From Clostridiales bacterium (GTDB lineage Bacteria > Bacillota > Clostridia > Saccharofermentanales > Saccharofermentanaceae): a stretch of DNA of 56,809 bases. The notes beneath the pieces were generated by a model that did no database searches, had not been told where the DNA came from, and worked only from the letters and a program-made list of their open reading frames with translations. Positions within the stretch are counted from its first letter, which is position 1; each line of letters opens with the position of its first letter. Location: contig JAFWDK010000017.1 of assembly GCA_017513085.1 (NCBI GenBank), positions 1 through 56,809 of the forward strand, read 5' to 3'. A program made the translations under genes and the position numbers. Below are positions 1-56,809 of this stretch, in pieces.

Positions 1-278
1 AAATAACTTTTGAGCGGTCAGACAGCCATCTCATATTTCCTTCCAGGCGAGGGTCCAATTTACTTTTTCAAACAAATGGGCCTTGGTCTGTTTGCTATGC
101 AACAAAACATGGAATACTCAACAGTTTTATGCCATTATACCTCCTTTTTAAGCTCCGTAACAGCACAAATTACGATCGATTACAAGTCGAGCATAATCCA
201 ACACTCATTTAGTTTTTCATTTAAGTATAATTAAGTAATCATTGATGACAATTACGTGATCACTCATCCATTTCTTGT

Positions 279-752
279 TTAATTCTGAAGAAAAGAATAT
301 AGGTTTCTTCCCGGAGTCTTCGATTCATACGGGATCAAGCCGAATCCCTCTCCCGATACGGCACAAAGGATCATCTTCTTCGTCAGATCCGGAACGGTTT
401 CATCGGCGAGTGCTTCCTCTATATCCATCCAGACGACCTTATCGTTTTCATCACCATCTGACCTGGCTTCGCCCTCGACATATTCTGCTTCGAATACAGC
501 GTACCAGTCTTTCGCACTGAAGCGCATTCCAAAGAGTTTTCCTGCCTTCACAGTAACACCTGTTTCTTCCTGAAACTCTCTCACCAGCGTTTCCTCCGGC
601 GTCTCTCCGAAATCAACATATCCGCCCGGGATGATCAGCATGCCCTTTCCAGCTCCATACGTATGACGCGCAAGCAGGACTTTCCCTTCTTTGATGCACA
701 CTCCGCCGACAGACTGACTCCAATTTGTTTTACCAGGATCTGCTGTTGTCAT
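279..752 (-). CDS. NUDIX hydrolase
   Basis: Nudix box GGYVDFGETPEETLVREFQEETG; start moved to ATG 752 behind GAAAGGA. Confidence 0.85.
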   Translation of the reverse strand: MTTADPGKTNWSQSVGGVCIKEGKVLLARHTYGAGKGMLIIPGGYVDFGETPEETLVREFQEETGVTVKAGKLFGMRFSAKDWYAVFEAEYVEGEARSDGDENDKVVWMDIEEALADETVPDLTKKMILCAVSGEGFGLIPYESKTPGRNLYSFLQN

Positions 753-754
753 GT

Positions 755-1231
755 TTATTCCTTTCCGAGATAGCATACCATGATGTACTCTTCGTTATTC
801 TCATCCACTTTCCGGAATCCGACTTTCTCATACATCCTTACCGCATAGTTACTCTTCTGGACCGCCAGAGAGGCTTTTTTGAAACCCTGATTCTTCAGAT
901 GCTCCAGCATCTTTTTCATCAGTTCGGTGCCGATTCCTTTGCCGCGGTATTCCTTGATCAGGGAGATGGCAAAGGATGGCGTCTGCGAATCCACATGCCC
1001 ATAATCCTCCATGATGCGGGTCCAGACCGCTCCCACTACCTTACCGTCATCCTCGGCCACAAAGCAATGGTCCGCTTCGCCGGATCCGAAGTCCTCGTAA
1101 TACAATTTCAACTCCGGTCTCTCGATAATGTCCTTCGGTGGCGGTTCCATGCCTTCCGGAATAAAGATCGCCTCGTACAGAAAATCCTGCAGCAGATCTT
1201 TCTCATTGTCTCTCATTTCACGGATTACCAT
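755..1231 (-). CDS. GNAT family N-acetyltransferase
   Basis: YRGKGIGTELM acetyl-CoA motif A and NYAVRMYEKVGF motif. Confidence 0.9.
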   Translation of the reverse strand: MVIREMRDNEKDLLQDFLYEAIFIPEGMEPPPKDIIERPELKLYYEDFGSGEADHCFVAEDDGKVVGAVWTRIMEDYGHVDSQTPSFAISLIKEYRGKGIGTELMKKMLEHLKNQGFKKASLAVQKSNYAVRMYEKVGFRKVDENNEEYIMVCYLGKE

Positions 1232-1368
1232 ACACTGACCTATTCTTTCGTTGTCTCCTCATTTCGTGTTCTTTATTATAGCATCGACATAAGAAAAGAG
1301 ACCATCTCAAAATCGTTAGTATGACGGCAGCTGATTTGCTGCACTTTTCGCAAAGTCGTGCCAAAAAC

Positions 1369-1414
1369 GCAGTGATTATTGCAAAAGTCCTATGACTTTT
1401 GCTATAATTACTGC
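1369..1414 (+). promoter_or_regulatory. 46-bp imperfect palindrome covering the sigma-A promoter of the ATPase gene
   Basis: Arms gcagtgattattgcaaaagtc / gacttttgctataattactgc pair at 19 of 21 positions; contains TTGCAA (1379) and TGnTATAAT (1400-1408). Confidence 0.65.
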
Positions 1415-1436
1415 AAAAAGGATAGGAGTTTGCTAT

Positions 1437-2765
1437 ATGTATCGTGACATAATGAACGATCTGATAAAGTGGAAGAACCGAACAAGAAGAAAGCCGCTTA
1501 TTATTTCCGGAGTCAGACAGTGTGGCAAGACTTTTATCATAGAAGAATTCGGTCGCACACAGTTTTCTAATCTGCTTACGATCAATTTTGAAGAGCAGCC
1601 GGGTTTGAAAGAAGTATTTGATTTTGATTTCGACACTAAACGTATCGTTTCAGAGATAGAGAAACTGACAAAGGCAAAAATCGTACCCGGCCAGACGCTT
1701 CTATTCCTGGATGAAATACAGGAATGCCCTAAAGCGATAACAGCACTTAAATACTTCTGTGAGAAAATGAGTAATCTTCATCTAGTGTGTGCCGGATCTC
1801 TTCTTGGAGTTGCATTGCGTAGTGAAAACATTTCTTTTCCGGTAGGGAAAGTGAACAGGTTAGATCTCTATCCTATGAATTTCCGGGAGTTTGCAATCGC
1901 TTCAGGTGAAGAATCATTGATAGAGATGCTGAAGGAATGGAATGTTGACAGACCGATTCCGGATTATATTGATGTTCCGATGAAAAAACTTCTTAAAGAC
2001 TTCTATATTGTCGGCGGAATGCCTGAAGCAGTGTCTGTTTGGACGTCTACCCATGATTATGCGGAAGTTGAAGCTGTTCAGCGAGAGATCCTGAAAGACT
2101 ATGCAGATGATTTCTCAAAGCATGCTCCTATCAATGAACTCCAAAAAATACGGTGGATCTGGGATTCGATCCCTGTTCAAATAGCCAAGGAGAATAATAA
2201 GTTTGTCTTCTCACATGTTAGAGAAGGAAAGCGCGCTGCAGATCTTGATGACGCACTTTCCTGGCTTCAGAATGCAGGGCTTATATATCGACTCGAATTA
2301 GTTGAGAAACCCCAGCTTCCTTTATCTGCATTCGCAGATAAAACATACTTTAAAGTATATATGTCTGATGTCGGGCTGATGCGAGTAAGGGCGAATGTTT
2401 CTGTGGACACGATACTCAATGAGGGTGAAAAATATGTGAATTATAAAGGTGCAGTTGCTGAAAACTATGTCAACAACGAACTTGTCGTTCAAGGCAAGAG
2501 TCCGTTTTTCTGGCGCTCTAATAATACGGCAGAGATAGATTTCATGTATGAAAAGGATAATGAATTCTATCCGGTTGAAGTTAAGTCTGCGGATAATACG
2601 CAGGCTAAAAGTTATAAGCAATTCTGCTCAAAATACAATCCCAAGAAGGGCATTAAACTTTCAACGAAAAACATTGCAAGAAATCCGAGTAGTAAAACGG
2701 AGACATATAACATTCCACTGTATATGGCATGGGGAATCGACTATTACATCGACAGCCGCAATTGA
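1437..2765 (+). CDS. AAA_14 + DUF4143 ATP-binding protein with C-terminal PD-(D/E)xK-like motif
   Basis: Walker A GVRQCGKT, Walker B LFLDEIQ, C-terminal EIDF...PVEVKS; ATG 1437 after AGGAG. Confidence 0.88.
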   Translation: MYRDIMNDLIKWKNRTRRKPLIISGVRQCGKTFIIEEFGRTQFSNLLTINFEEQPGLKEVFDFDFDTKRIVSEIEKLTKAKIVPGQTLLFLDEIQECPKAITALKYFCEKMSNLHLVCAGSLLGVALRSENISFPVGKVNRLDLYPMNFREFAIASGEESLIEMLKEWNVDRPIPDYIDVPMKKLLKDFYIVGGMPEAVSVWTSTHDYAEVEAVQREILKDYADDFSKHAPINELQKIRWIWDSIPVQIAKENNKFVFSHVREGKRAADLDDALSWLQNAGLIYRLELVEKPQLPLSAFADKTYFKVYMSDVGLMRVRANVSVDTILNEGEKYVNYKGAVAENYVNNELVVQGKSPFFWRSNNTAEIDFMYEKDNEFYPVEVKSADNTQAKSYKQFCSKYNPKKGIKLSTKNIARNPSSKTETYNIPLYMAWGIDYYIDSRN

Positions 2766-2943
2766 TCTGAATCCTTTCCAAGAAAGAAACCTGCATTTTA
2801 ACTACTCGTTCCCGATGGAGATCGAAGACCGGAAAGATTTTCGTCAAAGACTTCTCGACAGATGCATTGCCGACGATCTCTCCGATGAAGGTGTTTTCGA
2901 AGGGAAAATCAACGAAGAAAGATCGATCCGGGAATTGTTCTGA
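2764..2943 (+). pseudogene. Possible 3' remnant of an unrelated gene
   Basis: Protein-like open frame DLNPFQERNLHF...IRELF-stop with no convincing start or RBS. Confidence 0.3.
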
Positions 2944-3025
2944 TCTACCGTTCGTCTCGCATAAATCGGGTGTGTATGTTACAATCTCCTAGGATCAATG
3001 AAAAATGATTGAAAGGATATAGCAT

Positions 3026-4171
3026 ATGAAGATTTGGAACAAAGTAGTTGTGCTTCTTGTCGGGGCGGCTGTTTTGATGAGCGGCTGCACTTCGGCGAAT
3101 AAAAAAGAAACGGAGAGCACCGGCAACAGTCAGACAGAAGCTACAAGTAGTGCCGGCAGTGAGTCAGAAACTACAAGCAGTTCCGGTAGTCAGACAGAAG
3201 CTACGAGCAGTACAGCAGAGGAATCAGCTCATCCCATATCCAAAATAGCTTATTTGCGTGATCTGATCGAAGAGCTTAATGAATCTGATAAGGCTATGGA
3301 AGAGCAAGGATTTCACGCTTTGAAAACAATATGCCTCGTCAATTTCATCCAGGATGAGGATCCCTATGAACCGATTGAAACGATCAACATAGAAAAAAAT
3401 AATCTGAAAGCTACTGCGGTTATCAGAATAGAAGAAGGCGACTTTGATGGTCATTCGGATTTTGAGATAAATGCCATCATGAGGGTTAACGATAATATCG
3501 TGAATTTCAGTCTTGATGACAAAAATAGCAAAGACGGTGTTCTTAGCACAACTTTACAAACTAATGAGGATTATATCCTCCAGGTCAGTGCGGATATTTT
3601 CCCGGTCGAAAAAGGTGAAAATGAGATCTCATTGATGGTATTCGGTTATTCCAGGAGCCGTGATTTGTATATTGAGCAGCAGTCCAGCTCTGTGCGATTT
3701 ACATCAGACCATGAGGAAAGTGGAGACGTTGTAGAGATCTGTCCCGAAGATAAGATCAACGTAGTCACATATCAGGACCAAAACGAGGTAAAGGCTGATT
3801 CCTATTTTATTATGCCTGAGGAACAGCTTGATTTTGAGTCTGACCATTACGGATATAAGAAAGTGACGACATTGCCCTCTCCCACCATGCATTTTCAAAT
3901 CGATAATATGAGTGTTGAGGGGGTTATCGGAAACCGTAAGGGATTGCTTCTGTTTTTTGTTGACGGTAAACTTCAGCCGGTATGGAACGGATCATACATT
4001 GGAGAGATCTCAATAAAGGAAAGTGATCTCATAAAGGAGATCGTTATCGCTTCGGAATTCAAATCGGGTGAAAAGCATAATATCGCCTGGTACTATGTAG
4101 AGACTCAAGGTGTAGATGAATGGCCGGTCGGCTCTTGGTATTCATCACATATGGAGATCAAAGACAGTTGA
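3026..4171 (+). CDS. Lipoprotein of unknown function with Ser/Thr-rich repeat linker
   Basis: Lipobox MSGC after hydrophobic stretch; three ~30-bp tandem units at about 3122-3215. Confidence 0.8.
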   Translation: MKIWNKVVVLLVGAAVLMSGCTSANKKETESTGNSQTEATSSAGSESETTSSSGSQTEATSSTAEESAHPISKIAYLRDLIEELNESDKAMEEQGFHALKTICLVNFIQDEDPYEPIETINIEKNNLKATAVIRIEEGDFDGHSDFEINAIMRVNDNIVNFSLDDKNSKDGVLSTTLQTNEDYILQVSADIFPVEKGENEISLMVFGYSRSRDLYIEQQSSSVRFTSDHEESGDVVEICPEDKINVVTYQDQNEVKADSYFIMPEEQLDFESDHYGYKKVTTLPSPTMHFQIDNMSVEGVIGNRKGLLLFFVDGKLQPVWNGSYIGEISIKESDLIKEIVIASEFKSGEKHNIAWYYVETQGVDEWPVGSWYSSHMEIKDS

Positions 4172-4197
4172 TCCCACAAAAAAAGATGTGAGCATTC

Positions 4198-4698
4198 TTA
4201 CAGTATGAGTTTTCGCTGACATGATGGTCGTTCATCAAAAACCACCAGCATGATGGTCATTTCTGTGTCTTCCTTCATGAGAAAGCTGCTTATTTCCTTG
4301 ATAGCGATCTCCAGGGCGTCTGCCTTCGGGAATCCATATATGCCTGTGGCAATCAGCGGGAAAGCGATACTCTCGGCGCCCAGTTCCGCTGCCTTGACCA
4401 GCGACTATCGGTAGCAGCTTCTAAGGATATCGAACTCATGGTGTTTCCCGTCCACCCATGCAGGACCTACGGTATGAATGATGTACTTTGCAGGAAGATC
4501 GAAGGCAGGAGTAACGGCTACATCGCCTGGAGCTATATTCCCGATCTTCTTTCTCTCGGCAAGAAGCTTCTCCTCCCCCGCCGCACGATAGACCGCCGAA
4601 TCCGTCCCCGCCATAAACTTCGGCTCCGGATTCGCCGTATTCACGATCACATCACATGCGACCTTCGTTATATCGTTACGAATGATCTGAAATGGCAT
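4198..4698 (-). pseudogene. Macrodomain (ADP-ribose-processing, Appr-1-p family) gene with in-frame TAG
   Basis: NDITKV..IVNTAN..IHTVGP; frame continues past TAG (4405-4407) as SLVKAAELGAESIAFPLIATGIYGFPKA...LVVFDE to TAA at 4198. Confidence 0.85.
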
Positions 4699-4721
4699 AT
4701 GGTTCTCCTTTACGCGAAGTG

Positions 4722-5366
4722 TTATCTGTTGATCAAGGCTTTCCCCATCTCATACACAGTTTTTCTTTCTTCCGGGAAAACAGTATCATGTCTTTCTTTT
4801 TTCGCTTTAGGATCGAACATCGTCCATGGCCAGTCTGTCTGGCTATAGTCTTTCAGCTGAAGTGTATCTCCGCTGACAAATGCCTGGCAAGGCCCAACGA
4901 AGCGGCTTAAGGTCTGCCGGTAGTTCTCCAGAAGTCGCTGATAAGCCGTATCCGGCGCATTGCTTGTCATGATGAGAAGAACCGGGATCTCCTTCTGATT
5001 ACAGCACGGTTTTTCGATGTTATAGGTCAAACTCTGGAAGATCAGTCTCTCGTATAATGCTCGGAAAGAAGCAGTCATTTCAGACAGATAATTCGGGGAT
5101 CCAATGATCAAGCCATCCGACTCCCGGATCGCATCCAGTACTGGCGTCAATCCGTCCCTGCAAATACAGTGTCCCTTATTCTTTTCTTTTTTGCAGCCGA
5201 AACATGAGATACAACCCGTATATCGCTCCAAACGGAACAGATCAAACTTCTCGATCAGAGCACCGGCATCTTCAGCACCTTTTGCCGCCTCCTCCAAAAG
5301 AGTATCCGTATTCCAGCCCTTTCTCGGCCCGGCGTTAACCACTACGATTTTTCTAACATCACTCAT
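4722..5366 (-). CDS. Flavodoxin family (iron-sulfur flavoprotein-like) protein
   Basis: GPRKGWNT, CISCFGC, IGSPNY motifs. Confidence 0.85.
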   Translation of the reverse strand: MSDVRKIVVVNAGPRKGWNTDTLLEEAAKGAEDAGALIEKFDLFRLERYTGCISCFGCKKEKNKGHCICRDGLTPVLDAIRESDGLIIGSPNYLSEMTASFRALYERLIFQSLTYNIEKPCCNQKEIPVLLIMTSNAPDTAYQRLLENYRQTLSRFVGPCQAFVSGDTLQLKDYSQTDWPWTMFDPKAKKERHDTVFPEERKTVYEMGKALINR

Positions 5367-5617
5367 GCACAGTTCCCCCGAACACAATTCAGATTCCAAG
5401 CTTCTTATCTTATATTTTCATTATATTCTTTTCCGCATCAAGTCGGTAGCGCTAAAAGGGAAACCGGATCAGAAATCTGACCCGGTTTATTTAACAAAGA
5501 AAGGAAATGTATATTAATTGTAGACTGGTATAATATTTGTATAGGTTTATTCGTCGGAGGATAAGATGGACAAATGCTGCTTCCTATTTTATTGTGCCTG
5601 AAGAAGTCGAGGAAATT

Positions 5618-6748
5618 ATGAAAAGGACATCTTTCTTAAGATTTATAGCTGTTCTAATGATCAGCGCGGTGTTGTATTGCCTTATAGGTTGTGGCATTGG
5701 AAGTAGCGATAATAGCCGAAGTTCGAAGTCTGATGAATCCCAGAATGAACCCCAAACGGGAATCACAAGGCTCAATTTTGTGCCTGCGATCGGGCACTAT
5801 AAAGTAAATACGAGACAGCATTACTGCTTCTATATAGATACCGTACAGTATTGGTATAAATATAGGGGTAGGGTATCCTTCATGGTGGATGAGAATTATG
5901 ATTATTCTCTGCTCAATAGTCAAAGTGCGATGGATTTCATTAAAGAGGTCGAAGCTATACCGGATGGTACTACTGAGGCGGATGGACCTTTTGCTTTAAA
6001 GATCGATATGGAATACAGAGATCCGGACGGCACGACGCATCCTGTAAAAAAATCGGTTTATGGTGCTCTTCCGGAAAACTGGGGTACGATCGTTAGACTG
6101 GCTAATGAATTAACAATGCAGAAAATGGATATACCTGTTAGCAGGAAGATAACTGTCGTTGATAGTAATTACCTCAGAAAGTACCATCACATCCAGGAGG
6201 ACAGTTATCCGCAAGACATTTCCCTGGATACGATCATTAAAGAACTTGGAATCACTTATGAGTATCTGTATGATGAAACTCTTTGTTTTCAGGATGACCA
6301 CTTGGATGTATGGACACTTATAGACGTATATACATTCGATTATCTGGGCATGAAGGATTACATCTTTTTTGAAACTACGCAGGTAGAAAAAACAACAGAT
6401 GGCGAAATGAAAGAATATGCTGAGAATCACTTGGAATACATTACTTCGATTAATGATGTTAGCGCTGTAGGAAGATTTCAGGACAGTAGTTTTGAGATTG
6501 TCAGAAGCGACTGCTTTGAAAAGTGGAGAAAAGACAATGGTGTTGATCTTGTCCTTTCTTATGACGATTCAATTAGTCTTATCATTTATGGGAATGAGTC
6601 GGGCAGCGACGAGACGCAAAGCTACAGATCCTTCCAATGTTATATCGATCCATCTCACAAATATCTCATCATCTTACCATTTAAGACCGGGTTCGCCGGT
6701 CATAACGTAAATAACTATAATGTTGTTTATGATTTCTTTCAACAGTAA
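5618..6748 (+). CDS. Lipoprotein of unknown function
   Basis: ATG 5618 after GAGGA; signal with LIGC lipobox. Confidence 0.75.
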   Translation: MKRTSFLRFIAVLMISAVLYCLIGCGIGSSDNSRSSKSDESQNEPQTGITRLNFVPAIGHYKVNTRQHYCFYIDTVQYWYKYRGRVSFMVDENYDYSLLNSQSAMDFIKEVEAIPDGTTEADGPFALKIDMEYRDPDGTTHPVKKSVYGALPENWGTIVRLANELTMQKMDIPVSRKITVVDSNYLRKYHHIQEDSYPQDISLDTIIKELGITYEYLYDETLCFQDDHLDVWTLIDVYTFDYLGMKDYIFFETTQVEKTTDGEMKEYAENHLEYITSINDVSAVGRFQDSSFEIVRSDCFEKWRKDNGVDLVLSYDDSISLIIYGNESGSDETQSYRSFQCYIDPSHKYLIILPFKTGFAGHNVNNYNVVYDFFQQ

Positions 6749-6824
6749 CCTGTATCATCTCGCAAGTTCTTTTTCCATTAATTCTTGACATTCGTTTCAG
6801 CAAATTGTGAAGCAAAATTGTCAT

Positions 6825-7097
6825 TTATGCTGCACGATGTCGAACGATCTTAATAAACCGGTATATGAAAAGAGCTGCCAGAAGGGCATCGAATATAAGG
6901 ATCGCGATTCCGCCCCAGAGCTTTTCCTTGAGAATAGAAACTCCAACAAATCCGATAAGGAGAATGGCGGCTGTAAGGACTAAGAGAAGAAAGACAGCAC
7001 ATAGTATTCTGATCGTCATCGGGACTTTCTTGCTTTTTGACAGCCCAATCGTCCCCTCGATCACTAAACTAAATACAGCTTCAATCAATAGTTCCAT
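6825..7097 (-). CDS. Small membrane protein
   Basis: RBS GAGGTG, 2-3 hydrophobic helices. Confidence 0.7.
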   Translation of the reverse strand: MELLIEAVFSLVIEGTIGLSKSKKVPMTIRILCAVFLLLVLTAAILLIGFVGVSILKEKLWGGIAILIFDALLAALFIYRFIKIVRHRAA

Positions 7098-7187
7098 AAT
7101 GACACCTCTTCGACTTAGTCTTTATGGTTTCATATTACAAGGTGAATTTAAAGTCTTCGCCAAGTAACAATAAAGATTGTCTAAAGC

Positions 7188-7212
7188 GACAGGCAGGATC
7201 GAGTGGGATTAA
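7188..7212 (+). repeat. guaA-3'-end-like att scar, copy 1 (degenerate)
   Basis: gacaggcaggatcgagtgggattaa reads GRIEWD-stop; 22/25 identical to 25148-25172. Confidence 0.55.
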
Positions 7213-7236
7213 GACACAAAGCTCTTTTCACTATTG

Positions 7237-7377
7237 CTATGTAAAAAGACAACTGTATCTTCTCCTCATCTCCATCACTACATCGATCACTCTGCATCGG
7301 ATCTCTTCGGGATAGATGACTGCTTTTTCCACGATGGACTCCACCTCAGCGTATCCGAACGAAAAGTGGAGATTCTC
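7237..7377 (-). pseudogene. C-terminal remnant of the HipA-like kinase usually downstream of this XRE gene
   Basis: Startless frame ENLHFSFGYAEVESIVEKAVIYPEEIRCRVIDVVMEMRRRYSCLFT-stop directly after the XRE stop; family assignment from recall. Confidence 0.55.
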
Positions 7378-7923
7378 TCACCTCTCTATCCTTATCCAGA
7401 ATTTATCTTCTGCCATTCTGCCTTCTGTCTTTTCAATGATCAGGATCGGATCGTAAAATGGGATCCCCAGGCGCTTCAGTTCCAGCTTAATCTTATCCCG
7501 GCTTTCCGGGAAGCAGCGCGATTTTAAAAATTCCTCATAATCTTCAAACTCCGGTTCCATGTTTTTACCAAAAGCGCGGAACAGCGGATCGTCGATATAG
7601 TTTCTGATCTTTACGATTCTTTTCGGTTCGTCCACGTCAATGACCGTGCATACCATATCTTCATACATATACCACAAACGCAGCTTTAAACGGGTTTTCG
7701 GCGCTTCCAGTTTCTCTGCAAATTCAGGATGTCGTCGAAGGATCTCTACCAGTGTAACGATGGGTCCTTTTATCGGTTCATCCTTCATTTCCCAATTTTC
7801 GACAGTTCTCTTCGAAGAGTTCACAAATACAGCAAACTCCTTCTGTGTCATATTCAGAAGCTTCCGGACCTGTCTCAGATCTTCTCCGGTAACCGATTCA
7901 TTCAATACATATTTATGGTCCAT
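7378..7923 (-). CDS. XRE-family HTH regulator fused to a HipA N-terminal-like domain
   Basis: LRQVRKLLNMTQKEFA...TVENWE HTH; C-terminal FLKSRCFPESR...TEGRMAEDKFW. Confidence 0.8.
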   Translation of the reverse strand: MDHKYVLNESVTGEDLRQVRKLLNMTQKEFAVFVNSSKRTVENWEMKDEPIKGPIVTLVEILRRHPEFAEKLEAPKTRLKLRLWYMYEDMVCTVIDVDEPKRIVKIRNYIDDPLFRAFGKNMEPEFEDYEEFLKSRCFPESRDKIKLELKRLGIPFYDPILIIEKTEGRMAEDKFWIRIER

Positions 7924-8011
7924 GAGAATCCCTCCTGGACTCATCAAACCACATATTTTGATGTATTTCAACGGATTTCTACCACATTATTTGTGGTTTC
8001 TCTCGGGCAGG

Positions 8012-9325
8012 TCAGCTAAAGAGAACCGGCAGGAACGGATCGCCGATCATTTTGGTGTATTCGCTGACTCCCAGTTTTTCCGATAAACTCTCGTCCGTCA
8101 CATCGATCCATTTCCCATCCACCAGAACAAAGGATGTGTTAGGTTCAGTATGCGTCACATACTCAAGTTCACCTTCGACGGCGCCGCTATAAAAGAAGCG
8201 TTTCGTCAGAATGGTCATGGATTCTCCTTCAAAATAAACAGTTCCCGTTTTCCTTATAACGACAGTGCACTCCTGGACAGAAAGAGGTGTATCAAGTTTG
8301 ACAAGGTGATATCCGGCTCTCTCCATCTTCCCACTGACCTTTGAGAGTGACCGCCCGAAATTTCCATCCAGGATCTCCACCTCATAGGTGCAGGTCTCTT
8401 CTTCCGAGAAGATCCCGACGGCAGAGAGGTTCCCCTCGTGCCGGATAATGCTGGCATATGCGCTTTCACCAGATCCACGGCTCAGATCGATATTGCCGAT
8501 CATGGCATAGCCGTGGGTTTCGCCGGAAGAATATGAATTGGTCATCTGATACGAGATCGCCAAGGGAAACTGCACGTCGTAGGAGACCCAGTAATAGGCA
8601 GGAATGTTAAGGGGCGTGATGGTATTCTGCACCAGCCAGGCACCGTTCCGGGAGGCTTTTGTGGAGAAGGCGTCTGCCGGAAAATCGTCATCCCAGCCGA
8701 TCACACACAAGAAATGATTTGTTTCCGTTCCCTTATAGTTCTGCGTCGGATATCCGTGACTTCTGGAGTATCCCGATTCTAAGCTGATTGCTACGACAGG
8801 CGCTCCATATTCCCGGACCCATTCTTTCAGTTCATCAACACCAGGATTGATAAGCCGTATTGCGTCCGAAAGCACATATCCGTGCAGCGGATCCGAACAA
8901 AGTACATCGAATACATGGAGCGGGTTTCCGCCATATTCAGTCTTATTTCCAATGGTGGCATACATCCCATCTTTTCCGGAAGACAGATCCTCCTTTGCAC
9001 AGTACATACGGTCAAATATCTCCTCGCCGGTCGCCTCCCAGTTCCCGATCTTATTCTTCTGAAGATAGGCCTGCACAGACGTGACCGCGGAAAAAGCAAA
9101 GCATCCGCTCATACCTTGTGTATAGACGGGAAGGTCTAATCCTTCATCCAGCGAGCAATAACTGGTCTTTTCGTTCTGAAAGGGTGTGAAGTATTCTGTT
9201 TCTGCGTACGGAAAGAGGTCGATGTATTTCGTATTTCTTTTTTCTTTCTTGCATCCGGAAAAAGAAACTGTGGAAAGAATGAGAAGCATGGCGATCCCTC
9301 TTCTCATCGGGCTATTTCTATTCAT
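8012..9325 (-). CDS. C1A papain-like cysteine peptidase lipoprotein
   Basis: Lipobox FSGC; QGMSGCFAFSA catalytic Cys region, NHFLCVIGWDD His, WLVQN Asn. Confidence 0.85.
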   Translation of the reverse strand: MNRNSPMRRGIAMLLILSTVSFSGCKKEKRNTKYIDLFPYAETEYFTPFQNEKTSYCSLDEGLDLPVYTQGMSGCFAFSAVTSVQAYLQKNKIGNWEATGEEIFDRMYCAKEDLSSGKDGMYATIGNKTEYGGNPLHVFDVLCSDPLHGYVLSDAIRLINPGVDELKEWVREYGAPVVAISLESGYSRSHGYPTQNYKGTETNHFLCVIGWDDDFPADAFSTKASRNGAWLVQNTITPLNIPAYYWVSYDVQFPLAISYQMTNSYSSGETHGYAMIGNIDLSRGSGESAYASIIRHEGNLSAVGIFSEEETCTYEVEILDGNFGRSLSKVSGKMERAGYHLVKLDTPLSVQECTVVIRKTGTVYFEGESMTILTKRFFYSGAVEGELEYVTHTEPNTSFVLVDGKWIDVTDESLSEKLGVSEYTKMIGDPFLPVLFS

Positions 9326-9340
9326 CTGCTTATCTCCAAA

Positions 9341-10261
9341 TCATGTCACTGCTCTTCTCTGAACCGGAAGCCAGATCTCGTTATAAAAACCTTTCCCGTC
9401 TTCACTCGGAAGGTTATAACATTCAATATTGTACTCGGCAATAAGATCGTATTCGTCCGTATCCAGAAGCCATTCTCCAAAAATGAATCTGCGCATCTTC
9501 TGGATCTCTTCCGCAGAATTATCCTTACAACGGAATTTCGCCCAGAGCGTCTCCGGAATCTCGATACACGTCATATCTTCCGGGATCTCCCCGCCCTTAT
9601 ACTCGGATCCGGCAAGGAAAAGAAAACGTTCAGCAAAGGTGATCTTCTTGACTTCATCTTCATCAAAATCCGAAAGCCAAGGCTTCCCCTGATCATTTTT
9701 CACACTCTCACACTCTCCGACGCTGACTCCGTAAAAAGGTCCGTTGTTTCCGGCCTTGAGCTGTTTCTCGATAAATCCGGTCACAAAACCGGGAATCTTC
9801 TGAAAACAGGTCTCATTCTCAAAAACATCGGCTTTCCCGAAGAGAAGGAACGGCGGTGTCGTATCGATCACTACATCCACCGTATCGGCGCCTTTGACCG
9901 AGAAAGAAAGCTTCAGCGGAAGAAATGTCCTGACCGGTTTTTTCTTCTTTTTGATCTCATTGGGAGTCGAATCGTGGAAACGGCTGAAAGCTTTTGTGAA
10001 GCTTTCCGGCGTCTCGTATCCGTATTTTGCCGCGATATCAATGACTTTGACATCCTCTTCCAGAAGATCCATTGCAGCCAGATATAGTTTTCTATTACGG
10101 ACATATTCACTGATCGAATATCCGGTGATCATCTGAAAACTTGTCTGAAGATAACTTGCCGATACATGTACCATAAGGGCCACCTCCTTCGGACCTTGCA
10201 CTGTCAGAAGATTCTTCTCCAGATATCGGAGCGTCTCAGTAATGACATTGACCCAGTCCAT
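9341..10261 (-). CDS. AraC family regulator with GyrI-like effector domain
   Basis: IAAKYGYETPESFTKAFSRFH HTH; C-terminal EIWLPV. Confidence 0.9.
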   Translation of the reverse strand: MDWVNVITETLRYLEKNLLTVQGPKEVALMVHVSASYLQTSFQMITGYSISEYVRNRKLYLAAMDLLEEDVKVIDIAAKYGYETPESFTKAFSRFHDSTPNEIKKKKKPVRTFLPLKLSFSVKGADTVDVVIDTTPPFLLFGKADVFENETCFQKIPGFVTGFIEKQLKAGNNGPFYGVSVGECESVKNDQGKPWLSDFDEDEVKKITFAERFLFLAGSEYKGGEIPEDMTCIEIPETLWAKFRCKDNSAEEIQKMRRFIFGEWLLDTDEYDLIAEYNIECYNLPSEDGKGFYNEIWLPVQRRAVT

Positions 10262-10481
10262 CTCGTAATTCTCCCTTACTTTATCCTGTTTCGGCAGACA
10301 AATCCTGTCTTTTCGTTCAAAGATTTGTCTTATGATCCTGTCTATTATATCACGGCAGTGTACCTGACCATCAGCTTTCTGACCAACAGATGGGATATCA
10401 CCTGGCTCGCAAGGTGATATAATAAAGGAAATTGGTTGTTGAGGATCTGCTTGGTTTCAAGCGGAATAATGGGTACATAAT

Positions 10482-11372
10482 ATGGGTTTTAAAAATATTC
10501 CGGGCATGATTAGCTCAGAATCTTCAGGAAGTACACCGACAATGTCACACAACATTATGTGTGTGCTGGGATTCATCATCTCACTGTCCTTCATTATTCT
10601 GTTATTGTGTTTTTTCACGATTTCCGCCATGAGATCCCCGCTTTTTCTGTTAGCCTCGATTTTCCTTGCTATTGCTGCACTGATCGTATCGAGCATCGGA
10701 TTATCGTCTTTCAAAAAAAGCAAACACCTTGGTTACGGATTTGGTATTGCGGGACTGGTCATCTCCATCACCGGCATCGTTACTACTATCATTATCTCAA
10801 TCGCTATGATTGCATTAAGCTCACTTCTTATGGGTAGGCTTCTTTCCCCTCGTACGAAAATTCCTTATACGGGACCGGTCAAAAGAATCGACAATTATGA
10901 AATCAGGATGGAGAACTCTTCGGATCCTTACGAAGCCATGCTGGCAACCTGGTATTGGAGCGGAGATCCGGGTGATAACTTGATTGAAATACCCGATACC
11001 TATGAGGGCATCACGCTCTGTGCTATCGGTGATACGAATTCAGATTCTTTTGAAATCAAAATCGATCCTGCCATTCAGAATTACGTGACACTGAGCGCAG
11101 ATACCACTGAGAACTCAGAAGCCTTAGCATCCGCCGTTCCGGAAGGAAGCATCATCCATTTTTCCGAAGTTGATTTCACATTGAAGGTAGGAAAAAACAT
11201 AAATATGGTAAGTATAGATGATTTCCCGACATATGGTATCTGGAACGAGGATGGAAGCATCACTTTCTATCACATCGAACTCACATATGAGTGTTCGCCC
11301 AACAATCCATACTTCGATTCAAAAGACGGAAAACTCTATAAAAATGGATCTGATACACCCATCCTGACATGA
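10482..11372 (+). CDS. Membrane protein with extracellular C-terminal domain
   Basis: Three N-terminal hydrophobic segments; start position uncertain. Confidence 0.65.
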   Translation: MGFKNIPGMISSESSGSTPTMSHNIMCVLGFIISLSFIILLLCFFTISAMRSPLFLLASIFLAIAALIVSSIGLSSFKKSKHLGYGFGIAGLVISITGIVTTIIISIAMIALSSLLMGRLLSPRTKIPYTGPVKRIDNYEIRMENSSDPYEAMLATWYWSGDPGDNLIEIPDTYEGITLCAIGDTNSDSFEIKIDPAIQNYVTLSADTTENSEALASAVPEGSIIHFSEVDFTLKVGKNINMVSIDDFPTYGIWNEDGSITFYHIELTYECSPNNPYFDSKDGKLYKNGSDTPILT

Positions 11373-11433
11373 TGTGCCAGTGGTTCGACTGATAAAGTAT
11401 ATCGACCCTTCTTTTCTCACTGAAGATAGGACA

Positions 11434-11916
11434 TTAACTATGCTTGCGGCCCTTTTTAGTCAGGATGCAATAACCAAGAATAGGACCGGCTACCATAGCA
11501 AGATAAACGAGTGTGATCCAAGGCTGGTATTCAATATAGAACTGTTTGAATGTAAGCTGCAACGGATGTGGGATGAGCACCCATCCGACAAGATCGATCA
11601 CGATGCTGATGCCCGACCACAATAATCCGGTCGTCAATGCTTTTTTGAAAGTCGGCTGTTTTAGTCCTTTTATGTAGATCAAACCAAAGATCGTGAAAAA
11701 GATGATATTGTACAAAGGATGCCATGCTCTTGTCGCCTCATAGCCTTCGCCCAATCCCGGACCCTGAGACATAGAACCCATATTCAATACGAGCACATTG
11801 AAGAATGTATGTCCAACTCCGATTATCGTCACCACATAGTAGCTGATCCAGTACCATAACATCGATCTGCCAAACTGACGCTTTGTATTTTCCTTAACCT
11901 GCAATTCCTTTTCCAT
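11434..11916 (-). CDS. Conserved-type membrane protein of unknown function
   Basis: RBS GAGGAG; four hydrophobic segments. Confidence 0.75.
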   Translation of the reverse strand: MEKELQVKENTKRQFGRSMLWYWISYYVVTIIGVGHTFFNVLVLNMGSMSQGPGLGEGYEATRAWHPLYNIIFFTIFGLIYIKGLKQPTFKKALTTGLLWSGISIVIDLVGWVLIPHPLQLTFKQFYIEYQPWITLVYLAMVAGPILGYCILTKKGRKHS

Positions 11917-12044
11917 TAATCTTGCTCCTCATCTTTCGTAGTATGTCACTATTGTAGTTTTCATGAAAAACAGAATCTTTATGGAAATCTGATATGTTTC
12001 TTAAAAATCTCTTAAACGGCTGTGCGCAGAATATTGTTTGTTAA

Positions 12045-12074
12045 TTGACAAACGTTTGTTCTGTTTTGTATAAT
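12045..12074 (+). promoter_or_regulatory. Sigma-A promoter with putative LexA (SOS) box
   Basis: TTGACA 12045, TATAAT 12069; AAACgtttGTTC at 12050-12061 is GAAC-N4-GTTT on the minus strand. Confidence 0.65.
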
Positions 12075-12126
12075 GTAGTTGTTAGTTTGATGTACACTGC
12101 CCGGCACGATCGAGGAGGAAAGTAAC

Positions 12127-13182
12127 ATGAATAAAGAATGGTCCGAAATGAATAAGAATATGCAGACCCTGATCGGAAAAGAAGCGACTTTTGCCGAAGG
12201 AATAGATGCGCTCATCGAACTTCGGGAAGTGCTTTTCGAGCAGATCACATCGATCGTGAATAACTATCCGGCAGAGGCATTTTATCAGATGCCTTTTGCA
12301 GGAGCGGAAGGATACCACAGTAAGACGCTCGTCTACTCGATGTGGCACATCTTCCGTATCGAGGATATCGTGGCGCATGAACTGATCGGGAAAGACACGC
12401 AGGTGCTCTTTGCAGGAAACTGGCAAAAGAAGACGAAGAGCCCGATCATTACGACGGGAAATGAACTTCACGACGAGGGGCTCGTTTCTTTTTCCCGGGA
12501 ACTGGACACGAAGGCTGTGTTCGAGTACTGCCGTTCCGTGAAGGACGCCTCGGATGGGATTCTCCGCAAGTTGACGTATGCGGATCTGAAGAGAACATTT
12601 ACAGACGAAGATAAAAAACGGATCCTCGATAGTGGCAGCGTAAGCACGGACGAGAGCGCTGTGTGGCTGATCGATTACTGGTGCGATAAAGATCTGAAGG
12701 GACTTCTGAAGATGCCTTTCAGCCGACACTGGATCATGCATATTGAGGCGATGTGCCGTATTAAGAACAAGCTCTGCCAGAAGGCGAAAAAGGGCGTCGA
12801 TCAGATCGCCTACTGCGGTCTTTCGTGCGCCCACTGCTTCTTGAAGGACTATTGCGGTTCGTGTAGAACACCGTACAACACCTGCTCGTATGCGACATGT
12901 TCACCGGACGGGGTGTGTCCGAATGCCGCGTGCTGTAAAGAGAAAGGCCTCGACGGATGCTACGAATGTGACGATATCCGGGAATGTAAGCGCGGCTTCT
13001 ATTCTCTCGGAAAAGAAGTCCATGCCATCAAATCGATGTCGCTTTTTATCTCCCGGCACGGGAAGAGAGAACTTCAGACGGTGCTTGAGAATCTCCATAA
13101 GAAGCAGGTATTCGAGAAGGTTCAGGAAGTCCTCGGTGACGACATAGATCAGGGCCTTCAGATCCTGGAGGAAAACAGATAA
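12127..13182 (+). CDS. DinB-family protein fused to Cys-rich DUF3795-like domain
   Basis: WHIFRIEDIV and SRHWIMHIEA DinB histidines; C-terminal AYCGLSCAHC...CCKEKGLDGCYEC. Confidence 0.8.
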   Translation: MNKEWSEMNKNMQTLIGKEATFAEGIDALIELREVLFEQITSIVNNYPAEAFYQMPFAGAEGYHSKTLVYSMWHIFRIEDIVAHELIGKDTQVLFAGNWQKKTKSPIITTGNELHDEGLVSFSRELDTKAVFEYCRSVKDASDGILRKLTYADLKRTFTDEDKKRILDSGSVSTDESAVWLIDYWCDKDLKGLLKMPFSRHWIMHIEAMCRIKNKLCQKAKKGVDQIAYCGLSCAHCFLKDYCGSCRTPYNTCSYATCSPDGVCPNAACCKEKGLDGCYECDDIRECKRGFYSLGKEVHAIKSMSLFISRHGKRELQTVLENLHKKQVFEKVQEVLGDDIDQGLQILEENR

Positions 13183-13229
13183 AGATGAACTGACTAAGAG
13201 GAGGTAACCCTTATCGGCATCATCTGAGA

Positions 13230-14189
13230 TCAGAGGATGGAAAAATCGATATGATTCGCCAAGTTCTCAAGATCCGTTCTGCTCATGGACTTAACATCTG
13301 CTGTGAAATCAAGTAAGACATTAACGGCTACAAAACTATCATCAAGATCCGCCAGGATCAGTGCTTTTGAGGAAGAAAGTGCAAGGAGCACTTCTTTACC
13401 GCTATTTGTCGTAAACGTCCACTGCTCGTAGTCGCCGATATTCGAAACATTCAGGAAGACTGTGTCGAACACGCCTTTCATGGAACGACGAAGCTGAAGG
13501 GTATATTCCCCGAACGTAGCATCAAATTGGAAAGATCCGTCCTCATAGTAGTAGCCGGAATATGTGGCATCACTCATGATCGTGCCGAACTTGGAATTAA
13601 GTTCCGAGTCAGAAGCACTGACTAAATTCTTGTGGAGTGAAAGGCCATACTTACCGGTGATCTCGTCAAACTTATCCGCCATCTCTTGTGACCAGATACT
13701 ATAATCGCCATACTTTTCTGCAAACACGTCTCTACCGGTGCGCTTGCACTCCTGATCGTATTGATCCATGATTGCACGATCCTGATCGTAGCTGTCTGTG
13801 AATTGTCTCCACTCCATGGCAGCCTTGTATTCAGGACTTTCTGAAAAACCTTGAAGAGAGATCATCTGCGAGTTGGAAGATCCATCCACAACACTCGGCT
13901 GTCCGGCAGATGAGGATTCTGTCTCAGATGGAAGTGCAACATCCTGCAAAGATCTTCCTGCAAGGCCCGCATAGGTTGCGATTCCGATTACGGTCACAAG
14001 TGAAGCTGCCACTGCGATAGTAATAAATCTTTTTCTTAAACTACGCTTATGGTTTACTGTGTTGGTACTCATATTCAGTTTCATTTTAGTCAACTCCTTG
14101 ATTCTTTCCGAGGAGACAACATTCTCTTCTTTCAGATCCACGGAAGAGTCTTCGAAATTATCTAAAAGGTCACGAATATTGATTTTCAT
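13230..14189 (-). CDS. Putative anti-sigma factor (single TM, extracellular domain)
   Basis: Overlaps the ECF sigma stop; KRFITIAVAASLVTVIGIATYA TM after cytoplasmic N-terminus. Confidence 0.75.
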   Translation of the reverse strand: MKINIRDLLDNFEDSSVDLKEENVVSSERIKELTKMKLNMSTNTVNHKRSLRKRFITIAVAASLVTVIGIATYAGLAGRSLQDVALPSETESSSAGQPSVVDGSSNSQMISLQGFSESPEYKAAMEWRQFTDSYDQDRAIMDQYDQECKRTGRDVFAEKYGDYSIWSQEMADKFDEITGKYGLSLHKNLVSASDSELNSKFGTIMSDATYSGYYYEDGSFQFDATFGEYTLQLRRSMKGVFDTVFLNVSNIGDYEQWTFTTNSGKEVLLALSSSKALILADLDDSFVAVNVLLDFTADVKSMSRTDLENLANHIDFSIL

Positions 14190-14742
14190 GTATATCGCCT
14201 CCTGCTGATGAATTAATGTTGTTGAGGTGTTGACGAAGCCGGTCACGTCCGCGGCGTAATTTGGTCTTGATCGTGGACGGGTTCATCTGCATTTGTTTTG
14301 ATATTTCCTGGATGCTCTGACTGTAGTAGTAAAATCGCAGGAAGATCTCTTTGTCCGGCTGTGGCATTGCATGAAGTGCTTTTCTAACCAGCTGGTCTCT
14401 CTCTTCCTGTTCGATCCTTTCAAAAGCCGAGTCATCATCTAAGATAAGAATGTCCTCGTCCAAAGGCAAATCCTGCACCTTCTCCCGCAATTTCTGCATG
14501 GATAGGCTTCGGGCCACGCGGCTCAAATAACCTTTCAGGTTCAAAGGATAGAGTTTTTCTGCGGCTTTCCATAAAGTCACAAACACATCCGACGTCACTT
14601 CCTCGACATCCGCATGACTCATGTTATCTTTAAGGAAACTATTTACCACGGTTCCCACATATGCACTGTATTTATCGATAAACCACTCCAGCGCATCCTG
14701 ATCACCTGACTTAAGCAAAGCCAGCGCTTTTGCATCGTTCAA
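14170..14742 (-). CDS. ECF RNA polymerase sigma factor
   Basis: DVEEVTSDVFVTLW region 2; EISKQMQMNPSTIKTKLRRGR region 4; probable TTG start after GAGGTG. Confidence 0.9.
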   Translation of the reverse strand: MNDAKALALLKSGDQDALEWFIDKYSAYVGTVVNSFLKDNMSHADVEEVTSDVFVTLWKAAEKLYPLNLKGYLSRVARSLSMQKLREKVQDLPLDEDILILDDDSAFERIEQEERDQLVRKALHAMPQPDKEIFLRFYYYSQSIQEISKQMQMNPSTIKTKLRRGRDRLRQHLNNINSSAGGDIHENQYS

Positions 14743-14925
14743 ACGTCTCACCTCGTATCCTGTACGGCCGTACATTTATAATAGTGCTTTTTCTGTGGAA
14801 ATGGTTTCACTTTTCCGAAAAAAACATATCGTATTTTTCGAATATAAAAGTACAAGTTCCACACCGGGATCAGATACGTCTTGAGAACGAGAATATAGCC
14901 GTACCACTACATCGATCACTTTGTA

Positions 14926-17397
14926 TCAGCCACGCTCCTGTACGACTGCTTTACTCCGCTTTTGAATGATCTTGATCACTTCATCCACAGTTCTGTCACC
15001 TGTGAAATAACCAGGTGCTTCTTCCTCTATGATCATCATGGCAGTAGGATCCGATGAACAGGATTCCCGAATACCCTCTATCACTTTCAAAAGCGCCTCA
15101 ATATGTTTCTCGTCCATATGAACAGATTCCATAGGCAACCACCGTGCCATATTCGAATCTGTCTCAGTCATTTTCCATCTGATTCGATCGGATTCGAAGC
15201 TTAGATCTACAAGGTCGTCAAAAGCTGTTCGATTGATAGGCATTCCGCCACTCCTTATAGCATGTACCAGTTGATTTTTCTCTTCAAACATGCAACGAAG
15301 AAAATCCCACGCCTCATCTTTGAATTGAGAAGTCTGGGAAATGGCGATCGATGAACTTATTTCCGCTTTCGCCCCATTTCCGTCTACACTGGGATTTCCG
15401 ACAAGGCATACATTCCCGTCACAATAATGGTAGAGATCGGCAAACTGTTGCGGATCATGAAATGATGTACTCATAGCAACAAGTGTGCCTGCAACAAACA
15501 TCTGCGCGTCGAACAAAAGAGAATCATCGTACATCAACTCGGCCTCAAGATCCACATTGGTTTTCGGTATTCCATAGTCCTTTACCATTCTCAGGATCTC
15601 ACGGAATTCAGGATCATCAAAATTGACTATCCTCTTATCATAGTTCAGTAAATGGCTGGTTGCGCCATTCATCAGCGTCTCCAGGAGTTCACTCTGTGTT
15701 ACATTGCCCACCAGTCTGACGCCCTGCGGAAGATCCTGCTCCAGATTCCGGAACTCTTCGTATGTCCAACCGATTCTTTCTCCGGAATATTCCTTGTTAG
15801 CCAGCATTCCGGTAACCGAAAAACTAAGAGGCATCTGATAAAGTTTTCCATCACGCTCACACGCCCTCAGTATATTATCAAAAAACAATTTTCGGTCCAG
15901 CGGCTTACTACCATCAATCAAAGTATTCAGATCCACCAGTGCTCTTTCTGTATTAAACTGTGAAAAAGAACCGAAGTTCAGAAGAATATCAGGTCCATCC
16001 CCGGACAGGATATCAAGATAGATCTGATCCACAATACTCGATTCTTCATTAGTCTTGAGAGCTTTCAGTGCAGACCAAGAAGACATCATCTCTGAACCCG
16101 TTGAGGCGTATAAGTCTTCTCCTGCATAGTCCAGAACAACAATACGTGTCTTCTTTCCCGGATCCGTATTGTATGTATTGATCAGCTTCAAGAAGTCTCC
16201 TTCCGGTGTACCGATCGAGGTCAGATAAATAATGCTCTTCCCTGCATTGGGGTTTTTCTCCAACCGATGCAGATGCATTAAGTATAAGGAAGTAGATCCG
16301 CCTCTGCCAATATATCCAAAAGATTCTGTACCACGCGTTTCACGTAACACATATATATCGTTATCTGAAGCAAAGTATGTGCTTGAACTCTCAATACCGG
16401 TATATACGCAGTCTGTATCACTCCAAGACAGGATCGTCTGCGGATCTTGTCCGGTAAGCAGGTCGTATTTTTTTATCCCGTTTCCCAGTGTGGCATACAC
16501 TCCATTTTGCCAAGGCATCAAAAGTTCTCCATGCACACGACAGGTCAACTCCAGTTTTTCTCCGATCTTTTTTCCGGTAGACGGATCAAGTTCAAACATG
16601 TACGTGGTTGGTGTAGCAAACGGATCATATGGATTCCCAGTCAAAAAATATACATAGAACTTCTCTCCTATCCGGAAAAACTTGACAATATTGCTGCCGA
16701 ATCCGAGTCTTTCTTCACTCAAAAGTTTTCCATTCGCATCATAAAGAAGAACTGAGGAGGAATCATAAGAAGAATCATAACAGAAAAAACTACCATTTCC
16801 CAAAAACAGCATATTTGTCCAACCGATAGTTCTGTCCAAAACAACTTCATTCGTAAGTTCTCCATCCGGAGAAATATCATAAAGAACAGAAGAACCATAC
16901 ATATATGTAGATTCTTCATAAGGTCTTAACAATATCTTCGCCTTACCGGAAGCATCTTCTGCCATTCCGACAACGTCGGTTCCGGAAGTAAAAATGTTAA
17001 ACTTTTTTAGTTTCCCATCCAGGCCGAAGACAGCCAGACCATCTCGCGAATAGCTTCTAACCTCGTCAAGAAGTTTCTTATATTCTTCAATATTCGAAGT
17101 GTTGTAATGAAAACTGTCGTATCTCTCTTGCAGTTCCAGCGGCTGAACATATTCTTCTTGGACAGATGCTACAACACAGTCTGAAAAAACTTTCGAATCC
17201 CTGATTGAACGATAATCCAGATCTCTTCCATCAGGATCTCCAAAATCCAGTTCAAATTCCTCGCAAGTGAAATACGGATCCGTCTCCTGTACTACTCTGC
17301 TTCTAGGTTCTTGTTTTTTCTTATTACAACCTGCAATCGGCAGGACCATAGCCATGCATAAACAAGCGGATAGTACACGAAGTGTTAGCTTTTTCAT
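14926..17397 (-). CDS. Large lipoprotein with C-terminal solute-binding-protein-like domain (paralog A)
   Basis: Lipobox IAGC; SGDGPDIL, DGKLYQMPLSF, GWTYEEF, AWDFL, EEAPGYF motifs; ends VVQERG. Confidence 0.85.
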   Translation of the reverse strand: MKKLTLRVLSACLCMAMVLPIAGCNKKKQEPRSRVVQETDPYFTCEEFELDFGDPDGRDLDYRSIRDSKVFSDCVVASVQEEYVQPLELQERYDSFHYNTSNIEEYKKLLDEVRSYSRDGLAVFGLDGKLKKFNIFTSGTDVVGMAEDASGKAKILLRPYEESTYMYGSSVLYDISPDGELTNEVVLDRTIGWTNMLFLGNGSFFCYDSSYDSSSVLLYDANGKLLSEERLGFGSNIVKFFRIGEKFYVYFLTGNPYDPFATPTTYMFELDPSTGKKIGEKLELTCRVHGELLMPWQNGVYATLGNGIKKYDLLTGQDPQTILSWSDTDCVYTGIESSSTYFASDNDIYVLRETRGTESFGYIGRGGSTSLYLMHLHRLEKNPNAGKSIIYLTSIGTPEGDFLKLINTYNTDPGKKTRIVVLDYAGEDLYASTGSEMMSSWSALKALKTNEESSIVDQIYLDILSGDGPDILLNFGSFSQFNTERALVDLNTLIDGSKPLDRKLFFDNILRACERDGKLYQMPLSFSVTGMLANKEYSGERIGWTYEEFRNLEQDLPQGVRLVGNVTQSELLETLMNGATSHLLNYDKRIVNFDDPEFREILRMVKDYGIPKTNVDLEAELMYDDSLLFDAQMFVAGTLVAMSTSFHDPQQFADLYHYCDGNVCLVGNPSVDGNGAKAEISSSIAISQTSQFKDEAWDFLRCMFEEKNQLVHAIRSGGMPINRTAFDDLVDLSFESDRIRWKMTETDSNMARWLPMESVHMDEKHIEALLKVIEGIRESCSSDPTAMMIIEEEAPGYFTGDRTVDEVIKIIQKRSKAVVQERG

Positions 17398-17440
17398 CTA
17401 TCACTGCCTCCTTGAGTGCATCAAAGAAAGAAACCAAAGG

Positions 17441-17511
17441 GGATTAGGATAGGCTTGGAAAGGATATCCTAATCTGTTACTCGTAGTGTAACAGATGCTT
17501 TCAGTATATCA
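17441..17511 (-). promoter_or_regulatory. Conserved promoter + double-hairpin leader, copy 1
   Basis: TGATATACT extended -10 then two overlapping inverted repeats; differs from copy 2 at two positions. Confidence 0.8.
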
Positions 17512-17520
17512 CGGCAAGCG

Positions 17521-17537
17521 CGATCGAGTGGGAGTAA
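17521..17537 (+). repeat. guaA-3'-end-like att scar, copy 2
   Basis: cgatcgagtgggagtaa, exact match to 25156-25172; reads IEWE-stop. Confidence 0.65.
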
Positions 17538-17615
17538 TTGAGCGGATGGTGAAAAAGCGACAAGAGAAAATGTGCTATAATACTTGTGAAATCTATGTTG
17601 CAGCAGGAATCAGGT

Positions 17616-18173
17616 ATGGCGAATTTTACGGAAAAAGCAATTAAGGAGACATTCCTTTCTCTGTTATCGGAAAGACCGCTCAGTCAGATCACAGTGAAGG
17701 ATATTGTCGAAAAATGCGGTGTGAACCGGAATTCTTTCTACTACCATTTCCGGGATATGAAAGCTTTGCTCGAAAGTATCGTGAAGGAAGATGTGGACCA
17801 AATCATGGCGGAACATCCGACTATCGATTCCTTGGAATCCGCATTTGCCACGACTATCGACTTTGCCGAAAAGAACCGTATGATCATCCAGCATATTTAT
17901 AACTCTGTTAACCGCGATGTTTTCGAACAGAATCTGTGGAAGGTCTGTGAATATGTGATCGCCACCTTCGGGGCAACTGCATTCGCAGGGACACCGGTCA
18001 GTGCTTTTGACAAAGAAGCCATATCCGAATACTATACCTGCCAGCTCTTCGGTGTCGCTGTCTTCTGGCTCCGGAGCGGGACGAAGAGTGACATTCACGA
18101 AAAAATATCTAGGATCTGTGAACTTCAGAGAGGCATTATCGAGGAAACCATCCAGAGAAGTTTAGACAGATAA
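17616..18173 (+). CDS. TetR/AcrR family regulator
   Basis: ITVKDIVEKCGVNRNSFYYHF. Confidence 0.9.
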   Translation: MANFTEKAIKETFLSLLSERPLSQITVKDIVEKCGVNRNSFYYHFRDMKALLESIVKEDVDQIMAEHPTIDSLESAFATTIDFAEKNRMIIQHIYNSVNRDVFEQNLWKVCEYVIATFGATAFAGTPVSAFDKEAISEYYTCQLFGVAVFWLRSGTKSDIHEKISRICELQRGIIEETIQRSLDR

Positions 18174-18314
18174 GCCCTTTTGCCTAAAAATTCGACATCT
18201 GGCAACTCGTGTATGAAAACCGTACACGAGTCTTTTTTTGTCCGTTGTGACTGATTCTTCGGGTCGGTAATATGAACACGTTCTTCAAGGATGATGAATT
18301 AAAGGAGGCTTTAT

Positions 18315-19238
18315 ATGAGTGTAATCGAAGTGGAACACTTGACGAAAGACTATGGATTTGGACGCGGTGTCTTTGATGTATCTTTTCATGTGGATGAAGG
18401 CGAGGTCTTCGGATTTCTCGGACCAAACGGTGCGGGAAAATCTACGACGATCCGTCATCTGATGGGTTTTTCCAAGCCGGGTGACGGACACACGCGGATA
18501 TTCGGAAAAGAAACGTTTGCCAGATATGACCAGATCCTGAAAAATGTCGGGTATATCCCCGGCGAGATTGCGCTTCCGGCCGGACTTACCGGATGGGAAT
18601 TTCTTCGTATGATGCATCATGGAAAAGATGAAACGAAAATGAGAGAACTTCTGGATCTGTTTGAACTGGATCCGTCCGGAGAGACAAAGCGGATGAGTCT
18701 TGGCGTGAAAAGAAAGCTGGCTGTGGTTTCGGCGTTCATGAATGACCCGGATGTGCTAATCCTGGATGAACCGACAAGCGGTCTGGATCCGGTGATGCAG
18801 AATGTCTTTATTGACTACATCCGAAATGAGAAAAAGAAAGGAAAAACGATCCTTCTTTCCAGCCATATTTTCTCAGAAGTCGATGCAACCTGTGATCGGA
18901 TCGCAATCATCAAGGATGGAAAGATCGTATCGGATTTTGTAGCAGATGATCTGCGTCATGCATCCCAGAAAAACTACAGTCTCACCTTTTCCCGTCCTAT
19001 TGATTTCGAAGGATTCCTAAGTACCTGCGAAGAAGGAAAAAAGATCTCGATCCTGGAAACGTCCCGCAAGGATCTGAAAGTGATTGTTTCTGTAAACGAT
19101 GCGGACATCAATGAACTGGTCAGTAGACTTTGTGACTTCCCGGTATGCGGGTTCGTGCATCTGAAAGAGACCCTCGAGGATTACTTCATGAAATATTACA
19201 AAGAAGAAAAAGACTTTGGAGGTGCTTTTGCAAAATGA
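18315..19238 (+). CDS. ABC exporter ATP-binding protein
   Basis: GPNGAGKST, MSLG signature, ILDEPTSGLD, SSH. Confidence 0.92.
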   Translation: MSVIEVEHLTKDYGFGRGVFDVSFHVDEGEVFGFLGPNGAGKSTTIRHLMGFSKPGDGHTRIFGKETFARYDQILKNVGYIPGEIALPAGLTGWEFLRMMHHGKDETKMRELLDLFELDPSGETKRMSLGVKRKLAVVSAFMNDPDVLILDEPTSGLDPVMQNVFIDYIRNEKKKGKTILLSSHIFSEVDATCDRIAIIKDGKIVSDFVADDLRHASQKNYSLTFSRPIDFEGFLSTCEEGKKISILETSRKDLKVIVSVNDADINELVSRLCDFPVCGFVHLKETLEDYFMKYYKEEKDFGGAFAK

Positions 19239-20146
19239 CTGCTGTGATAGAACTAAAGAAACTGACAAAAGATTACGGGCAGAGCCGGGGCATCTTCGAT
19301 ATCGATCTTTCCATTGACGAAGGAGAGATGGTGGGATTCGCCGGAACGAATGGAAGCGGCAAGACCACGACGATTCGAAACATCATGGGCTTTTTGGAAC
19401 CGACATCCGGTCATGCGTATATATATGGCAAAGAGGCCTGGAAGCATTCGAGCGAATATTTGAAGGATATCGGTTATGTCCCCGGCGAGATTGCTTTTCC
19501 GGATCTCCCGACGGGTACGGCTTTCCTGAAAAGCCAGGCGAATTTTCTGGGCGTGAAGGACATGTCATACGCGGAAAAAATGATTGAGAAGCTTCAGCTG
19601 GATCCGCGTGCTTCCCTGAAGAGGATGAGTAAGGGTATGAAGCAGAAGACGGCCATCGTAGCGGCTCTGATGGCGGATCCGAGAATACTGATCCTGGACG
19701 AACCGACAACAGGTCTGGATCCGCTGATGCGGGATGCCTTCCTCGACATCATCAAAGAAGAACATGCACGTGGAAAGACGATCTTCATGAGCAGCCACAT
19801 GTTCGAAGAACTGGAAACGACATGCCAGCGGGTCGCTCTGATATCAAACGGCAGGATCGTGGATATCGCAGATATGGATGCGATCCGGAATCCTACGAAG
19901 AGACAATATAAGGTCGAGTTCAAGAAAATAGACGAATACGAGCGATTCAAGACTTTATCCTATGAGATCGTACGAGATCAGGAGAAGCATCTTCAGGTCA
20001 CGGTATCTCTTCCAGGTTCGGAACTGAACAGGCTTTTCCACGATCTGAAAGGGAGCGATGTCCGCTTTATCTCGGAGGTACAGTATAACCTCGACAAGTA
20101 TTTCCGTTCGAAACTTTTTGCAGAAACCGACAAGGAGGAAAAATAA
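19235..20146 (+). CDS. ABC exporter ATP-binding protein (second, paralogous)
   Basis: GTNGSGKTT, MSKGMKQK, ILDEPTTGLD; ATGA overlap with previous stop. Confidence 0.92.
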   Translation: MTAVIELKKLTKDYGQSRGIFDIDLSIDEGEMVGFAGTNGSGKTTTIRNIMGFLEPTSGHAYIYGKEAWKHSSEYLKDIGYVPGEIAFPDLPTGTAFLKSQANFLGVKDMSYAEKMIEKLQLDPRASLKRMSKGMKQKTAIVAALMADPRILILDEPTTGLDPLMRDAFLDIIKEEHARGKTIFMSSHMFEELETTCQRVALISNGRIVDIADMDAIRNPTKRQYKVEFKKIDEYERFKTLSYEIVRDQEKHLQVTVSLPGSELNRLFHDLKGSDVRFISEVQYNLDKYFRSKLFAETDKEEK

Positions 20147-21700
20147 ATGTTCAGTAAATCTCTTTTCAAACAATCCTGTAAAGCCAATGGTATCATGTGG
20201 CTGATCATAACTTTTGCGGTATGTTTTATGCTTTCCTGCGTGATGCTGATCTCAGGCCGCGGTGATATCAGTAAGACGAAAGATGCGATCCAGAATACGA
20301 TCATCGAACAGGAGACCAAGTCTTCCATCGAGAAGCGTGCACTGAATTACTATGAAATCAGTAATTCCGCTCTGCAATACTTCGACAGTGTTTTCGGCGA
20401 AGAATATGTTGCGGTATATAAAGAGGCATTAAGTGGAGGGCTTCCCGAAGACCAGGCAGCTCAATCTGCGCAGATGGGTGCATATAAAAACACCATGGAA
20501 AAGATCGAAAACGAGTATTATCCGGGTGTAGTTCAGTCGTTAGGTTATACGAAGGATTCCACAGAAGATCAGGAAATTAAAGGTGTGATCTTCTATACTC
20601 TGAACCCGATGAATGAAGACGGAAGTTTCATGTTCGACAGTTTCTATCAGGAACACGGAGAGACGCCTCTTCACTACAGTGATCTTATTCCGGGAATGTC
20701 GGATGCGTCACACGCCGAAGCCCGTGACAAATACGCCATGCAGGCAGCCTCTGTTTTTCTTGCCGAAAACATGACTAAAGAAGAATCCATACAGCAGGCA
20801 CTGGATACCTTGGCGGAATATGGTGTGACAAGACAGCAGTATGATGAATTCGGTTTTTCGGACTATGCTCACATCAAATCGATTTCCGAACAGGTGATTG
20901 TCAGTTACCGTGCCGATATTTCGTATCGTCTCGATAATCTGAAAGACGGAGAAACAGAAGATGCCGTCAAAGAAGATGTAACAGCCAAGGAATGCAACAG
21001 CCTTCTTGCCAATCTTCCTCAGGAAGTATCCGAGGCTCTGGATGAGATCGGGCAGATGGATATGTTCGGTATCCTGATCGGATCGATCTTTTATAAGATG
21101 GCAGGTCTTCTTCTGCCGATCATCTACATGATCATGACATCCAATGCACTGATCGCAGGTCAGGTGGACAGCGGTTCCATGGCATATGTACTGGCCACTT
21201 CCGTAAAGCGCCGTACAGTTACCTTTACTCAAAGTGTATATCTGGTTGGTTCGCTGCTCCTGATGTTTATCCTGACAAGCGTAACGAGTGTGATCTGTCT
21301 GAACATTGTCGATGTCACGACGAATCTTACATGGAAAAAACTTCTCCTTATGAATGCCGGTGCTTTTCTCGTCATGTTTGCACTGAGCGGCATATGCTTC
21401 CTGAGTTCCTGCTGGTTCAACAGAAGCAAGAATGCTATGGCCATCGGCGGCGGTCTTTCGATGTTCTTCCTGGTAGCGACGATGCTTGGTCTTTTCGGAT
21501 CCCCGATCCTTCCGTCCATTATCCGTATGGATGCACTGGATTACTTTAACTACGTATCCGTGATCACTCTTTTCGACCCGATCGCGATCCTCGACGGAAC
21601 AAACGGATTCCTGCCAAAATACCTGATCCTTCTGGTTATCGGACTCATTTGCTACATTATCGGTTCCGTGCACTTCAGAAAAAAGGATCTCCCGTTATAA
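20147..21700 (+). CDS. ABC-2 type permease with large extracellular loop
   Basis: N-terminal TM, five C-terminal TMs, IAGQVDSGSMAYVLAT, ends FRKKDLPL. Confidence 0.88.
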   Translation: MFSKSLFKQSCKANGIMWLIITFAVCFMLSCVMLISGRGDISKTKDAIQNTIIEQETKSSIEKRALNYYEISNSALQYFDSVFGEEYVAVYKEALSGGLPEDQAAQSAQMGAYKNTMEKIENEYYPGVVQSLGYTKDSTEDQEIKGVIFYTLNPMNEDGSFMFDSFYQEHGETPLHYSDLIPGMSDASHAEARDKYAMQAASVFLAENMTKEESIQQALDTLAEYGVTRQQYDEFGFSDYAHIKSISEQVIVSYRADISYRLDNLKDGETEDAVKEDVTAKECNSLLANLPQEVSEALDEIGQMDMFGILIGSIFYKMAGLLLPIIYMIMTSNALIAGQVDSGSMAYVLATSVKRRTVTFTQSVYLVGSLLLMFILTSVTSVICLNIVDVTTNLTWKKLLLMNAGAFLVMFALSGICFLSSCWFNRSKNAMAIGGGLSMFFLVATMLGLFGSPILPSIIRMDALDYFNYVSVITLFDPIAILDGTNGFLPKYLILLVIGLICYIIGSVHFRKKDLPL

Positions 21701-21742
21701 AGCACTTGCACTTTTAATGGAGAGCGGGGGTCAAAGATGTTC

Positions 21743-22303
21743 TCACAGAACATCTTTGACCCTCGTTTCCGCTTCCTTTATGATCGTTTCCACATCCGCA
21801 CCATAGATATCGAGACCCACGGCTGTCAGGAGTTTCACTTCCTTAATACCATAAAAATTCTCGGCCAGTGCTTTTACATAACCAAAGCCAAACTCATATG
21901 GTACCAGCGCACCGCCGGCCGTCGTGACATAGTAAAGTTTCTCAGCCTTACAAAGCGGGATCGGCAGGCCCTCGTCCGAATAATCGAACGTCGTACCCAT
22001 CGCATTGATCTGCTCGAAGTATTGTTTGAGAGAGCTTGGAAACGACAGGTCCCAGTATGGTGCCGCGACCACGATCGTATCCGCTGACTTGAACTGCATC
22101 GCCAGATTGAAGATCGGATCATCCCACTGTTTCTCCGCAATCAGGGCATCCCTCTTCTGCAGGAACGCCTCATCCACGACCGGAAAATCGATTTCGGAAA
22201 GCACCACTTCCGTTATCTCCCCGTCCAGTTCTTTCAGAAGCGCATCCGTCAGGCGCTTCGTACGTGAATCCGTTCTCACACATGCATTGATCAGCAAAAT
22301 CAT
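21743..22303 (-). CDS. FMN-dependent NAD(P)H oxidoreductase (AzoR/flavodoxin_2-like)
   Basis: INACVRTDSRT, AAPYWDLSFPSSLKQY, VTTAGG. Confidence 0.85.
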   Translation of the reverse strand: MILLINACVRTDSRTKRLTDALLKELDGEITEVVLSEIDFPVVDEAFLQKRDALIAEKQWDDPIFNLAMQFKSADTIVVAAPYWDLSFPSSLKQYFEQINAMGTTFDYSDEGLPIPLCKAEKLYYVTTAGGALVPYEFGFGYVKALAENFYGIKEVKLLTAVGLDIYGADVETIIKEAETRVKDVL

Positions 22304-22513
22304 AGGCGTCTCCTTCCAAGATGTATCTGATTGCTTTTTAAACTCTTGCATATCCGTATCCAAGAATTGGATCGGTTCTGGCTCAATCAAACCACAAATT
22401 CATCGAATATTCAACCAAGGGCAGCCACACCTGCGCAGTTTATATATTCTGCAAATCCCGCAAGTACTGCGGAAGTGCTACAATATACAGAAAGAAAAGC
22501 AGGAACTCGCATC

Positions 22514-23821
22514 ATGATCTGGGGAAAAACCGAAGTGAATTTCATAAGAGAACTGGACACCACGGACAAGTGGTGGTGTAATTCTGCGGTCTTTTTCTCG
22601 GTAAAGAACGGGAAGAATACGATCTGTGAGAAATGGGGCTCCGAGGACGAAGACTATGATCGTCATATGCACGTGGTTCTGAACGGAAAGCCGATCATAC
22701 AGGCTAAACTTCCTTCATGTCCTACCTGCAAAGGCATGCTGGCCACAGGTTATGGATTGGAAAACATAGACTGTCCGGAACTTGAGGCGGCCAGAATATG
22801 CATGAATTCCGAATTTGTGAGCATACAGGATTCAGCGGAGAAGATCAAGCCGCTTCTGGGATTACTCGGTGACGGGTATTATGTGCTGGCAGATACGCTC
22901 CTCTTTCCATCCGACGGAGATGGTCACTTTTTCTATAAGGTGCCGGACGAACTCCGGTACTATACCGCTACATGTTGTGGATACTATGATCCCTCAATCA
23001 TAAGTTGTGCAGATGCCTTGCCTATGTTCCTTTACCCGACTCAATCTTCCTCACTCATCCAAAACGATCGGGTAGAGCATTATGCTAAGATCATGAAAAC
23101 AGAGAAGAATCCTCCCAGGGCGCTGACCTATCACCTGCAAGGATATATGAATGTGCTTTTGGACGGGCATCATAAGGCATGCGCGGCAGCGAGCCTGGGA
23201 CAGATGCTTCCCTGCCTGACCATTATTCCCTGTCACGGATATCGATTCTCAGAAGGAACGAAGGGTGTAGATCTCCGACAAAAGAATCCGCGGATCAAAA
23301 CGCTTTATTTTGCAAGTCTGGAAGCAGAACCGGAAAAAGAGATCCGCTTCCTGGATATGCCTCAGAGAAAGCCGGAAACGCAGGAACTGCCACTTCAAAG
23401 ATACGAACTTACCGGTACAGGGATCCATTATGAAAAGGATTCCTATCCGACGGTGAAGGACCTGGCCACATTCCTTCATACTACCGAAAAAGTAGACGGA
23501 CTCCTTCCGGATTTTGATCCGGTCGTTCTTGATAAACTTATCCACGATGATTCGGATAAGGCAGATTACTACCTGGAAGCGATCATGAAATTTATGCCGT
23601 ATTTATGTCCGGAAAGAGCCTACGATCTCGCCAGACGTATTGTGCAAAGAGGGGATGGTCACGGCCGTCGGAAACGCGTTCGGGCGGCTCTCTTGTATCT
23701 TTTGAAATTCCGGAATGATGAGACCGAAGCACTTATTGCCGATTTCTGCATCTATCATGAGGAGGATAATGAGAATTCGGCTATTGCCAATTCCTATTGG
23801 AAAGATAGCCAGTCATTCTAG
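22514..23821 (+). CDS. Hypothetical protein with CPTC and LLDGHHK motifs
   Basis: Long ORF with RBS AGGA; ParB/Srx-like DGHH motif. Confidence 0.75.
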   Translation: MIWGKTEVNFIRELDTTDKWWCNSAVFFSVKNGKNTICEKWGSEDEDYDRHMHVVLNGKPIIQAKLPSCPTCKGMLATGYGLENIDCPELEAARICMNSEFVSIQDSAEKIKPLLGLLGDGYYVLADTLLFPSDGDGHFFYKVPDELRYYTATCCGYYDPSIISCADALPMFLYPTQSSSLIQNDRVEHYAKIMKTEKNPPRALTYHLQGYMNVLLDGHHKACAAASLGQMLPCLTIIPCHGYRFSEGTKGVDLRQKNPRIKTLYFASLEAEPEKEIRFLDMPQRKPETQELPLQRYELTGTGIHYEKDSYPTVKDLATFLHTTEKVDGLLPDFDPVVLDKLIHDDSDKADYYLEAIMKFMPYLCPERAYDLARRIVQRGDGHGRRKRVRAALLYLLKFRNDETEALIADFCIYHEEDNENSAIANSYWKDSQSF

Positions 23822-23922
23822 AGCTAACTGCTAAAATTGTATATCTGTACACGCCGACATATAATAAAGACATATTGAACCTGGGAAAAATCGAAAAGCA
23901 GGATTGCCAGAAAAGCTAAGTT

Positions 23923-25149
23923 ATGAAACAAAAAGATCTGAAAAAGAATATAAAACATATAGTTTCGTCCGTTCTTTCTCTTTCCATTCTTTTGGCAGCT
24001 GCCGGTTGCAGAAAGAACGTAAAAGATATAGCTACTGACAATACCGGTTCGTATGAAACAATACCGTCAACCGAGACTCTCGCCACGTCAGATGAACCAG
24101 ATCTTTCGAAAGAAAGTGTTTCTACTAAATATACCGGTTCATACGAAATAGCAACACCGACCGGGACTCGTGTTGATTCAGATGACCCATATTTGCCGGA
24201 AGAAATCGTGTACTGGGATCCCGATAGAGAACTTATGCCAGAATATACTCTGAAAGAGGCAACCGAGAAATACGCATTCATCGTAGACCATACTACTCTG
24301 ATCTATACTGCATGCGACGATCTTGAGGCGCATCACACCTTCATTTGTTCTGATTATGGAGATCGGTTGTTCTCGAACTACAATAATTTCGATTGTCTGG
24401 ATCCAAACGGCGAATCCCACAAATGGACATTCTTGCCTTTGGAATTGGACACCTTAAAATGCAGTTCTTCCAAGCAGCTGATCGACAATCTGGCCACGTT
24501 ACTCCCACCTCGTTTTTCCCAAAAGTATGATATATTTTCGGAAACGTCTTCAACTCCTGAAACCAAGGTCATTGAAAGCACGGATAACTATGCTCTCATT
24601 TATCTCCGAAATGATGACAATGTTGCTCTATGTTTGGGACGGCCTCTAGGCAAAACCTGGCTCTTGATAAGTTGTTACACCTATAAGGGTTCGCAAATGA
24701 CAGAAGAAGACATTTCAGATTTTAAACGTTATGCCGAAATCTTATTTGATCACCTAAGTCCGGATGATGGCATCGAACCATACATCTATGACAAGATCGT
24801 AAATACTCCTTTTCTGGGGGGAATGCATCTTACAAGTTTCAATTCTCTTAAGGAAATAAGTGGCACATCCATCAGCATCTACGCCCGCAAAAACACTTCT
24901 TCACTGCTTAGTATTCGCATCACTCCGGATTCAGGAGACCTCGATCCTGAAAAAATGTCGGAACATAGTGACTGGGAAGATATAGGCGACATGAAAGTCC
25001 GCAAAGGAGACTATGGATCTAACGAGTTTTACTTCACTATGGACGGTGTTCCTTACCTGGTTTTCTATCAAATTAGCACGGGTGAACATTCTGACTTTGA
25101 TTCATCCGAGGATCTTTTACAATTCATTCGCGAAAACTATTGCGTCTGA
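23923..25149 (+). CDS. Lipoprotein, paralog of 38032-39135
   Basis: Lipobox AAGC; shared blocks such as PEYTLKEATEKYAFIV and GRPLGKTWLLI. Confidence 0.85.
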   Translation: MKQKDLKKNIKHIVSSVLSLSILLAAAGCRKNVKDIATDNTGSYETIPSTETLATSDEPDLSKESVSTKYTGSYEIATPTGTRVDSDDPYLPEEIVYWDPDRELMPEYTLKEATEKYAFIVDHTTLIYTACDDLEAHHTFICSDYGDRLFSNYNNFDCLDPNGESHKWTFLPLELDTLKCSSSKQLIDNLATLLPPRFSQKYDIFSETSSTPETKVIESTDNYALIYLRNDDNVALCLGRPLGKTWLLISCYTYKGSQMTEEDISDFKRYAEILFDHLSPDDGIEPYIYDKIVNTPFLGGMHLTSFNSLKEISGTSISIYARKNTSSLLSIRITPDSGDLDPEKMSEHSDWEDIGDMKVRKGDYGSNEFYFTMDGVPYLVFYQISTGEHSDFDSSEDLLQFIRENYCV

Positions 25150-25172
25150 CAGGAACGATCGAGTGGGAGTAA
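25148..25172 (+). repeat. guaA-3'-end-like att scar, copy 3
   Basis: caggaacgatcgagtgggagtaa reads GTIEWE-stop, matching the GuaA C-terminus PP(A/G)TIEWE. Confidence 0.7.
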
Positions 25173-25239
25173 GTCGTGAATGTTTTCCTCCGCGCGGATG
25201 CTGACGCAAAGGCGCGTCTGACTGATACACCCTGGGTTG

Positions 25240-27696
25240 TCAGCCACGTTCCTGTACGACTGCCTTGCACCGTTTTTGGATATTGTTGACCACATCATCC
25301 AGAGTTCTGTCCCCATTAAAATATCCGGGTGCCTCTTCCTGGATGATCATCAATGCAGAAGGATCAGATGAGCAGGAGTCATGGATGTTCTCAATCACTT
25401 TCTTAAGTTCAGTCACCTGTTCTTCACCCAGATGTGCAGAGTCATACATCAACCATATAGCTAAATCCTTATCCGTCTTTGCTTTTTCCCAATCTTGCTG
25501 GTTTTCTTCAACATCCATCTTCATCAATGCATCGAAGGCTTTTCGGTTAACCGGGAATTTGGATTTCAATTTTGCGTTGCTAAGTTGTATATCCTCGTCA
25601 AAAAGTCCTTTGAGAAAACTCCATGCTTCATCTACAAAAGGACATAACCGGGCGATAGCAAAAGTCTTTGCATTATAAGCCATTCCGCTTGAACCATCCC
25701 TACTCGGACTTCCGATGAATTGCGCATTACCGTCACACCATGTGCCGATATTTCCAAACTTCTCCAATCTATCAAAGGATTCGTTTTTTGCCACGATCAT
25801 GCCTTCTTGAAATTTTGTTTCATCATGCACTACTGTTTCATCTTGATTCATTTCTTTCATGATCTCTCCACTTGTTTTCGATACGCCGAATTCTTTCACA
25901 AAATCCAGGATCTCACGGAATTCCGGGTCATCGAAATTAACTTTCTGCCCGTTATAATCCAGAAAGTGGCTGGTTGACCCGTCCATCAGTATCTTTAACA
26001 GGTCATTTCTTGATACTTTGCCTATAATGCTCACATCTTTGGGAAGGGACTGGCTGATTTCCCTGAATTCTTCGTAGGTCCAACCGGTCCTTCCCTCCAC
26101 ATATTTTCTGTTTGCCACCATTCCGGTCACCTCGAAGGTCTGTGGAATCTGATATAATTTTCCGTCTATTTCATAGGACCGGAGAATATTGTCAAAAAGA
26201 GCGGACCGATCCAGTGGTGAATTTCCATCGATCAAGGTATTCAGGTCTACCAATGCCCGTTCCGTGTTAAATTGGGAAAACGATCCAAAATTCACAAGGA
26301 TATCCGGTCCGTCCCCGGCTAACAGATCCAGATAGACCTGATCTGCAAGAATAGATTGCTCGTCAGTCGAAGAAATCAGTGTTGAATAAGCTGAGGTATA
26401 AAGGCTGCTATCTGTGGAATAATCCATCATAACGATCCTCGCCTTCTTTTGCGGATCAAGATTATAAAGGTTCAGATAGTCTATAAAGTCTTGTGTCATA
26501 TCATTTTTCACACTATAGAGATAAGCCAGATAAATGATGTTCTTTCCCACATGTGGATTTTTCTCCTCACGATGAAAGTGTTGAAGTACCACAAAAGAGG
26601 GAGATGGCCAGTTGTCAGGAGAAAACCTTTCATCCATCTCATGAACAAAATACAAATCGTTCTCCGAGGTCATATACATATTGGGATTCCAAATACCAAT
26701 TCCCGTATGAAAATAATTGCAGTCCGTATCATACCATGATAGCTTTATTTGAGGTTCTTTTCCGGTAAGAAGATCATATTCTTTGATTCCATCTCCCTGC
26801 ACCGAATATACACTATCTTTTCCCTGTTCCAACTTAGTAAAGTGCACCTTGCTTGTTACATCCCGTTTCTCCCCAATCTTTTTTCCGGACACAGGATCGA
26901 TCTCAAACATAGACAATGTCGGCAAAGCCGTTTCGTCATACACGTCTCCCTTAACTTCAGTATAAGCATAATACTTTCCCTCAATTCGGAATAATCGTTT
27001 TACCGGAAGAAGAATCGATTCCTCATTCAGAAGTTTTCCTTCCGCATCAAACAGGAAAACTGAAGAATTGTCGCAGCAAAGGACATTTCCGTTCTCCATA
27101 AAAATCATATCGCTTAAGCCTCTGTCAAATTCGAGCGTAATACCATTAACCAATTCTCCGGTCGGAGAAATCTCATAGATCACGGAAGTATACTCACTTG
27201 AACCTTCCGTAGAGATCAGCACCTTGGGTGTACCGGCAGGATCCTCCAACATCAAACAGATCTCAGAATTAGAAGGTATATCGGTAAATCCCTTCATTGT
27301 TCCATCCAGATTGAATACTGCCAGACCTTCCCGACGATAGCTTCTATATTCTTCCTCCAGTTTCTGCCGTTCTTCTTCGGAATACTTCAACCAGTTTTCT
27401 CTATATTCATCCCATTCCTTCTGAAAATCCTCGGGAATAACATACGACTCGGATACATTCACAAGTACACAGTCACGGAATACCTTCGCCATCCGAATTC
27501 CGCGGCCTTTCAGTTCTCTTGGGCTTATTCCCTCAATTGGAAGATCAAGTCGCATCTCTTCACAACTATAGTATGGATCTGCTTCTTGCACGACGCGCTT
27601 TCTCGGCTCCTTTTTCTTCTTGTTACAGGAGGCAAGCGGAAGGATCATCGCCATGCACAAACAAGAAGATATTATACGAAGTGTTAACTTTTTCAT
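25240..27696 (-). CDS. Large solute-binding-like lipoprotein (paralog B)
   Basis: Lipobox LASC; same motifs as paralog A; ends VVQERG. Confidence 0.85.
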   Translation of the reverse strand: MKKLTLRIISSCLCMAMILPLASCNKKKKEPRKRVVQEADPYYSCEEMRLDLPIEGISPRELKGRGIRMAKVFRDCVLVNVSESYVIPEDFQKEWDEYRENWLKYSEEERQKLEEEYRSYRREGLAVFNLDGTMKGFTDIPSNSEICLMLEDPAGTPKVLISTEGSSEYTSVIYEISPTGELVNGITLEFDRGLSDMIFMENGNVLCCDNSSVFLFDAEGKLLNEESILLPVKRLFRIEGKYYAYTEVKGDVYDETALPTLSMFEIDPVSGKKIGEKRDVTSKVHFTKLEQGKDSVYSVQGDGIKEYDLLTGKEPQIKLSWYDTDCNYFHTGIGIWNPNMYMTSENDLYFVHEMDERFSPDNWPSPSFVVLQHFHREEKNPHVGKNIIYLAYLYSVKNDMTQDFIDYLNLYNLDPQKKARIVMMDYSTDSSLYTSAYSTLISSTDEQSILADQVYLDLLAGDGPDILVNFGSFSQFNTERALVDLNTLIDGNSPLDRSALFDNILRSYEIDGKLYQIPQTFEVTGMVANRKYVEGRTGWTYEEFREISQSLPKDVSIIGKVSRNDLLKILMDGSTSHFLDYNGQKVNFDDPEFREILDFVKEFGVSKTSGEIMKEMNQDETVVHDETKFQEGMIVAKNESFDRLEKFGNIGTWCDGNAQFIGSPSRDGSSGMAYNAKTFAIARLCPFVDEAWSFLKGLFDEDIQLSNAKLKSKFPVNRKAFDALMKMDVEENQQDWEKAKTDKDLAIWLMYDSAHLGEEQVTELKKVIENIHDSCSSDPSALMIIQEEAPGYFNGDRTLDDVVNNIQKRCKAVVQERG

Positions 27697-27740
27697 CTAT
27701 TTCTCCCTCCTTGACTGCATCAAAGAACAAAGACCAGAAC

Positions 27741-27811
27741 GGATTAGGATATGCTTGGAAAGGATATCCTAATCTGTTATTCGTAGTGTAACAGATGCTT
27801 TCAGTATATCA
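27741..27811 (-). promoter_or_regulatory. Conserved promoter + double-hairpin leader, copy 2
   Basis: 71-bp element ending 45 nt upstream of the ATG. Confidence 0.8.
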
Positions 27812-27873
27812 TGTTGCACTTGCCTAGTTCACTGATATAGATGATTCCATCTTCCCAGAAAATGTAGAGAGTA

Positions 27874-30264
27874 TCAGCCGCGTTCCTGAACGATGGTTTT
27901 GCATCTGCTCTGGATGATATCCGCCACATCATCAACATTCTTCTGCCCGAGCAGATACGCAGGCGCTTCCTCGTAGATAATCAGCATCACTGCCGGGTCA
28001 GTCTTTCGGACTGCGGTCACGCTCTCGACAATAGAGACAAGTTCTTCAGCCATATCAGGAGTAAGCTTGGAGATCTGGTAGTGAGAATCAGGATCCTGGT
28101 TTTTTAACTTCTCTTCACTTTCGGCAATCAGTGCTTCATTCAGTCTGTCAAGTCCGGAACGCGAAATCGGGAATCTAATCGCTCCGGTTAAGTCCTCTGT
28201 TTCGGTATTTGAAAGAATGAAGCGGATAAAGTCCCATGCCTCCTTACTATTCTTCGAATAGGCAGAAATACCGACTGACGTGGCTACATTCGCGACCACA
28301 CCGTTTCCGTTATTTCCCGGGAAACCAGAGAAAGTGATGTCATTTCCATACCTCGCAAGATAATCTCCATATTCGCGGAGACTGAACATATACATCATGT
28401 ACCATGCGAGTTTTTTATCCTCAAAGAGTGACATATCATCACGTGATTCTTCCCTCCGGTTTAGATTGCGGATACCGTATTTCTTCACGATTTCCAGAAT
28501 CTTCTTAAACGCATCGTTATCAAAGTCTACCGTCTGCGATGAATAATCGATAAAGTTCTCGCCACACTCGCCCAGGAACATCACAAGGAAATCTTTATCA
28601 TCGGTCTCATACATTACGCTCACATCGGAAGGCAGCGCGTCCATCTGTTGCATGAATTCATCATAGGAACGCGGTTTCGCATCACCAACCAGTGTCTTAT
28701 TTCCTATCAGACCATAGAGATCAAACTCGACAGGAAGCTGGTATAACTTTCCTCCGGATTCCTGTGCCCGTAGGATGTTATCAAAGTATTGACTTCTATC
28801 TAGACCCGTACAATCTGTCGCATCAATCAGAGGATTCAGATCGATAAGTACTTTGTCCGAATCGAATTGGGAATACCTCGAAAAACCGGCAAGCACATCC
28901 GGACCATCTCCCGAAATAATATCGAGATACACTCTATCCGACATATCTGCCTCATTATTCATGAAACCGCCAGATGATCCAACATCGGCAGTATAATCGT
29001 AGAGAATGACTCGGCAAATGGACGACGAATCTGTATTATACTTAATTACTTTCTCCCGGTTGATCGCATCGAGAAACTCGCCGACATACAAGCGTTTCTT
29101 ACCCGCATATGGGTTCTCGGCAACACGGATAGCATGAAGAACATGCGGACGAACACTATATGAGCCATCTGAATCCACATCCTCCTTCAAAGAAAGAAAA
29201 CAATATTCATCGTCGGAGACAACTTTCGCCTTTCGCAGAACCCCATCTGAGTTATAATCCGTATCACTCCAGGAAAACTTCTCTTGCGACTTGGAAGGAT
29301 CCATAAGATCCATCTTTTTCAATCCATTCTGCGAATACACGTAGATACCGTCCGCAGAGTTGATCATGGTTTCACTCGTTTTAATCGGAATCTTCTCTCC
29401 CACAAACCGGCAATTCTTCGTATCGATTTCCTTGAGACAGTCGTCAATAACCTCAAAAGACATATAATCGTAAGAGAAAAATCTGCCATAGCATTTCCCG
29501 TCCTGAAAGTAGACTTCCCTTGAAAAAGCCTCTTCTTGGATATCACCTTTTTTATTTCCGTCCGCATCGAAAATGGTGACTCCGTCAAATGTGGCACATA
29601 CCAAAGTGCCATCTGGCATCATCACGGCATTTTGAATATATGCGGCACCTAGTGTCCGAATCTTCTCCAAACTACCATCAGGCTGCATCTTCTCAAGAAA
29701 AACCTGATCATCATCTGCTACGATAGCAAATGTTTCCCCATTCGGGTCTTCAAAAGATGTAAGAATATTCTCCTGAAAAACACTCTGCGTATGTCGAAGG
29801 AGTTTTCCGTTCAGATCAAATACAGCGTTGAAATGCTTGGAGTATTCAGCTTGAAGCTTCTGCAGTTCTTCGATTTCCCCGTTGCTTTCGAGCTGCTTCA
29901 TGCGGCTTCTTACATTCTGCGGCACCTCATATTCGATGTAACACTGCGTCAGCGAAATTGTATTCCCCACAAACTGAATATTGTCCCGGTCGATATCAAT
30001 AGATGCGATCGTCTTTCCATCTGAACCCGGAAGTTCTAGCTGCATGTCCACAATATCGAAGAACGGATCGGTTGACTGAATCACCGTTTTGTCTCCTGTC
30101 GGACCGCTACTTATCTCGGTGCCGGAGTCTGATCCGACACTTACCAACGTATCGGAGTTTTGCCCGCTCGAATTCGGCACATCATTATTCGGATCTCTTT
30201 TACAGCTTACGCCTATCATCATCGCCGCGCAAAGAAGCGCAAGTGCACGTTTTCTCTTTTTCAT
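27874..30264 (-). CDS. Large solute-binding-like lipoprotein (paralog C, divergent)
   Basis: Lipobox GVSC; SGDGPDVL, GKLYQLP, AWDFI, EEAPAY; ends IVQERG. Confidence 0.85.
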   Translation of the reverse strand: MKKRKRALALLCAAMMIGVSCKRDPNNDVPNSSGQNSDTLVSVGSDSGTEISSGPTGDKTVIQSTDPFFDIVDMQLELPGSDGKTIASIDIDRDNIQFVGNTISLTQCYIEYEVPQNVRSRMKQLESNGEIEELQKLQAEYSKHFNAVFDLNGKLLRHTQSVFQENILTSFEDPNGETFAIVADDDQVFLEKMQPDGSLEKIRTLGAAYIQNAVMMPDGTLVCATFDGVTIFDADGNKKGDIQEEAFSREVYFQDGKCYGRFFSYDYMSFEVIDDCLKEIDTKNCRFVGEKIPIKTSETMINSADGIYVYSQNGLKKMDLMDPSKSQEKFSWSDTDYNSDGVLRKAKVVSDDEYCFLSLKEDVDSDGSYSVRPHVLHAIRVAENPYAGKKRLYVGEFLDAINREKVIKYNTDSSSICRVILYDYTADVGSSGGFMNNEADMSDRVYLDIISGDGPDVLAGFSRYSQFDSDKVLIDLNPLIDATDCTGLDRSQYFDNILRAQESGGKLYQLPVEFDLYGLIGNKTLVGDAKPRSYDEFMQQMDALPSDVSVMYETDDKDFLVMFLGECGENFIDYSSQTVDFDNDAFKKILEIVKKYGIRNLNRREESRDDMSLFEDKKLAWYMMYMFSLREYGDYLARYGNDITFSGFPGNNGNGVVANVATSVGISAYSKNSKEAWDFIRFILSNTETEDLTGAIRFPISRSGLDRLNEALIAESEEKLKNQDPDSHYQISKLTPDMAEELVSIVESVTAVRKTDPAVMLIIYEEAPAYLLGQKNVDDVADIIQSRCKTIVQERG

Positions 30265-30303
30265 AACACATCACCACGCAAGTTTTTTCTTTCCTCGTTC
30301 CTG

Positions 30304-32742
30304 TCAGCCGCGCTCCTGAACGACTGCCTTACTTCGTTTCTGAATGTTTTTAACCACATCATCAAGAGTCCTGTCACCGATAAAATAGCCAGGTGCCTCT
30401 TCCTGGATGATCATCATTGCAGATGGATCAGATGAGCAGGAATCATGGATGTTCCCGATCACTTTCTTGAGTTCTGTTACATCATCTTCACTCAGATGTG
30501 CAGATTCATATATCATATACGATTCTTTATCCGGATCTTCCCATCCGAGCCGGTTTTCTTTCAACGACAGTTCCATCTCCATATCAAAAGCCTTGCGATT
30601 GACCGGGAATCTGAAGTAATATCTTCCGCAATATAATTGCGGTTCATATTCAAGGAAATACCGGATGATGTCCCATGCCTCGCTTTTAAGCGGAGATGTC
30701 TGGGAAATAGCAAGTGACGTAGACTTCTCAGCCATTGCACCTCTTCCATCTATACTAGGATTGCCAACAAAGCACACTTTCCCGTCACACAAAGTACGCA
30801 TGTGTCCGAAATCATTAAGTGAATGGATGGACTGACTTAATGCAACGATCATGCCTGCATCAAACTGTACTTGAGGATGCATATTGTTCCCTGTCTCAAT
30901 CTCACTTTCAAGATAGCTCTTCTGTAATTCTCCTGATGTCATCGGAAGTCCATGGTTCTTCACCAGATCCAGGATCTTCGCGAATTCCGGATCATCGAAT
31001 ACGACTTTACGGTTGTCATAATCCAAGAAGTGACTGGTCGTCCCGTTTAGAAGGGTCTCCATAAGATCACTTTGGGAAACCTTACCCAAGATACTGATGT
31101 TTTCAGGCAGCGATCGGCTGATCTCCTCAAACTCATCGTATGTCCAACCAGTCCTTTCACCCACATATTCCGTATTTGCAACCATGCCGTTCACGGAAAA
31201 ATTGAGAGGCAGCTGATAAAGTTTTCCATTTCTTTCATACGAACGGAAGATATTGTCAAAGAACAGACTTCGATCCAGAGGATCACTTCCGTCGATCAAG
31301 GTATTTAGATCCACCAAGGCACGTTCCGTATTAAATTGGGAGAAAGACCCGAAATTCATAAGTATATCCGGTCCGTCACCGGCCAAAATCTCCAGATATA
31401 CCTGATCCGCAATCAGGGATTGTTCTTCCGTACTGGACACCACAAGCTGATACATACCTGTGTATAGGCTGCTTTCTCCAGAATAATCCTGAACTACTAT
31501 CCTTGTCTTCTTTGCCGGATCAAGATTATAGGCCGTAAGTGTATTGGCAAAATCTCTTCTCAAATCTCCGATAAATGCCAGATAAAGGATATTCTTTCCG
31601 GCATGCGGATTCTTCTCCTCACGATGCATGTGAAGAAGATGAACATCTTCTGAGATGTTTTCAAAATTCAGTGCTATACCATCATGCGAGTGACAGGCCA
31701 TGTAGATATCGTTATCTGACGCCAGGCGAATCTGCGGGTCCCAGTGTGTTTCGCGATACCGGTTATCTGTATCACTCCAGGAAAGGATCATCTGCGGATC
31801 CTCGCTTGAAAGCAGATTATATTTTTGAATCCCATTTCCAACCGTTGCATATACAGCGTCGCTTCCTTGTATCAGCTTATCACCATTTATTCTACCGGTC
31901 ACATCAATTTTGTCCCCGACTTTTTTCCCTGTAACCGGATCAATTTCATACATGTATGCAATCGGCGGATTGGATGGATCGTACACGTCATCGATCGAAA
32001 CATAAGCATAGTATTTTCCTTCAATCTGGAAGATTCTGGAAATTGAGTTAAAAATCGGTTCCTCATTAAGAAGCTTCCCTTCAGGGCTGAACAAAAGAAG
32101 AGTAGACACGTCGTTACATAGAAAATTTCCATTCTCCATAAAAAGCATGTCCGTTACCAGATTGTGCTCATCCCTATCAAGAGTGATGCTCTCAATCAGT
32201 CTTCCTTCAGGTGATATGTCATAGAGAACCATCGTGCTATTGTAACCATTTCCATTGTATGAAGACAACAAAGCCTTCGCTTTTCCGGAAGGATCTTCAA
32301 CTAATCCTACTAATTCTTTACCTGAAGGAATGTAGCTGAAACCCTTCATCTTTCCATCCAGGCTAAATACCGACAGACCTCCCCGCCGATAACTCTCATA
32401 TTCTTCATCCATTTTCTTCCGTTCTTCTTCGGAATACTTCAACCAGTTTTCTCTATATTCACTCCATTGCTTTTTAAACTCTACAGGCATGACATACGTT
32501 TCCAAAGTTTCAACTACGATACAATTTGAGAATATTTTTATTTGTCCGATAGCTCTGCGTTCCACTACTTTTCCTTCAGGAGATTCAAAATCGAGCAGGA
32601 TATCTTCACAACTGAAATATGGATCCGTCTCTTGCACGACGCGCTTTCTCGGCTCTTTTTTCTTCTTGTTGCAACCTGCAAGCGGCAACAGAATTGTCAT
32701 GCATAAACAAGCAGCTATTCCTCGAAGTATTAACTTTTTCAT
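30304..32742 (-). CDS. Large solute-binding-like lipoprotein (paralog D)
   Basis: Lipobox LAGC; ends VVQERG. Confidence 0.85.
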   Translation of the reverse strand: MKKLILRGIAACLCMTILLPLAGCNKKKKEPRKRVVQETDPYFSCEDILLDFESPEGKVVERRAIGQIKIFSNCIVVETLETYVMPVEFKKQWSEYRENWLKYSEEERKKMDEEYESYRRGGLSVFSLDGKMKGFSYIPSGKELVGLVEDPSGKAKALLSSYNGNGYNSTMVLYDISPEGRLIESITLDRDEHNLVTDMLFMENGNFLCNDVSTLLLFSPEGKLLNEEPIFNSISRIFQIEGKYYAYVSIDDVYDPSNPPIAYMYEIDPVTGKKVGDKIDVTGRINGDKLIQGSDAVYATVGNGIQKYNLLSSEDPQMILSWSDTDNRYRETHWDPQIRLASDNDIYMACHSHDGIALNFENISEDVHLLHMHREEKNPHAGKNILYLAFIGDLRRDFANTLTAYNLDPAKKTRIVVQDYSGESSLYTGMYQLVVSSTEEQSLIADQVYLEILAGDGPDILMNFGSFSQFNTERALVDLNTLIDGSDPLDRSLFFDNIFRSYERNGKLYQLPLNFSVNGMVANTEYVGERTGWTYDEFEEISRSLPENISILGKVSQSDLMETLLNGTTSHFLDYDNRKVVFDDPEFAKILDLVKNHGLPMTSGELQKSYLESEIETGNNMHPQVQFDAGMIVALSQSIHSLNDFGHMRTLCDGKVCFVGNPSIDGRGAMAEKSTSLAISQTSPLKSEAWDIIRYFLEYEPQLYCGRYYFRFPVNRKAFDMEMELSLKENRLGWEDPDKESYMIYESAHLSEDDVTELKKVIGNIHDSCSSDPSAMMIIQEEAPGYFIGDRTLDDVVKNIQKRSKAVVQERG

Positions 32743-32786
32743 CTGTTTCTGCCTCCTTGACTACATCAAAAAACAAAGACCAGAAT

Positions 32787-32909
32787 AGATTAGGATATGC
32801 TTGGAAAGGATATCCTAATCTGTTATTCGTAGTGTAACAGATTAGGATATGCTTGGAAAGGATATCCTAATCTGTTATTCGTAGTGTAACAGATGCTTTC
32901 AGTATATCA
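32787..32909 (-). promoter_or_regulatory. Conserved promoter + leader, copy 3, with exact 52-bp tandem duplication
   Basis: 32787-32838 equals 32839-32890; the -10 overlaps the stop codon of the upstream gene. Confidence 0.85.
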
Positions 32910-33668
32910 TGTTGAACTTGTCTCGTTCGCTGATATGGATGATGATTCCATCTTCCTGGAAGCGGTGTTTTCACTATACTCAATTAAGACGATTTGTTCT
33001 TTCTCAAAAGCGATTTCTCCTACCGCATTTGTTTTTTCTGTTTTGATATCTACAAACGACGTACTTGAAATCGTAGCATTATAAAGAATAAGCTTGTCGT
33101 CCTCAATACTAAACATCATATCGTTATCATAATTCTCGAAAACGAACGCTACCATCTTCTTGGTTGCAAAATCAAAGTATCCTACTTGCGAACGATGGAT
33201 TCCAGAACCCCACGATGCAATATAGTAAAGCTCTATCTGACCATCATTATTCATGTCTGCAATAGCCAGGGAAGTAAGTCCGCATCCTCCAAACCACCAT
33301 TGTATGGGATAGATTACATCCCCTACCATTAAGTAGCCGACACATGACTTATCAAACTTAAAAACCAGAAAACCATACTTCGTATATATCTCTTCAGGTG
33401 TTACATTGTAACACTCATCATCTTCGTAAAATTCCGGCAGCTCAGTCAGTTTATCGAGAAAGTCCTGTACCTTGTATTTAGACGGGAACAATTGGAAAAC
33501 CGTCATTTCGGATTTGGGCTCAGTGCTTTCAGACATGCTTTCCACTTTTACCGTTCCCGTCTCATCAGAACCAGGGACGGTTTGATCGACAGGAGTTTTT
33601 CCGGAACAGCCATAAACAGCTATTCCAAATATTATTATCAGCACGAATTGAAAGATTCTCTTGATCAT
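32907..33668 (-). CDS. Lipoprotein of unknown function
   Basis: Lipobox VYGC; DMNNDGQIE calcium-binding-like loop. Confidence 0.8.
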   Translation of the reverse strand: MIKRIFQFVLIIIFGIAVYGCSGKTPVDQTVPGSDETGTVKVESMSESTEPKSEMTVFQLFPSKYKVQDFLDKLTELPEFYEDDECYNVTPEEIYTKYGFLVFKFDKSCVGYLMVGDVIYPIQWWFGGCGLTSLAIADMNNDGQIELYYIASWGSGIHRSQVGYFDFATKKMVAFVFENYDNDMMFSIEDDKLILYNATISSTSFVDIKTEKTNAVGEIAFEKEQIVLIEYSENTASRKMESSSISANETSST

Positions 33669-33692
33669 GTTTTCTCCTCGGTATTTCCTTCA

Positions 33693-34973
33693 TTAGCCTT
33701 TCATTTCCGGATCCGGCTTCTCCAGTCTTTGATCAACAGTTGAATACTCTTTGGAATACAAGCATTTCCCCGTAGTAGCATCGACTGTGATGCAGTAATA
33801 AGGATAGTATTGACCAACCTCAAAGTAAAGCTGCCATACCGGTATCAGGAAGGTTCTCTCATCTGTATAGTCATATGTCGAAAGATCGTAGTTGGTGAGC
33901 GGAAGATAGGTAAGTTCCGCACAATAAAACTTCATCTGATCAATCGTACGATATGTCGGCGGTAAATAGAAATACTCCACAGCCTCCTTAATTCCATCCA
34001 TGCATTCGGAAACAGGTTTAATCGGCAGATTTGACTTTACAATTGATTTTATAGTGAAATCACCCGTTCTCACCATCTGTACAACCGTATCCCCACACTG
34101 ATAATGGCCCGTAGAAGTGGTAACCAGATTTGAGCCTTTTGCAGTAGTCAGAAGATCTTCGTAATCATAAACACCATCAGGCATGGAAATGTTATACATC
34201 GTTCCGTACACAGGAATATTATCTATGTACCTGTCAGCAAGACTAATGTAATGCAGCGTGTCATACTCTTCCGGGAAATACGGAGGTTCACCGGGAGCAA
34301 GACTTGCTTCGCGCGGAAATGTACTTCCGTCCAAATCAAAAACCAGAACGCGATTGTTCAATGTATTCTTTCCCATGCCTGTACGAAATGGGAGCTCCAC
34401 CCAGTTTTGAATGTTTCCGATCGTTGTAACATGCATACTAGCTATTGTATTGGAAAAAGTATCCTCTGGTGGTTTATATGTAATCAAATCAACATCTTTA
34501 GGGTATGGCGTATCCTCATAGTCCTCCGCCCGCAAAAAAGTGTTGAAAGGCATCCCGAAAAACCATCTTTGGACCCAGAATAAATCATATTCGTACGACC
34601 AGTTTTGGCTCTCCATAAAACTCATGCTCGATTCCATTCTCACATGTTCATTATTCCATTCACGCGTTAAATGGAGTGGAATATCCACTTCGATTTCATA
34701 TACATTTGCTACTCCAAAACTGTTATCCAGAATGACAAAATTATCTGTACAATACTTTGCCAATTCCGTTCCAGCTATAGGATTTACATACGTTTCAGGC
34801 GTATTGGATAGTTCTCCCGTATCAACAGTACTATCCGCCACTTCAAATACTAAGGTACTGCTTTCAGAAGATCCTTCGGCAGACGCGCTATTGCAGGACG
34901 TCATCAGTGATGCTTCCACTAACATCGTCACGCATATAAGACCTGACATTATACGGCGTGTAACCTCTTTCAT
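33693..34973 (-). CDS. Lipoprotein of unknown function
   Basis: RBS AAGGAG; MTSC lipobox; C-terminal LIPVWQ...VDATTG. Confidence 0.8.
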   Translation of the reverse strand: MKEVTRRIMSGLICVTMLVEASLMTSCNSASAEGSSESSTLVFEVADSTVDTGELSNTPETYVNPIAGTELAKYCTDNFVILDNSFGVANVYEIEVDIPLHLTREWNNEHVRMESSMSFMESQNWSYEYDLFWVQRWFFGMPFNTFLRAEDYEDTPYPKDVDLITYKPPEDTFSNTIASMHVTTIGNIQNWVELPFRTGMGKNTLNNRVLVFDLDGSTFPREASLAPGEPPYFPEEYDTLHYISLADRYIDNIPVYGTMYNISMPDGVYDYEDLLTTAKGSNLVTTSTGHYQCGDTVVQMVRTGDFTIKSIVKSNLPIKPVSECMDGIKEAVEYFYLPPTYRTIDQMKFYCAELTYLPLTNYDLSTYDYTDERTFLIPVWQLYFEVGQYYPYYCITVDATTGKCLYSKEYSTVDQRLEKPDPEMKG

Positions 34974-35011
34974 TTAATACCGACTCCTTGATTTCGCCGA
35001 GAACTGTATGC

Positions 35012-35062
35012 AGGATATCCTAATCTGTTATTCGTAGTGTAACAGATGCTTTCAGTATATCA
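35012..35062 (-). promoter_or_regulatory. Conserved promoter + leader, copy 4 (truncated; hairpin 1 only)
   Basis: 51-bp match to copies 2 and 3; lacks the 3' arm of hairpin 2. Confidence 0.8.
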
Positions 35063-35183
35063 CGGCAGGCACTCATTCATACTCTTTCACCATTCTTCCT
35101 CCAAAAGGATGAATCCTCATCCTCCCAAATCACTTGGGATACATACCTTTTAATGTTTCTTGGCTCAAAGGTTTGAATCCAAG

Positions 35184-35226
35184 AGAAAAGGAAACTCGCT
35201 TTGAGGGAAACGATCCCTCAAAGCGA
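35184..35226 (-). terminator. Intrinsic terminator after the AraC gene
   Basis: tcgctttgaggga / tccctcaaagcga 13-bp stem followed by a T-rich tract on the minus strand. Confidence 0.75.
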
Positions 35227-35266
35227 ATATCGAACTGGACGCTTCCAAGCCTCATGCGGAAAGTTT

Positions 35267-36154
35267 TCAGCTATCGATCTTCTTTACCGGAACGAGCTCG
35301 ATATAACCTCTTTCTCCACGCGGTTCAAGCTGAATGCGTGGATTGCTGTCATCCCAGGCATATCCGATAAACTCCGGGTTATACTTCTTTTCCGCATCCC
35401 AGATCTCCGTGATCGCAGATACATAATCCTCTTCTTTGAAAGGTTCTCCGCGGAAGAGTAGGTATGTCGCCGCAGGAAGATCGAGGATCTCAAATCCTTC
35501 CGGAATCGGTCCGGAATAATCCGTTTCCACCTCAACACCCTGGACATACTCGTTCGTCACCGGTTTTCTCAAGTGCTCCGGTAGCCACAAACAGACCGGC
35601 TCACCGCTGATGGACTTGATGCTCGTAAGAAGTCCCCAAACATCACAGCCGACTTCTTTACAGTAGCTCCAGTATTCGTTCGCCTTGATTCCTCTCTTGA
35701 TAATGACCTTTCTGGCCGGTTTCTCGATCACCTGGATAAACACATTTCTGATCTCACTCATAATATTCACATTCCTTTCATTTTCAATAATCAGCGAAGG
35801 AGTGAAGAGCCAGATGGGAACCGGGCTGGTGGAGTACTCTTTCGGATTACAGCCGAACTCACGTCTGAATGCGCGCTGATACCCGTCAACACTTCCGAAT
35901 CCCATACTGATGGCGACATCGAGGACAGATATATTTTCATCTCTTAGCCGCAGAGCCGACTTCGACAGTTTCAAACGTCTGATATAGACTGCCGGCGTCA
36001 TATTCAGATGTTCTATGAAGAGTCGTCTTGCGTACCAGGGAGAGAACGAGGATACCGCTGCAAGATCCGCTAAAGTGATCTCATCATTTATGTGATCACT
36101 TATATAATCCTGCATGGACCGTACCGCCTCTTTATGTTCGTCCACTTGGCTCAC
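35267..36154 (-). CDS. AraC family regulator with C-terminal effector domain
   Basis: ITLADLAAVSSFSPWYARRLF; VLDVAISMGFGSVDGYQRAFRREFG. Confidence 0.9.
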   Translation of the reverse strand: MSQVDEHKEAVRSMQDYISDHINDEITLADLAAVSSFSPWYARRLFIEHLNMTPAVYIRRLKLSKSALRLRDENISVLDVAISMGFGSVDGYQRAFRREFGCNPKEYSTSPVPIWLFTPSLIIENERNVNIMSEIRNVFIQVIEKPARKVIIKRGIKANEYWSYCKEVGCDVWGLLTSIKSISGEPVCLWLPEHLRKPVTNEYVQGVEVETDYSGPIPEGFEILDLPAATYLLFRGEPFKEEDYVSAITEIWDAEKKYNPEFIGYAWDDSNPRIQLEPRGERGYIELVPVKKIDS

Positions 36155-36289
36155 CTCCTTTGTGAGCTCATCTTAACTGAAATGATCATTAGGAATCTCG
36201 ACTTTTTTTGCTCAGATGAAATCAGACCGGTCAGATAAAGATTTCCTCTAGGAATGTTCTGTCTTTTAGATCGAAGATACGTCCCGTTT

Positions 36290-37084
36290 TTATGCGACAA
36301 GCCACTTGTATTTTTCCACGCTATAGAGCGGAACAAACGGAATCATGATCGGCGTTGTTTTCACGTATTTCTGATATTCCGCATCATCTTTGTAGTACTT
36401 GTTCTGACGGATCTCCAGTCTTCTGGCTCCGCCAAACATAACATAGATGATACCGACATAGCCTAAGATGGAAACAATCCACTGGACGGCATTGCAATAG
36501 GCCGGAATACCGCCGACAAAAACACCCGTCCAGAAAATCATCTCTCCCAGATAGTTCGGACATCGAACCAGTTTATATAATCCTGTGTCTACGAAACGTC
36601 CGGGGTTTTTCTTCTTTGCATTATTCTTCTGAATGTCGGCAATAGTCTCCAAAAGCACTCCGGCAAAACTAATACAAATTCCTACAATAAGAGTCACATC
36701 CGTTCCTGTTTTATTGACCAGACGGAATGTCATCGGTGATGTTTCAAAAGCATAGAGAATCGCAGCACTGACCCATATTGCTATTTTGGCCACAATACTC
36801 ATTCCCTCACCGGATTTGATTTCTTTTTTCATCTTGGAATTATAGGAACCACTCCGTATTTCCCGATAGGCAAGGTATCCACCCAGGCGGCAGCCATACA
36901 GAATAAAAAGAATACTCCCAAGAAGCGTACCGATTGTCAGCGCGTCTCTCTCGAGGATCAATAATCCGACACCGATTCCGGCGATTGAAAAACCATATCC
37001 TATCGAAATAAACCACACATACTTTTTAAATCCGATACTACTGATCGCCAGCGCAATCAGGCCCGTCAATAACCATGTCAGCAT
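36290..37084 (-). CDS. DUF1295 / steroid 5-alpha-reductase-like membrane protein
   Basis: ETIADIQK, TGLYKLVRCPNYLGEMIFW, YQKYVKTTP. Confidence 0.85.
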   Translation of the reverse strand: MLTWLLTGLIALAISSIGFKKYVWFISIGYGFSIAGIGVGLLILERDALTIGTLLGSILFILYGCRLGGYLAYREIRSGSYNSKMKKEIKSGEGMSIVAKIAIWVSAAILYAFETSPMTFRLVNKTGTDVTLIVGICISFAGVLLETIADIQKNNAKKKNPGRFVDTGLYKLVRCPNYLGEMIFWTGVFVGGIPAYCNAVQWIVSILGYVGIIYVMFGGARRLEIRQNKYYKDDAEYQKYVKTTPIMIPFVPLYSVEKYKWLVA

Positions 37085-37353
37085 ATCTTCTCACCTCGCA
37101 TCATTCAACCTTTTTTCATTATATCAAGGGCAAATGCGAAAAATCTGACGAATCTGTTAAGTTTCTTCTGATACATTAAAATGCTTTCGTAAATCTATTT
37201 TGCTAATTTGACTGAATTAGACTTCGTTTTACTGATTTTTTACAGATATAATCTTCTTTAGACCGTAATATAGTATTATTATAAATAACTCTTAGAGATG
37301 CTCTCTGTTTCAAGCACACATATGCTACTACCCGAACACTGGAGGTGTTCCTT

Positions 37354-37845
37354 ATGAAAACCAGATCATCGGTTCGTTTCCTCACCTGCATTGGATTATC
37401 CGCTGCTCTTTTACTTAGTTCTGCAGGGTGCAAGAATAGTCAAAAGAACAAAAACAAGAATCCATTTTCGCAACGCTCGACCACTGAGTTCTCCAACTAC
37501 GATGACTACAAAGTTGATGTTAATTTGACTGTCGGCAATGGTAAAAAAGCTGTGCTTACGGCAAAGAATAATAACTCCGACACCGTCACCTGGGGTGAAG
37601 GTTATATCCTTGAATATCAATATGACGGAGATTGGTACACCGTCCCCTTCGGTGAGAAGGGCGGAGTTTTCTTGCATATGGGTTACATTCTGTATTCCGG
37701 CACCACGAAAGAGAAAGTCTTCTATCTGGATGATCAGTTCGACAACCTTCCTTCCGGTCATTACCGAATGGTCGAAACCATGAATCAAGGAACAATGGAG
37801 ACCGGCATCAAGACCTATACTCTCGCTAATGAGTTTGATCTCTGA
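37354..37845 (+). CDS. Lipoprotein with Ig-like domain
   Basis: Lipobox SAGC; WGEGYILE...W, LPSGHYR. Confidence 0.75.
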   Translation: MKTRSSVRFLTCIGLSAALLLSSAGCKNSQKNKNKNPFSQRSTTEFSNYDDYKVDVNLTVGNGKKAVLTAKNNNSDTVTWGEGYILEYQYDGDWYTVPFGEKGGVFLHMGYILYSGTTKEKVFYLDDQFDNLPSGHYRMVETMNQGTMETGIKTYTLANEFDL

Positions 37846-37879
37846 TTGCATCTTTCCTTGCGACTGACAGATAAAAAGG

Positions 37880-37912
37880 ATCCCCGGGAGTCTGATTATA
37901 GACTTTCGGGGA
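37880..37912 (+). terminator. Hairpin related to the 42201/44260 repeat
   Basis: atccccgggagtct-loop-agactttcggggat. Confidence 0.55.
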
Positions 37913-38031
37913 TTTGTTACCTCACATCCGTCTTTTTTTCTTTTCATTCAAATATCCGGCTGATTTTTGCAACTTATATGGTGAAGGCCATTAAACCACT
38001 TCGATAACACTGACTCAGGAGAAATACAGAT

Positions 38032-39135
38032 ATGAGTATAAAGAAGAAAACAAAAATTATAGTTGCATTCATTCTTTCCGTTTTCATAATGACGGCGGGA
38101 TGTAAAAAAGACATGGCTTCCCGGATCTCCGAATATACAGGCTCGTACGAACTGGCAACTCCGACCGGGACACGTGTATTGTCTGATGAACCGGATCTCC
38201 CGGAAGAAATCGTGTACTGGGATCCGCATAGAGAGCTTAAACCAGAATATACTCTGAAAGAAGCAACCGAAAAATACGCTTTTATCGTAAACCATACCTC
38301 ACTGATCTATACAGCCTGCGACGATCTTGCGATGACTCACACATTCAGATGTGTCGATTATGGGCACCATCTGTTCACAAACTTCAACACAGTTATTTGT
38401 CTGGATCCAAACGGCGAAGTTCACGATGGGTTGACCTCTTATCTCGATCTGGATACCGTAGCTTGCACGTCTTCCGATCAACTGATCAGTGTTCTCCCCC
38501 ACAAATTCGTCGGACCTATGGGTTATTATTCGGAAGAATCCTCTGATCTTGATATCAATGTCATTGAAAGCGCCGACAACTATGCCCTTGTCCATATTCA
38601 GGATTATAGAGAGGAATCTCTGTATTATGGAAGGCCTTTAGGCAAGACATGGCTCCTGATACGCTGTAACCGCTATTTCCATCAGGATAAGAAATTTACG
38701 GAAAAGGATATCTCGGATTTTAAACAGTACGCTGATATCTTATTTGATCACCTAAGTCCTGATAATGGCACTGAACCTTACATTTACGATAAGATCGTAA
38801 ATACTCCTCTCCTGAGTGGAATGCATCTTACCGGGTTCAATTCTCTTGACAAAATAAGCAGCTCATCCATCAGCCTCTTGACCCGCAAGGGCACCCACCT
38901 GTATGATATTACCCTCACTCCGGATGCTTCGGATAAAGCGTTGTCTTATGGTGACTGGGAGGATATGGGCGACATGAAATCCTGTAAAAGTGACTGGGGA
39001 TCTCAGAAACTGTACTTCACCATGGATGGGGTCTCTTATCTTTGTCATTTCCAGAATAGCACCGGTGAGCATACTGACTTCGATTCTTCCGAAGATCTTA
39101 TCAAGTTCATCCGAAAAAGTTGTTACGTCACTTGA
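38032..39135 (+). CDS. Lipoprotein, paralog of 23923-25149
   Basis: Lipobox TAGC; colinear similarity to the C-terminal STGEH.DFDSSEDL. Confidence 0.85.
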   Translation: MSIKKKTKIIVAFILSVFIMTAGCKKDMASRISEYTGSYELATPTGTRVLSDEPDLPEEIVYWDPHRELKPEYTLKEATEKYAFIVNHTSLIYTACDDLAMTHTFRCVDYGHHLFTNFNTVICLDPNGEVHDGLTSYLDLDTVACTSSDQLISVLPHKFVGPMGYYSEESSDLDINVIESADNYALVHIQDYREESLYYGRPLGKTWLLIRCNRYFHQDKKFTEKDISDFKQYADILFDHLSPDNGTEPYIYDKIVNTPLLSGMHLTGFNSLDKISSSSISLLTRKGTHLYDITLTPDASDKALSYGDWEDMGDMKSCKSDWGSQKLYFTMDGVSYLCHFQNSTGEHTDFDSSEDLIKFIRKSCYVT

Positions 39136-39149
39136 TCTTCAGACGATCC

Positions 39150-39524
39150 TCATTCCTTTACCAGTGTTAACCCATCGATCGAATCGATACGGAAAAGCTT
39201 CTGTACGGTCGTTTTCGGAGTTGTGATCTCAACCAGGATCCAGTTCTCATCTGCATCCAGAATGATATTCTTCCCTTTTGTATTGCCGTAAGAAATGACA
39301 TCTGAGTCCCAGCAGTCTTCCTTGAAGGAGATCTTCACCTGCTGTCCGATGTTTTCCTTCGCAAATTTGCAAAGGGATTCTTTCGATATTGCATAACTTG
39401 AGCCTTTTGTCGACGAAAGCTCATCTTCGAGCCTTTTGATCCGCTTCTTCAGATCAGCTTGGGAACAAAATGCCAGCATTCCCATAATACCAAAAACAAA
39501 CGCCACATATGTAAGTGCATCCAT
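39150..39524 (-). CDS. Membrane-anchored small protein with beta-rich C-terminal domain
   Basis: N-terminal TM; C-terminus resembles that of the upstream XRE protein. Confidence 0.75.
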   Translation of the reverse strand: MDALTYVAFVFGIMGMLAFCSQADLKKRIKRLEDELSSTKGSSYAISKESLCKFAKENIGQQVKISFKEDCWDSDVISYGNTKGKNIILDADENWILVEITTPKTTVQKLFRIDSIDGLTLVKE

Positions 39525-39529
39525 ATTCC

Positions 39530-39985
39530 TTACTCCTTCACGATCTCAAATGAAAGTATAGAGGCAAGCGGAACCAGTTTTTCGATCATTGTGCCTTTTT
39601 TGCTCTGAGCCGAGACCTTCATCCAGTTACCTTCAAAACTATCTACCGTAACAACCAGGTCATAAAGATCGATGTCTGTTTCGCCATCGTAGAATCCCAG
39701 TTTCACTTTCTTTCCGACGATCCCGGAAAGAAGTTTTCCGTTACCTGCCGAAGGGGTCGTAACAGAAGAAGCATCGCCTATCTCCATATCGTCTTTTAAA
39801 AGATAGTCACAGCTGACCCCTAATATCGATGCAATATCCGATATCTTCTCTATATCCGGCATCACCGTTCCGGCTTCCCAGCGGCTTACTGTCTGGCGGG
39901 TAACGGATAGTTTTTCCGCAAACTCGATCTGCGTCAGACCGGATGCTTTTCGCTTAGCAGCTATTTTTTCTCCCATATGATTCAT
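39530..39985 (-). CDS. XRE family HTH regulator
   Basis: RKASGLTQIEFAEKLSVTRQTVSRWEAG. Confidence 0.9.
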   Translation of the reverse strand: MNHMGEKIAAKRKASGLTQIEFAEKLSVTRQTVSRWEAGTVMPDIEKISDIASILGVSCDYLLKDDMEIGDASSVTTPSAGNGKLLSGIVGKKVKLGFYDGETDIDLYDLVVTVDSFEGNWMKVSAQSKKGTMIEKLVPLASILSFEIVKE

Positions 39986-40442
39986 GGATCTTTCCTCCTG
40001 GATAAATTATTTCACTTACCGGATCGGTCGTATTTTCCATCCGGTTACAGTTTCGATTGTATTCATTTCGCCTCACCCCGACAAGAAATTCTCATGTGCA
40101 AAATGTAACATGTCGGTTTACATCGCCCTGTTTTCACTCAAATAAATCTATTTCGAAACACTGTTATGTCTCTATTCTAAGAAGAAAAATTAAATCATGT
40201 ACAAAAAAGGATTAAGGTAATCTAAAGATTCCCAAGCATATCTTTACAGACTTCAAAATATCAGTCTTTATTTGCTATGGACAGCAAGAATATAGTTCTT
40301 CCCGATCATTGTGTTTCCCTTTATTACGAAAGTCCTCCCCGATACAATATTTTCAAGCGTGAAAGGTGAGCTTTCAGGGTAAACGGAAGAGCCTTCACGC
40401 AGCATAATCAATCATATATTTGACGGTAGGGAGGTAGGGATT

Positions 40443-42164
40443 ATGCCAAGGGAAGTAATTTTTTTAATTGGAGCGGTCGTCGCTGGAGTCATTCTGATCA
40501 CGATTCTACTTTTTGCGATGATCAAGACAGCGAAAGGTAACGAGGCGCTGGTCGTATCCGGCGTCGGAGCCACCGACAAGAACGGCAATCCGAAGATCAA
40601 GAGAGCCGGCGGTTGCGTGGTCATCCCCTTCATTCAGAAAGCGAAGTACTTCGATCTATGTGTCCGCACAGCCAAGGTCACGGGAGACGTTACCAAAACA
40701 CAGACAGGTGTTCCGATCCAGATCGATTGGGCCGTAGCCTACAATCCGGATGTTTCCTCGAATGAGAGCCTGCAGCGCGCAGTCTGTAATTTCCTCGACA
40801 AGAATGACAAAGAACTCGAGCGAGTGATCCTGGATGTAGTATCCGGCGGTGTGCGCGCAGTCATTGCCAAGATGACACCGGAAGAGGTCATGAACGGAAA
40901 AGACAAGCTCGATGATCAGGTCAAGGAGTCGATCTCCACACAGATGAAGGATCTGGGTTTCAATACGATCCTTTCGATCCATGAGGTCGAAGATGCAGAC
41001 GGCAGCACCTATTACAAAGATCTGGCTGCAAAAGACCGTGAAACCAGACGTCGCGATGCAGCCAACATCTCCGCAGAAGCAGAACAGTCCATGCGTGAGA
41101 AAAGAGCCGATACGGACCGTATCGCTCAGGAAAAAGAACTGGATGCGCAAGTAGCCGTAGCGGAGCGTCAGCGCGATACAGATGTGAAAAGAGCTCAGTT
41201 TATGGCAGAGACAGCGCGTGAGCAAGCAAAGTCCCAGATGGCGGGTCAACTGGAACAAGAGTCCATCAATCAGCAGCTCGCGGAGAAGAAAGGTGCCGTC
41301 ATGGTCACCCAGGCCGAGCAAGCAAACCGTGCTGCACTAAAGCAGCAGGAAGTTGAAATCACACGTGCGGAAACAATGAAGCGTACCACTGTCATCAACG
41401 CTGAAGCTGAGGCCGAGCGAAAGAAGGCGGAAGCCGCCGGTGAAGCAGAAGCTAAAAAAGTATCTGCTGCAGGTAATGCGGAAGCCCAGAAATTGACTGC
41501 AGCAGGCGAGGCAGAAGCCGCCGCTGTCAGAAAGACACGTGAAGCATCTGCTGCAGCCGATGCAAGAAAGATGGAAGCGGATGGTGCCGCCACCGCCAGA
41601 AAGACGGAAGCAGCCGCAGAAGCAGAAGCCGTAAAGGTTCAGGCCGATGCAGAGGCAACCGCCACCATCGCAAAAGGTGAAGCCGAAGCTCAGGCGATCG
41701 CCGCTAAAGGTAAGGCTGAGGCAGAAGCTATCGAAGCCAAAGGCAAAGCGGAAGCAGAAGCAGCACGTGCTCTCTCCGATGCGCAGGCTGCGAACGACAA
41801 AGTCAACTTCGAACTAAAGAAGATCGAAATCGAGCAGAGCACTCGCGTACAAGTTGCAACCAATATTGCAACCGTCATGGCCGAGGTTGGCAAGAATGCC
41901 AAGTTCTACGATTTTGGCGGAGGCGCCAAGCAAGAGGGCGGCGGAGATCTTCTCACCGGGATCCTGGGTCGCATTCCTCAGGTCTTTGCACAGGCCGATA
42001 TGCAGAATCAGGCCATGAATGGTGAAGAGCTCACCGATACGGTTAGGAAGCTGGTCGCAGCAGTCGCAGATCCGATCAAGGGCAAGAAAGTGCCTGCGGA
42101 TGCGAAAGAGGCTGTCACAAATACATCTTCCGCGAAAGTGATCGAAGCATCCGATCAAGCTTGA
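40443..42164 (+). CDS. Flotillin / SPFH domain protein
   Basis: N-terminal TM, NEALVVSG SPFH start, long AEA-rich coiled coil. Confidence 0.9.
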   Translation: MPREVIFLIGAVVAGVILITILLFAMIKTAKGNEALVVSGVGATDKNGNPKIKRAGGCVVIPFIQKAKYFDLCVRTAKVTGDVTKTQTGVPIQIDWAVAYNPDVSSNESLQRAVCNFLDKNDKELERVILDVVSGGVRAVIAKMTPEEVMNGKDKLDDQVKESISTQMKDLGFNTILSIHEVEDADGSTYYKDLAAKDRETRRRDAANISAEAEQSMREKRADTDRIAQEKELDAQVAVAERQRDTDVKRAQFMAETAREQAKSQMAGQLEQESINQQLAEKKGAVMVTQAEQANRAALKQQEVEITRAETMKRTTVINAEAEAERKKAEAAGEAEAKKVSAAGNAEAQKLTAAGEAEAAAVRKTREASAAADARKMEADGAATARKTEAAAEAEAVKVQADAEATATIAKGEAEAQAIAAKGKAEAEAIEAKGKAEAEAARALSDAQAANDKVNFELKKIEIEQSTRVQVATNIATVMAEVGKNAKFYDFGGGAKQEGGGDLLTGILGRIPQVFAQADMQNQAMNGEELTDTVRKLVAAVADPIKGKKVPADAKEAVTNTSSAKVIEASDQA

Positions 42165-42200
42165 TCGCTCATAAAGAATCAGAGTCCAGGGAATAGGGAC

Positions 42201-42254
42201 GATGGGAAAAGCCCCGGAAGTCATGGAATACCAAGACTTTCGGGGTGCTTTTTT
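42201..42254. repeat. Palindromic intergenic repeat / bidirectional terminator, copy 1
   Basis: aaaagccccggaagtc-atggaataccaa-gactttcggggtgctttt between convergent genes. Confidence 0.7.
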
Positions 42255-42343
42255 CAGCGTCGATTATTTCTGTAAAACTTATCCGGTCCGAAAAGAGAGT
42301 AAATAAGCAGTTGCAATTGCCGGTTGATACATTTCCAAGCCGG

Positions 42344-43459
42344 CTACAGCGACCAGCTTTCTTTCCAGTGTAATTTCGGGAACTCTTCTTCCCATGTAAA
42401 CGGGAGCCATACATATCGTGCTTTGGACGTGTCGGCCGATCCCATGAGCGGTGCTTTGGCAAGCGCCAGCATATCTTTTGGGGATGGATGAAGTGACTTA
42501 TCTACACGGCTATAGATCACCCGATAAAAAACATCATAGCGCTCTTTGGTCATAACATAATCCGGGACCCAGCGGTCAGCCATCATGACATACGTGTCCG
42601 TCCCTTCCACGCGGAATACGTGACTCGGCTGGCTGTTAAAGGATGCAGAACTGGCATCGTCCACACACGGGTCTCCCATGACCGTAAAAGGGCCCATCCA
42701 GTCATCAGCCACTGCGATCTCTGTCGGGTTGGGACAGTATCCTGTCATGCCGGACGTGATCAGGTAGTGCTTCCCGTTACGCATGAAGTGCGCCGGTGCT
42801 TCACGTGTCAACGGCGGTTTCAGAACATCATATACGATCGATGGTTCTCCCTGGACATTGGTAAATTCTTCGTTTAGTTTGGCAACCAGCAGAGTCTGAT
42901 GGTCTGCCTCGAAGTAGATATAGGCCTCTCCCTTCTCCGTGTCCAGAGCCAGATCAAAATCTCCCGACTCATGACCATAAGGCTGAAGGAAAGGCTCCAC
43001 CAGTGTATAAGGCCCCGTGATCTGATCTGCTGTTAGGACTGCATAGTGATTTTTGTCACAGTATTTTACCCACAGAACATACTTCCCGGTTTTCGGATTA
43101 CGAAGAAGATGGGGACGGTCCAGCCGGCGGTTCGGATGGAAGATGCTTTTCTTATTCTGTGGCTCCGGCTCGATGATATGTCTCTCGAACTTCCAGTTAT
43201 AAAGATCCGTGCTGGAATAAAGGCGAATGCCCCAGGTCCAGGTCTTTCCCCTCTTGGATGTATGGCTCTTATCCTCACCAAGCCAGTAGTACACACCATC
43301 TTCCTGATACATCGTGCCACCATGGGCTTCGATCGGATTCCCATCCGTATCTGTCCAGAGTTGTCCGGGAAAAAAGGATTTCCTGTCTTTTGCCATACTA
43401 TCCTGTGTCATGGGAAACTTCTCCTCGTCTTTTTCTATTTTTATTATATCATTATCCAT
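42344..43459 (-). CDS. Glycoside hydrolase family 43 (galactanase-like subfamily)
   Basis: IEAHGG, YYWLGE, YSSTDLYNW, REAPA, SFNSQ, MADRW. Confidence 0.85.
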   Translation of the reverse strand: MDNDIIKIEKDEEKFPMTQDSMAKDRKSFFPGQLWTDTDGNPIEAHGGTMYQEDGVYYWLGEDKSHTSKRGKTWTWGIRLYSSTDLYNWKFERHIIEPEPQNKKSIFHPNRRLDRPHLLRNPKTGKYVLWVKYCDKNHYAVLTADQITGPYTLVEPFLQPYGHESGDFDLALDTEKGEAYIYFEADHQTLLVAKLNEEFTNVQGEPSIVYDVLKPPLTREAPAHFMRNGKHYLITSGMTGYCPNPTEIAVADDWMGPFTVMGDPCVDDASSASFNSQPSHVFRVEGTDTYVMMADRWVPDYVMTKERYDVFYRVIYSRVDKSLHPSPKDMLALAKAPLMGSADTSKARYVWLPFTWEEEFPKLHWKESWSL

Positions 43460-43572
43460 TCCTGCCCGGACACTCTTAAGTTTTTCTCCGGCAGGGCTTT
43501 TTCAAACTCCAAACGAGCCAATTCAACCTATATGGTACAATGAACACAAAGAAAGAATCGGAGGAATTTTGT

Positions 43573-44238
43573 GTGAAAAAGCTTATTAGTGCCTTTCTAT
43601 GCATCGCACTTTCTTTCAGCCTGTTCGGCTGCAAAAGTGAGAAAGAAACGACAAGTGTTACGACTGAGAATTCAATAGAAACTACAACAGAATCGACAAC
43701 GGAAGAAACGACCACGGCTACGACTTCTGAAAGCACTACAGAAACTCAATCAGAAACGACTATCCTTGATGAAGAGACAAGTTTACTTAAAGGATATCCG
43801 ATGTTTACGCTCTCTTCCGAGGATCTTAAGGACAACTACTGGCCTGATATCTGTTCTCATGTTGCTCCTGGCCAGGATCTGTCTCCGGCACTTTCCTGGG
43901 AGCCGGTAGAAGGTGCTTCTGTCTATGTGATCTACATGGTCGATCCTGATGCGAATTACTGGCTTCACTGGAAGCAGAACGGCATCACGGAGACGAATCT
44001 TGCCCAAGGTTTCGGGGGCACTGACTTCGTTGGTCCATATCCGCCGAGCGGCGCTACACATCAATATGAGATCTACGTTATCGCACTCAAGACTCCGCTA
44101 GCCAAGGTCAAGGGCGGGCTTAACAGCAAAAATCTGAAGATTGCCGATTTCATGCAGGCCTTGGATACTGATGACGATGGAAACACAGGAAATATCCTCG
44201 CTTATGGGCGGATCTCAGGTCTGTTTACCGGCAAATAA
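43573..44238 (+). CDS. YbhB/YbcL (PEBP) family lipoprotein
   Basis: Lipobox LFGC; SPALSW, MVDPDA, GPYPPSGATHQY. Confidence 0.85.
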   Translation: MKKLISAFLCIALSFSLFGCKSEKETTSVTTENSIETTTESTTEETTTATTSESTTETQSETTILDEETSLLKGYPMFTLSSEDLKDNYWPDICSHVAPGQDLSPALSWEPVEGASVYVIYMVDPDANYWLHWKQNGITETNLAQGFGGTDFVGPYPPSGATHQYEIYVIALKTPLAKVKGGLNSKNLKIADFMQALDTDDDGNTGNILAYGRISGLFTGK

Positions 44239-44259
44239 ACTGTACCTGAAAATATGGAT

Positions 44260-44310
44260 GATGGAAAAGCCCCGGAAAGTCATGGGAAACCAAGATTTTC
44301 CGGGGCGCTT
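44260..44310. repeat. Palindromic intergenic repeat / bidirectional terminator, copy 2
   Basis: Near-identical to 42201-42254, again between convergent genes. Confidence 0.7.
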
Positions 44311-44348
44311 GTTATGTCACTTATCTGACGTCTCCTTAACGACGCAAA

Positions 44349-44837
44349 TCATTGGACCGGAGCAATCATCAGTGGGATCCTGAATGCAGCTTCGTAGCCA
44401 TATGCCTTTAAGTTCTCGCAAACCACCCTGTTCATTCTGTTGGCAAATGTCATCAGGAATTTCACGTCTCTCATTGACTCGATCTGAGGAACCATTTCAC
44501 GCGAAAGAGTCTCAAGTGTTATGCGCTTGATCTCTTCTCTTTGTGCATTGGGATCCAGCGTGCTCTGTCCCATCGGTTTTGCCAGAATTGTTCCGTGAAT
44601 CTTCATGATCACGTTTTGGCCACTTGAATTAGTGCCTAATGCGATCGGTTCAATACTATCGAGAGAAGCCATGACGACTCCGTCCGGAAGCTTGTTATGT
44701 GGGCGTGCCTGGTGACTGGCTTGAGGTCTTGCTGTTCCTGCAGCTGCCGCTTTTTCGGCGCGCTGTCTTTCAATGTTTGCATTTGCCGCTTCCGCACCTC
44801 TTTGCATAGCAGCTTTGAAATTATCCAAAAAACCCAT
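44349..44837 (-). CDS. Hypothetical protein
   Basis: Strong RBS AGGAGGAG; MGFLDNFK start. Confidence 0.75.
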   Translation of the reverse strand: MGFLDNFKAAMQRGAEAANANIERQRAEKAAAAGTARPQASHQARPHNKLPDGVVMASLDSIEPIALGTNSSGQNVIMKIHGTILAKPMGQSTLDPNAQREEIKRITLETLSREMVPQIESMRDVKFLMTFANRMNRVVCENLKAYGYEAAFRIPLMIAPVQ

Positions 44838-44906
44838 TTCTATTCTCCTCCTGTTTTTCGGGATGCCAACCTAATATCTTGACTATAGCACACTCCCGGT
44901 AATACG

Positions 44907-46397
44907 TCATTCCACTCTCCAATGACCGACATTCGTACCGTGAGCATTGCCATCTGCGCTGATGATATAATTCTTTTCGAAATTATTCCCCATGATGATA
45001 AAAGTGAGACGTACCCTTCCATTATAGTGTGCTTTATTATTTTTCGCCTGCTCCAGCTGGTCGATCGTAATATTTTGTTTCACACCTGACAGCACTTCCA
45101 GCCGGCGGTTCAGTTCCACCATTTGCTCATCATTGACAACTCCGTTCTCACTTGTTGCCGGGAAATCGCAAGTGTCTCCATATGTGCCCACTGAGTAGGA
45201 ATCCGCTTCTTTGTTCACCATACCCACTCCATAGGCAAGGTGAAGATTGTTTAAATCGAACTCCATGTTATATGCCTCACGGCCATCCTGACTGATCCAG
45301 CGTTCATATGTATATTTGACAGAGCTTTCCGATGCTTCCGAAGAACCGTTATAGAATTTATTTGCGAAAGTCGCCGGATCAAGAATGTTCTCGTTTCCAA
45401 TATCGCCTCCCAGCACTTCATTCGGGAGTCCGCCGAAGTTTTCCGCGATCGGAGAGTAATCACCCTGATAGTAGATTGATGGTGCTTTTCCAGGATTCAT
45501 ATCGATACAGAAATACAGGCTTGCATTGGCTTCGCCCAAGTCCATAGCGGTTCTGGTGAAGCGGACATTCATCCCGTCCTTCTTCACGGAAACGTTCATA
45601 TTGTTCGGCTTCTTCTGTGCCTTCGCTGCATCTGTTTCCTTTCCATAAAGAAGCACTGTACCCAATTCCTCGCCATAAACACTCTTTACCACACGGAAGA
45701 CGTTTTCCTGTACAGCCGGATCAGAAAAATCAAGTTTCGCGAATCGGACAGATACGAAAAAAGCACCTGTAAACTGGACGGTATTGTATTGATACTGCAC
45801 TTCGAACGGGTTTCCCGAATACAATCCGGCGCTTCCTTTATCGCTTGGCGCTGCTGCAAGAAGGCCGATCGAGTAATGAAACCGCCAAGGAGATTCTCCG
45901 TCACCTTTAGCACATTCACCCGCTTCCTTATAGTAATCGGTGACTGAACCGAGGCTTTGGATCCAGGCATCTTCCTTCAGCGCCGGGATCACGCTCTCGC
46001 ATCCATCCCCGATCTGTGCAGTATAAAGCGTAAGCTTTTTCTTTTTCTCTGTCTCAAGTTCCTCACTGGTATATGCCGGGATATGATCTTCAAACTTTAA
46101 GGAATCATCCAATTCCCATAGGGTCTCATCTCCGGCTTCCTTCTCTTTTTCCTTTTCCGTTTCGGTCTTGGAATCAGTTGTGGAATCAGTATCCTTGGTC
46201 GTCTTCGAAGTCTTCTTGCTTGTTTCCTTCGAATCAGCTTTAGAATCATCCGTCATCTCGACTACTTCCGAAGACCCGCCAGTCGTCTTCTTGAATGATT
46301 CCGATTCTGTCCCTTCTTTTTTGGATGCACAGGCCGAAGCCAGCATGGAAACCGTAAGACATACTCCTAAAACTGTTGTTATTTTATTCTTCTTCAT
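44907..46397 (-). CDS. Lipoprotein of unknown function
   Basis: ATG 46397 after GAGGAG; ASAC lipobox; Ser/Thr/Lys-rich linker. Confidence 0.8.
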   Translation of the reverse strand: MKKNKITTVLGVCLTVSMLASACASKKEGTESESFKKTTGGSSEVVEMTDDSKADSKETSKKTSKTTKDTDSTTDSKTETEKEKEKEAGDETLWELDDSLKFEDHIPAYTSEELETEKKKKLTLYTAQIGDGCESVIPALKEDAWIQSLGSVTDYYKEAGECAKGDGESPWRFHYSIGLLAAAPSDKGSAGLYSGNPFEVQYQYNTVQFTGAFFVSVRFAKLDFSDPAVQENVFRVVKSVYGEELGTVLLYGKETDAAKAQKKPNNMNVSVKKDGMNVRFTRTAMDLGEANASLYFCIDMNPGKAPSIYYQGDYSPIAENFGGLPNEVLGGDIGNENILDPATFANKFYNGSSEASESSVKYTYERWISQDGREAYNMEFDLNNLHLAYGVGMVNKEADSYSVGTYGDTCDFPATSENGVVNDEQMVELNRRLEVLSGVKQNITIDQLEQAKNNKAHYNGRVRLTFIIMGNNFEKNYIISADGNAHGTNVGHWRVE

Positions 46398-46513
46398 TAT
46401 TCTCTCCTCAAATTCATGAAGGGCCGTATCACCCTTCTTTTTCAATGCGCCTATTATATTCAAGAAATTATTAAAAGTTCATTAAATCAAACCTCCTGTC
46501 TGTGTTTCATTAC

Positions 46514-46544
46514 TAAGACACATACAGGAGGCAATTTATTCGAA
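46514..46544 (-). promoter_or_regulatory. Putative ECF promoter, copy 1
   Basis: TTCGAAT-N15-TGTGTCTTA, same as 48219-48249. Confidence 0.6.
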
Positions 46545-46571
46545 AGAATTTGAAAAAAAATTTCCCGAGGC

Positions 46572-48188
46572 TTACAGATCCTTATATTCGTAGGTATAAC
46601 TCATCCACTCTTTCTTGCCATACAATTTGGTTTTTCTGATCAGACGGCCTTTTCCATCGTATTCATATGTAGTGGAATCATTGAGCTGTTTACCATACGA
46701 GTGCTCCATCAGTGTAAGCTTCCCCTGGCTATCGTAAGTATAGACGAAGTGTTCAGCCTGGAGCGCCCGATACTCGTCCAGCAGTTTTCCGTCGGCACTA
46801 TACCTGCAGTAGTCCTTGGACTGTACCATCTTTTGTTTCAGAATATCCCAATCCGTGATCCTTGTTGTATATGTACCGTCGTCTGCGTACTCGTAGTCAC
46901 AGTACCAGAAGACCTTATCAGAACCGGTATTGTATCTGGTCACTTTGATGAGACGGCCCTTCGTATCGTACTCATATACTTCGTATTTCTTCGGTTCTTT
47001 TTCGAAGTAGCCGCTGTCCATACGCTCGATGCCAAAAGCACCGTAGGTATACTCTTTATATAGACCATATGTTTTGTCGGATGCATCCCAGTGTTCCTCA
47101 CGAGTGATCCGGCCGTCCGGATCGTAAGTATAGTAATCTGAATAGATGAGAACATTTTCTTCGTTGTAAGCGCACTCCAGGACCAGAAGGCCATCGGCAC
47201 TGTAATACAAAGTATTCTCCGTCTCATCGGTGTCATCGTGATAATTGTGGGATGTCCCGGTCCTTACATATCCCCCATGAAGATCAAGTTGATCCGGAGT
47301 CATGCCCAATACATTAATGTTTTTCTTCGTCTCCTTGAACTCATCGGAAGAGCCGCTCTCTTCTTCTGAAACACCTGTGTTCACTCCGGTTATAGAAGAT
47401 TCCGGTGTTTTGTCCTTCGGTCTGATCATGGATCGGTATCCGAAGAATCCGAGCGTGCCGATAGTTCCTGCCGCCAGGATGCCGACGACGATGTTGCGGG
47501 CAATAATCACGGCGGATGCTTTTGCAGCGGCAGAAACCGCTGTCGCGCCTGCTGCTTTCGAAGATGCGAAAAGATTAAGAAGCGATGCCGGCATAGGCTT
47601 GAAGACCACCTGCTCGGCTTCTTTTTCGAAAAGCTTGGTCAGGAACGGGATGCCCATCGTAAACAGTTTGTCCTTGTTATCTTTTTCATACTTTTCAACC
47701 TCCTTTTTGATTTTCTTTTTTGCGTAATTCAATCGAGAAAGGACGGTTCCCTGGGGAATGTGCAGAGCTTCGGCGATCTCTTTGATCGACATTTCATCGA
47801 AGTAGAAAAGAATAATGGTCATCGCGGTATCTTCAGAGAGTGTATTGTGGATGATATCCATGATGATCTTCCGTTTTTCTTCCGATTCTATGATCGAATC
47901 CGGAAGGAAATCCTCGCCGATATCCTCAGTCTCTTCCAGGACTTCATCATCGACATTGACCGTTCTTCTCCTCGTCACGATATTCAGGCTCTTATTTGCC
48001 GCGATCTTCTTGACCCAAGCAACTGCTTTCGACTTATCCTCCAGGGAGTCGTAGTGTTCAAAAGCGCTGATAAAAGTTTCCTGTACCACATCTTCTGCAT
48101 CTTCCTTGTTCTTAAGGATCGAGAGTGCCGTCCAGTACACCGGTTTGTACGCTTCGTGATAAAGTTTCTCGAGTTCTTGCTGTGTCAT
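46572..48188 (-). CDS. ECF sigma factor fused via a TM helix to a YD-repeat-like extracellular domain
   Basis: DAEDVVQETF and SIKEIAEALHIPQGTVLSRL; TM IVVGILAAGTIGTLGFFGY; repeats YTYDPDGRI, YEYDTKGRL, YTYDSQGKL, YEYDGKGRL. Confidence 0.88.
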   Translation of the reverse strand: MTQQELEKLYHEAYKPVYWTALSILKNKEDAEDVVQETFISAFEHYDSLEDKSKAVAWVKKIAANKSLNIVTRRRTVNVDDEVLEETEDIGEDFLPDSIIESEEKRKIIMDIIHNTLSEDTAMTIILFYFDEMSIKEIAEALHIPQGTVLSRLNYAKKKIKKEVEKYEKDNKDKLFTMGIPFLTKLFEKEAEQVVFKPMPASLLNLFASSKAAGATAVSAAAKASAVIIARNIVVGILAAGTIGTLGFFGYRSMIRPKDKTPESSITGVNTGVSEEESGSSDEFKETKKNINVLGMTPDQLDLHGGYVRTGTSHNYHDDTDETENTLYYSADGLLVLECAYNEENVLIYSDYYTYDPDGRITREEHWDASDKTYGLYKEYTYGAFGIERMDSGYFEKEPKKYEVYEYDTKGRLIKVTRYNTGSDKVFWYCDYEYADDGTYTTRITDWDILKQKMVQSKDYCRYSADGKLLDEYRALQAEHFVYTYDSQGKLTLMEHSYGKQLNDSTTYEYDGKGRLIRKTKLYGKKEWMSYTYEYKDL

Positions 48189-48218
48189 TTTGTGCCTCCT
48201 GTTTTTCGCATCTGCTAA

Positions 48219-48249
48219 TAAGACACAAAAAGAGGTAGAAATATTCGAA
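48219..48249 (-). promoter_or_regulatory. Putative ECF (autoregulatory) promoter, copy 2
   Basis: TTCGAAT-N15-TGTGTCTTA directly upstream of the sigma gene. Confidence 0.6.
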
Positions 48250-48274
48250 GATCAGTTTCTATGAAGAAACTGTA

Positions 48275-48715
48275 TCAATCTGCCTGAAGTATTTTTCCAA
48301 CGATCGAAGAAACCTCATCCACCGCCGTCATAGTATTCAAAGTCGCGTTAATGGTATTGGGATCCGTTTCTCCCTCATCCTCCGGTTCAACATGATCCTT
48401 GGCGCCACCGATCTGACCCGGCTTCGGCGCCATGCTGACAATGATTTTCTTGGGCTGGGCATCCACATATACGTAGTTCACCTTATGAGCCCAAGCATAT
48501 ACGATCACCTGGCGTTCTTTTCCAAAAGCACGTATCCATCCCATTTTCGGGATTCCGCACCAGGATTCTTCCTTTTTCAGAAGTTCGAGCATTTTTTCAT
48601 TATCCCAACCATGCGGATTCTTGAATTTCTTATATCCATATGTTTCAGATCCGGTTCCTTCAACCACCTCGACCGTGTCTGACGCCAAATCTGAAAGAAA
48701 ATCGAAAAGACCCAT
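48275..48715 (-). CDS. Hypothetical protein
   Basis: RBS GGGAGG; MGLFDFL start. Confidence 0.75.
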   Translation of the reverse strand: MGLFDFLSDLASDTVEVVEGTGSETYGYKKFKNPHGWDNEKMLELLKKEESWCGIPKMGWIRAFGKERQVIVYAWAHKVNYVYVDAQPKKIIVSMAPKPGQIGGAKDHVEPEDEGETDPNTINATLNTMTAVDEVSSIVGKILQAD

Positions 48716-48791
48716 ATTACATCCTCCCAAATATAGTATGCATAGAATCATTGTAGCATTCTTTTCAATTCAAAACTGAATCATATAACCA

Positions 48792-50081
48792 TTAAGTCGT
48801 CTCTGCCGTGTCAATTCTGCTTTTTTCAAGGTATTCTTTATGAAGTCTCTCCGGAAATTCCAGTAGATCTGCCATTCTGTGCTCAAGGAGAGTTTCATTT
48901 TCAAAGTCATACCGGAGCAGATGGATCTCCAATTCATATTCATCCTTTTCGTTAAGTATCCATGTGCGTTCGGAAAGCCAGAGTTCCCCATCTATATAGA
49001 TCACCGCATGTGATTTCTCCGGATCATCTTCTTCCTGAAAAACATCAGCTGCCCGGTTGATCGTAGCACATCTGGTACGCATTTTTTCCATCTCTTTTTC
49101 TTTGACACTTGCAATCTCACTATGAATATAGTTTCCGGAAAAGCTCCGCTCCTGAGTATACGCCAGTGTCTGGTTATAAAGAAGATAACAGAATATAGGA
49201 TCCTTCTGCCAGTCATTTCCGATCTTCTTCTGATACATATCCACCAGTACATCCTCGAAAGAATAGGACACCGGTTCAGCATCCCAAAAATCGTAAGTGT
49301 AGGCATCAAAATCTTTCATGATTTTCACGATTTTCGCATTATCGTAGTCCAGTTCCTGCAAAAGGGAGACGAACATCCGGGAAGTGTTCCGGTCAAAGAG
49401 CATATCTTCCACCACATCACTTCCATATATATATTCCATCGTCGTCAGAAAATTGCATGCAGAGTAATAGGAATCGTATGACTTGGACAATGTCTTGGCT
49501 ACGTAAAGATCTGCCATACCTTCTTCGGCAAAATAACTGTTGACTAGCGGATCATCTCCATTGTACAAGGAATCTTCGACAACCGAGAAATCCCGGCCGT
49601 TATATGCCAATCTCTGTTCCGTCCCGTCGATATACCGATCTACAAAGTGCATCATCTCGTGATAAAGAATGAAGCAATTGTCAAACTCATCCCATTGATA
49701 ATATTTGTTGGAAAACAGGACCTTCTCACTGCTGCTATCATATTGTCCCCCGAATTCGATATCTCCGATCTCAAATTGAAGCTGACCCAACTTATCCAGA
49801 AAAAGAGCCTTGTTCTCATCTTGTATATGCTCCGCCACCTCCGGGAAGAGCCGGATAATAAACTCGCTTAGATCGCCGAGTTTTTTATTTTTCTCAACAC
49901 GATCCGTATATTCGAGGAAAAAAGAGTATTGTCCATGCAGTTCGTCTTGTGATATACCCAACTGCCCGGCTTTGGCAATCGCATCTTTCCGGGCCGTCGA
50001 TGCACAGCCGGACGGAAGAGCCATAGTCAACAGTATCGCTCCGTTCAGAAGTGCGTATGGAATCTTTCTTAAACTTTTCAC
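48792..50081 (-). CDS. Putative zinc metallopeptidase lipoprotein
   Basis: Lipobox PSGC; HEMMH plus downstream EEGMAD gluzincin-type ligand. Confidence 0.75.
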   Translation of the reverse strand: MKSLRKIPYALLNGAILLTMALPSGCASTARKDAIAKAGQLGISQDELHGQYSFFLEYTDRVEKNKKLGDLSEFIIRLFPEVAEHIQDENKALFLDKLGQLQFEIGDIEFGGQYDSSSEKVLFSNKYYQWDEFDNCFILYHEMMHFVDRYIDGTEQRLAYNGRDFSVVEDSLYNGDDPLVNSYFAEEGMADLYVAKTLSKSYDSYYSACNFLTTMEYIYGSDVVEDMLFDRNTSRMFVSLLQELDYDNAKIVKIMKDFDAYTYDFWDAEPVSYSFEDVLVDMYQKKIGNDWQKDPIFCYLLYNQTLAYTQERSFSGNYIHSEIASVKEKEMEKMRTRCATINRAADVFQEEDDPEKSHAVIYIDGELWLSERTWILNEKDEYELEIHLLRYDFENETLLEHRMADLLEFPERLHKEYLEKSRIDTAETT

Positions 50082-50105
50082 TACCTTGTTGTCCTTTATG
50101 TGTCT

Positions 50106-50687
50106 CTATCGCAAAAGCTCTTCTGTGGCTATCTTCTTTTCCCAGTCAAAAGAGACTTCAACGCCGGACATACAGGCTATGGAGGCGAGTCCGTGTGCAG
50201 ATGACCACAGTTTCAGGATATCCACCTCCTGCTCTTCCTTTGTCCTCGAGATCTTATTCTCGGCTAAATACTTCTGATAAGTCTCCTTGAGAAGCACGAA
50301 CGGCGGATAGTCTTCCTCGTAGTCTTTGCCCGGCTGGATATGCGCGACGATATTCTGACCGCTGAAAAGAAACTTGAAGTAGTCCGGCCGACGCACAAAA
50401 AAAGCCACATAGTTTCTTCCCATATCGACCAGTGCTTTTTCCGCCGAAGACGCTTCACTGACAGCCTTTTCCAATTCTGTCATGAACTGGCCGGTAACAT
50501 GTGCCTTGATCGCTTCGACCAGTTCTTCCTTGTCCTTAAAATGCGAATAAGGAGCGGCATGGGACACTTCACACAGCGCAGCTACCTTTCGTAGTGAAAG
50601 GTTCTCTTCGCCGCTCTCGTTGATGATCTTCACCCCGGCATCGATCAATGCCTGTCGTAGATTGCCATGGTGGTAGTGGTCACTCAT
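50106..50687 (-). CDS. TetR family regulator (WHG-like C-terminus)
   Basis: YHHGNLRQALI, LSLRKVAALCEVSHAAPYSHF, WSSAHGLA. Confidence 0.9.
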   Translation of the reverse strand: MSDHYHHGNLRQALIDAGVKIINESGEENLSLRKVAALCEVSHAAPYSHFKDKEELVEAIKAHVTGQFMTELEKAVSEASSAEKALVDMGRNYVAFFVRRPDYFKFLFSGQNIVAHIQPGKDYEEDYPPFVLLKETYQKYLAENKISRTKEEQEVDILKLWSSAHGLASIACMSGVEVSFDWEKKIATEELLR

Positions 50688-51768
50688 CTGATGTCTTCTC
50701 CTTTATCGTTCTAAGTATATCACACGTCTCCTTCGGATTTTCCCAGAGTGGACTGTGCGCGGCATTCGGGATCAGATAAAACTCTTTCGCAGGGGCTCGA
50801 AGGATCGAACAGTATTCCTGTACCAGCTCCCAAGGACAGTTATAGTCATATTGACCGCTGATGAAATATGCCGGTATCGAGAGCTCCGGAATCTCGACCC
50901 GGTAATCAAAGTTCTCCGTCTCTTCGGAAAACGGCGCATGCTGATACATTTTCAGACCACGAATATAGTTGATCTTCTCCCGAACTGTGTAGCACTTCGC
51001 AAAAATGATAGGAAGAACGATCCCCTCAAATTCCGTCTTGTTCCATATCGTTCCTCCGCCTGCATCGTGGACCAGATCCACATAGTCTATCCATGCCGCG
51101 GTGCACTTTACTTTGCCGTCAGGCAGGTGTTCCACCATGCCTTCAAGTTTTTTCAGATCAGCATTATCGTTTCTGGACGTAAAGACATCCTTCATGAATC
51201 CATACATCAAAGTGTCCCGATCCGGTGAATCGGTCACCGTCTGTGCCATATCGATCAGTGCGGCATAATCTTCCGGATACTGTTTCGCCGCACGAAGCGC
51301 AATATGTGTTCCTCCCGAAAAGCCCATAAGATAGATCTTCTTTTTTCCAAACCTTTCCTTCAGATACTGCGTTACGGTGTGGGTATCTTTCAGAAGGTTT
51401 TCCATCGTGATGCTATCCGTATCGATACTGCTGTCATAGGCAATGCCCATGCCCCGATAATCCCAGTACACCACAGTAAAATCTTCTTCCAGACACATGT
51501 CCTTATACTTGTCCGTATAGACATAATCATCAGAACCGGGACCGCTCGATACAAGGAGCAGGACAGGATTATCTGTATTGGTACTGTTAATGAAGAAGCC
51601 GCTCGGCGCCCCGTTGACCTCCATGACGAATTTCTCCGACAGACTCTTCTCCCCGTCGTATTTCCGTATCGTTCCCGGGCTCAAAATAACCCAGATGATA
51701 TATAGCAACGCGACTATGCCCAGGAGGATCCCTAATATGATCAACATCTTTTTTCCTGCCTTTTTCAT
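50680..51768 (-). CDS. Alpha/beta hydrolase (proline iminopeptidase-like), membrane anchored
   Basis: SGPG, WDYRGMG, GFSGG nucleophile, D in GQYD, AHSP. Confidence 0.88.
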   Translation of the reverse strand: MKKAGKKMLIILGILLGIVALLYIIWVILSPGTIRKYDGEKSLSEKFVMEVNGAPSGFFINSTNTDNPVLLLVSSGPGSDDYVYTDKYKDMCLEEDFTVVYWDYRGMGIAYDSSIDTDSITMENLLKDTHTVTQYLKERFGKKKIYLMGFSGGTHIALRAAKQYPEDYAALIDMAQTVTDSPDRDTLMYGFMKDVFTSRNDNADLKKLEGMVEHLPDGKVKCTAAWIDYVDLVHDAGGGTIWNKTEFEGIVLPIIFAKCYTVREKINYIRGLKMYQHAPFSEETENFDYRVEIPELSIPAYFISGQYDYNCPWELVQEYCSILRAPAKEFYLIPNAAHSPLWENPKETCDILRTIKEKTSDE

Positions 51769-51780
51769 CGTTATTGTCTC

Positions 51781-51832
51781 CAATCTTTACACTGTAAAGT
51801 TATTATAGCATCAATCTTTACACTGTCAAGTT
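51781..51832 (-). promoter_or_regulatory. Sigma-A promoter with two palindromic operators (probable TetR sites)
   Basis: caatctttacactgt(a/c)aagtt at 51781 and 51812; TTGACA 51829-51824, TATAAT 51807-51802. Confidence 0.75.
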
Positions 51833-51914
51833 TCGAGCGCATCGAGAAAGAGTCAGAATAATCGATGCAAAACACCCTTTGTAAACGTCATGCATCGCTT
51901 TTTCAGATGCCCTC

Positions 51915-51960
51915 TTGACATCCTTAGACTATCGGAGTAGTACGGACTATAGAAATAGTC
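51915..51960 (+). promoter_or_regulatory. Promoter with two BlaI-type operators
   Basis: TTGACA 51915; ACTATcggagTAGT (51928-51941) and GACTATagaaATAGTC (51945-51960). Confidence 0.7.
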
Positions 51961-51974
51961 TGGAGGTTCCGATT

Positions 51975-52331
51975 ATGAACGAGAAACTGTTTGACAGTGA
52001 AGCAAAGGTCATGGAGATCTTGTGGGAAAGAGGTCCTCTTTCCGCAAAAGAAATCAGTCTGATTGCTGCCGACTCCATCGGTTGGAATAAAAACACGACA
52101 TATACTGTGATCAAGAAACTGGAGGCCAAAGGATTCATCCGACGGGATGAGCCGGGGTTCATCTGTACACCTCTGGTATCGCAGAATGAAGTACAGAAGA
52201 ATGAAGCAGAATCCCTGTTGAAGAAGTTCTTCGGCGGTTCTCGAAAAGCACTTTTCTCCGCGCTTCTGGAAGACGAGAAACTTACTGACCGTGAAATTGA
52301 AGAACTGAGAGATCTGATCGACAAAAGGTGA
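51975..52331 (+). CDS. BlaI/MecI/CopY family repressor
   Basis: SEAKVMEILW, WNKNTTYTVIKKLEAKG, FFGGS. Confidence 0.9.
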   Translation: MNEKLFDSEAKVMEILWERGPLSAKEISLIAADSIGWNKNTTYTVIKKLEAKGFIRRDEPGFICTPLVSQNEVQKNEAESLLKKFFGGSRKALFSALLEDEKLTDREIEELRDLIDKR

Positions 52332-53251
52332 TCACAATGTTGGGAGAAGTTTTTTACTGGATCTTCAATATGAGTATCGTTGCCTCTGTTATGGGTCTGA
52401 TCGTGCTTGCCATTCGGAAAGCGCGGTTCATTCCACACAGAGTGTCGGTGTTCCTATGGATCATCCCGTTCTTCCGCATGTGCATTCCCTTCGGACTGAA
52501 CAGCCGCTATAGTCTGATGACTTTGATCTCTAAATTCACGACACGTACGGTTCCCGTTTATACGCCTGCTGAAAGTCTTGAATTGTCATACATAAATACT
52601 TTGATGGCCGCGGATAGTTATTCTCCCATTACTTATAAGTCCATACTCATCGAAAAAGTCTTCTCGATCGCCTCCCTGATCTGGATGATCGTGGCGCTGG
52701 CTCTGATCCTGACTCTTCTGATCCTCTATTTCACCACGACGCGCACACTCCGGGATGCCAGGCTTCTGGAAGGGAATATATATTTTTCGGATAAGATAGA
52801 AGGCCCTGCCGTTTATGGAATTATCCGGCCTCGGATCCTTCTTCCGGCGCAAATGCCGGAAAAAGACAGAAAATATGTTATTCTCCACGAGCAGACTCAT
52901 ATCCGCAGAAAGGACAATCTTTGGAGATTGCTCGCTTTTCTGATTGCCGCAGTACACTGGTACAATCCTCTTTCCTGGATCTTTCTGAAAGCTTTTCTTT
53001 CTGATCTGGAACTGGCTTGCGACGAAGCTGCAACCGCCGAATACGACATCAAAGATCGGAAAGAATATGCACGTGCACTTCTCAACTGTACGCCCAGAAA
53101 GAATGTCTTCGTTGCGTCTTTCGGAGGCGCGAAGGTTCGACTGAGGATCGAAAACGTGTTATCCCGGAAACCGATGACACTTTTTTCCACTATAGGCTTT
53201 ACAGCGCTGGTAATAGCAATTATATATGTCCTGCTTACCAATGCAGGATGA
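52328..53251 (+). CDS. BlaR1/M56 peptidase family protein without a penicillin-binding sensor
   Basis: HEQTHIRRKD, HWYNPL, ELACD. Confidence 0.9.
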   Translation: MITMLGEVFYWIFNMSIVASVMGLIVLAIRKARFIPHRVSVFLWIIPFFRMCIPFGLNSRYSLMTLISKFTTRTVPVYTPAESLELSYINTLMAADSYSPITYKSILIEKVFSIASLIWMIVALALILTLLILYFTTTRTLRDARLLEGNIYFSDKIEGPAVYGIIRPRILLPAQMPEKDRKYVILHEQTHIRRKDNLWRLLAFLIAAVHWYNPLSWIFLKAFLSDLELACDEAATAEYDIKDRKEYARALLNCTPRKNVFVASFGGAKVRLRIENVLSRKPMTLFSTIGFTALVIAIIYVLLTNAG

Positions 53252-53267
53252 TGAAAGGAGAAAGATT

Positions 53268-53921
53268 ATGAAAAAGATCATCACTATATTACTGGTGGCT
53301 CTGTCCATCACAATGTCCGCTGCATGTACGAATAAAAGCGAGGAAAGCAAAATGACCCAGTCTTCTCTTTCGGTCTTTCAAGTCCAAGCAGATGAATCAC
53401 TTTTCCAGAAGGTATGCTCTGCTGATGAGGCTCTGGCAGAGGCAAAAAAATCTAACACCGTTGTTTTCGAAACACACGGGTGTTCTTCGGGAAAGAAAGT
53501 CTGGAAACAATTCTATGATGCCGTTACTGCCGGAACTCCTGCGTCCGTGCTCTGTGCAGATTATTATGTGCTGGATCGAGCACATGTGAGCAACGAATTG
53601 TACGAACAAGAGAAAGATGACTATCCTGTGTTATATTTCAGCTTGATCGAATATAACGGCAAGGAGTTCACCATATCGACCCGGAACAGTACATCTTCTG
53701 AAATCGAATCGAAGAAAACTTATAAGTATCTCCTTCACATGACCGGTCAGGCTCCGGAATTATCCATGATCAAAGAATACGATCGATACGTTCTGGCAAA
53801 CGATCATACCTTAACATGGGAGAAAATCGAGCATTCACTTTTCAGTTCACAATCGCAGGATTGGATCGACTTTAATGACGTCTACCATGACTTCGACAAC
53901 TTTTACGGTGACGATGTCTGA
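53268..53921 (+). CDS. Lipoprotein co-transcribed with the BlaI/BlaR1 pair
   Basis: RBS AAAGGAG; SAAC lipobox. Confidence 0.8.
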   Translation: MKKIITILLVALSITMSAACTNKSEESKMTQSSLSVFQVQADESLFQKVCSADEALAEAKKSNTVVFETHGCSSGKKVWKQFYDAVTAGTPASVLCADYYVLDRAHVSNELYEQEKDDYPVLYFSLIEYNGKEFTISTRNSTSSEIESKKTYKYLLHMTGQAPELSMIKEYDRYVLANDHTLTWEKIEHSLFSSQSQDWIDFNDVYHDFDNFYGDDV

Positions 53922-53955
53922 TGCGAATGCAACATGCAAGATCGAATATCTGTAT

Positions 53956-54426
53956 CTAGCACTCACGCATTAAGGCAAAAGCACTTCGTATTATCCTCTC
54001 ATTCAATGGATTGAGGTTTTCAGGAAGATCTTTCTCGGAGAAAAAACTTTGCTCCAGTACTTCCTCTTCCTGTATCTTCAATACACCATGATATTTCCGG
54101 CAGATGTACACGATCCCTGCCACATAGATCTCATCTCCGTTAGGGTAGATATAGTGCGTTTGTGTTCCGGATTCATCTGTGAAGAATTCAAGTTCTTCGC
54201 AGATGAGTCCGGATTCTTCCTGTGCTTCTCTTCGAGCGCACTCTTCGAAACTCTCTCCAAGTTCCATCGATCCCCCGGGATATCCCCAGAAACTGTTGTC
54301 TGCGCGTTTCTGTAGAAGGATCTCGTTTTTTTCGTTGATAAAAATGACGCATGCACTGGCCATGATCAGTGGTCGGTGGCCCAGTTCTTTCCGAATATCC
54401 AGAATATATCCCATTGTATAACTCAC
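53956..54426 (-). CDS. NUDIX hydrolase
   Basis: PGGSMELGESFEECARREAQEESG. Confidence 0.9.
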   Translation of the reverse strand: MSYTMGYILDIRKELGHRPLIMASACVIFINEKNEILLQKRADNSFWGYPGGSMELGESFEECARREAQEESGLICEELEFFTDESGTQTHYIYPNGDEIYVAGIVYICRKYHGVLKIQEEEVLEQSFFSEKDLPENLNPLNERIIRSAFALMREC

Positions 54427-54668
54427 CTCTCGTTTCTAAGGACTTGTTTGTATTTTACAATCGCACTATAAAGCATGCCCCAAGGGGAGAGTCAATAGCT
54501 CTTTCTTTGCATTGGATCGGCGCAGAAGAGAAGATTCCTTCGTGATGTATACCTGTCGTATCTTTTCTTTTTCCGCATGGATTTGTTATCATTATGGCGT
54601 GGCGGGAACAGGTTCATGAAGCGGAAACAATTTGCATAACCGCTTCTGAAAACAAGGAGGTATGATCC

Positions 54669-55484
54669 ATGAAAGTTGGAATCATCGGCTTTGGAAGCAT
54701 GGGTAGGATGATGGCAGAGAAGTTCGCCGCGTCCGGACTTCTCGACAAGGACTCGCTTCTTCTATCCAGCCGTTCCCCGGAGAAACTTCGCGATGCGAAG
54801 AAATGGGCCACGGTCTTCCACAACAACGCGGAACTCGCATCATCTGCAGACATTGTCTTTCTGTGTCTCCGGCCTTTCGATCTGAAAGGCGTTCTGGAAG
54901 AGATCCGCGATTCTATCAAAGAAGATGCCCTTGTGGTATCCCTAAACGGTAGTGTCTCGTTTATAAATCTACAAAAGAGCTTGCCTCGTGCGTGCAGGAT
55001 CGCCAAAGTGATCCCGAGCGTAACGGCCGAAGTGGACCGCTCGCAAACTCTGGTTTGTTATAACGAACTGGTTTCCACTGAAGATAAAGGTAATCTCAAG
55101 CGTCTTCTCGTCTGCATGGGAAACGTGATCGAACTTCCCGAAAAGGAACTGGGAATGGGTTCCGAACTTGTCAGCTGTATGCCGGGATTTATCGCTTCGA
55201 TCTTCGACGTGATCGTAAAGGCCTCGGAAGAACATACAACCATTCCGCATGACCAGATCGTACACATGGTCCTTCAGACCATGATTGCCACCGGTGAACT
55301 CATGTTGGAAAAAGACATGTCATTCGAAGACGTTGTCACCCGAGTAGCCACTCCAGGCGGTATTACGGAAGAGGGAACGAAAGTCGTCTACGAGAACTTT
55401 CCGGAAACGGCGCGAGTGCTTTTCGAGAAGACATTGGAGAAAAGAAAACTAACTGCGCAAAAAGCGGAGTCGCAATTTGATTAA
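54669..55484 (+). CDS. Pyrroline-5-carboxylate reductase (ProC/ComER) family protein
   Basis: GIIGFGSMG Rossmann motif; VATPGGITEEG. Confidence 0.85.
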   Translation: MKVGIIGFGSMGRMMAEKFAASGLLDKDSLLLSSRSPEKLRDAKKWATVFHNNAELASSADIVFLCLRPFDLKGVLEEIRDSIKEDALVVSLNGSVSFINLQKSLPRACRIAKVIPSVTAEVDRSQTLVCYNELVSTEDKGNLKRLLVCMGNVIELPEKELGMGSELVSCMPGFIASIFDVIVKASEEHTTIPHDQIVHMVLQTMIATGELMLEKDMSFEDVVTRVATPGGITEEGTKVVYENFPETARVLFEKTLEKRKLTAQKAESQFD

Positions 55485-55506
55485 TCTGATTCTTTGAGGT
55501 GTCATA

Positions 55507-56187
55507 ATGATAAAGGCTGTAGTGTTCGATATGTTTGAAACCTTGATCACACTGTTTACGGAGCACACTTACTTCGGTGAAGATGCTGCATCCGATGCAG
55601 GCGTTGACCCGGTCTTATACCGGAAAGTCTGGCATGAGAATGAGACGGATCGTACGACAGGAAAGATCACGATTGAAGAAGGGATCGCCGAAACACTCCG
55701 GAAACTGGGTGTGTATTCGGATGAACTGTTGGAGACCATCGTCGGCAAGCGCCTCTTCGCTCTGCAAGAAACCTTCGATCAGATACCGGACGATTCGATG
55801 GCACTTCTCGAAGGATTGAAAAGCAGAGGCATCAAGATCGGTCTGATCACGAATACTTTCTCCGATGAACGCAGCCTGATCCGGAATTCAAAACTCATCC
55901 CGTATTTCGATGCGGTCCGTATCTCCTACGAAGAAGGTATTCTGAAGCCGGATCCTCGGCTGTATTTATCGATCATGGAAGAGCTCGGCGTGAAGCCGGA
56001 AGAGTGCCTCTACGTCGGTGACGGTGGTTCACGCGAATTGTATGCCGCGCGCGATGTCGGCATGAAACCTCTTCAAGCATCCTGGTTTCGGGAACGTGCT
56101 TTCGAACCGCACATTCCCTGCCCGGCACTGTCGGAATTCCCGCAGGTCATGCATCAGCTGGATGTTCTGGATCACCTTAAACTATAA
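55507..56187 (+). CDS. HAD family hydrolase
   Basis: FDMFETL, ITN, KPDP, YVGDGG. Confidence 0.88.
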   Translation: MIKAVVFDMFETLITLFTEHTYFGEDAASDAGVDPVLYRKVWHENETDRTTGKITIEEGIAETLRKLGVYSDELLETIVGKRLFALQETFDQIPDDSMALLEGLKSRGIKIGLITNTFSDERSLIRNSKLIPYFDAVRISYEEGILKPDPRLYLSIMEELGVKPEECLYVGDGGSRELYAARDVGMKPLQASWFRERAFEPHIPCPALSEFPQVMHQLDVLDHLKL

Positions 56188-56307
56188 ATCGGATAAGATT
56201 GAAGAAAGTGGCAATCGTTGTCCGATCAACAATCCTCAGCAGCGCGTCAATTATATGGGAAATTGCTCAAATCGTGAGGTCACCCGACAAGTTCGGATTG
56301 GGGCCGG

Positions 56308-56362
56308 TGGTGAGCGGGTGGCGAGCGGTTGGTGAGCGGGTGGCGAGCTTGTGGTGAGCTGC
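56308..56362 (+). repeat. Five tandem 11-bp units TGG(T/C)GAGCnnn
   Basis: tggtgagcggg/tggcgagcggt/tggtgagcggg/tggcgagcttg/tggtgagctgc. Confidence 0.85.
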
Positions 56363-56809
56363 GGTTAGCTATTGCTAACCGCCGGTTTTACTGGTAAAAT
56401 CTCCAAAAACGGTAGTTTTACCAGTAATTCGAGAGCGGTTAGTTATGACTAACTGCATGGTTTACTGGTAAAATCTTCAAAATCGATGTTTTCACCAGTA
56501 AATTCCTGCCCTTTTCCGACCCATTTACTGGTAAAATCCTTCAAAATGCAAATTCTACCAGTAAATGTCAAAAAAATAATTCAAAGTCGTCGATAAATTA
56601 CTGGTAAAATCACTGAAATCGAGGATTTTACCAGTAAATGCCCTAGTTAGTTTAAACTAACTACCATATTTACGGGCAGATTCGACGATTTGCTCCATTT
56701 AGCCCGTAAAATTTGCCGTTTTTTGAATTCTTTTCTTGACATTTACGGGCTAAATCAACGTTTTCTTCATTTCAGCCCGTAATTCCCTCCGAAAAGCACT
56801 GGATTTTAC
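56361..56809. repeat. Phased array of 40-bp palindromes with interleaved GTTAG-N6-CTAAC palindromes
   Basis: TTAC-N32-GTAA units start at 56388, 56462, 56525, 56598, 56670, 56743 and probably 56806; array is cut by the window edge. Confidence 0.9.

Follow-up and report, generated by a model that had tools for sequence, protein, structure and literature searches.

We describe a 52-nt two-hairpin unit that precedes four lipoprotein genes in the window, the 56,809-nucleotide stretch of DNA from a Clostridiales bacterium analyzed here, and that recurs in related rumen MAGs 25–35 nt before start codons. Its conservation, predicted fold and genomic context make it an about even proposition that the unit is a new structured leader RNA, read by an as yet hypothetical factor and spread by recombination.

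Searching the whole window with a 35-nt core of the unit and allowing at most one mismatch returned five matches at four sites, all on the minus strand, where the chance expectation is 0 and none of 100 dinucleotide shuffles contained any match. These are the four sites, at the same coordinates, that a first-pass annotation made from the letters alone had singled out. That annotation treated each site as a single element of ~71 bp, where we distinguish two parts, a promoter box and a 52-nt unit that is separable from it. The features are as follows.

17499–17511, minus strand: -10 box of copy 1, TGATATACTGAAA, an extended -10 TGnTATACT plus GAAA
17443–17494, minus strand: 52-nt two-hairpin unit of copy 1, type A, CTGTTACACTACGAGTAACAGATTAGGATATCCTTTCCAAGCCTATCCTAAT
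17409–17427, minus strand: hairpin 3 of copy 1, TCTTTGA/TCAAGGA; mean P(unpaired) of the Shine-Dalgarno (SD) sequence 0.14
14926–17397, minus strand: g1, 823-aa lipoprotein; C-terminal solute-binding domain, N-terminal half unexplained
27799–27811, minus strand: -10 box of copy 2
27743–27794, minus strand: 52-nt unit of copy 2, type B, with two differences from type A
27708–27726, minus strand: hairpin 3 of copy 2, predicted to occlude the SD; SD mean P(unpaired) 0.11
25240–27696, minus strand: g2, an 818-aa lipoprotein, paralogue of g1
32897–32909, minus strand: -10 box of copy 3, whose TGA doubles as the stop codon of the ORF at 32907–33668
32841–32892, minus strand: 52-nt unit of copy 3a, first of a tandem pair
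32789–32840, minus strand: 52-nt unit of copy 3b, second of the tandem pair
32754–32772, minus strand: hairpin 3 of copy 3, predicted to occlude the SD; SD mean P(unpaired) 0.16; a C>U change keeps the pairing as G.U
30304–32742, minus strand: g3, an 812-aa lipoprotein paralogue
27874–30264: g3b, which follows g3; a 30–33% identical paralogue without a unit
35228–35194: terminator-like hairpin upstream of the copy 4 -10 box, listed by the terminator scan
35050–35062, minus strand: -10 box of copy 4
35012–35045, minus strand: truncated unit of copy 4, hairpin 1 plus the hairpin-2 5′ arm, with the break in the hairpin-2 loop
33693–34973, minus strand: g4, a 426-aa putative lipoprotein

Comparison of the copies refined the earlier description. 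Copy 3 (32787–32909) is a perfect head-to-tail duplication of the 52-nt unit (32841–32892 plus 32789–32840), which the annotated coordinates had spanned but the accompanying text had passed over. Copy 1 does carry exactly the two substitutions reported for it: an A>G change gives hairpin 1 an extra C-G pair, the stem extension that had been noticed, and an A>C change costs hairpin 2 its top pair. Copy 4 was said to keep only hairpin 1, and hairpin 1 is indeed kept, but so are the -10 box and the 5′ arm of hairpin 2, divergence beginning inside hairpin 2 after that arm; the truncated unit matches model positions 1–34 with an nhmmer E of 1.5e-9. The unit stops 45–46 nt short of the start codon at g1–g3 and, in its truncated form, 38 nt short of that of g4. 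As the annotation had it, g4 is unrelated to g1–g3; it has no Pfam match. As a lead only, g4 looks like DUF6034.

The predicted extended -10 promoter in the window reads TGATATACT, a match to the consensus. The 11-mer TGATATACTGA occurs 10 times in 1.32 Mb, against a chance expectation of ~0.6 estimated from sequence length and 4^11, and nine of these occurrences fall in predicted transcription units bearing the hairpin unit. A promoter scan of the window did not list this promoter, because it has no good -35. Box and unit come apart in relatives: at three loci from three MAGs (L004, L006 and L012) the box lies ~530 nt upstream of the unit, just ahead of the ribosome-binding site of an intervening 163-aa ORF, and the unit begins 2–3 nt past the stop codon of that ORF and 25 nt before the lipoprotein start, so that by its position the unit is well inside the predicted transcript and far from the box. 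At L001, the box-to-unit distance is 17 nt greater than in the window. Transcription usually starts ~7 nt downstream of the -10 hexamer, and hairpin 1 in the window starts 8 nt after it; a start at the usual spacing would therefore place hairpin 1 at or within ~3 nt of the predicted mRNA 5′ end.

The unit is laid out as two adjacent inverted repeats, 7-7-7 for the first and 9-13-9 for the second, with a hairpin-1 loop of 7–9 nt and a hairpin-2 apical loop of UCC. As RNA, the unit of copy 1 folds at -16.2 kcal/mol (z -5.7, 0 of 200 shuffles as stable) and that of copy 2 at -13.8 kcal/mol (z -5.6). The two-hairpin fold is both the minimum-energy and the centroid structure in types A and B, L001 and L050 (z -4.1 to -6.3; 0/200 shuffles equally stable), while L005, with one broken hairpin-2 pair, gives a z of -0.96 and 29 of 200 shuffles as stable. 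Across 13 sequences, 11 of them distinct, 97.2% of the cells pair, versus 26–42% when partners are slid. Double changes occur at three pairs, which 0 of 500 shuffles reach (3 of 500 reach the observed double changes when the apical helix is included), all three stemming from one sequence, L050. This divergent copy, found independently by nhmmer (E 8e-4), retains both hairpins through its three double changes and keeps the hairpin-1 loop core CTACGA while stem pairs change; preservation of the fold by compensated changes suggests selection on pairing. Three one-sided changes still pair on the sense strand, as G.U or U.G; the reverse holds at one position.

This conservation stands out against that of the neighboring genes. 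The g1, g2 and g3 proteins are 50–57% identical to one another and their DNA, in windows along the coding sequences, ~50–60% identical, versus 97–100% in the element. Fourfold-degenerate sites are saturated (JC 0.9–1.2 among g1, g2 and g3, and 0.9–1.7 with the L004-group gene included), and among the same four genes the unit differs at 0–2 of 52 positions, so the contrast drawn in the first-pass annotation between a near-invariant element and strongly diverged proteins holds when the comparison is made with synonymous sites. Beyond the box and unit, the flanks are unrelated or ~80% identical. From the identity or near-identity of copies at old paralogues, we infer that the module has been spread or homogenized by recombination more recently than the genes diverged.

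In all, 13 units were found at 12 loci, every one facing the downstream gene and ending 25–46 nt before its start. They occur in four non-homologous gene contexts, namely the family lipoproteins, g4, an FtsX-type permease (L001) and an uncharacterized membrane protein (L050), which bears out the earlier description of the element as portable. The genomes that share the unit are close relatives, exemplified by a GH43 neighbor that is 94.6% identical between L006 and the window, and the independent lineages are accordingly few: a window/L004 genus-level group, L001, L005 and L050. Inspection of upstream DNA showed that 8 of the 17 close family genes on the tree have no unit, which is therefore not required for the family.

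A further pairing is confined to part of this set. The T-rich stretch noted after hairpin 2 pairs with the SD in copies 1–3; in copy 1, for instance, pairing of TCTTTGA with TCAAGGA would occlude it. Within the window, such an SD-sequestering hairpin, in which a U/C-rich strand pairs with the SD, was found in copies 1–3 only (P(unpaired) 0.11–0.16). Among copies 1–3 and L016, three of the five loop positions of this hairpin 3 vary, but its stem persists, one C-G pair having become U.G. SD occlusion is not a property shared by units in general, the corresponding P(unpaired) being 0.82 in L050 and 1.0 in copy 4, and hairpin 3 is lineage-specific.

Our working model takes the conserved part to be a structured RNA module of 52 nt, made up of two adjacent hairpins, transcribed within the mRNA and situated 25–46 nt upstream of the start codons of genes whose products are exported or membrane proteins. 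In the window its copies would be driven by the predicted extended -10 promoter, and in copies 1–3 the module would be combined with the SD-occluding hairpin 3. It may act after transcription, on mRNA stability, on translation of the downstream gene or on both. We propose a sequence-specific trans-acting partner, protein or RNA, that reads the module, because CTAC in the hairpin-1 loop core and CCTT in hairpin 2 are invariant in 13/13 units while some stem pairs change in compensated fashion. More tentatively, and as a possibility that we would not favor at present, a dedicated RNA-binding regulator or a small ligand could recognize the unit, the two together defining a post-transcriptional envelope-protein regulon within a clade of rumen Clostridia; unit and box would then serve as a plug-in cassette, carried from gene to gene by recombination and so bringing new members into the regulon. 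The first-pass annotation had offered three options, a cis-regulatory RNA or attenuator, a dual operator and a homology anchor. Its RNA option gains from the L004-type arrangement, from the constant orientation ahead of the ribosome-binding site and from both the compensatory changes in L050 and the G.U changes favoring the sense strand; attenuation and a simple operator are weakened.

Identity of 52/52 between old paralogues nonetheless exceeds that of a normal functional RNA and points to recent copying, for which no function is needed. The unit might then be a passive or selfish small intergenic repeat that recombination or a trans-acting enzyme has spread, with its near-identity due to recent copying and any effects on genes incidental. 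Such a repeat would account for the identity of units at loci where the genes have reached synonymous saturation, for the sharp edges of identity at both unit ends, for tandem duplication having occurred twice, once with each unit type (type B in the window, type A in L012), for the truncated copy and for a patchy distribution on the family tree that needs at least four changes (quick tree). It would also suit L016, where promoter, unit and g1 are 98% identical in non-syntenic flanks. We still judge it unlikely, since 13 of 13 units share one orientation just upstream of a ribosome-binding site and the L050 fold is preserved through compensated changes. In addition, no target-site duplication or shared duplication was seen in the unit flanks, no transposase or recombinase lies in the window or recurs near units, and no phage or plasmid record matches the unit.

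A second alternative acts at the DNA level, with the two inverted repeats bound by a dimeric transcription factor, or by two of them, so that a set of envelope-protein genes is repressed or its transcription road-blocked. Both hairpins are also perfect DNA palindromes, and in the window the first of them would span roughly +1 to +25 relative to the predicted promoter, where repressors classically bind; a palindrome overlaps or adjoins the predicted promoter in window copies 1–4, L016 and L001. Only copies 1 and 4 have regulator genes beside them: copy 1 a TetR gene divergent from g1, copy 4 an AraC gene on its upstream side. The symmetric arm changes in L050 would fit an altered half-site and are expected of palindromic protein-binding DNA too, and one position (C/A in type B) pairs only on the other strand. 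At L004, L006 and L012, however, ~530 nt, including an ORF, separate the -10 box from the unit downstream of it, an arrangement inconsistent with simple operator function at that promoter, and at L001 the spacing to the box is shifted by 17 nt. No regulator family recurs beside units across the nine sources compared, the spacers are as conserved as the arms (CTAC in all 13 units), which is unusual for operators, and the three wobble changes favor the sense strand. We therefore hold operator function to be improbable.

It is also quite improbable that the copies exist chiefly as recombination anchors, direct repeats of at least 71 bp supplying homology to delete, duplicate or swap lipoprotein genes behind a shared promoter and so vary the cell surface. 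The window does place four direct repeats within 18 kb ahead of paralogous surface lipoproteins, and relatives show mosaic junctions: in the close relative L016, g1 with its leader has different flanks, the 10 nt preceding the box matching copy 4 rather than copy 1 and the 3′ flank resembling that of g2, and at L010 homology with orthologues ends within ~0–20 nt of where the unit begins on its 5′ side. Because all these loci come from MAG contigs, however, the mosaic flanks may be assembly artefacts, and anchoring leaves unexplained both the hairpin-preserving changes in L050 and the single units before single-copy unrelated genes. With no recombinase in the window and none of 13 units inverted in internal orientation, the comparison gave no sign of an invertible or site-specific recombination switch, although a recombinase may be encoded elsewhere; anchoring may nevertheless occur as a side effect. 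The least probable reading is an attenuator in which hairpin 2 and the following T-rich stretch end transcription early unless a signal prevents it: the element sits in a leader and T-rich sequence follows hairpin 2 in several lineages, but intrinsic terminators have a G+C-rich stem directly followed by a U run, whereas hairpin 2 contains only two G-C pairs and is followed by interrupted T's that, in the window, are taken up by the SD hairpin. Moreover, no alternative antiterminator pairing is conserved across lineages, and the terminator scan left hairpin 2 unflagged while listing the terminator before copy 4, which looks genuine.

None of the 4227 Rfam 15 models matched at its gathering threshold anywhere in the window, in keeping with the annotation's failure to recognize a known riboswitch, and permissive scans of copy 3, copy 1 and L050 stayed far below threshold (best 22.6 bits versus 70, 18.3 versus 34.1 and 18.1 versus 55). 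A literature search found no paper matching the unit. Two known tandem-hairpin RNAs were considered and set aside. Guanidine-II (mini-ykkC) RNAs have two hairpins, each capped by an ACGR tetraloop; here the hairpin-1 loop is 7–9 nt, its ACGA is not a tetraloop, the hairpin-2 loop is UCC and Rfam gave no match. ANTAR-type targets consist of two small hairpins whose hexaloops have A at position 1 and G at position 4, whereas the loops here are 7–9 nt and 3 nt.

Four other systems share features with the unit. Mycoplasma vlp/vsp cassettes likewise combine clustered paralogous surface lipoprotein genes, a near-identical promoter and leader, and diverged proteins, but no site-specific recombinase, inversion or repeat-tract phase switch was seen here, and our unit also fronts non-lipoprotein genes. 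Pneumococcal BOX and Neisseria Correia elements are co-transcribed intergenic repeats that form RNA hairpins and occur in high copy and both orientations. They resemble the unit in modular build, tandem repeatability, sharp edges, near-identical copies, gene-adjacent position and an associated promoter; in contrast, all 13 units here face a downstream gene ahead of its ribosome-binding site and have no terminal repeats or target duplications. The ermC and aprE 5′ stem-loop stabilizers of Firmicutes would be alike if the transcription start has the usual spacing, with hairpin 1 at the predicted transcript 5′ end in the window. Such stabilizers need structure rather than sequence, whereas the loops here are invariant, the L001 unit is ~17 nt further from the box and the unit at L004, L006 and L012 is operon-internal. 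Finally, orphan structured leader RNA motifs, discovered through comparative genomics and curated in Rfam with ligand or partner unknown, differ in that copy identity here is far above what is usual for them, a conserved promoter box is attached and no Rfam 15 model matched; like the unit, they are short conserved hairpin motifs in the 5′ leaders of functionally related genes, which for the unit encode envelope proteins, and they are likewise detected by conservation together with pairing-preserving changes.

A search of the window with the 35-nt core of the element returned five minus-strand matches with at most one mismatch, and none of 100 dinucleotide shuffles contained a match, confirming the repeated leader that the first-pass annotation had placed at four sites (copies 1–4). 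Its parts, as read from the site sequences, are as follows:

Box (extended −10), TGATATACTGAAA: minus strand; first part of the element at all four sites
GCAT spacer, 4 nt: minus strand; between the box and the 52-nt unit
Two-hairpin unit, 52 nt, copy 1, CTGTTACACTACGAGTAACAGATTAGGATATCCTTTCCAAGCCTATCCTAAT: minus strand

The copy-1 sequence of the unit (type A) is changed at two positions in copies 2 and 3 (type B), and copy 3 comprises two units arranged head to tail. Copy 4 had been described as retaining only hairpin 1. Hairpin 1 is indeed kept and hairpin 2 is incomplete, but the 5′ arm of hairpin 2 is kept along with the box, and divergence begins inside the hairpin-2 loop.

Copies 1–3 front paralogous lipoprotein genes (g1, g2 and g3; 812–823 aa, 50–57% mutual identity) that carry a C-terminal solute-binding domain resembling sugar-binding proteins, CbpC and YesO among them. 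The N-terminal half is unexplained: residues 1–430 of g2 (25240–27696, minus strand) matched nothing in Pfam or NCBIfam. Its language-model look-alikes were Reg_prop (19% of one cluster) and SBBP (79% of another), a model-based hint of beta-propeller-type repeats that we treat as a lead only. As first described, copy 4 precedes an unrelated gene, g4, which encodes a putative lipoprotein of 426 aa with no Pfam match. A more distant fourth paralogue, g3b (30–33% identical), follows g3 and lacks the element. Between g4 and copy 3 lies a 253-aa ORF (32907–33668, minus strand) with no family match, whose TGA stop is the TGA of the copy-3 extended −10; its last ~50 nt are homologous to non-coding DNA upstream of copy 2, making its 3′ end doubtful as coding sequence.

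When the g1, g2 and g3 loci were aligned at the nucleotide level, windows over the element were 90–100% identical and the coding sequences ~50–60% identical; identity from hairpin 2 to the signal peptide was ~80%, and the DNA 5′ of the box was unrelated. Fourfold-degenerate sites of the three genes are saturated (Jukes-Cantor distance 0.9–1.2), whereas the units before them differ at 0–2 of 52 positions. The element is thus conserved beyond the synonymous sites of the adjacent genes, and the original description of a near-invariant leader before strongly diverged proteins stands.

The lipoprotein family is narrow, with 40 matches among 5.8 billion proteins (32 of them at ≥45% identity), mostly from metagenome assemblies. 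An alignment of 33 family sequences, used to scan species-representative genomes, returned 76 loci, nearly all from rumen or gut Clostridiales MAGs. We searched these loci and the window (1.32 Mb in total) for units by BLAST, regular expression, nhmmer and covariance model. The four approaches were concordant on units outside the window, and the covariance model found none in this space additional to the BLAST/nhmmer set. The loci bearing units were:

L016: one unit
L004, L006 and L010: one unit per locus
L012: a tandem pair of units
L001: one unit
L005: one unit with 7–9 changes
L050: one divergent unit, detected by nhmmer (E 8e-4) when the model excluded L050

All units are oriented towards the downstream gene, ending 25–46 nt from its start codon. 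That gene is a family lipoprotein in L016, L004, L006, L010, L012 and L005, an FtsX-type permease of 986 aa in L001, and a membrane protein of no assigned kind in L050. No unit was present in the inspected upstream DNA of 8 of the 17 close family genes on the tree, and unit presence or absence changed at least four times on what was a quick tree rather than the product of a careful search. N runs (masked or unresolved bases, X in translation) break ORFs in L006 and L010, one such run falling towards the 3′ end of the family gene in L010.

These relatives bear on the earlier view of a single ~71-bp element. Box and hairpins do adjoin in the window, but elsewhere they are separate modules. The 11-mer TGATATACTGA occurs 10 times in the 1.32 Mb, against ~0.6 expected by chance (length / 4^11), and six occurrences lie immediately 5′ of a unit: the four window sites, L016, and L001 (with 17 extra nt). 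In L004, L006 and L012 it lies immediately 5′ of the ribosome-binding site belonging to an ORF for a 163-aa membrane protein, and the unit begins 2–3 nt after the stop codon of that ORF, giving the order box, ORF163, unit, lipoprotein gene and a box–unit distance of ~530 nt. The tenth, in L013, is in a canonical promoter (−35 TTGACT) without a unit. Placement immediately 5′ of the first gene’s ribosome-binding site fits the box being a promoter, in which case the unit would be transcribed, either internally or 5′-proximally in the mRNA. An ECF-sigma promoter, considered because of an ECF sigma gene after g1, was set aside, as we saw no ECF-type −35/−10 shared by the copies.

Folded in isolation, units of types A and B and those of L001 and L050 adopt an identical predicted two-hairpin structure (z −4.1 to −6.3; none of 200 shuffles equally stable); the L005 fold is weak (z −0.96). 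Across the 13-unit alignment, 97.2% of cells are paired, versus 26–42% when partners are slid. Three pairs carry both-sided changes, a result matched by none of 500 shuffles, or by three of 500 when the 3-bp apical helix of hairpin 2 is included. L050 is the source of every one of the three double changes, so this covariation is suggestive of RNA pairing, short of proof. Three one-sided changes keep pairing as G·U or U·G on the sense strand. The L050 unit keeps CTACGA as the core of its hairpin-1 loop where stem pairs have changed, and CTAC is invariant in all 13 units, L005 included; constant loops on changing stems are the pattern expected of a hairpin read by a partner. Rfam 15 gave no match in the whole window at gathering thresholds, and relaxed-threshold scans of L050 and copies 1 and 3 gave only chance-level hairpin look-alikes far under threshold, in keeping with the initial failure to recognise a riboswitch. 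The 71-nt element had no match in phage and plasmid collections, and in the portion of the literature searched the hairpin-1 14-mer was absent and keywords retrieved nothing relevant.

Taken together, we favour, at about an even chance, a new 52-nt two-hairpin leader RNA before envelope genes, driven by an extended −10 in the window, probably affecting mRNA stability or translation via a putative partner, and spread by recombination. Among the options first proposed (regulatory RNA or attenuator, dual operator, homology anchor), a structured leader RNA is the best supported, with the other three kept as rivals. That the hairpins are instead a pair of DNA operators seems unlikely. A palindromic DNA site would show similar covariation, and one position runs opposite to the sense-strand wobble pattern; however, a simple operator of the box promoter is hard to reconcile with the L004, L006 and L012 order, where the unit lies ~530 nt away.

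In copies 1–3 and L016 the T-rich stretch between unit and start codon is predicted to pair with the Shine-Dalgarno sequence, whose probability of being unpaired is 0.11–0.16 in copies 1–3; the stem of this third hairpin is kept (one C-G becoming U·G) and its loop varies at three of five positions. Predicted values elsewhere are 0.21 (L005), 0.31 (L004), 0.51 (L001), 0.82 (L050) and 1.0 (copy 4). By these predictions hairpin 3 is lineage-specific, and a Shine-Dalgarno or start-codon occlusion switch conserved across lineages found no support, being seen in the window lineage only. The hairpin-1 5′ arm can also pair, by prediction, with the start-codon region in that lineage; we give this no weight since it is missing in the others. 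Attenuation of transcription by the leader we regard as very improbable, the lowest of the alternatives.

We then considered how independent the copies are. A GH43 protein beside the L006 unit is 94.6% identical to that of the window, and L016 shares blocks of 98–99% identity with the window, so the window, L016 and the loci arranged like L004 form one genus-level cluster; the 52/52 identity of copy 1 with the L004 group is therefore between old paralogous loci, not distant species. The L005 and L012 units differ at seven positions though from one MAG, indicating that homogenisation is not genome-wide. In the L050 MAG, family proteins are just 27–35% identical to g2, and the unit is the most divergent of all. 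These patterns fit a slowly drifting functional element, with recent copying or gene conversion making several copies identical.

Signs of copying include sharp identity edges and the truncation of copy 4, and tandem duplications in the window and L012 differ in unit type. L010 homology to orthologues ends within ~0–20 nt of the unit. Promoter, unit and g1 in L016 (9875–12472) are 98.2% identical to window 17523–14926, ending at the g1 stop codon; the flanks are non-syntenic, and the 10 nt 5′ of the L016 box match copy 4. Other shared blocks (88–99% identical) are rearranged (L016 6844–7553 = window 22449–21740; 2107–3271 = 4171–3007), reflecting either a mosaic genome or a MAG assembly artefact. 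As the loci are MAG contigs, some of these copying and recombination signs are possibly artefacts. No recombinase or transposase was found in the window or recurrently near units, and across nine sources no linked regulator or recombinase recurred, only family paralogues. A passive repeat is, in our estimation, improbable, and a recombination anchor more doubtful still. An invertible switch was rejected (no inverted variants, no recombinase), as was an integron attC-like site, suggested by eye from the arm sequences: there is no integrase, units lie upstream of genes, intervening segments span 2–10 kb, and genes occur on both strands.

Several neighbouring features were recorded. Directly downstream of g1 (13230–14775, minus strand) are an ECF-type sigma factor (14170–14775) and, overlapping it, an ORF of 338 aa that matched no family and may encode an anti-sigma factor; an ECF sigma homologue (26% identical) likewise follows a family lipoprotein gene in L010 (3166–3744), and the lipoprotein may be part of a surface-sensing module. 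A block divergent from g1, between copies 1 and 2 (17586–25149, plus strand), holds a TetR-family regulator, after which come genes for two ABC ATPases and an ABC-2 permease, plus two large ORFs that matched no family. A 538-aa protein (46572–48188, minus strand) carries sigma regions 2 and 4 of the ECF type in the ~165 residues at its N terminus, followed by a long C-terminal extension that is unexplained, and a BlaI/MecI-type repressor is paired with a BlaR1-type M56 peptidase sensor at 51915–53251 (plus strand). In L001, two direct repeats of TCTTGCATATTT precede each of two promoters (~1390–1440 and 6040–6100), those of a family lipoprotein gene and of the unit-bearing FtsX-permease operon, and look like candidate binding sites of a common activator.

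Under the leader RNA reading, the unit would act on the mRNA stability or translation of the downstream envelope-protein gene, a putative partner would mediate the effect, and recombination would carry the unit from gene to gene. Rumen and gut Clostridiales of this kind are uncultured, fibre-associated bacteria, and downstream of the unit lie genes for large surface lipoproteins of the sugar-binding type, along with other envelope-protein genes; a common leader would give a handle on how the cell surface is co-ordinated in them. A 52-nt, two-hairpin motif with invariant loops would be a compact bait for a new RNA-binding regulator, and the presence of exact copies at ancient paralogues, of tandem duplications that arose independently and of a shortened copy offers a small natural example of module transfer between genes. 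Many orphan leader motifs are known, so a new leader would not be surprising in kind.
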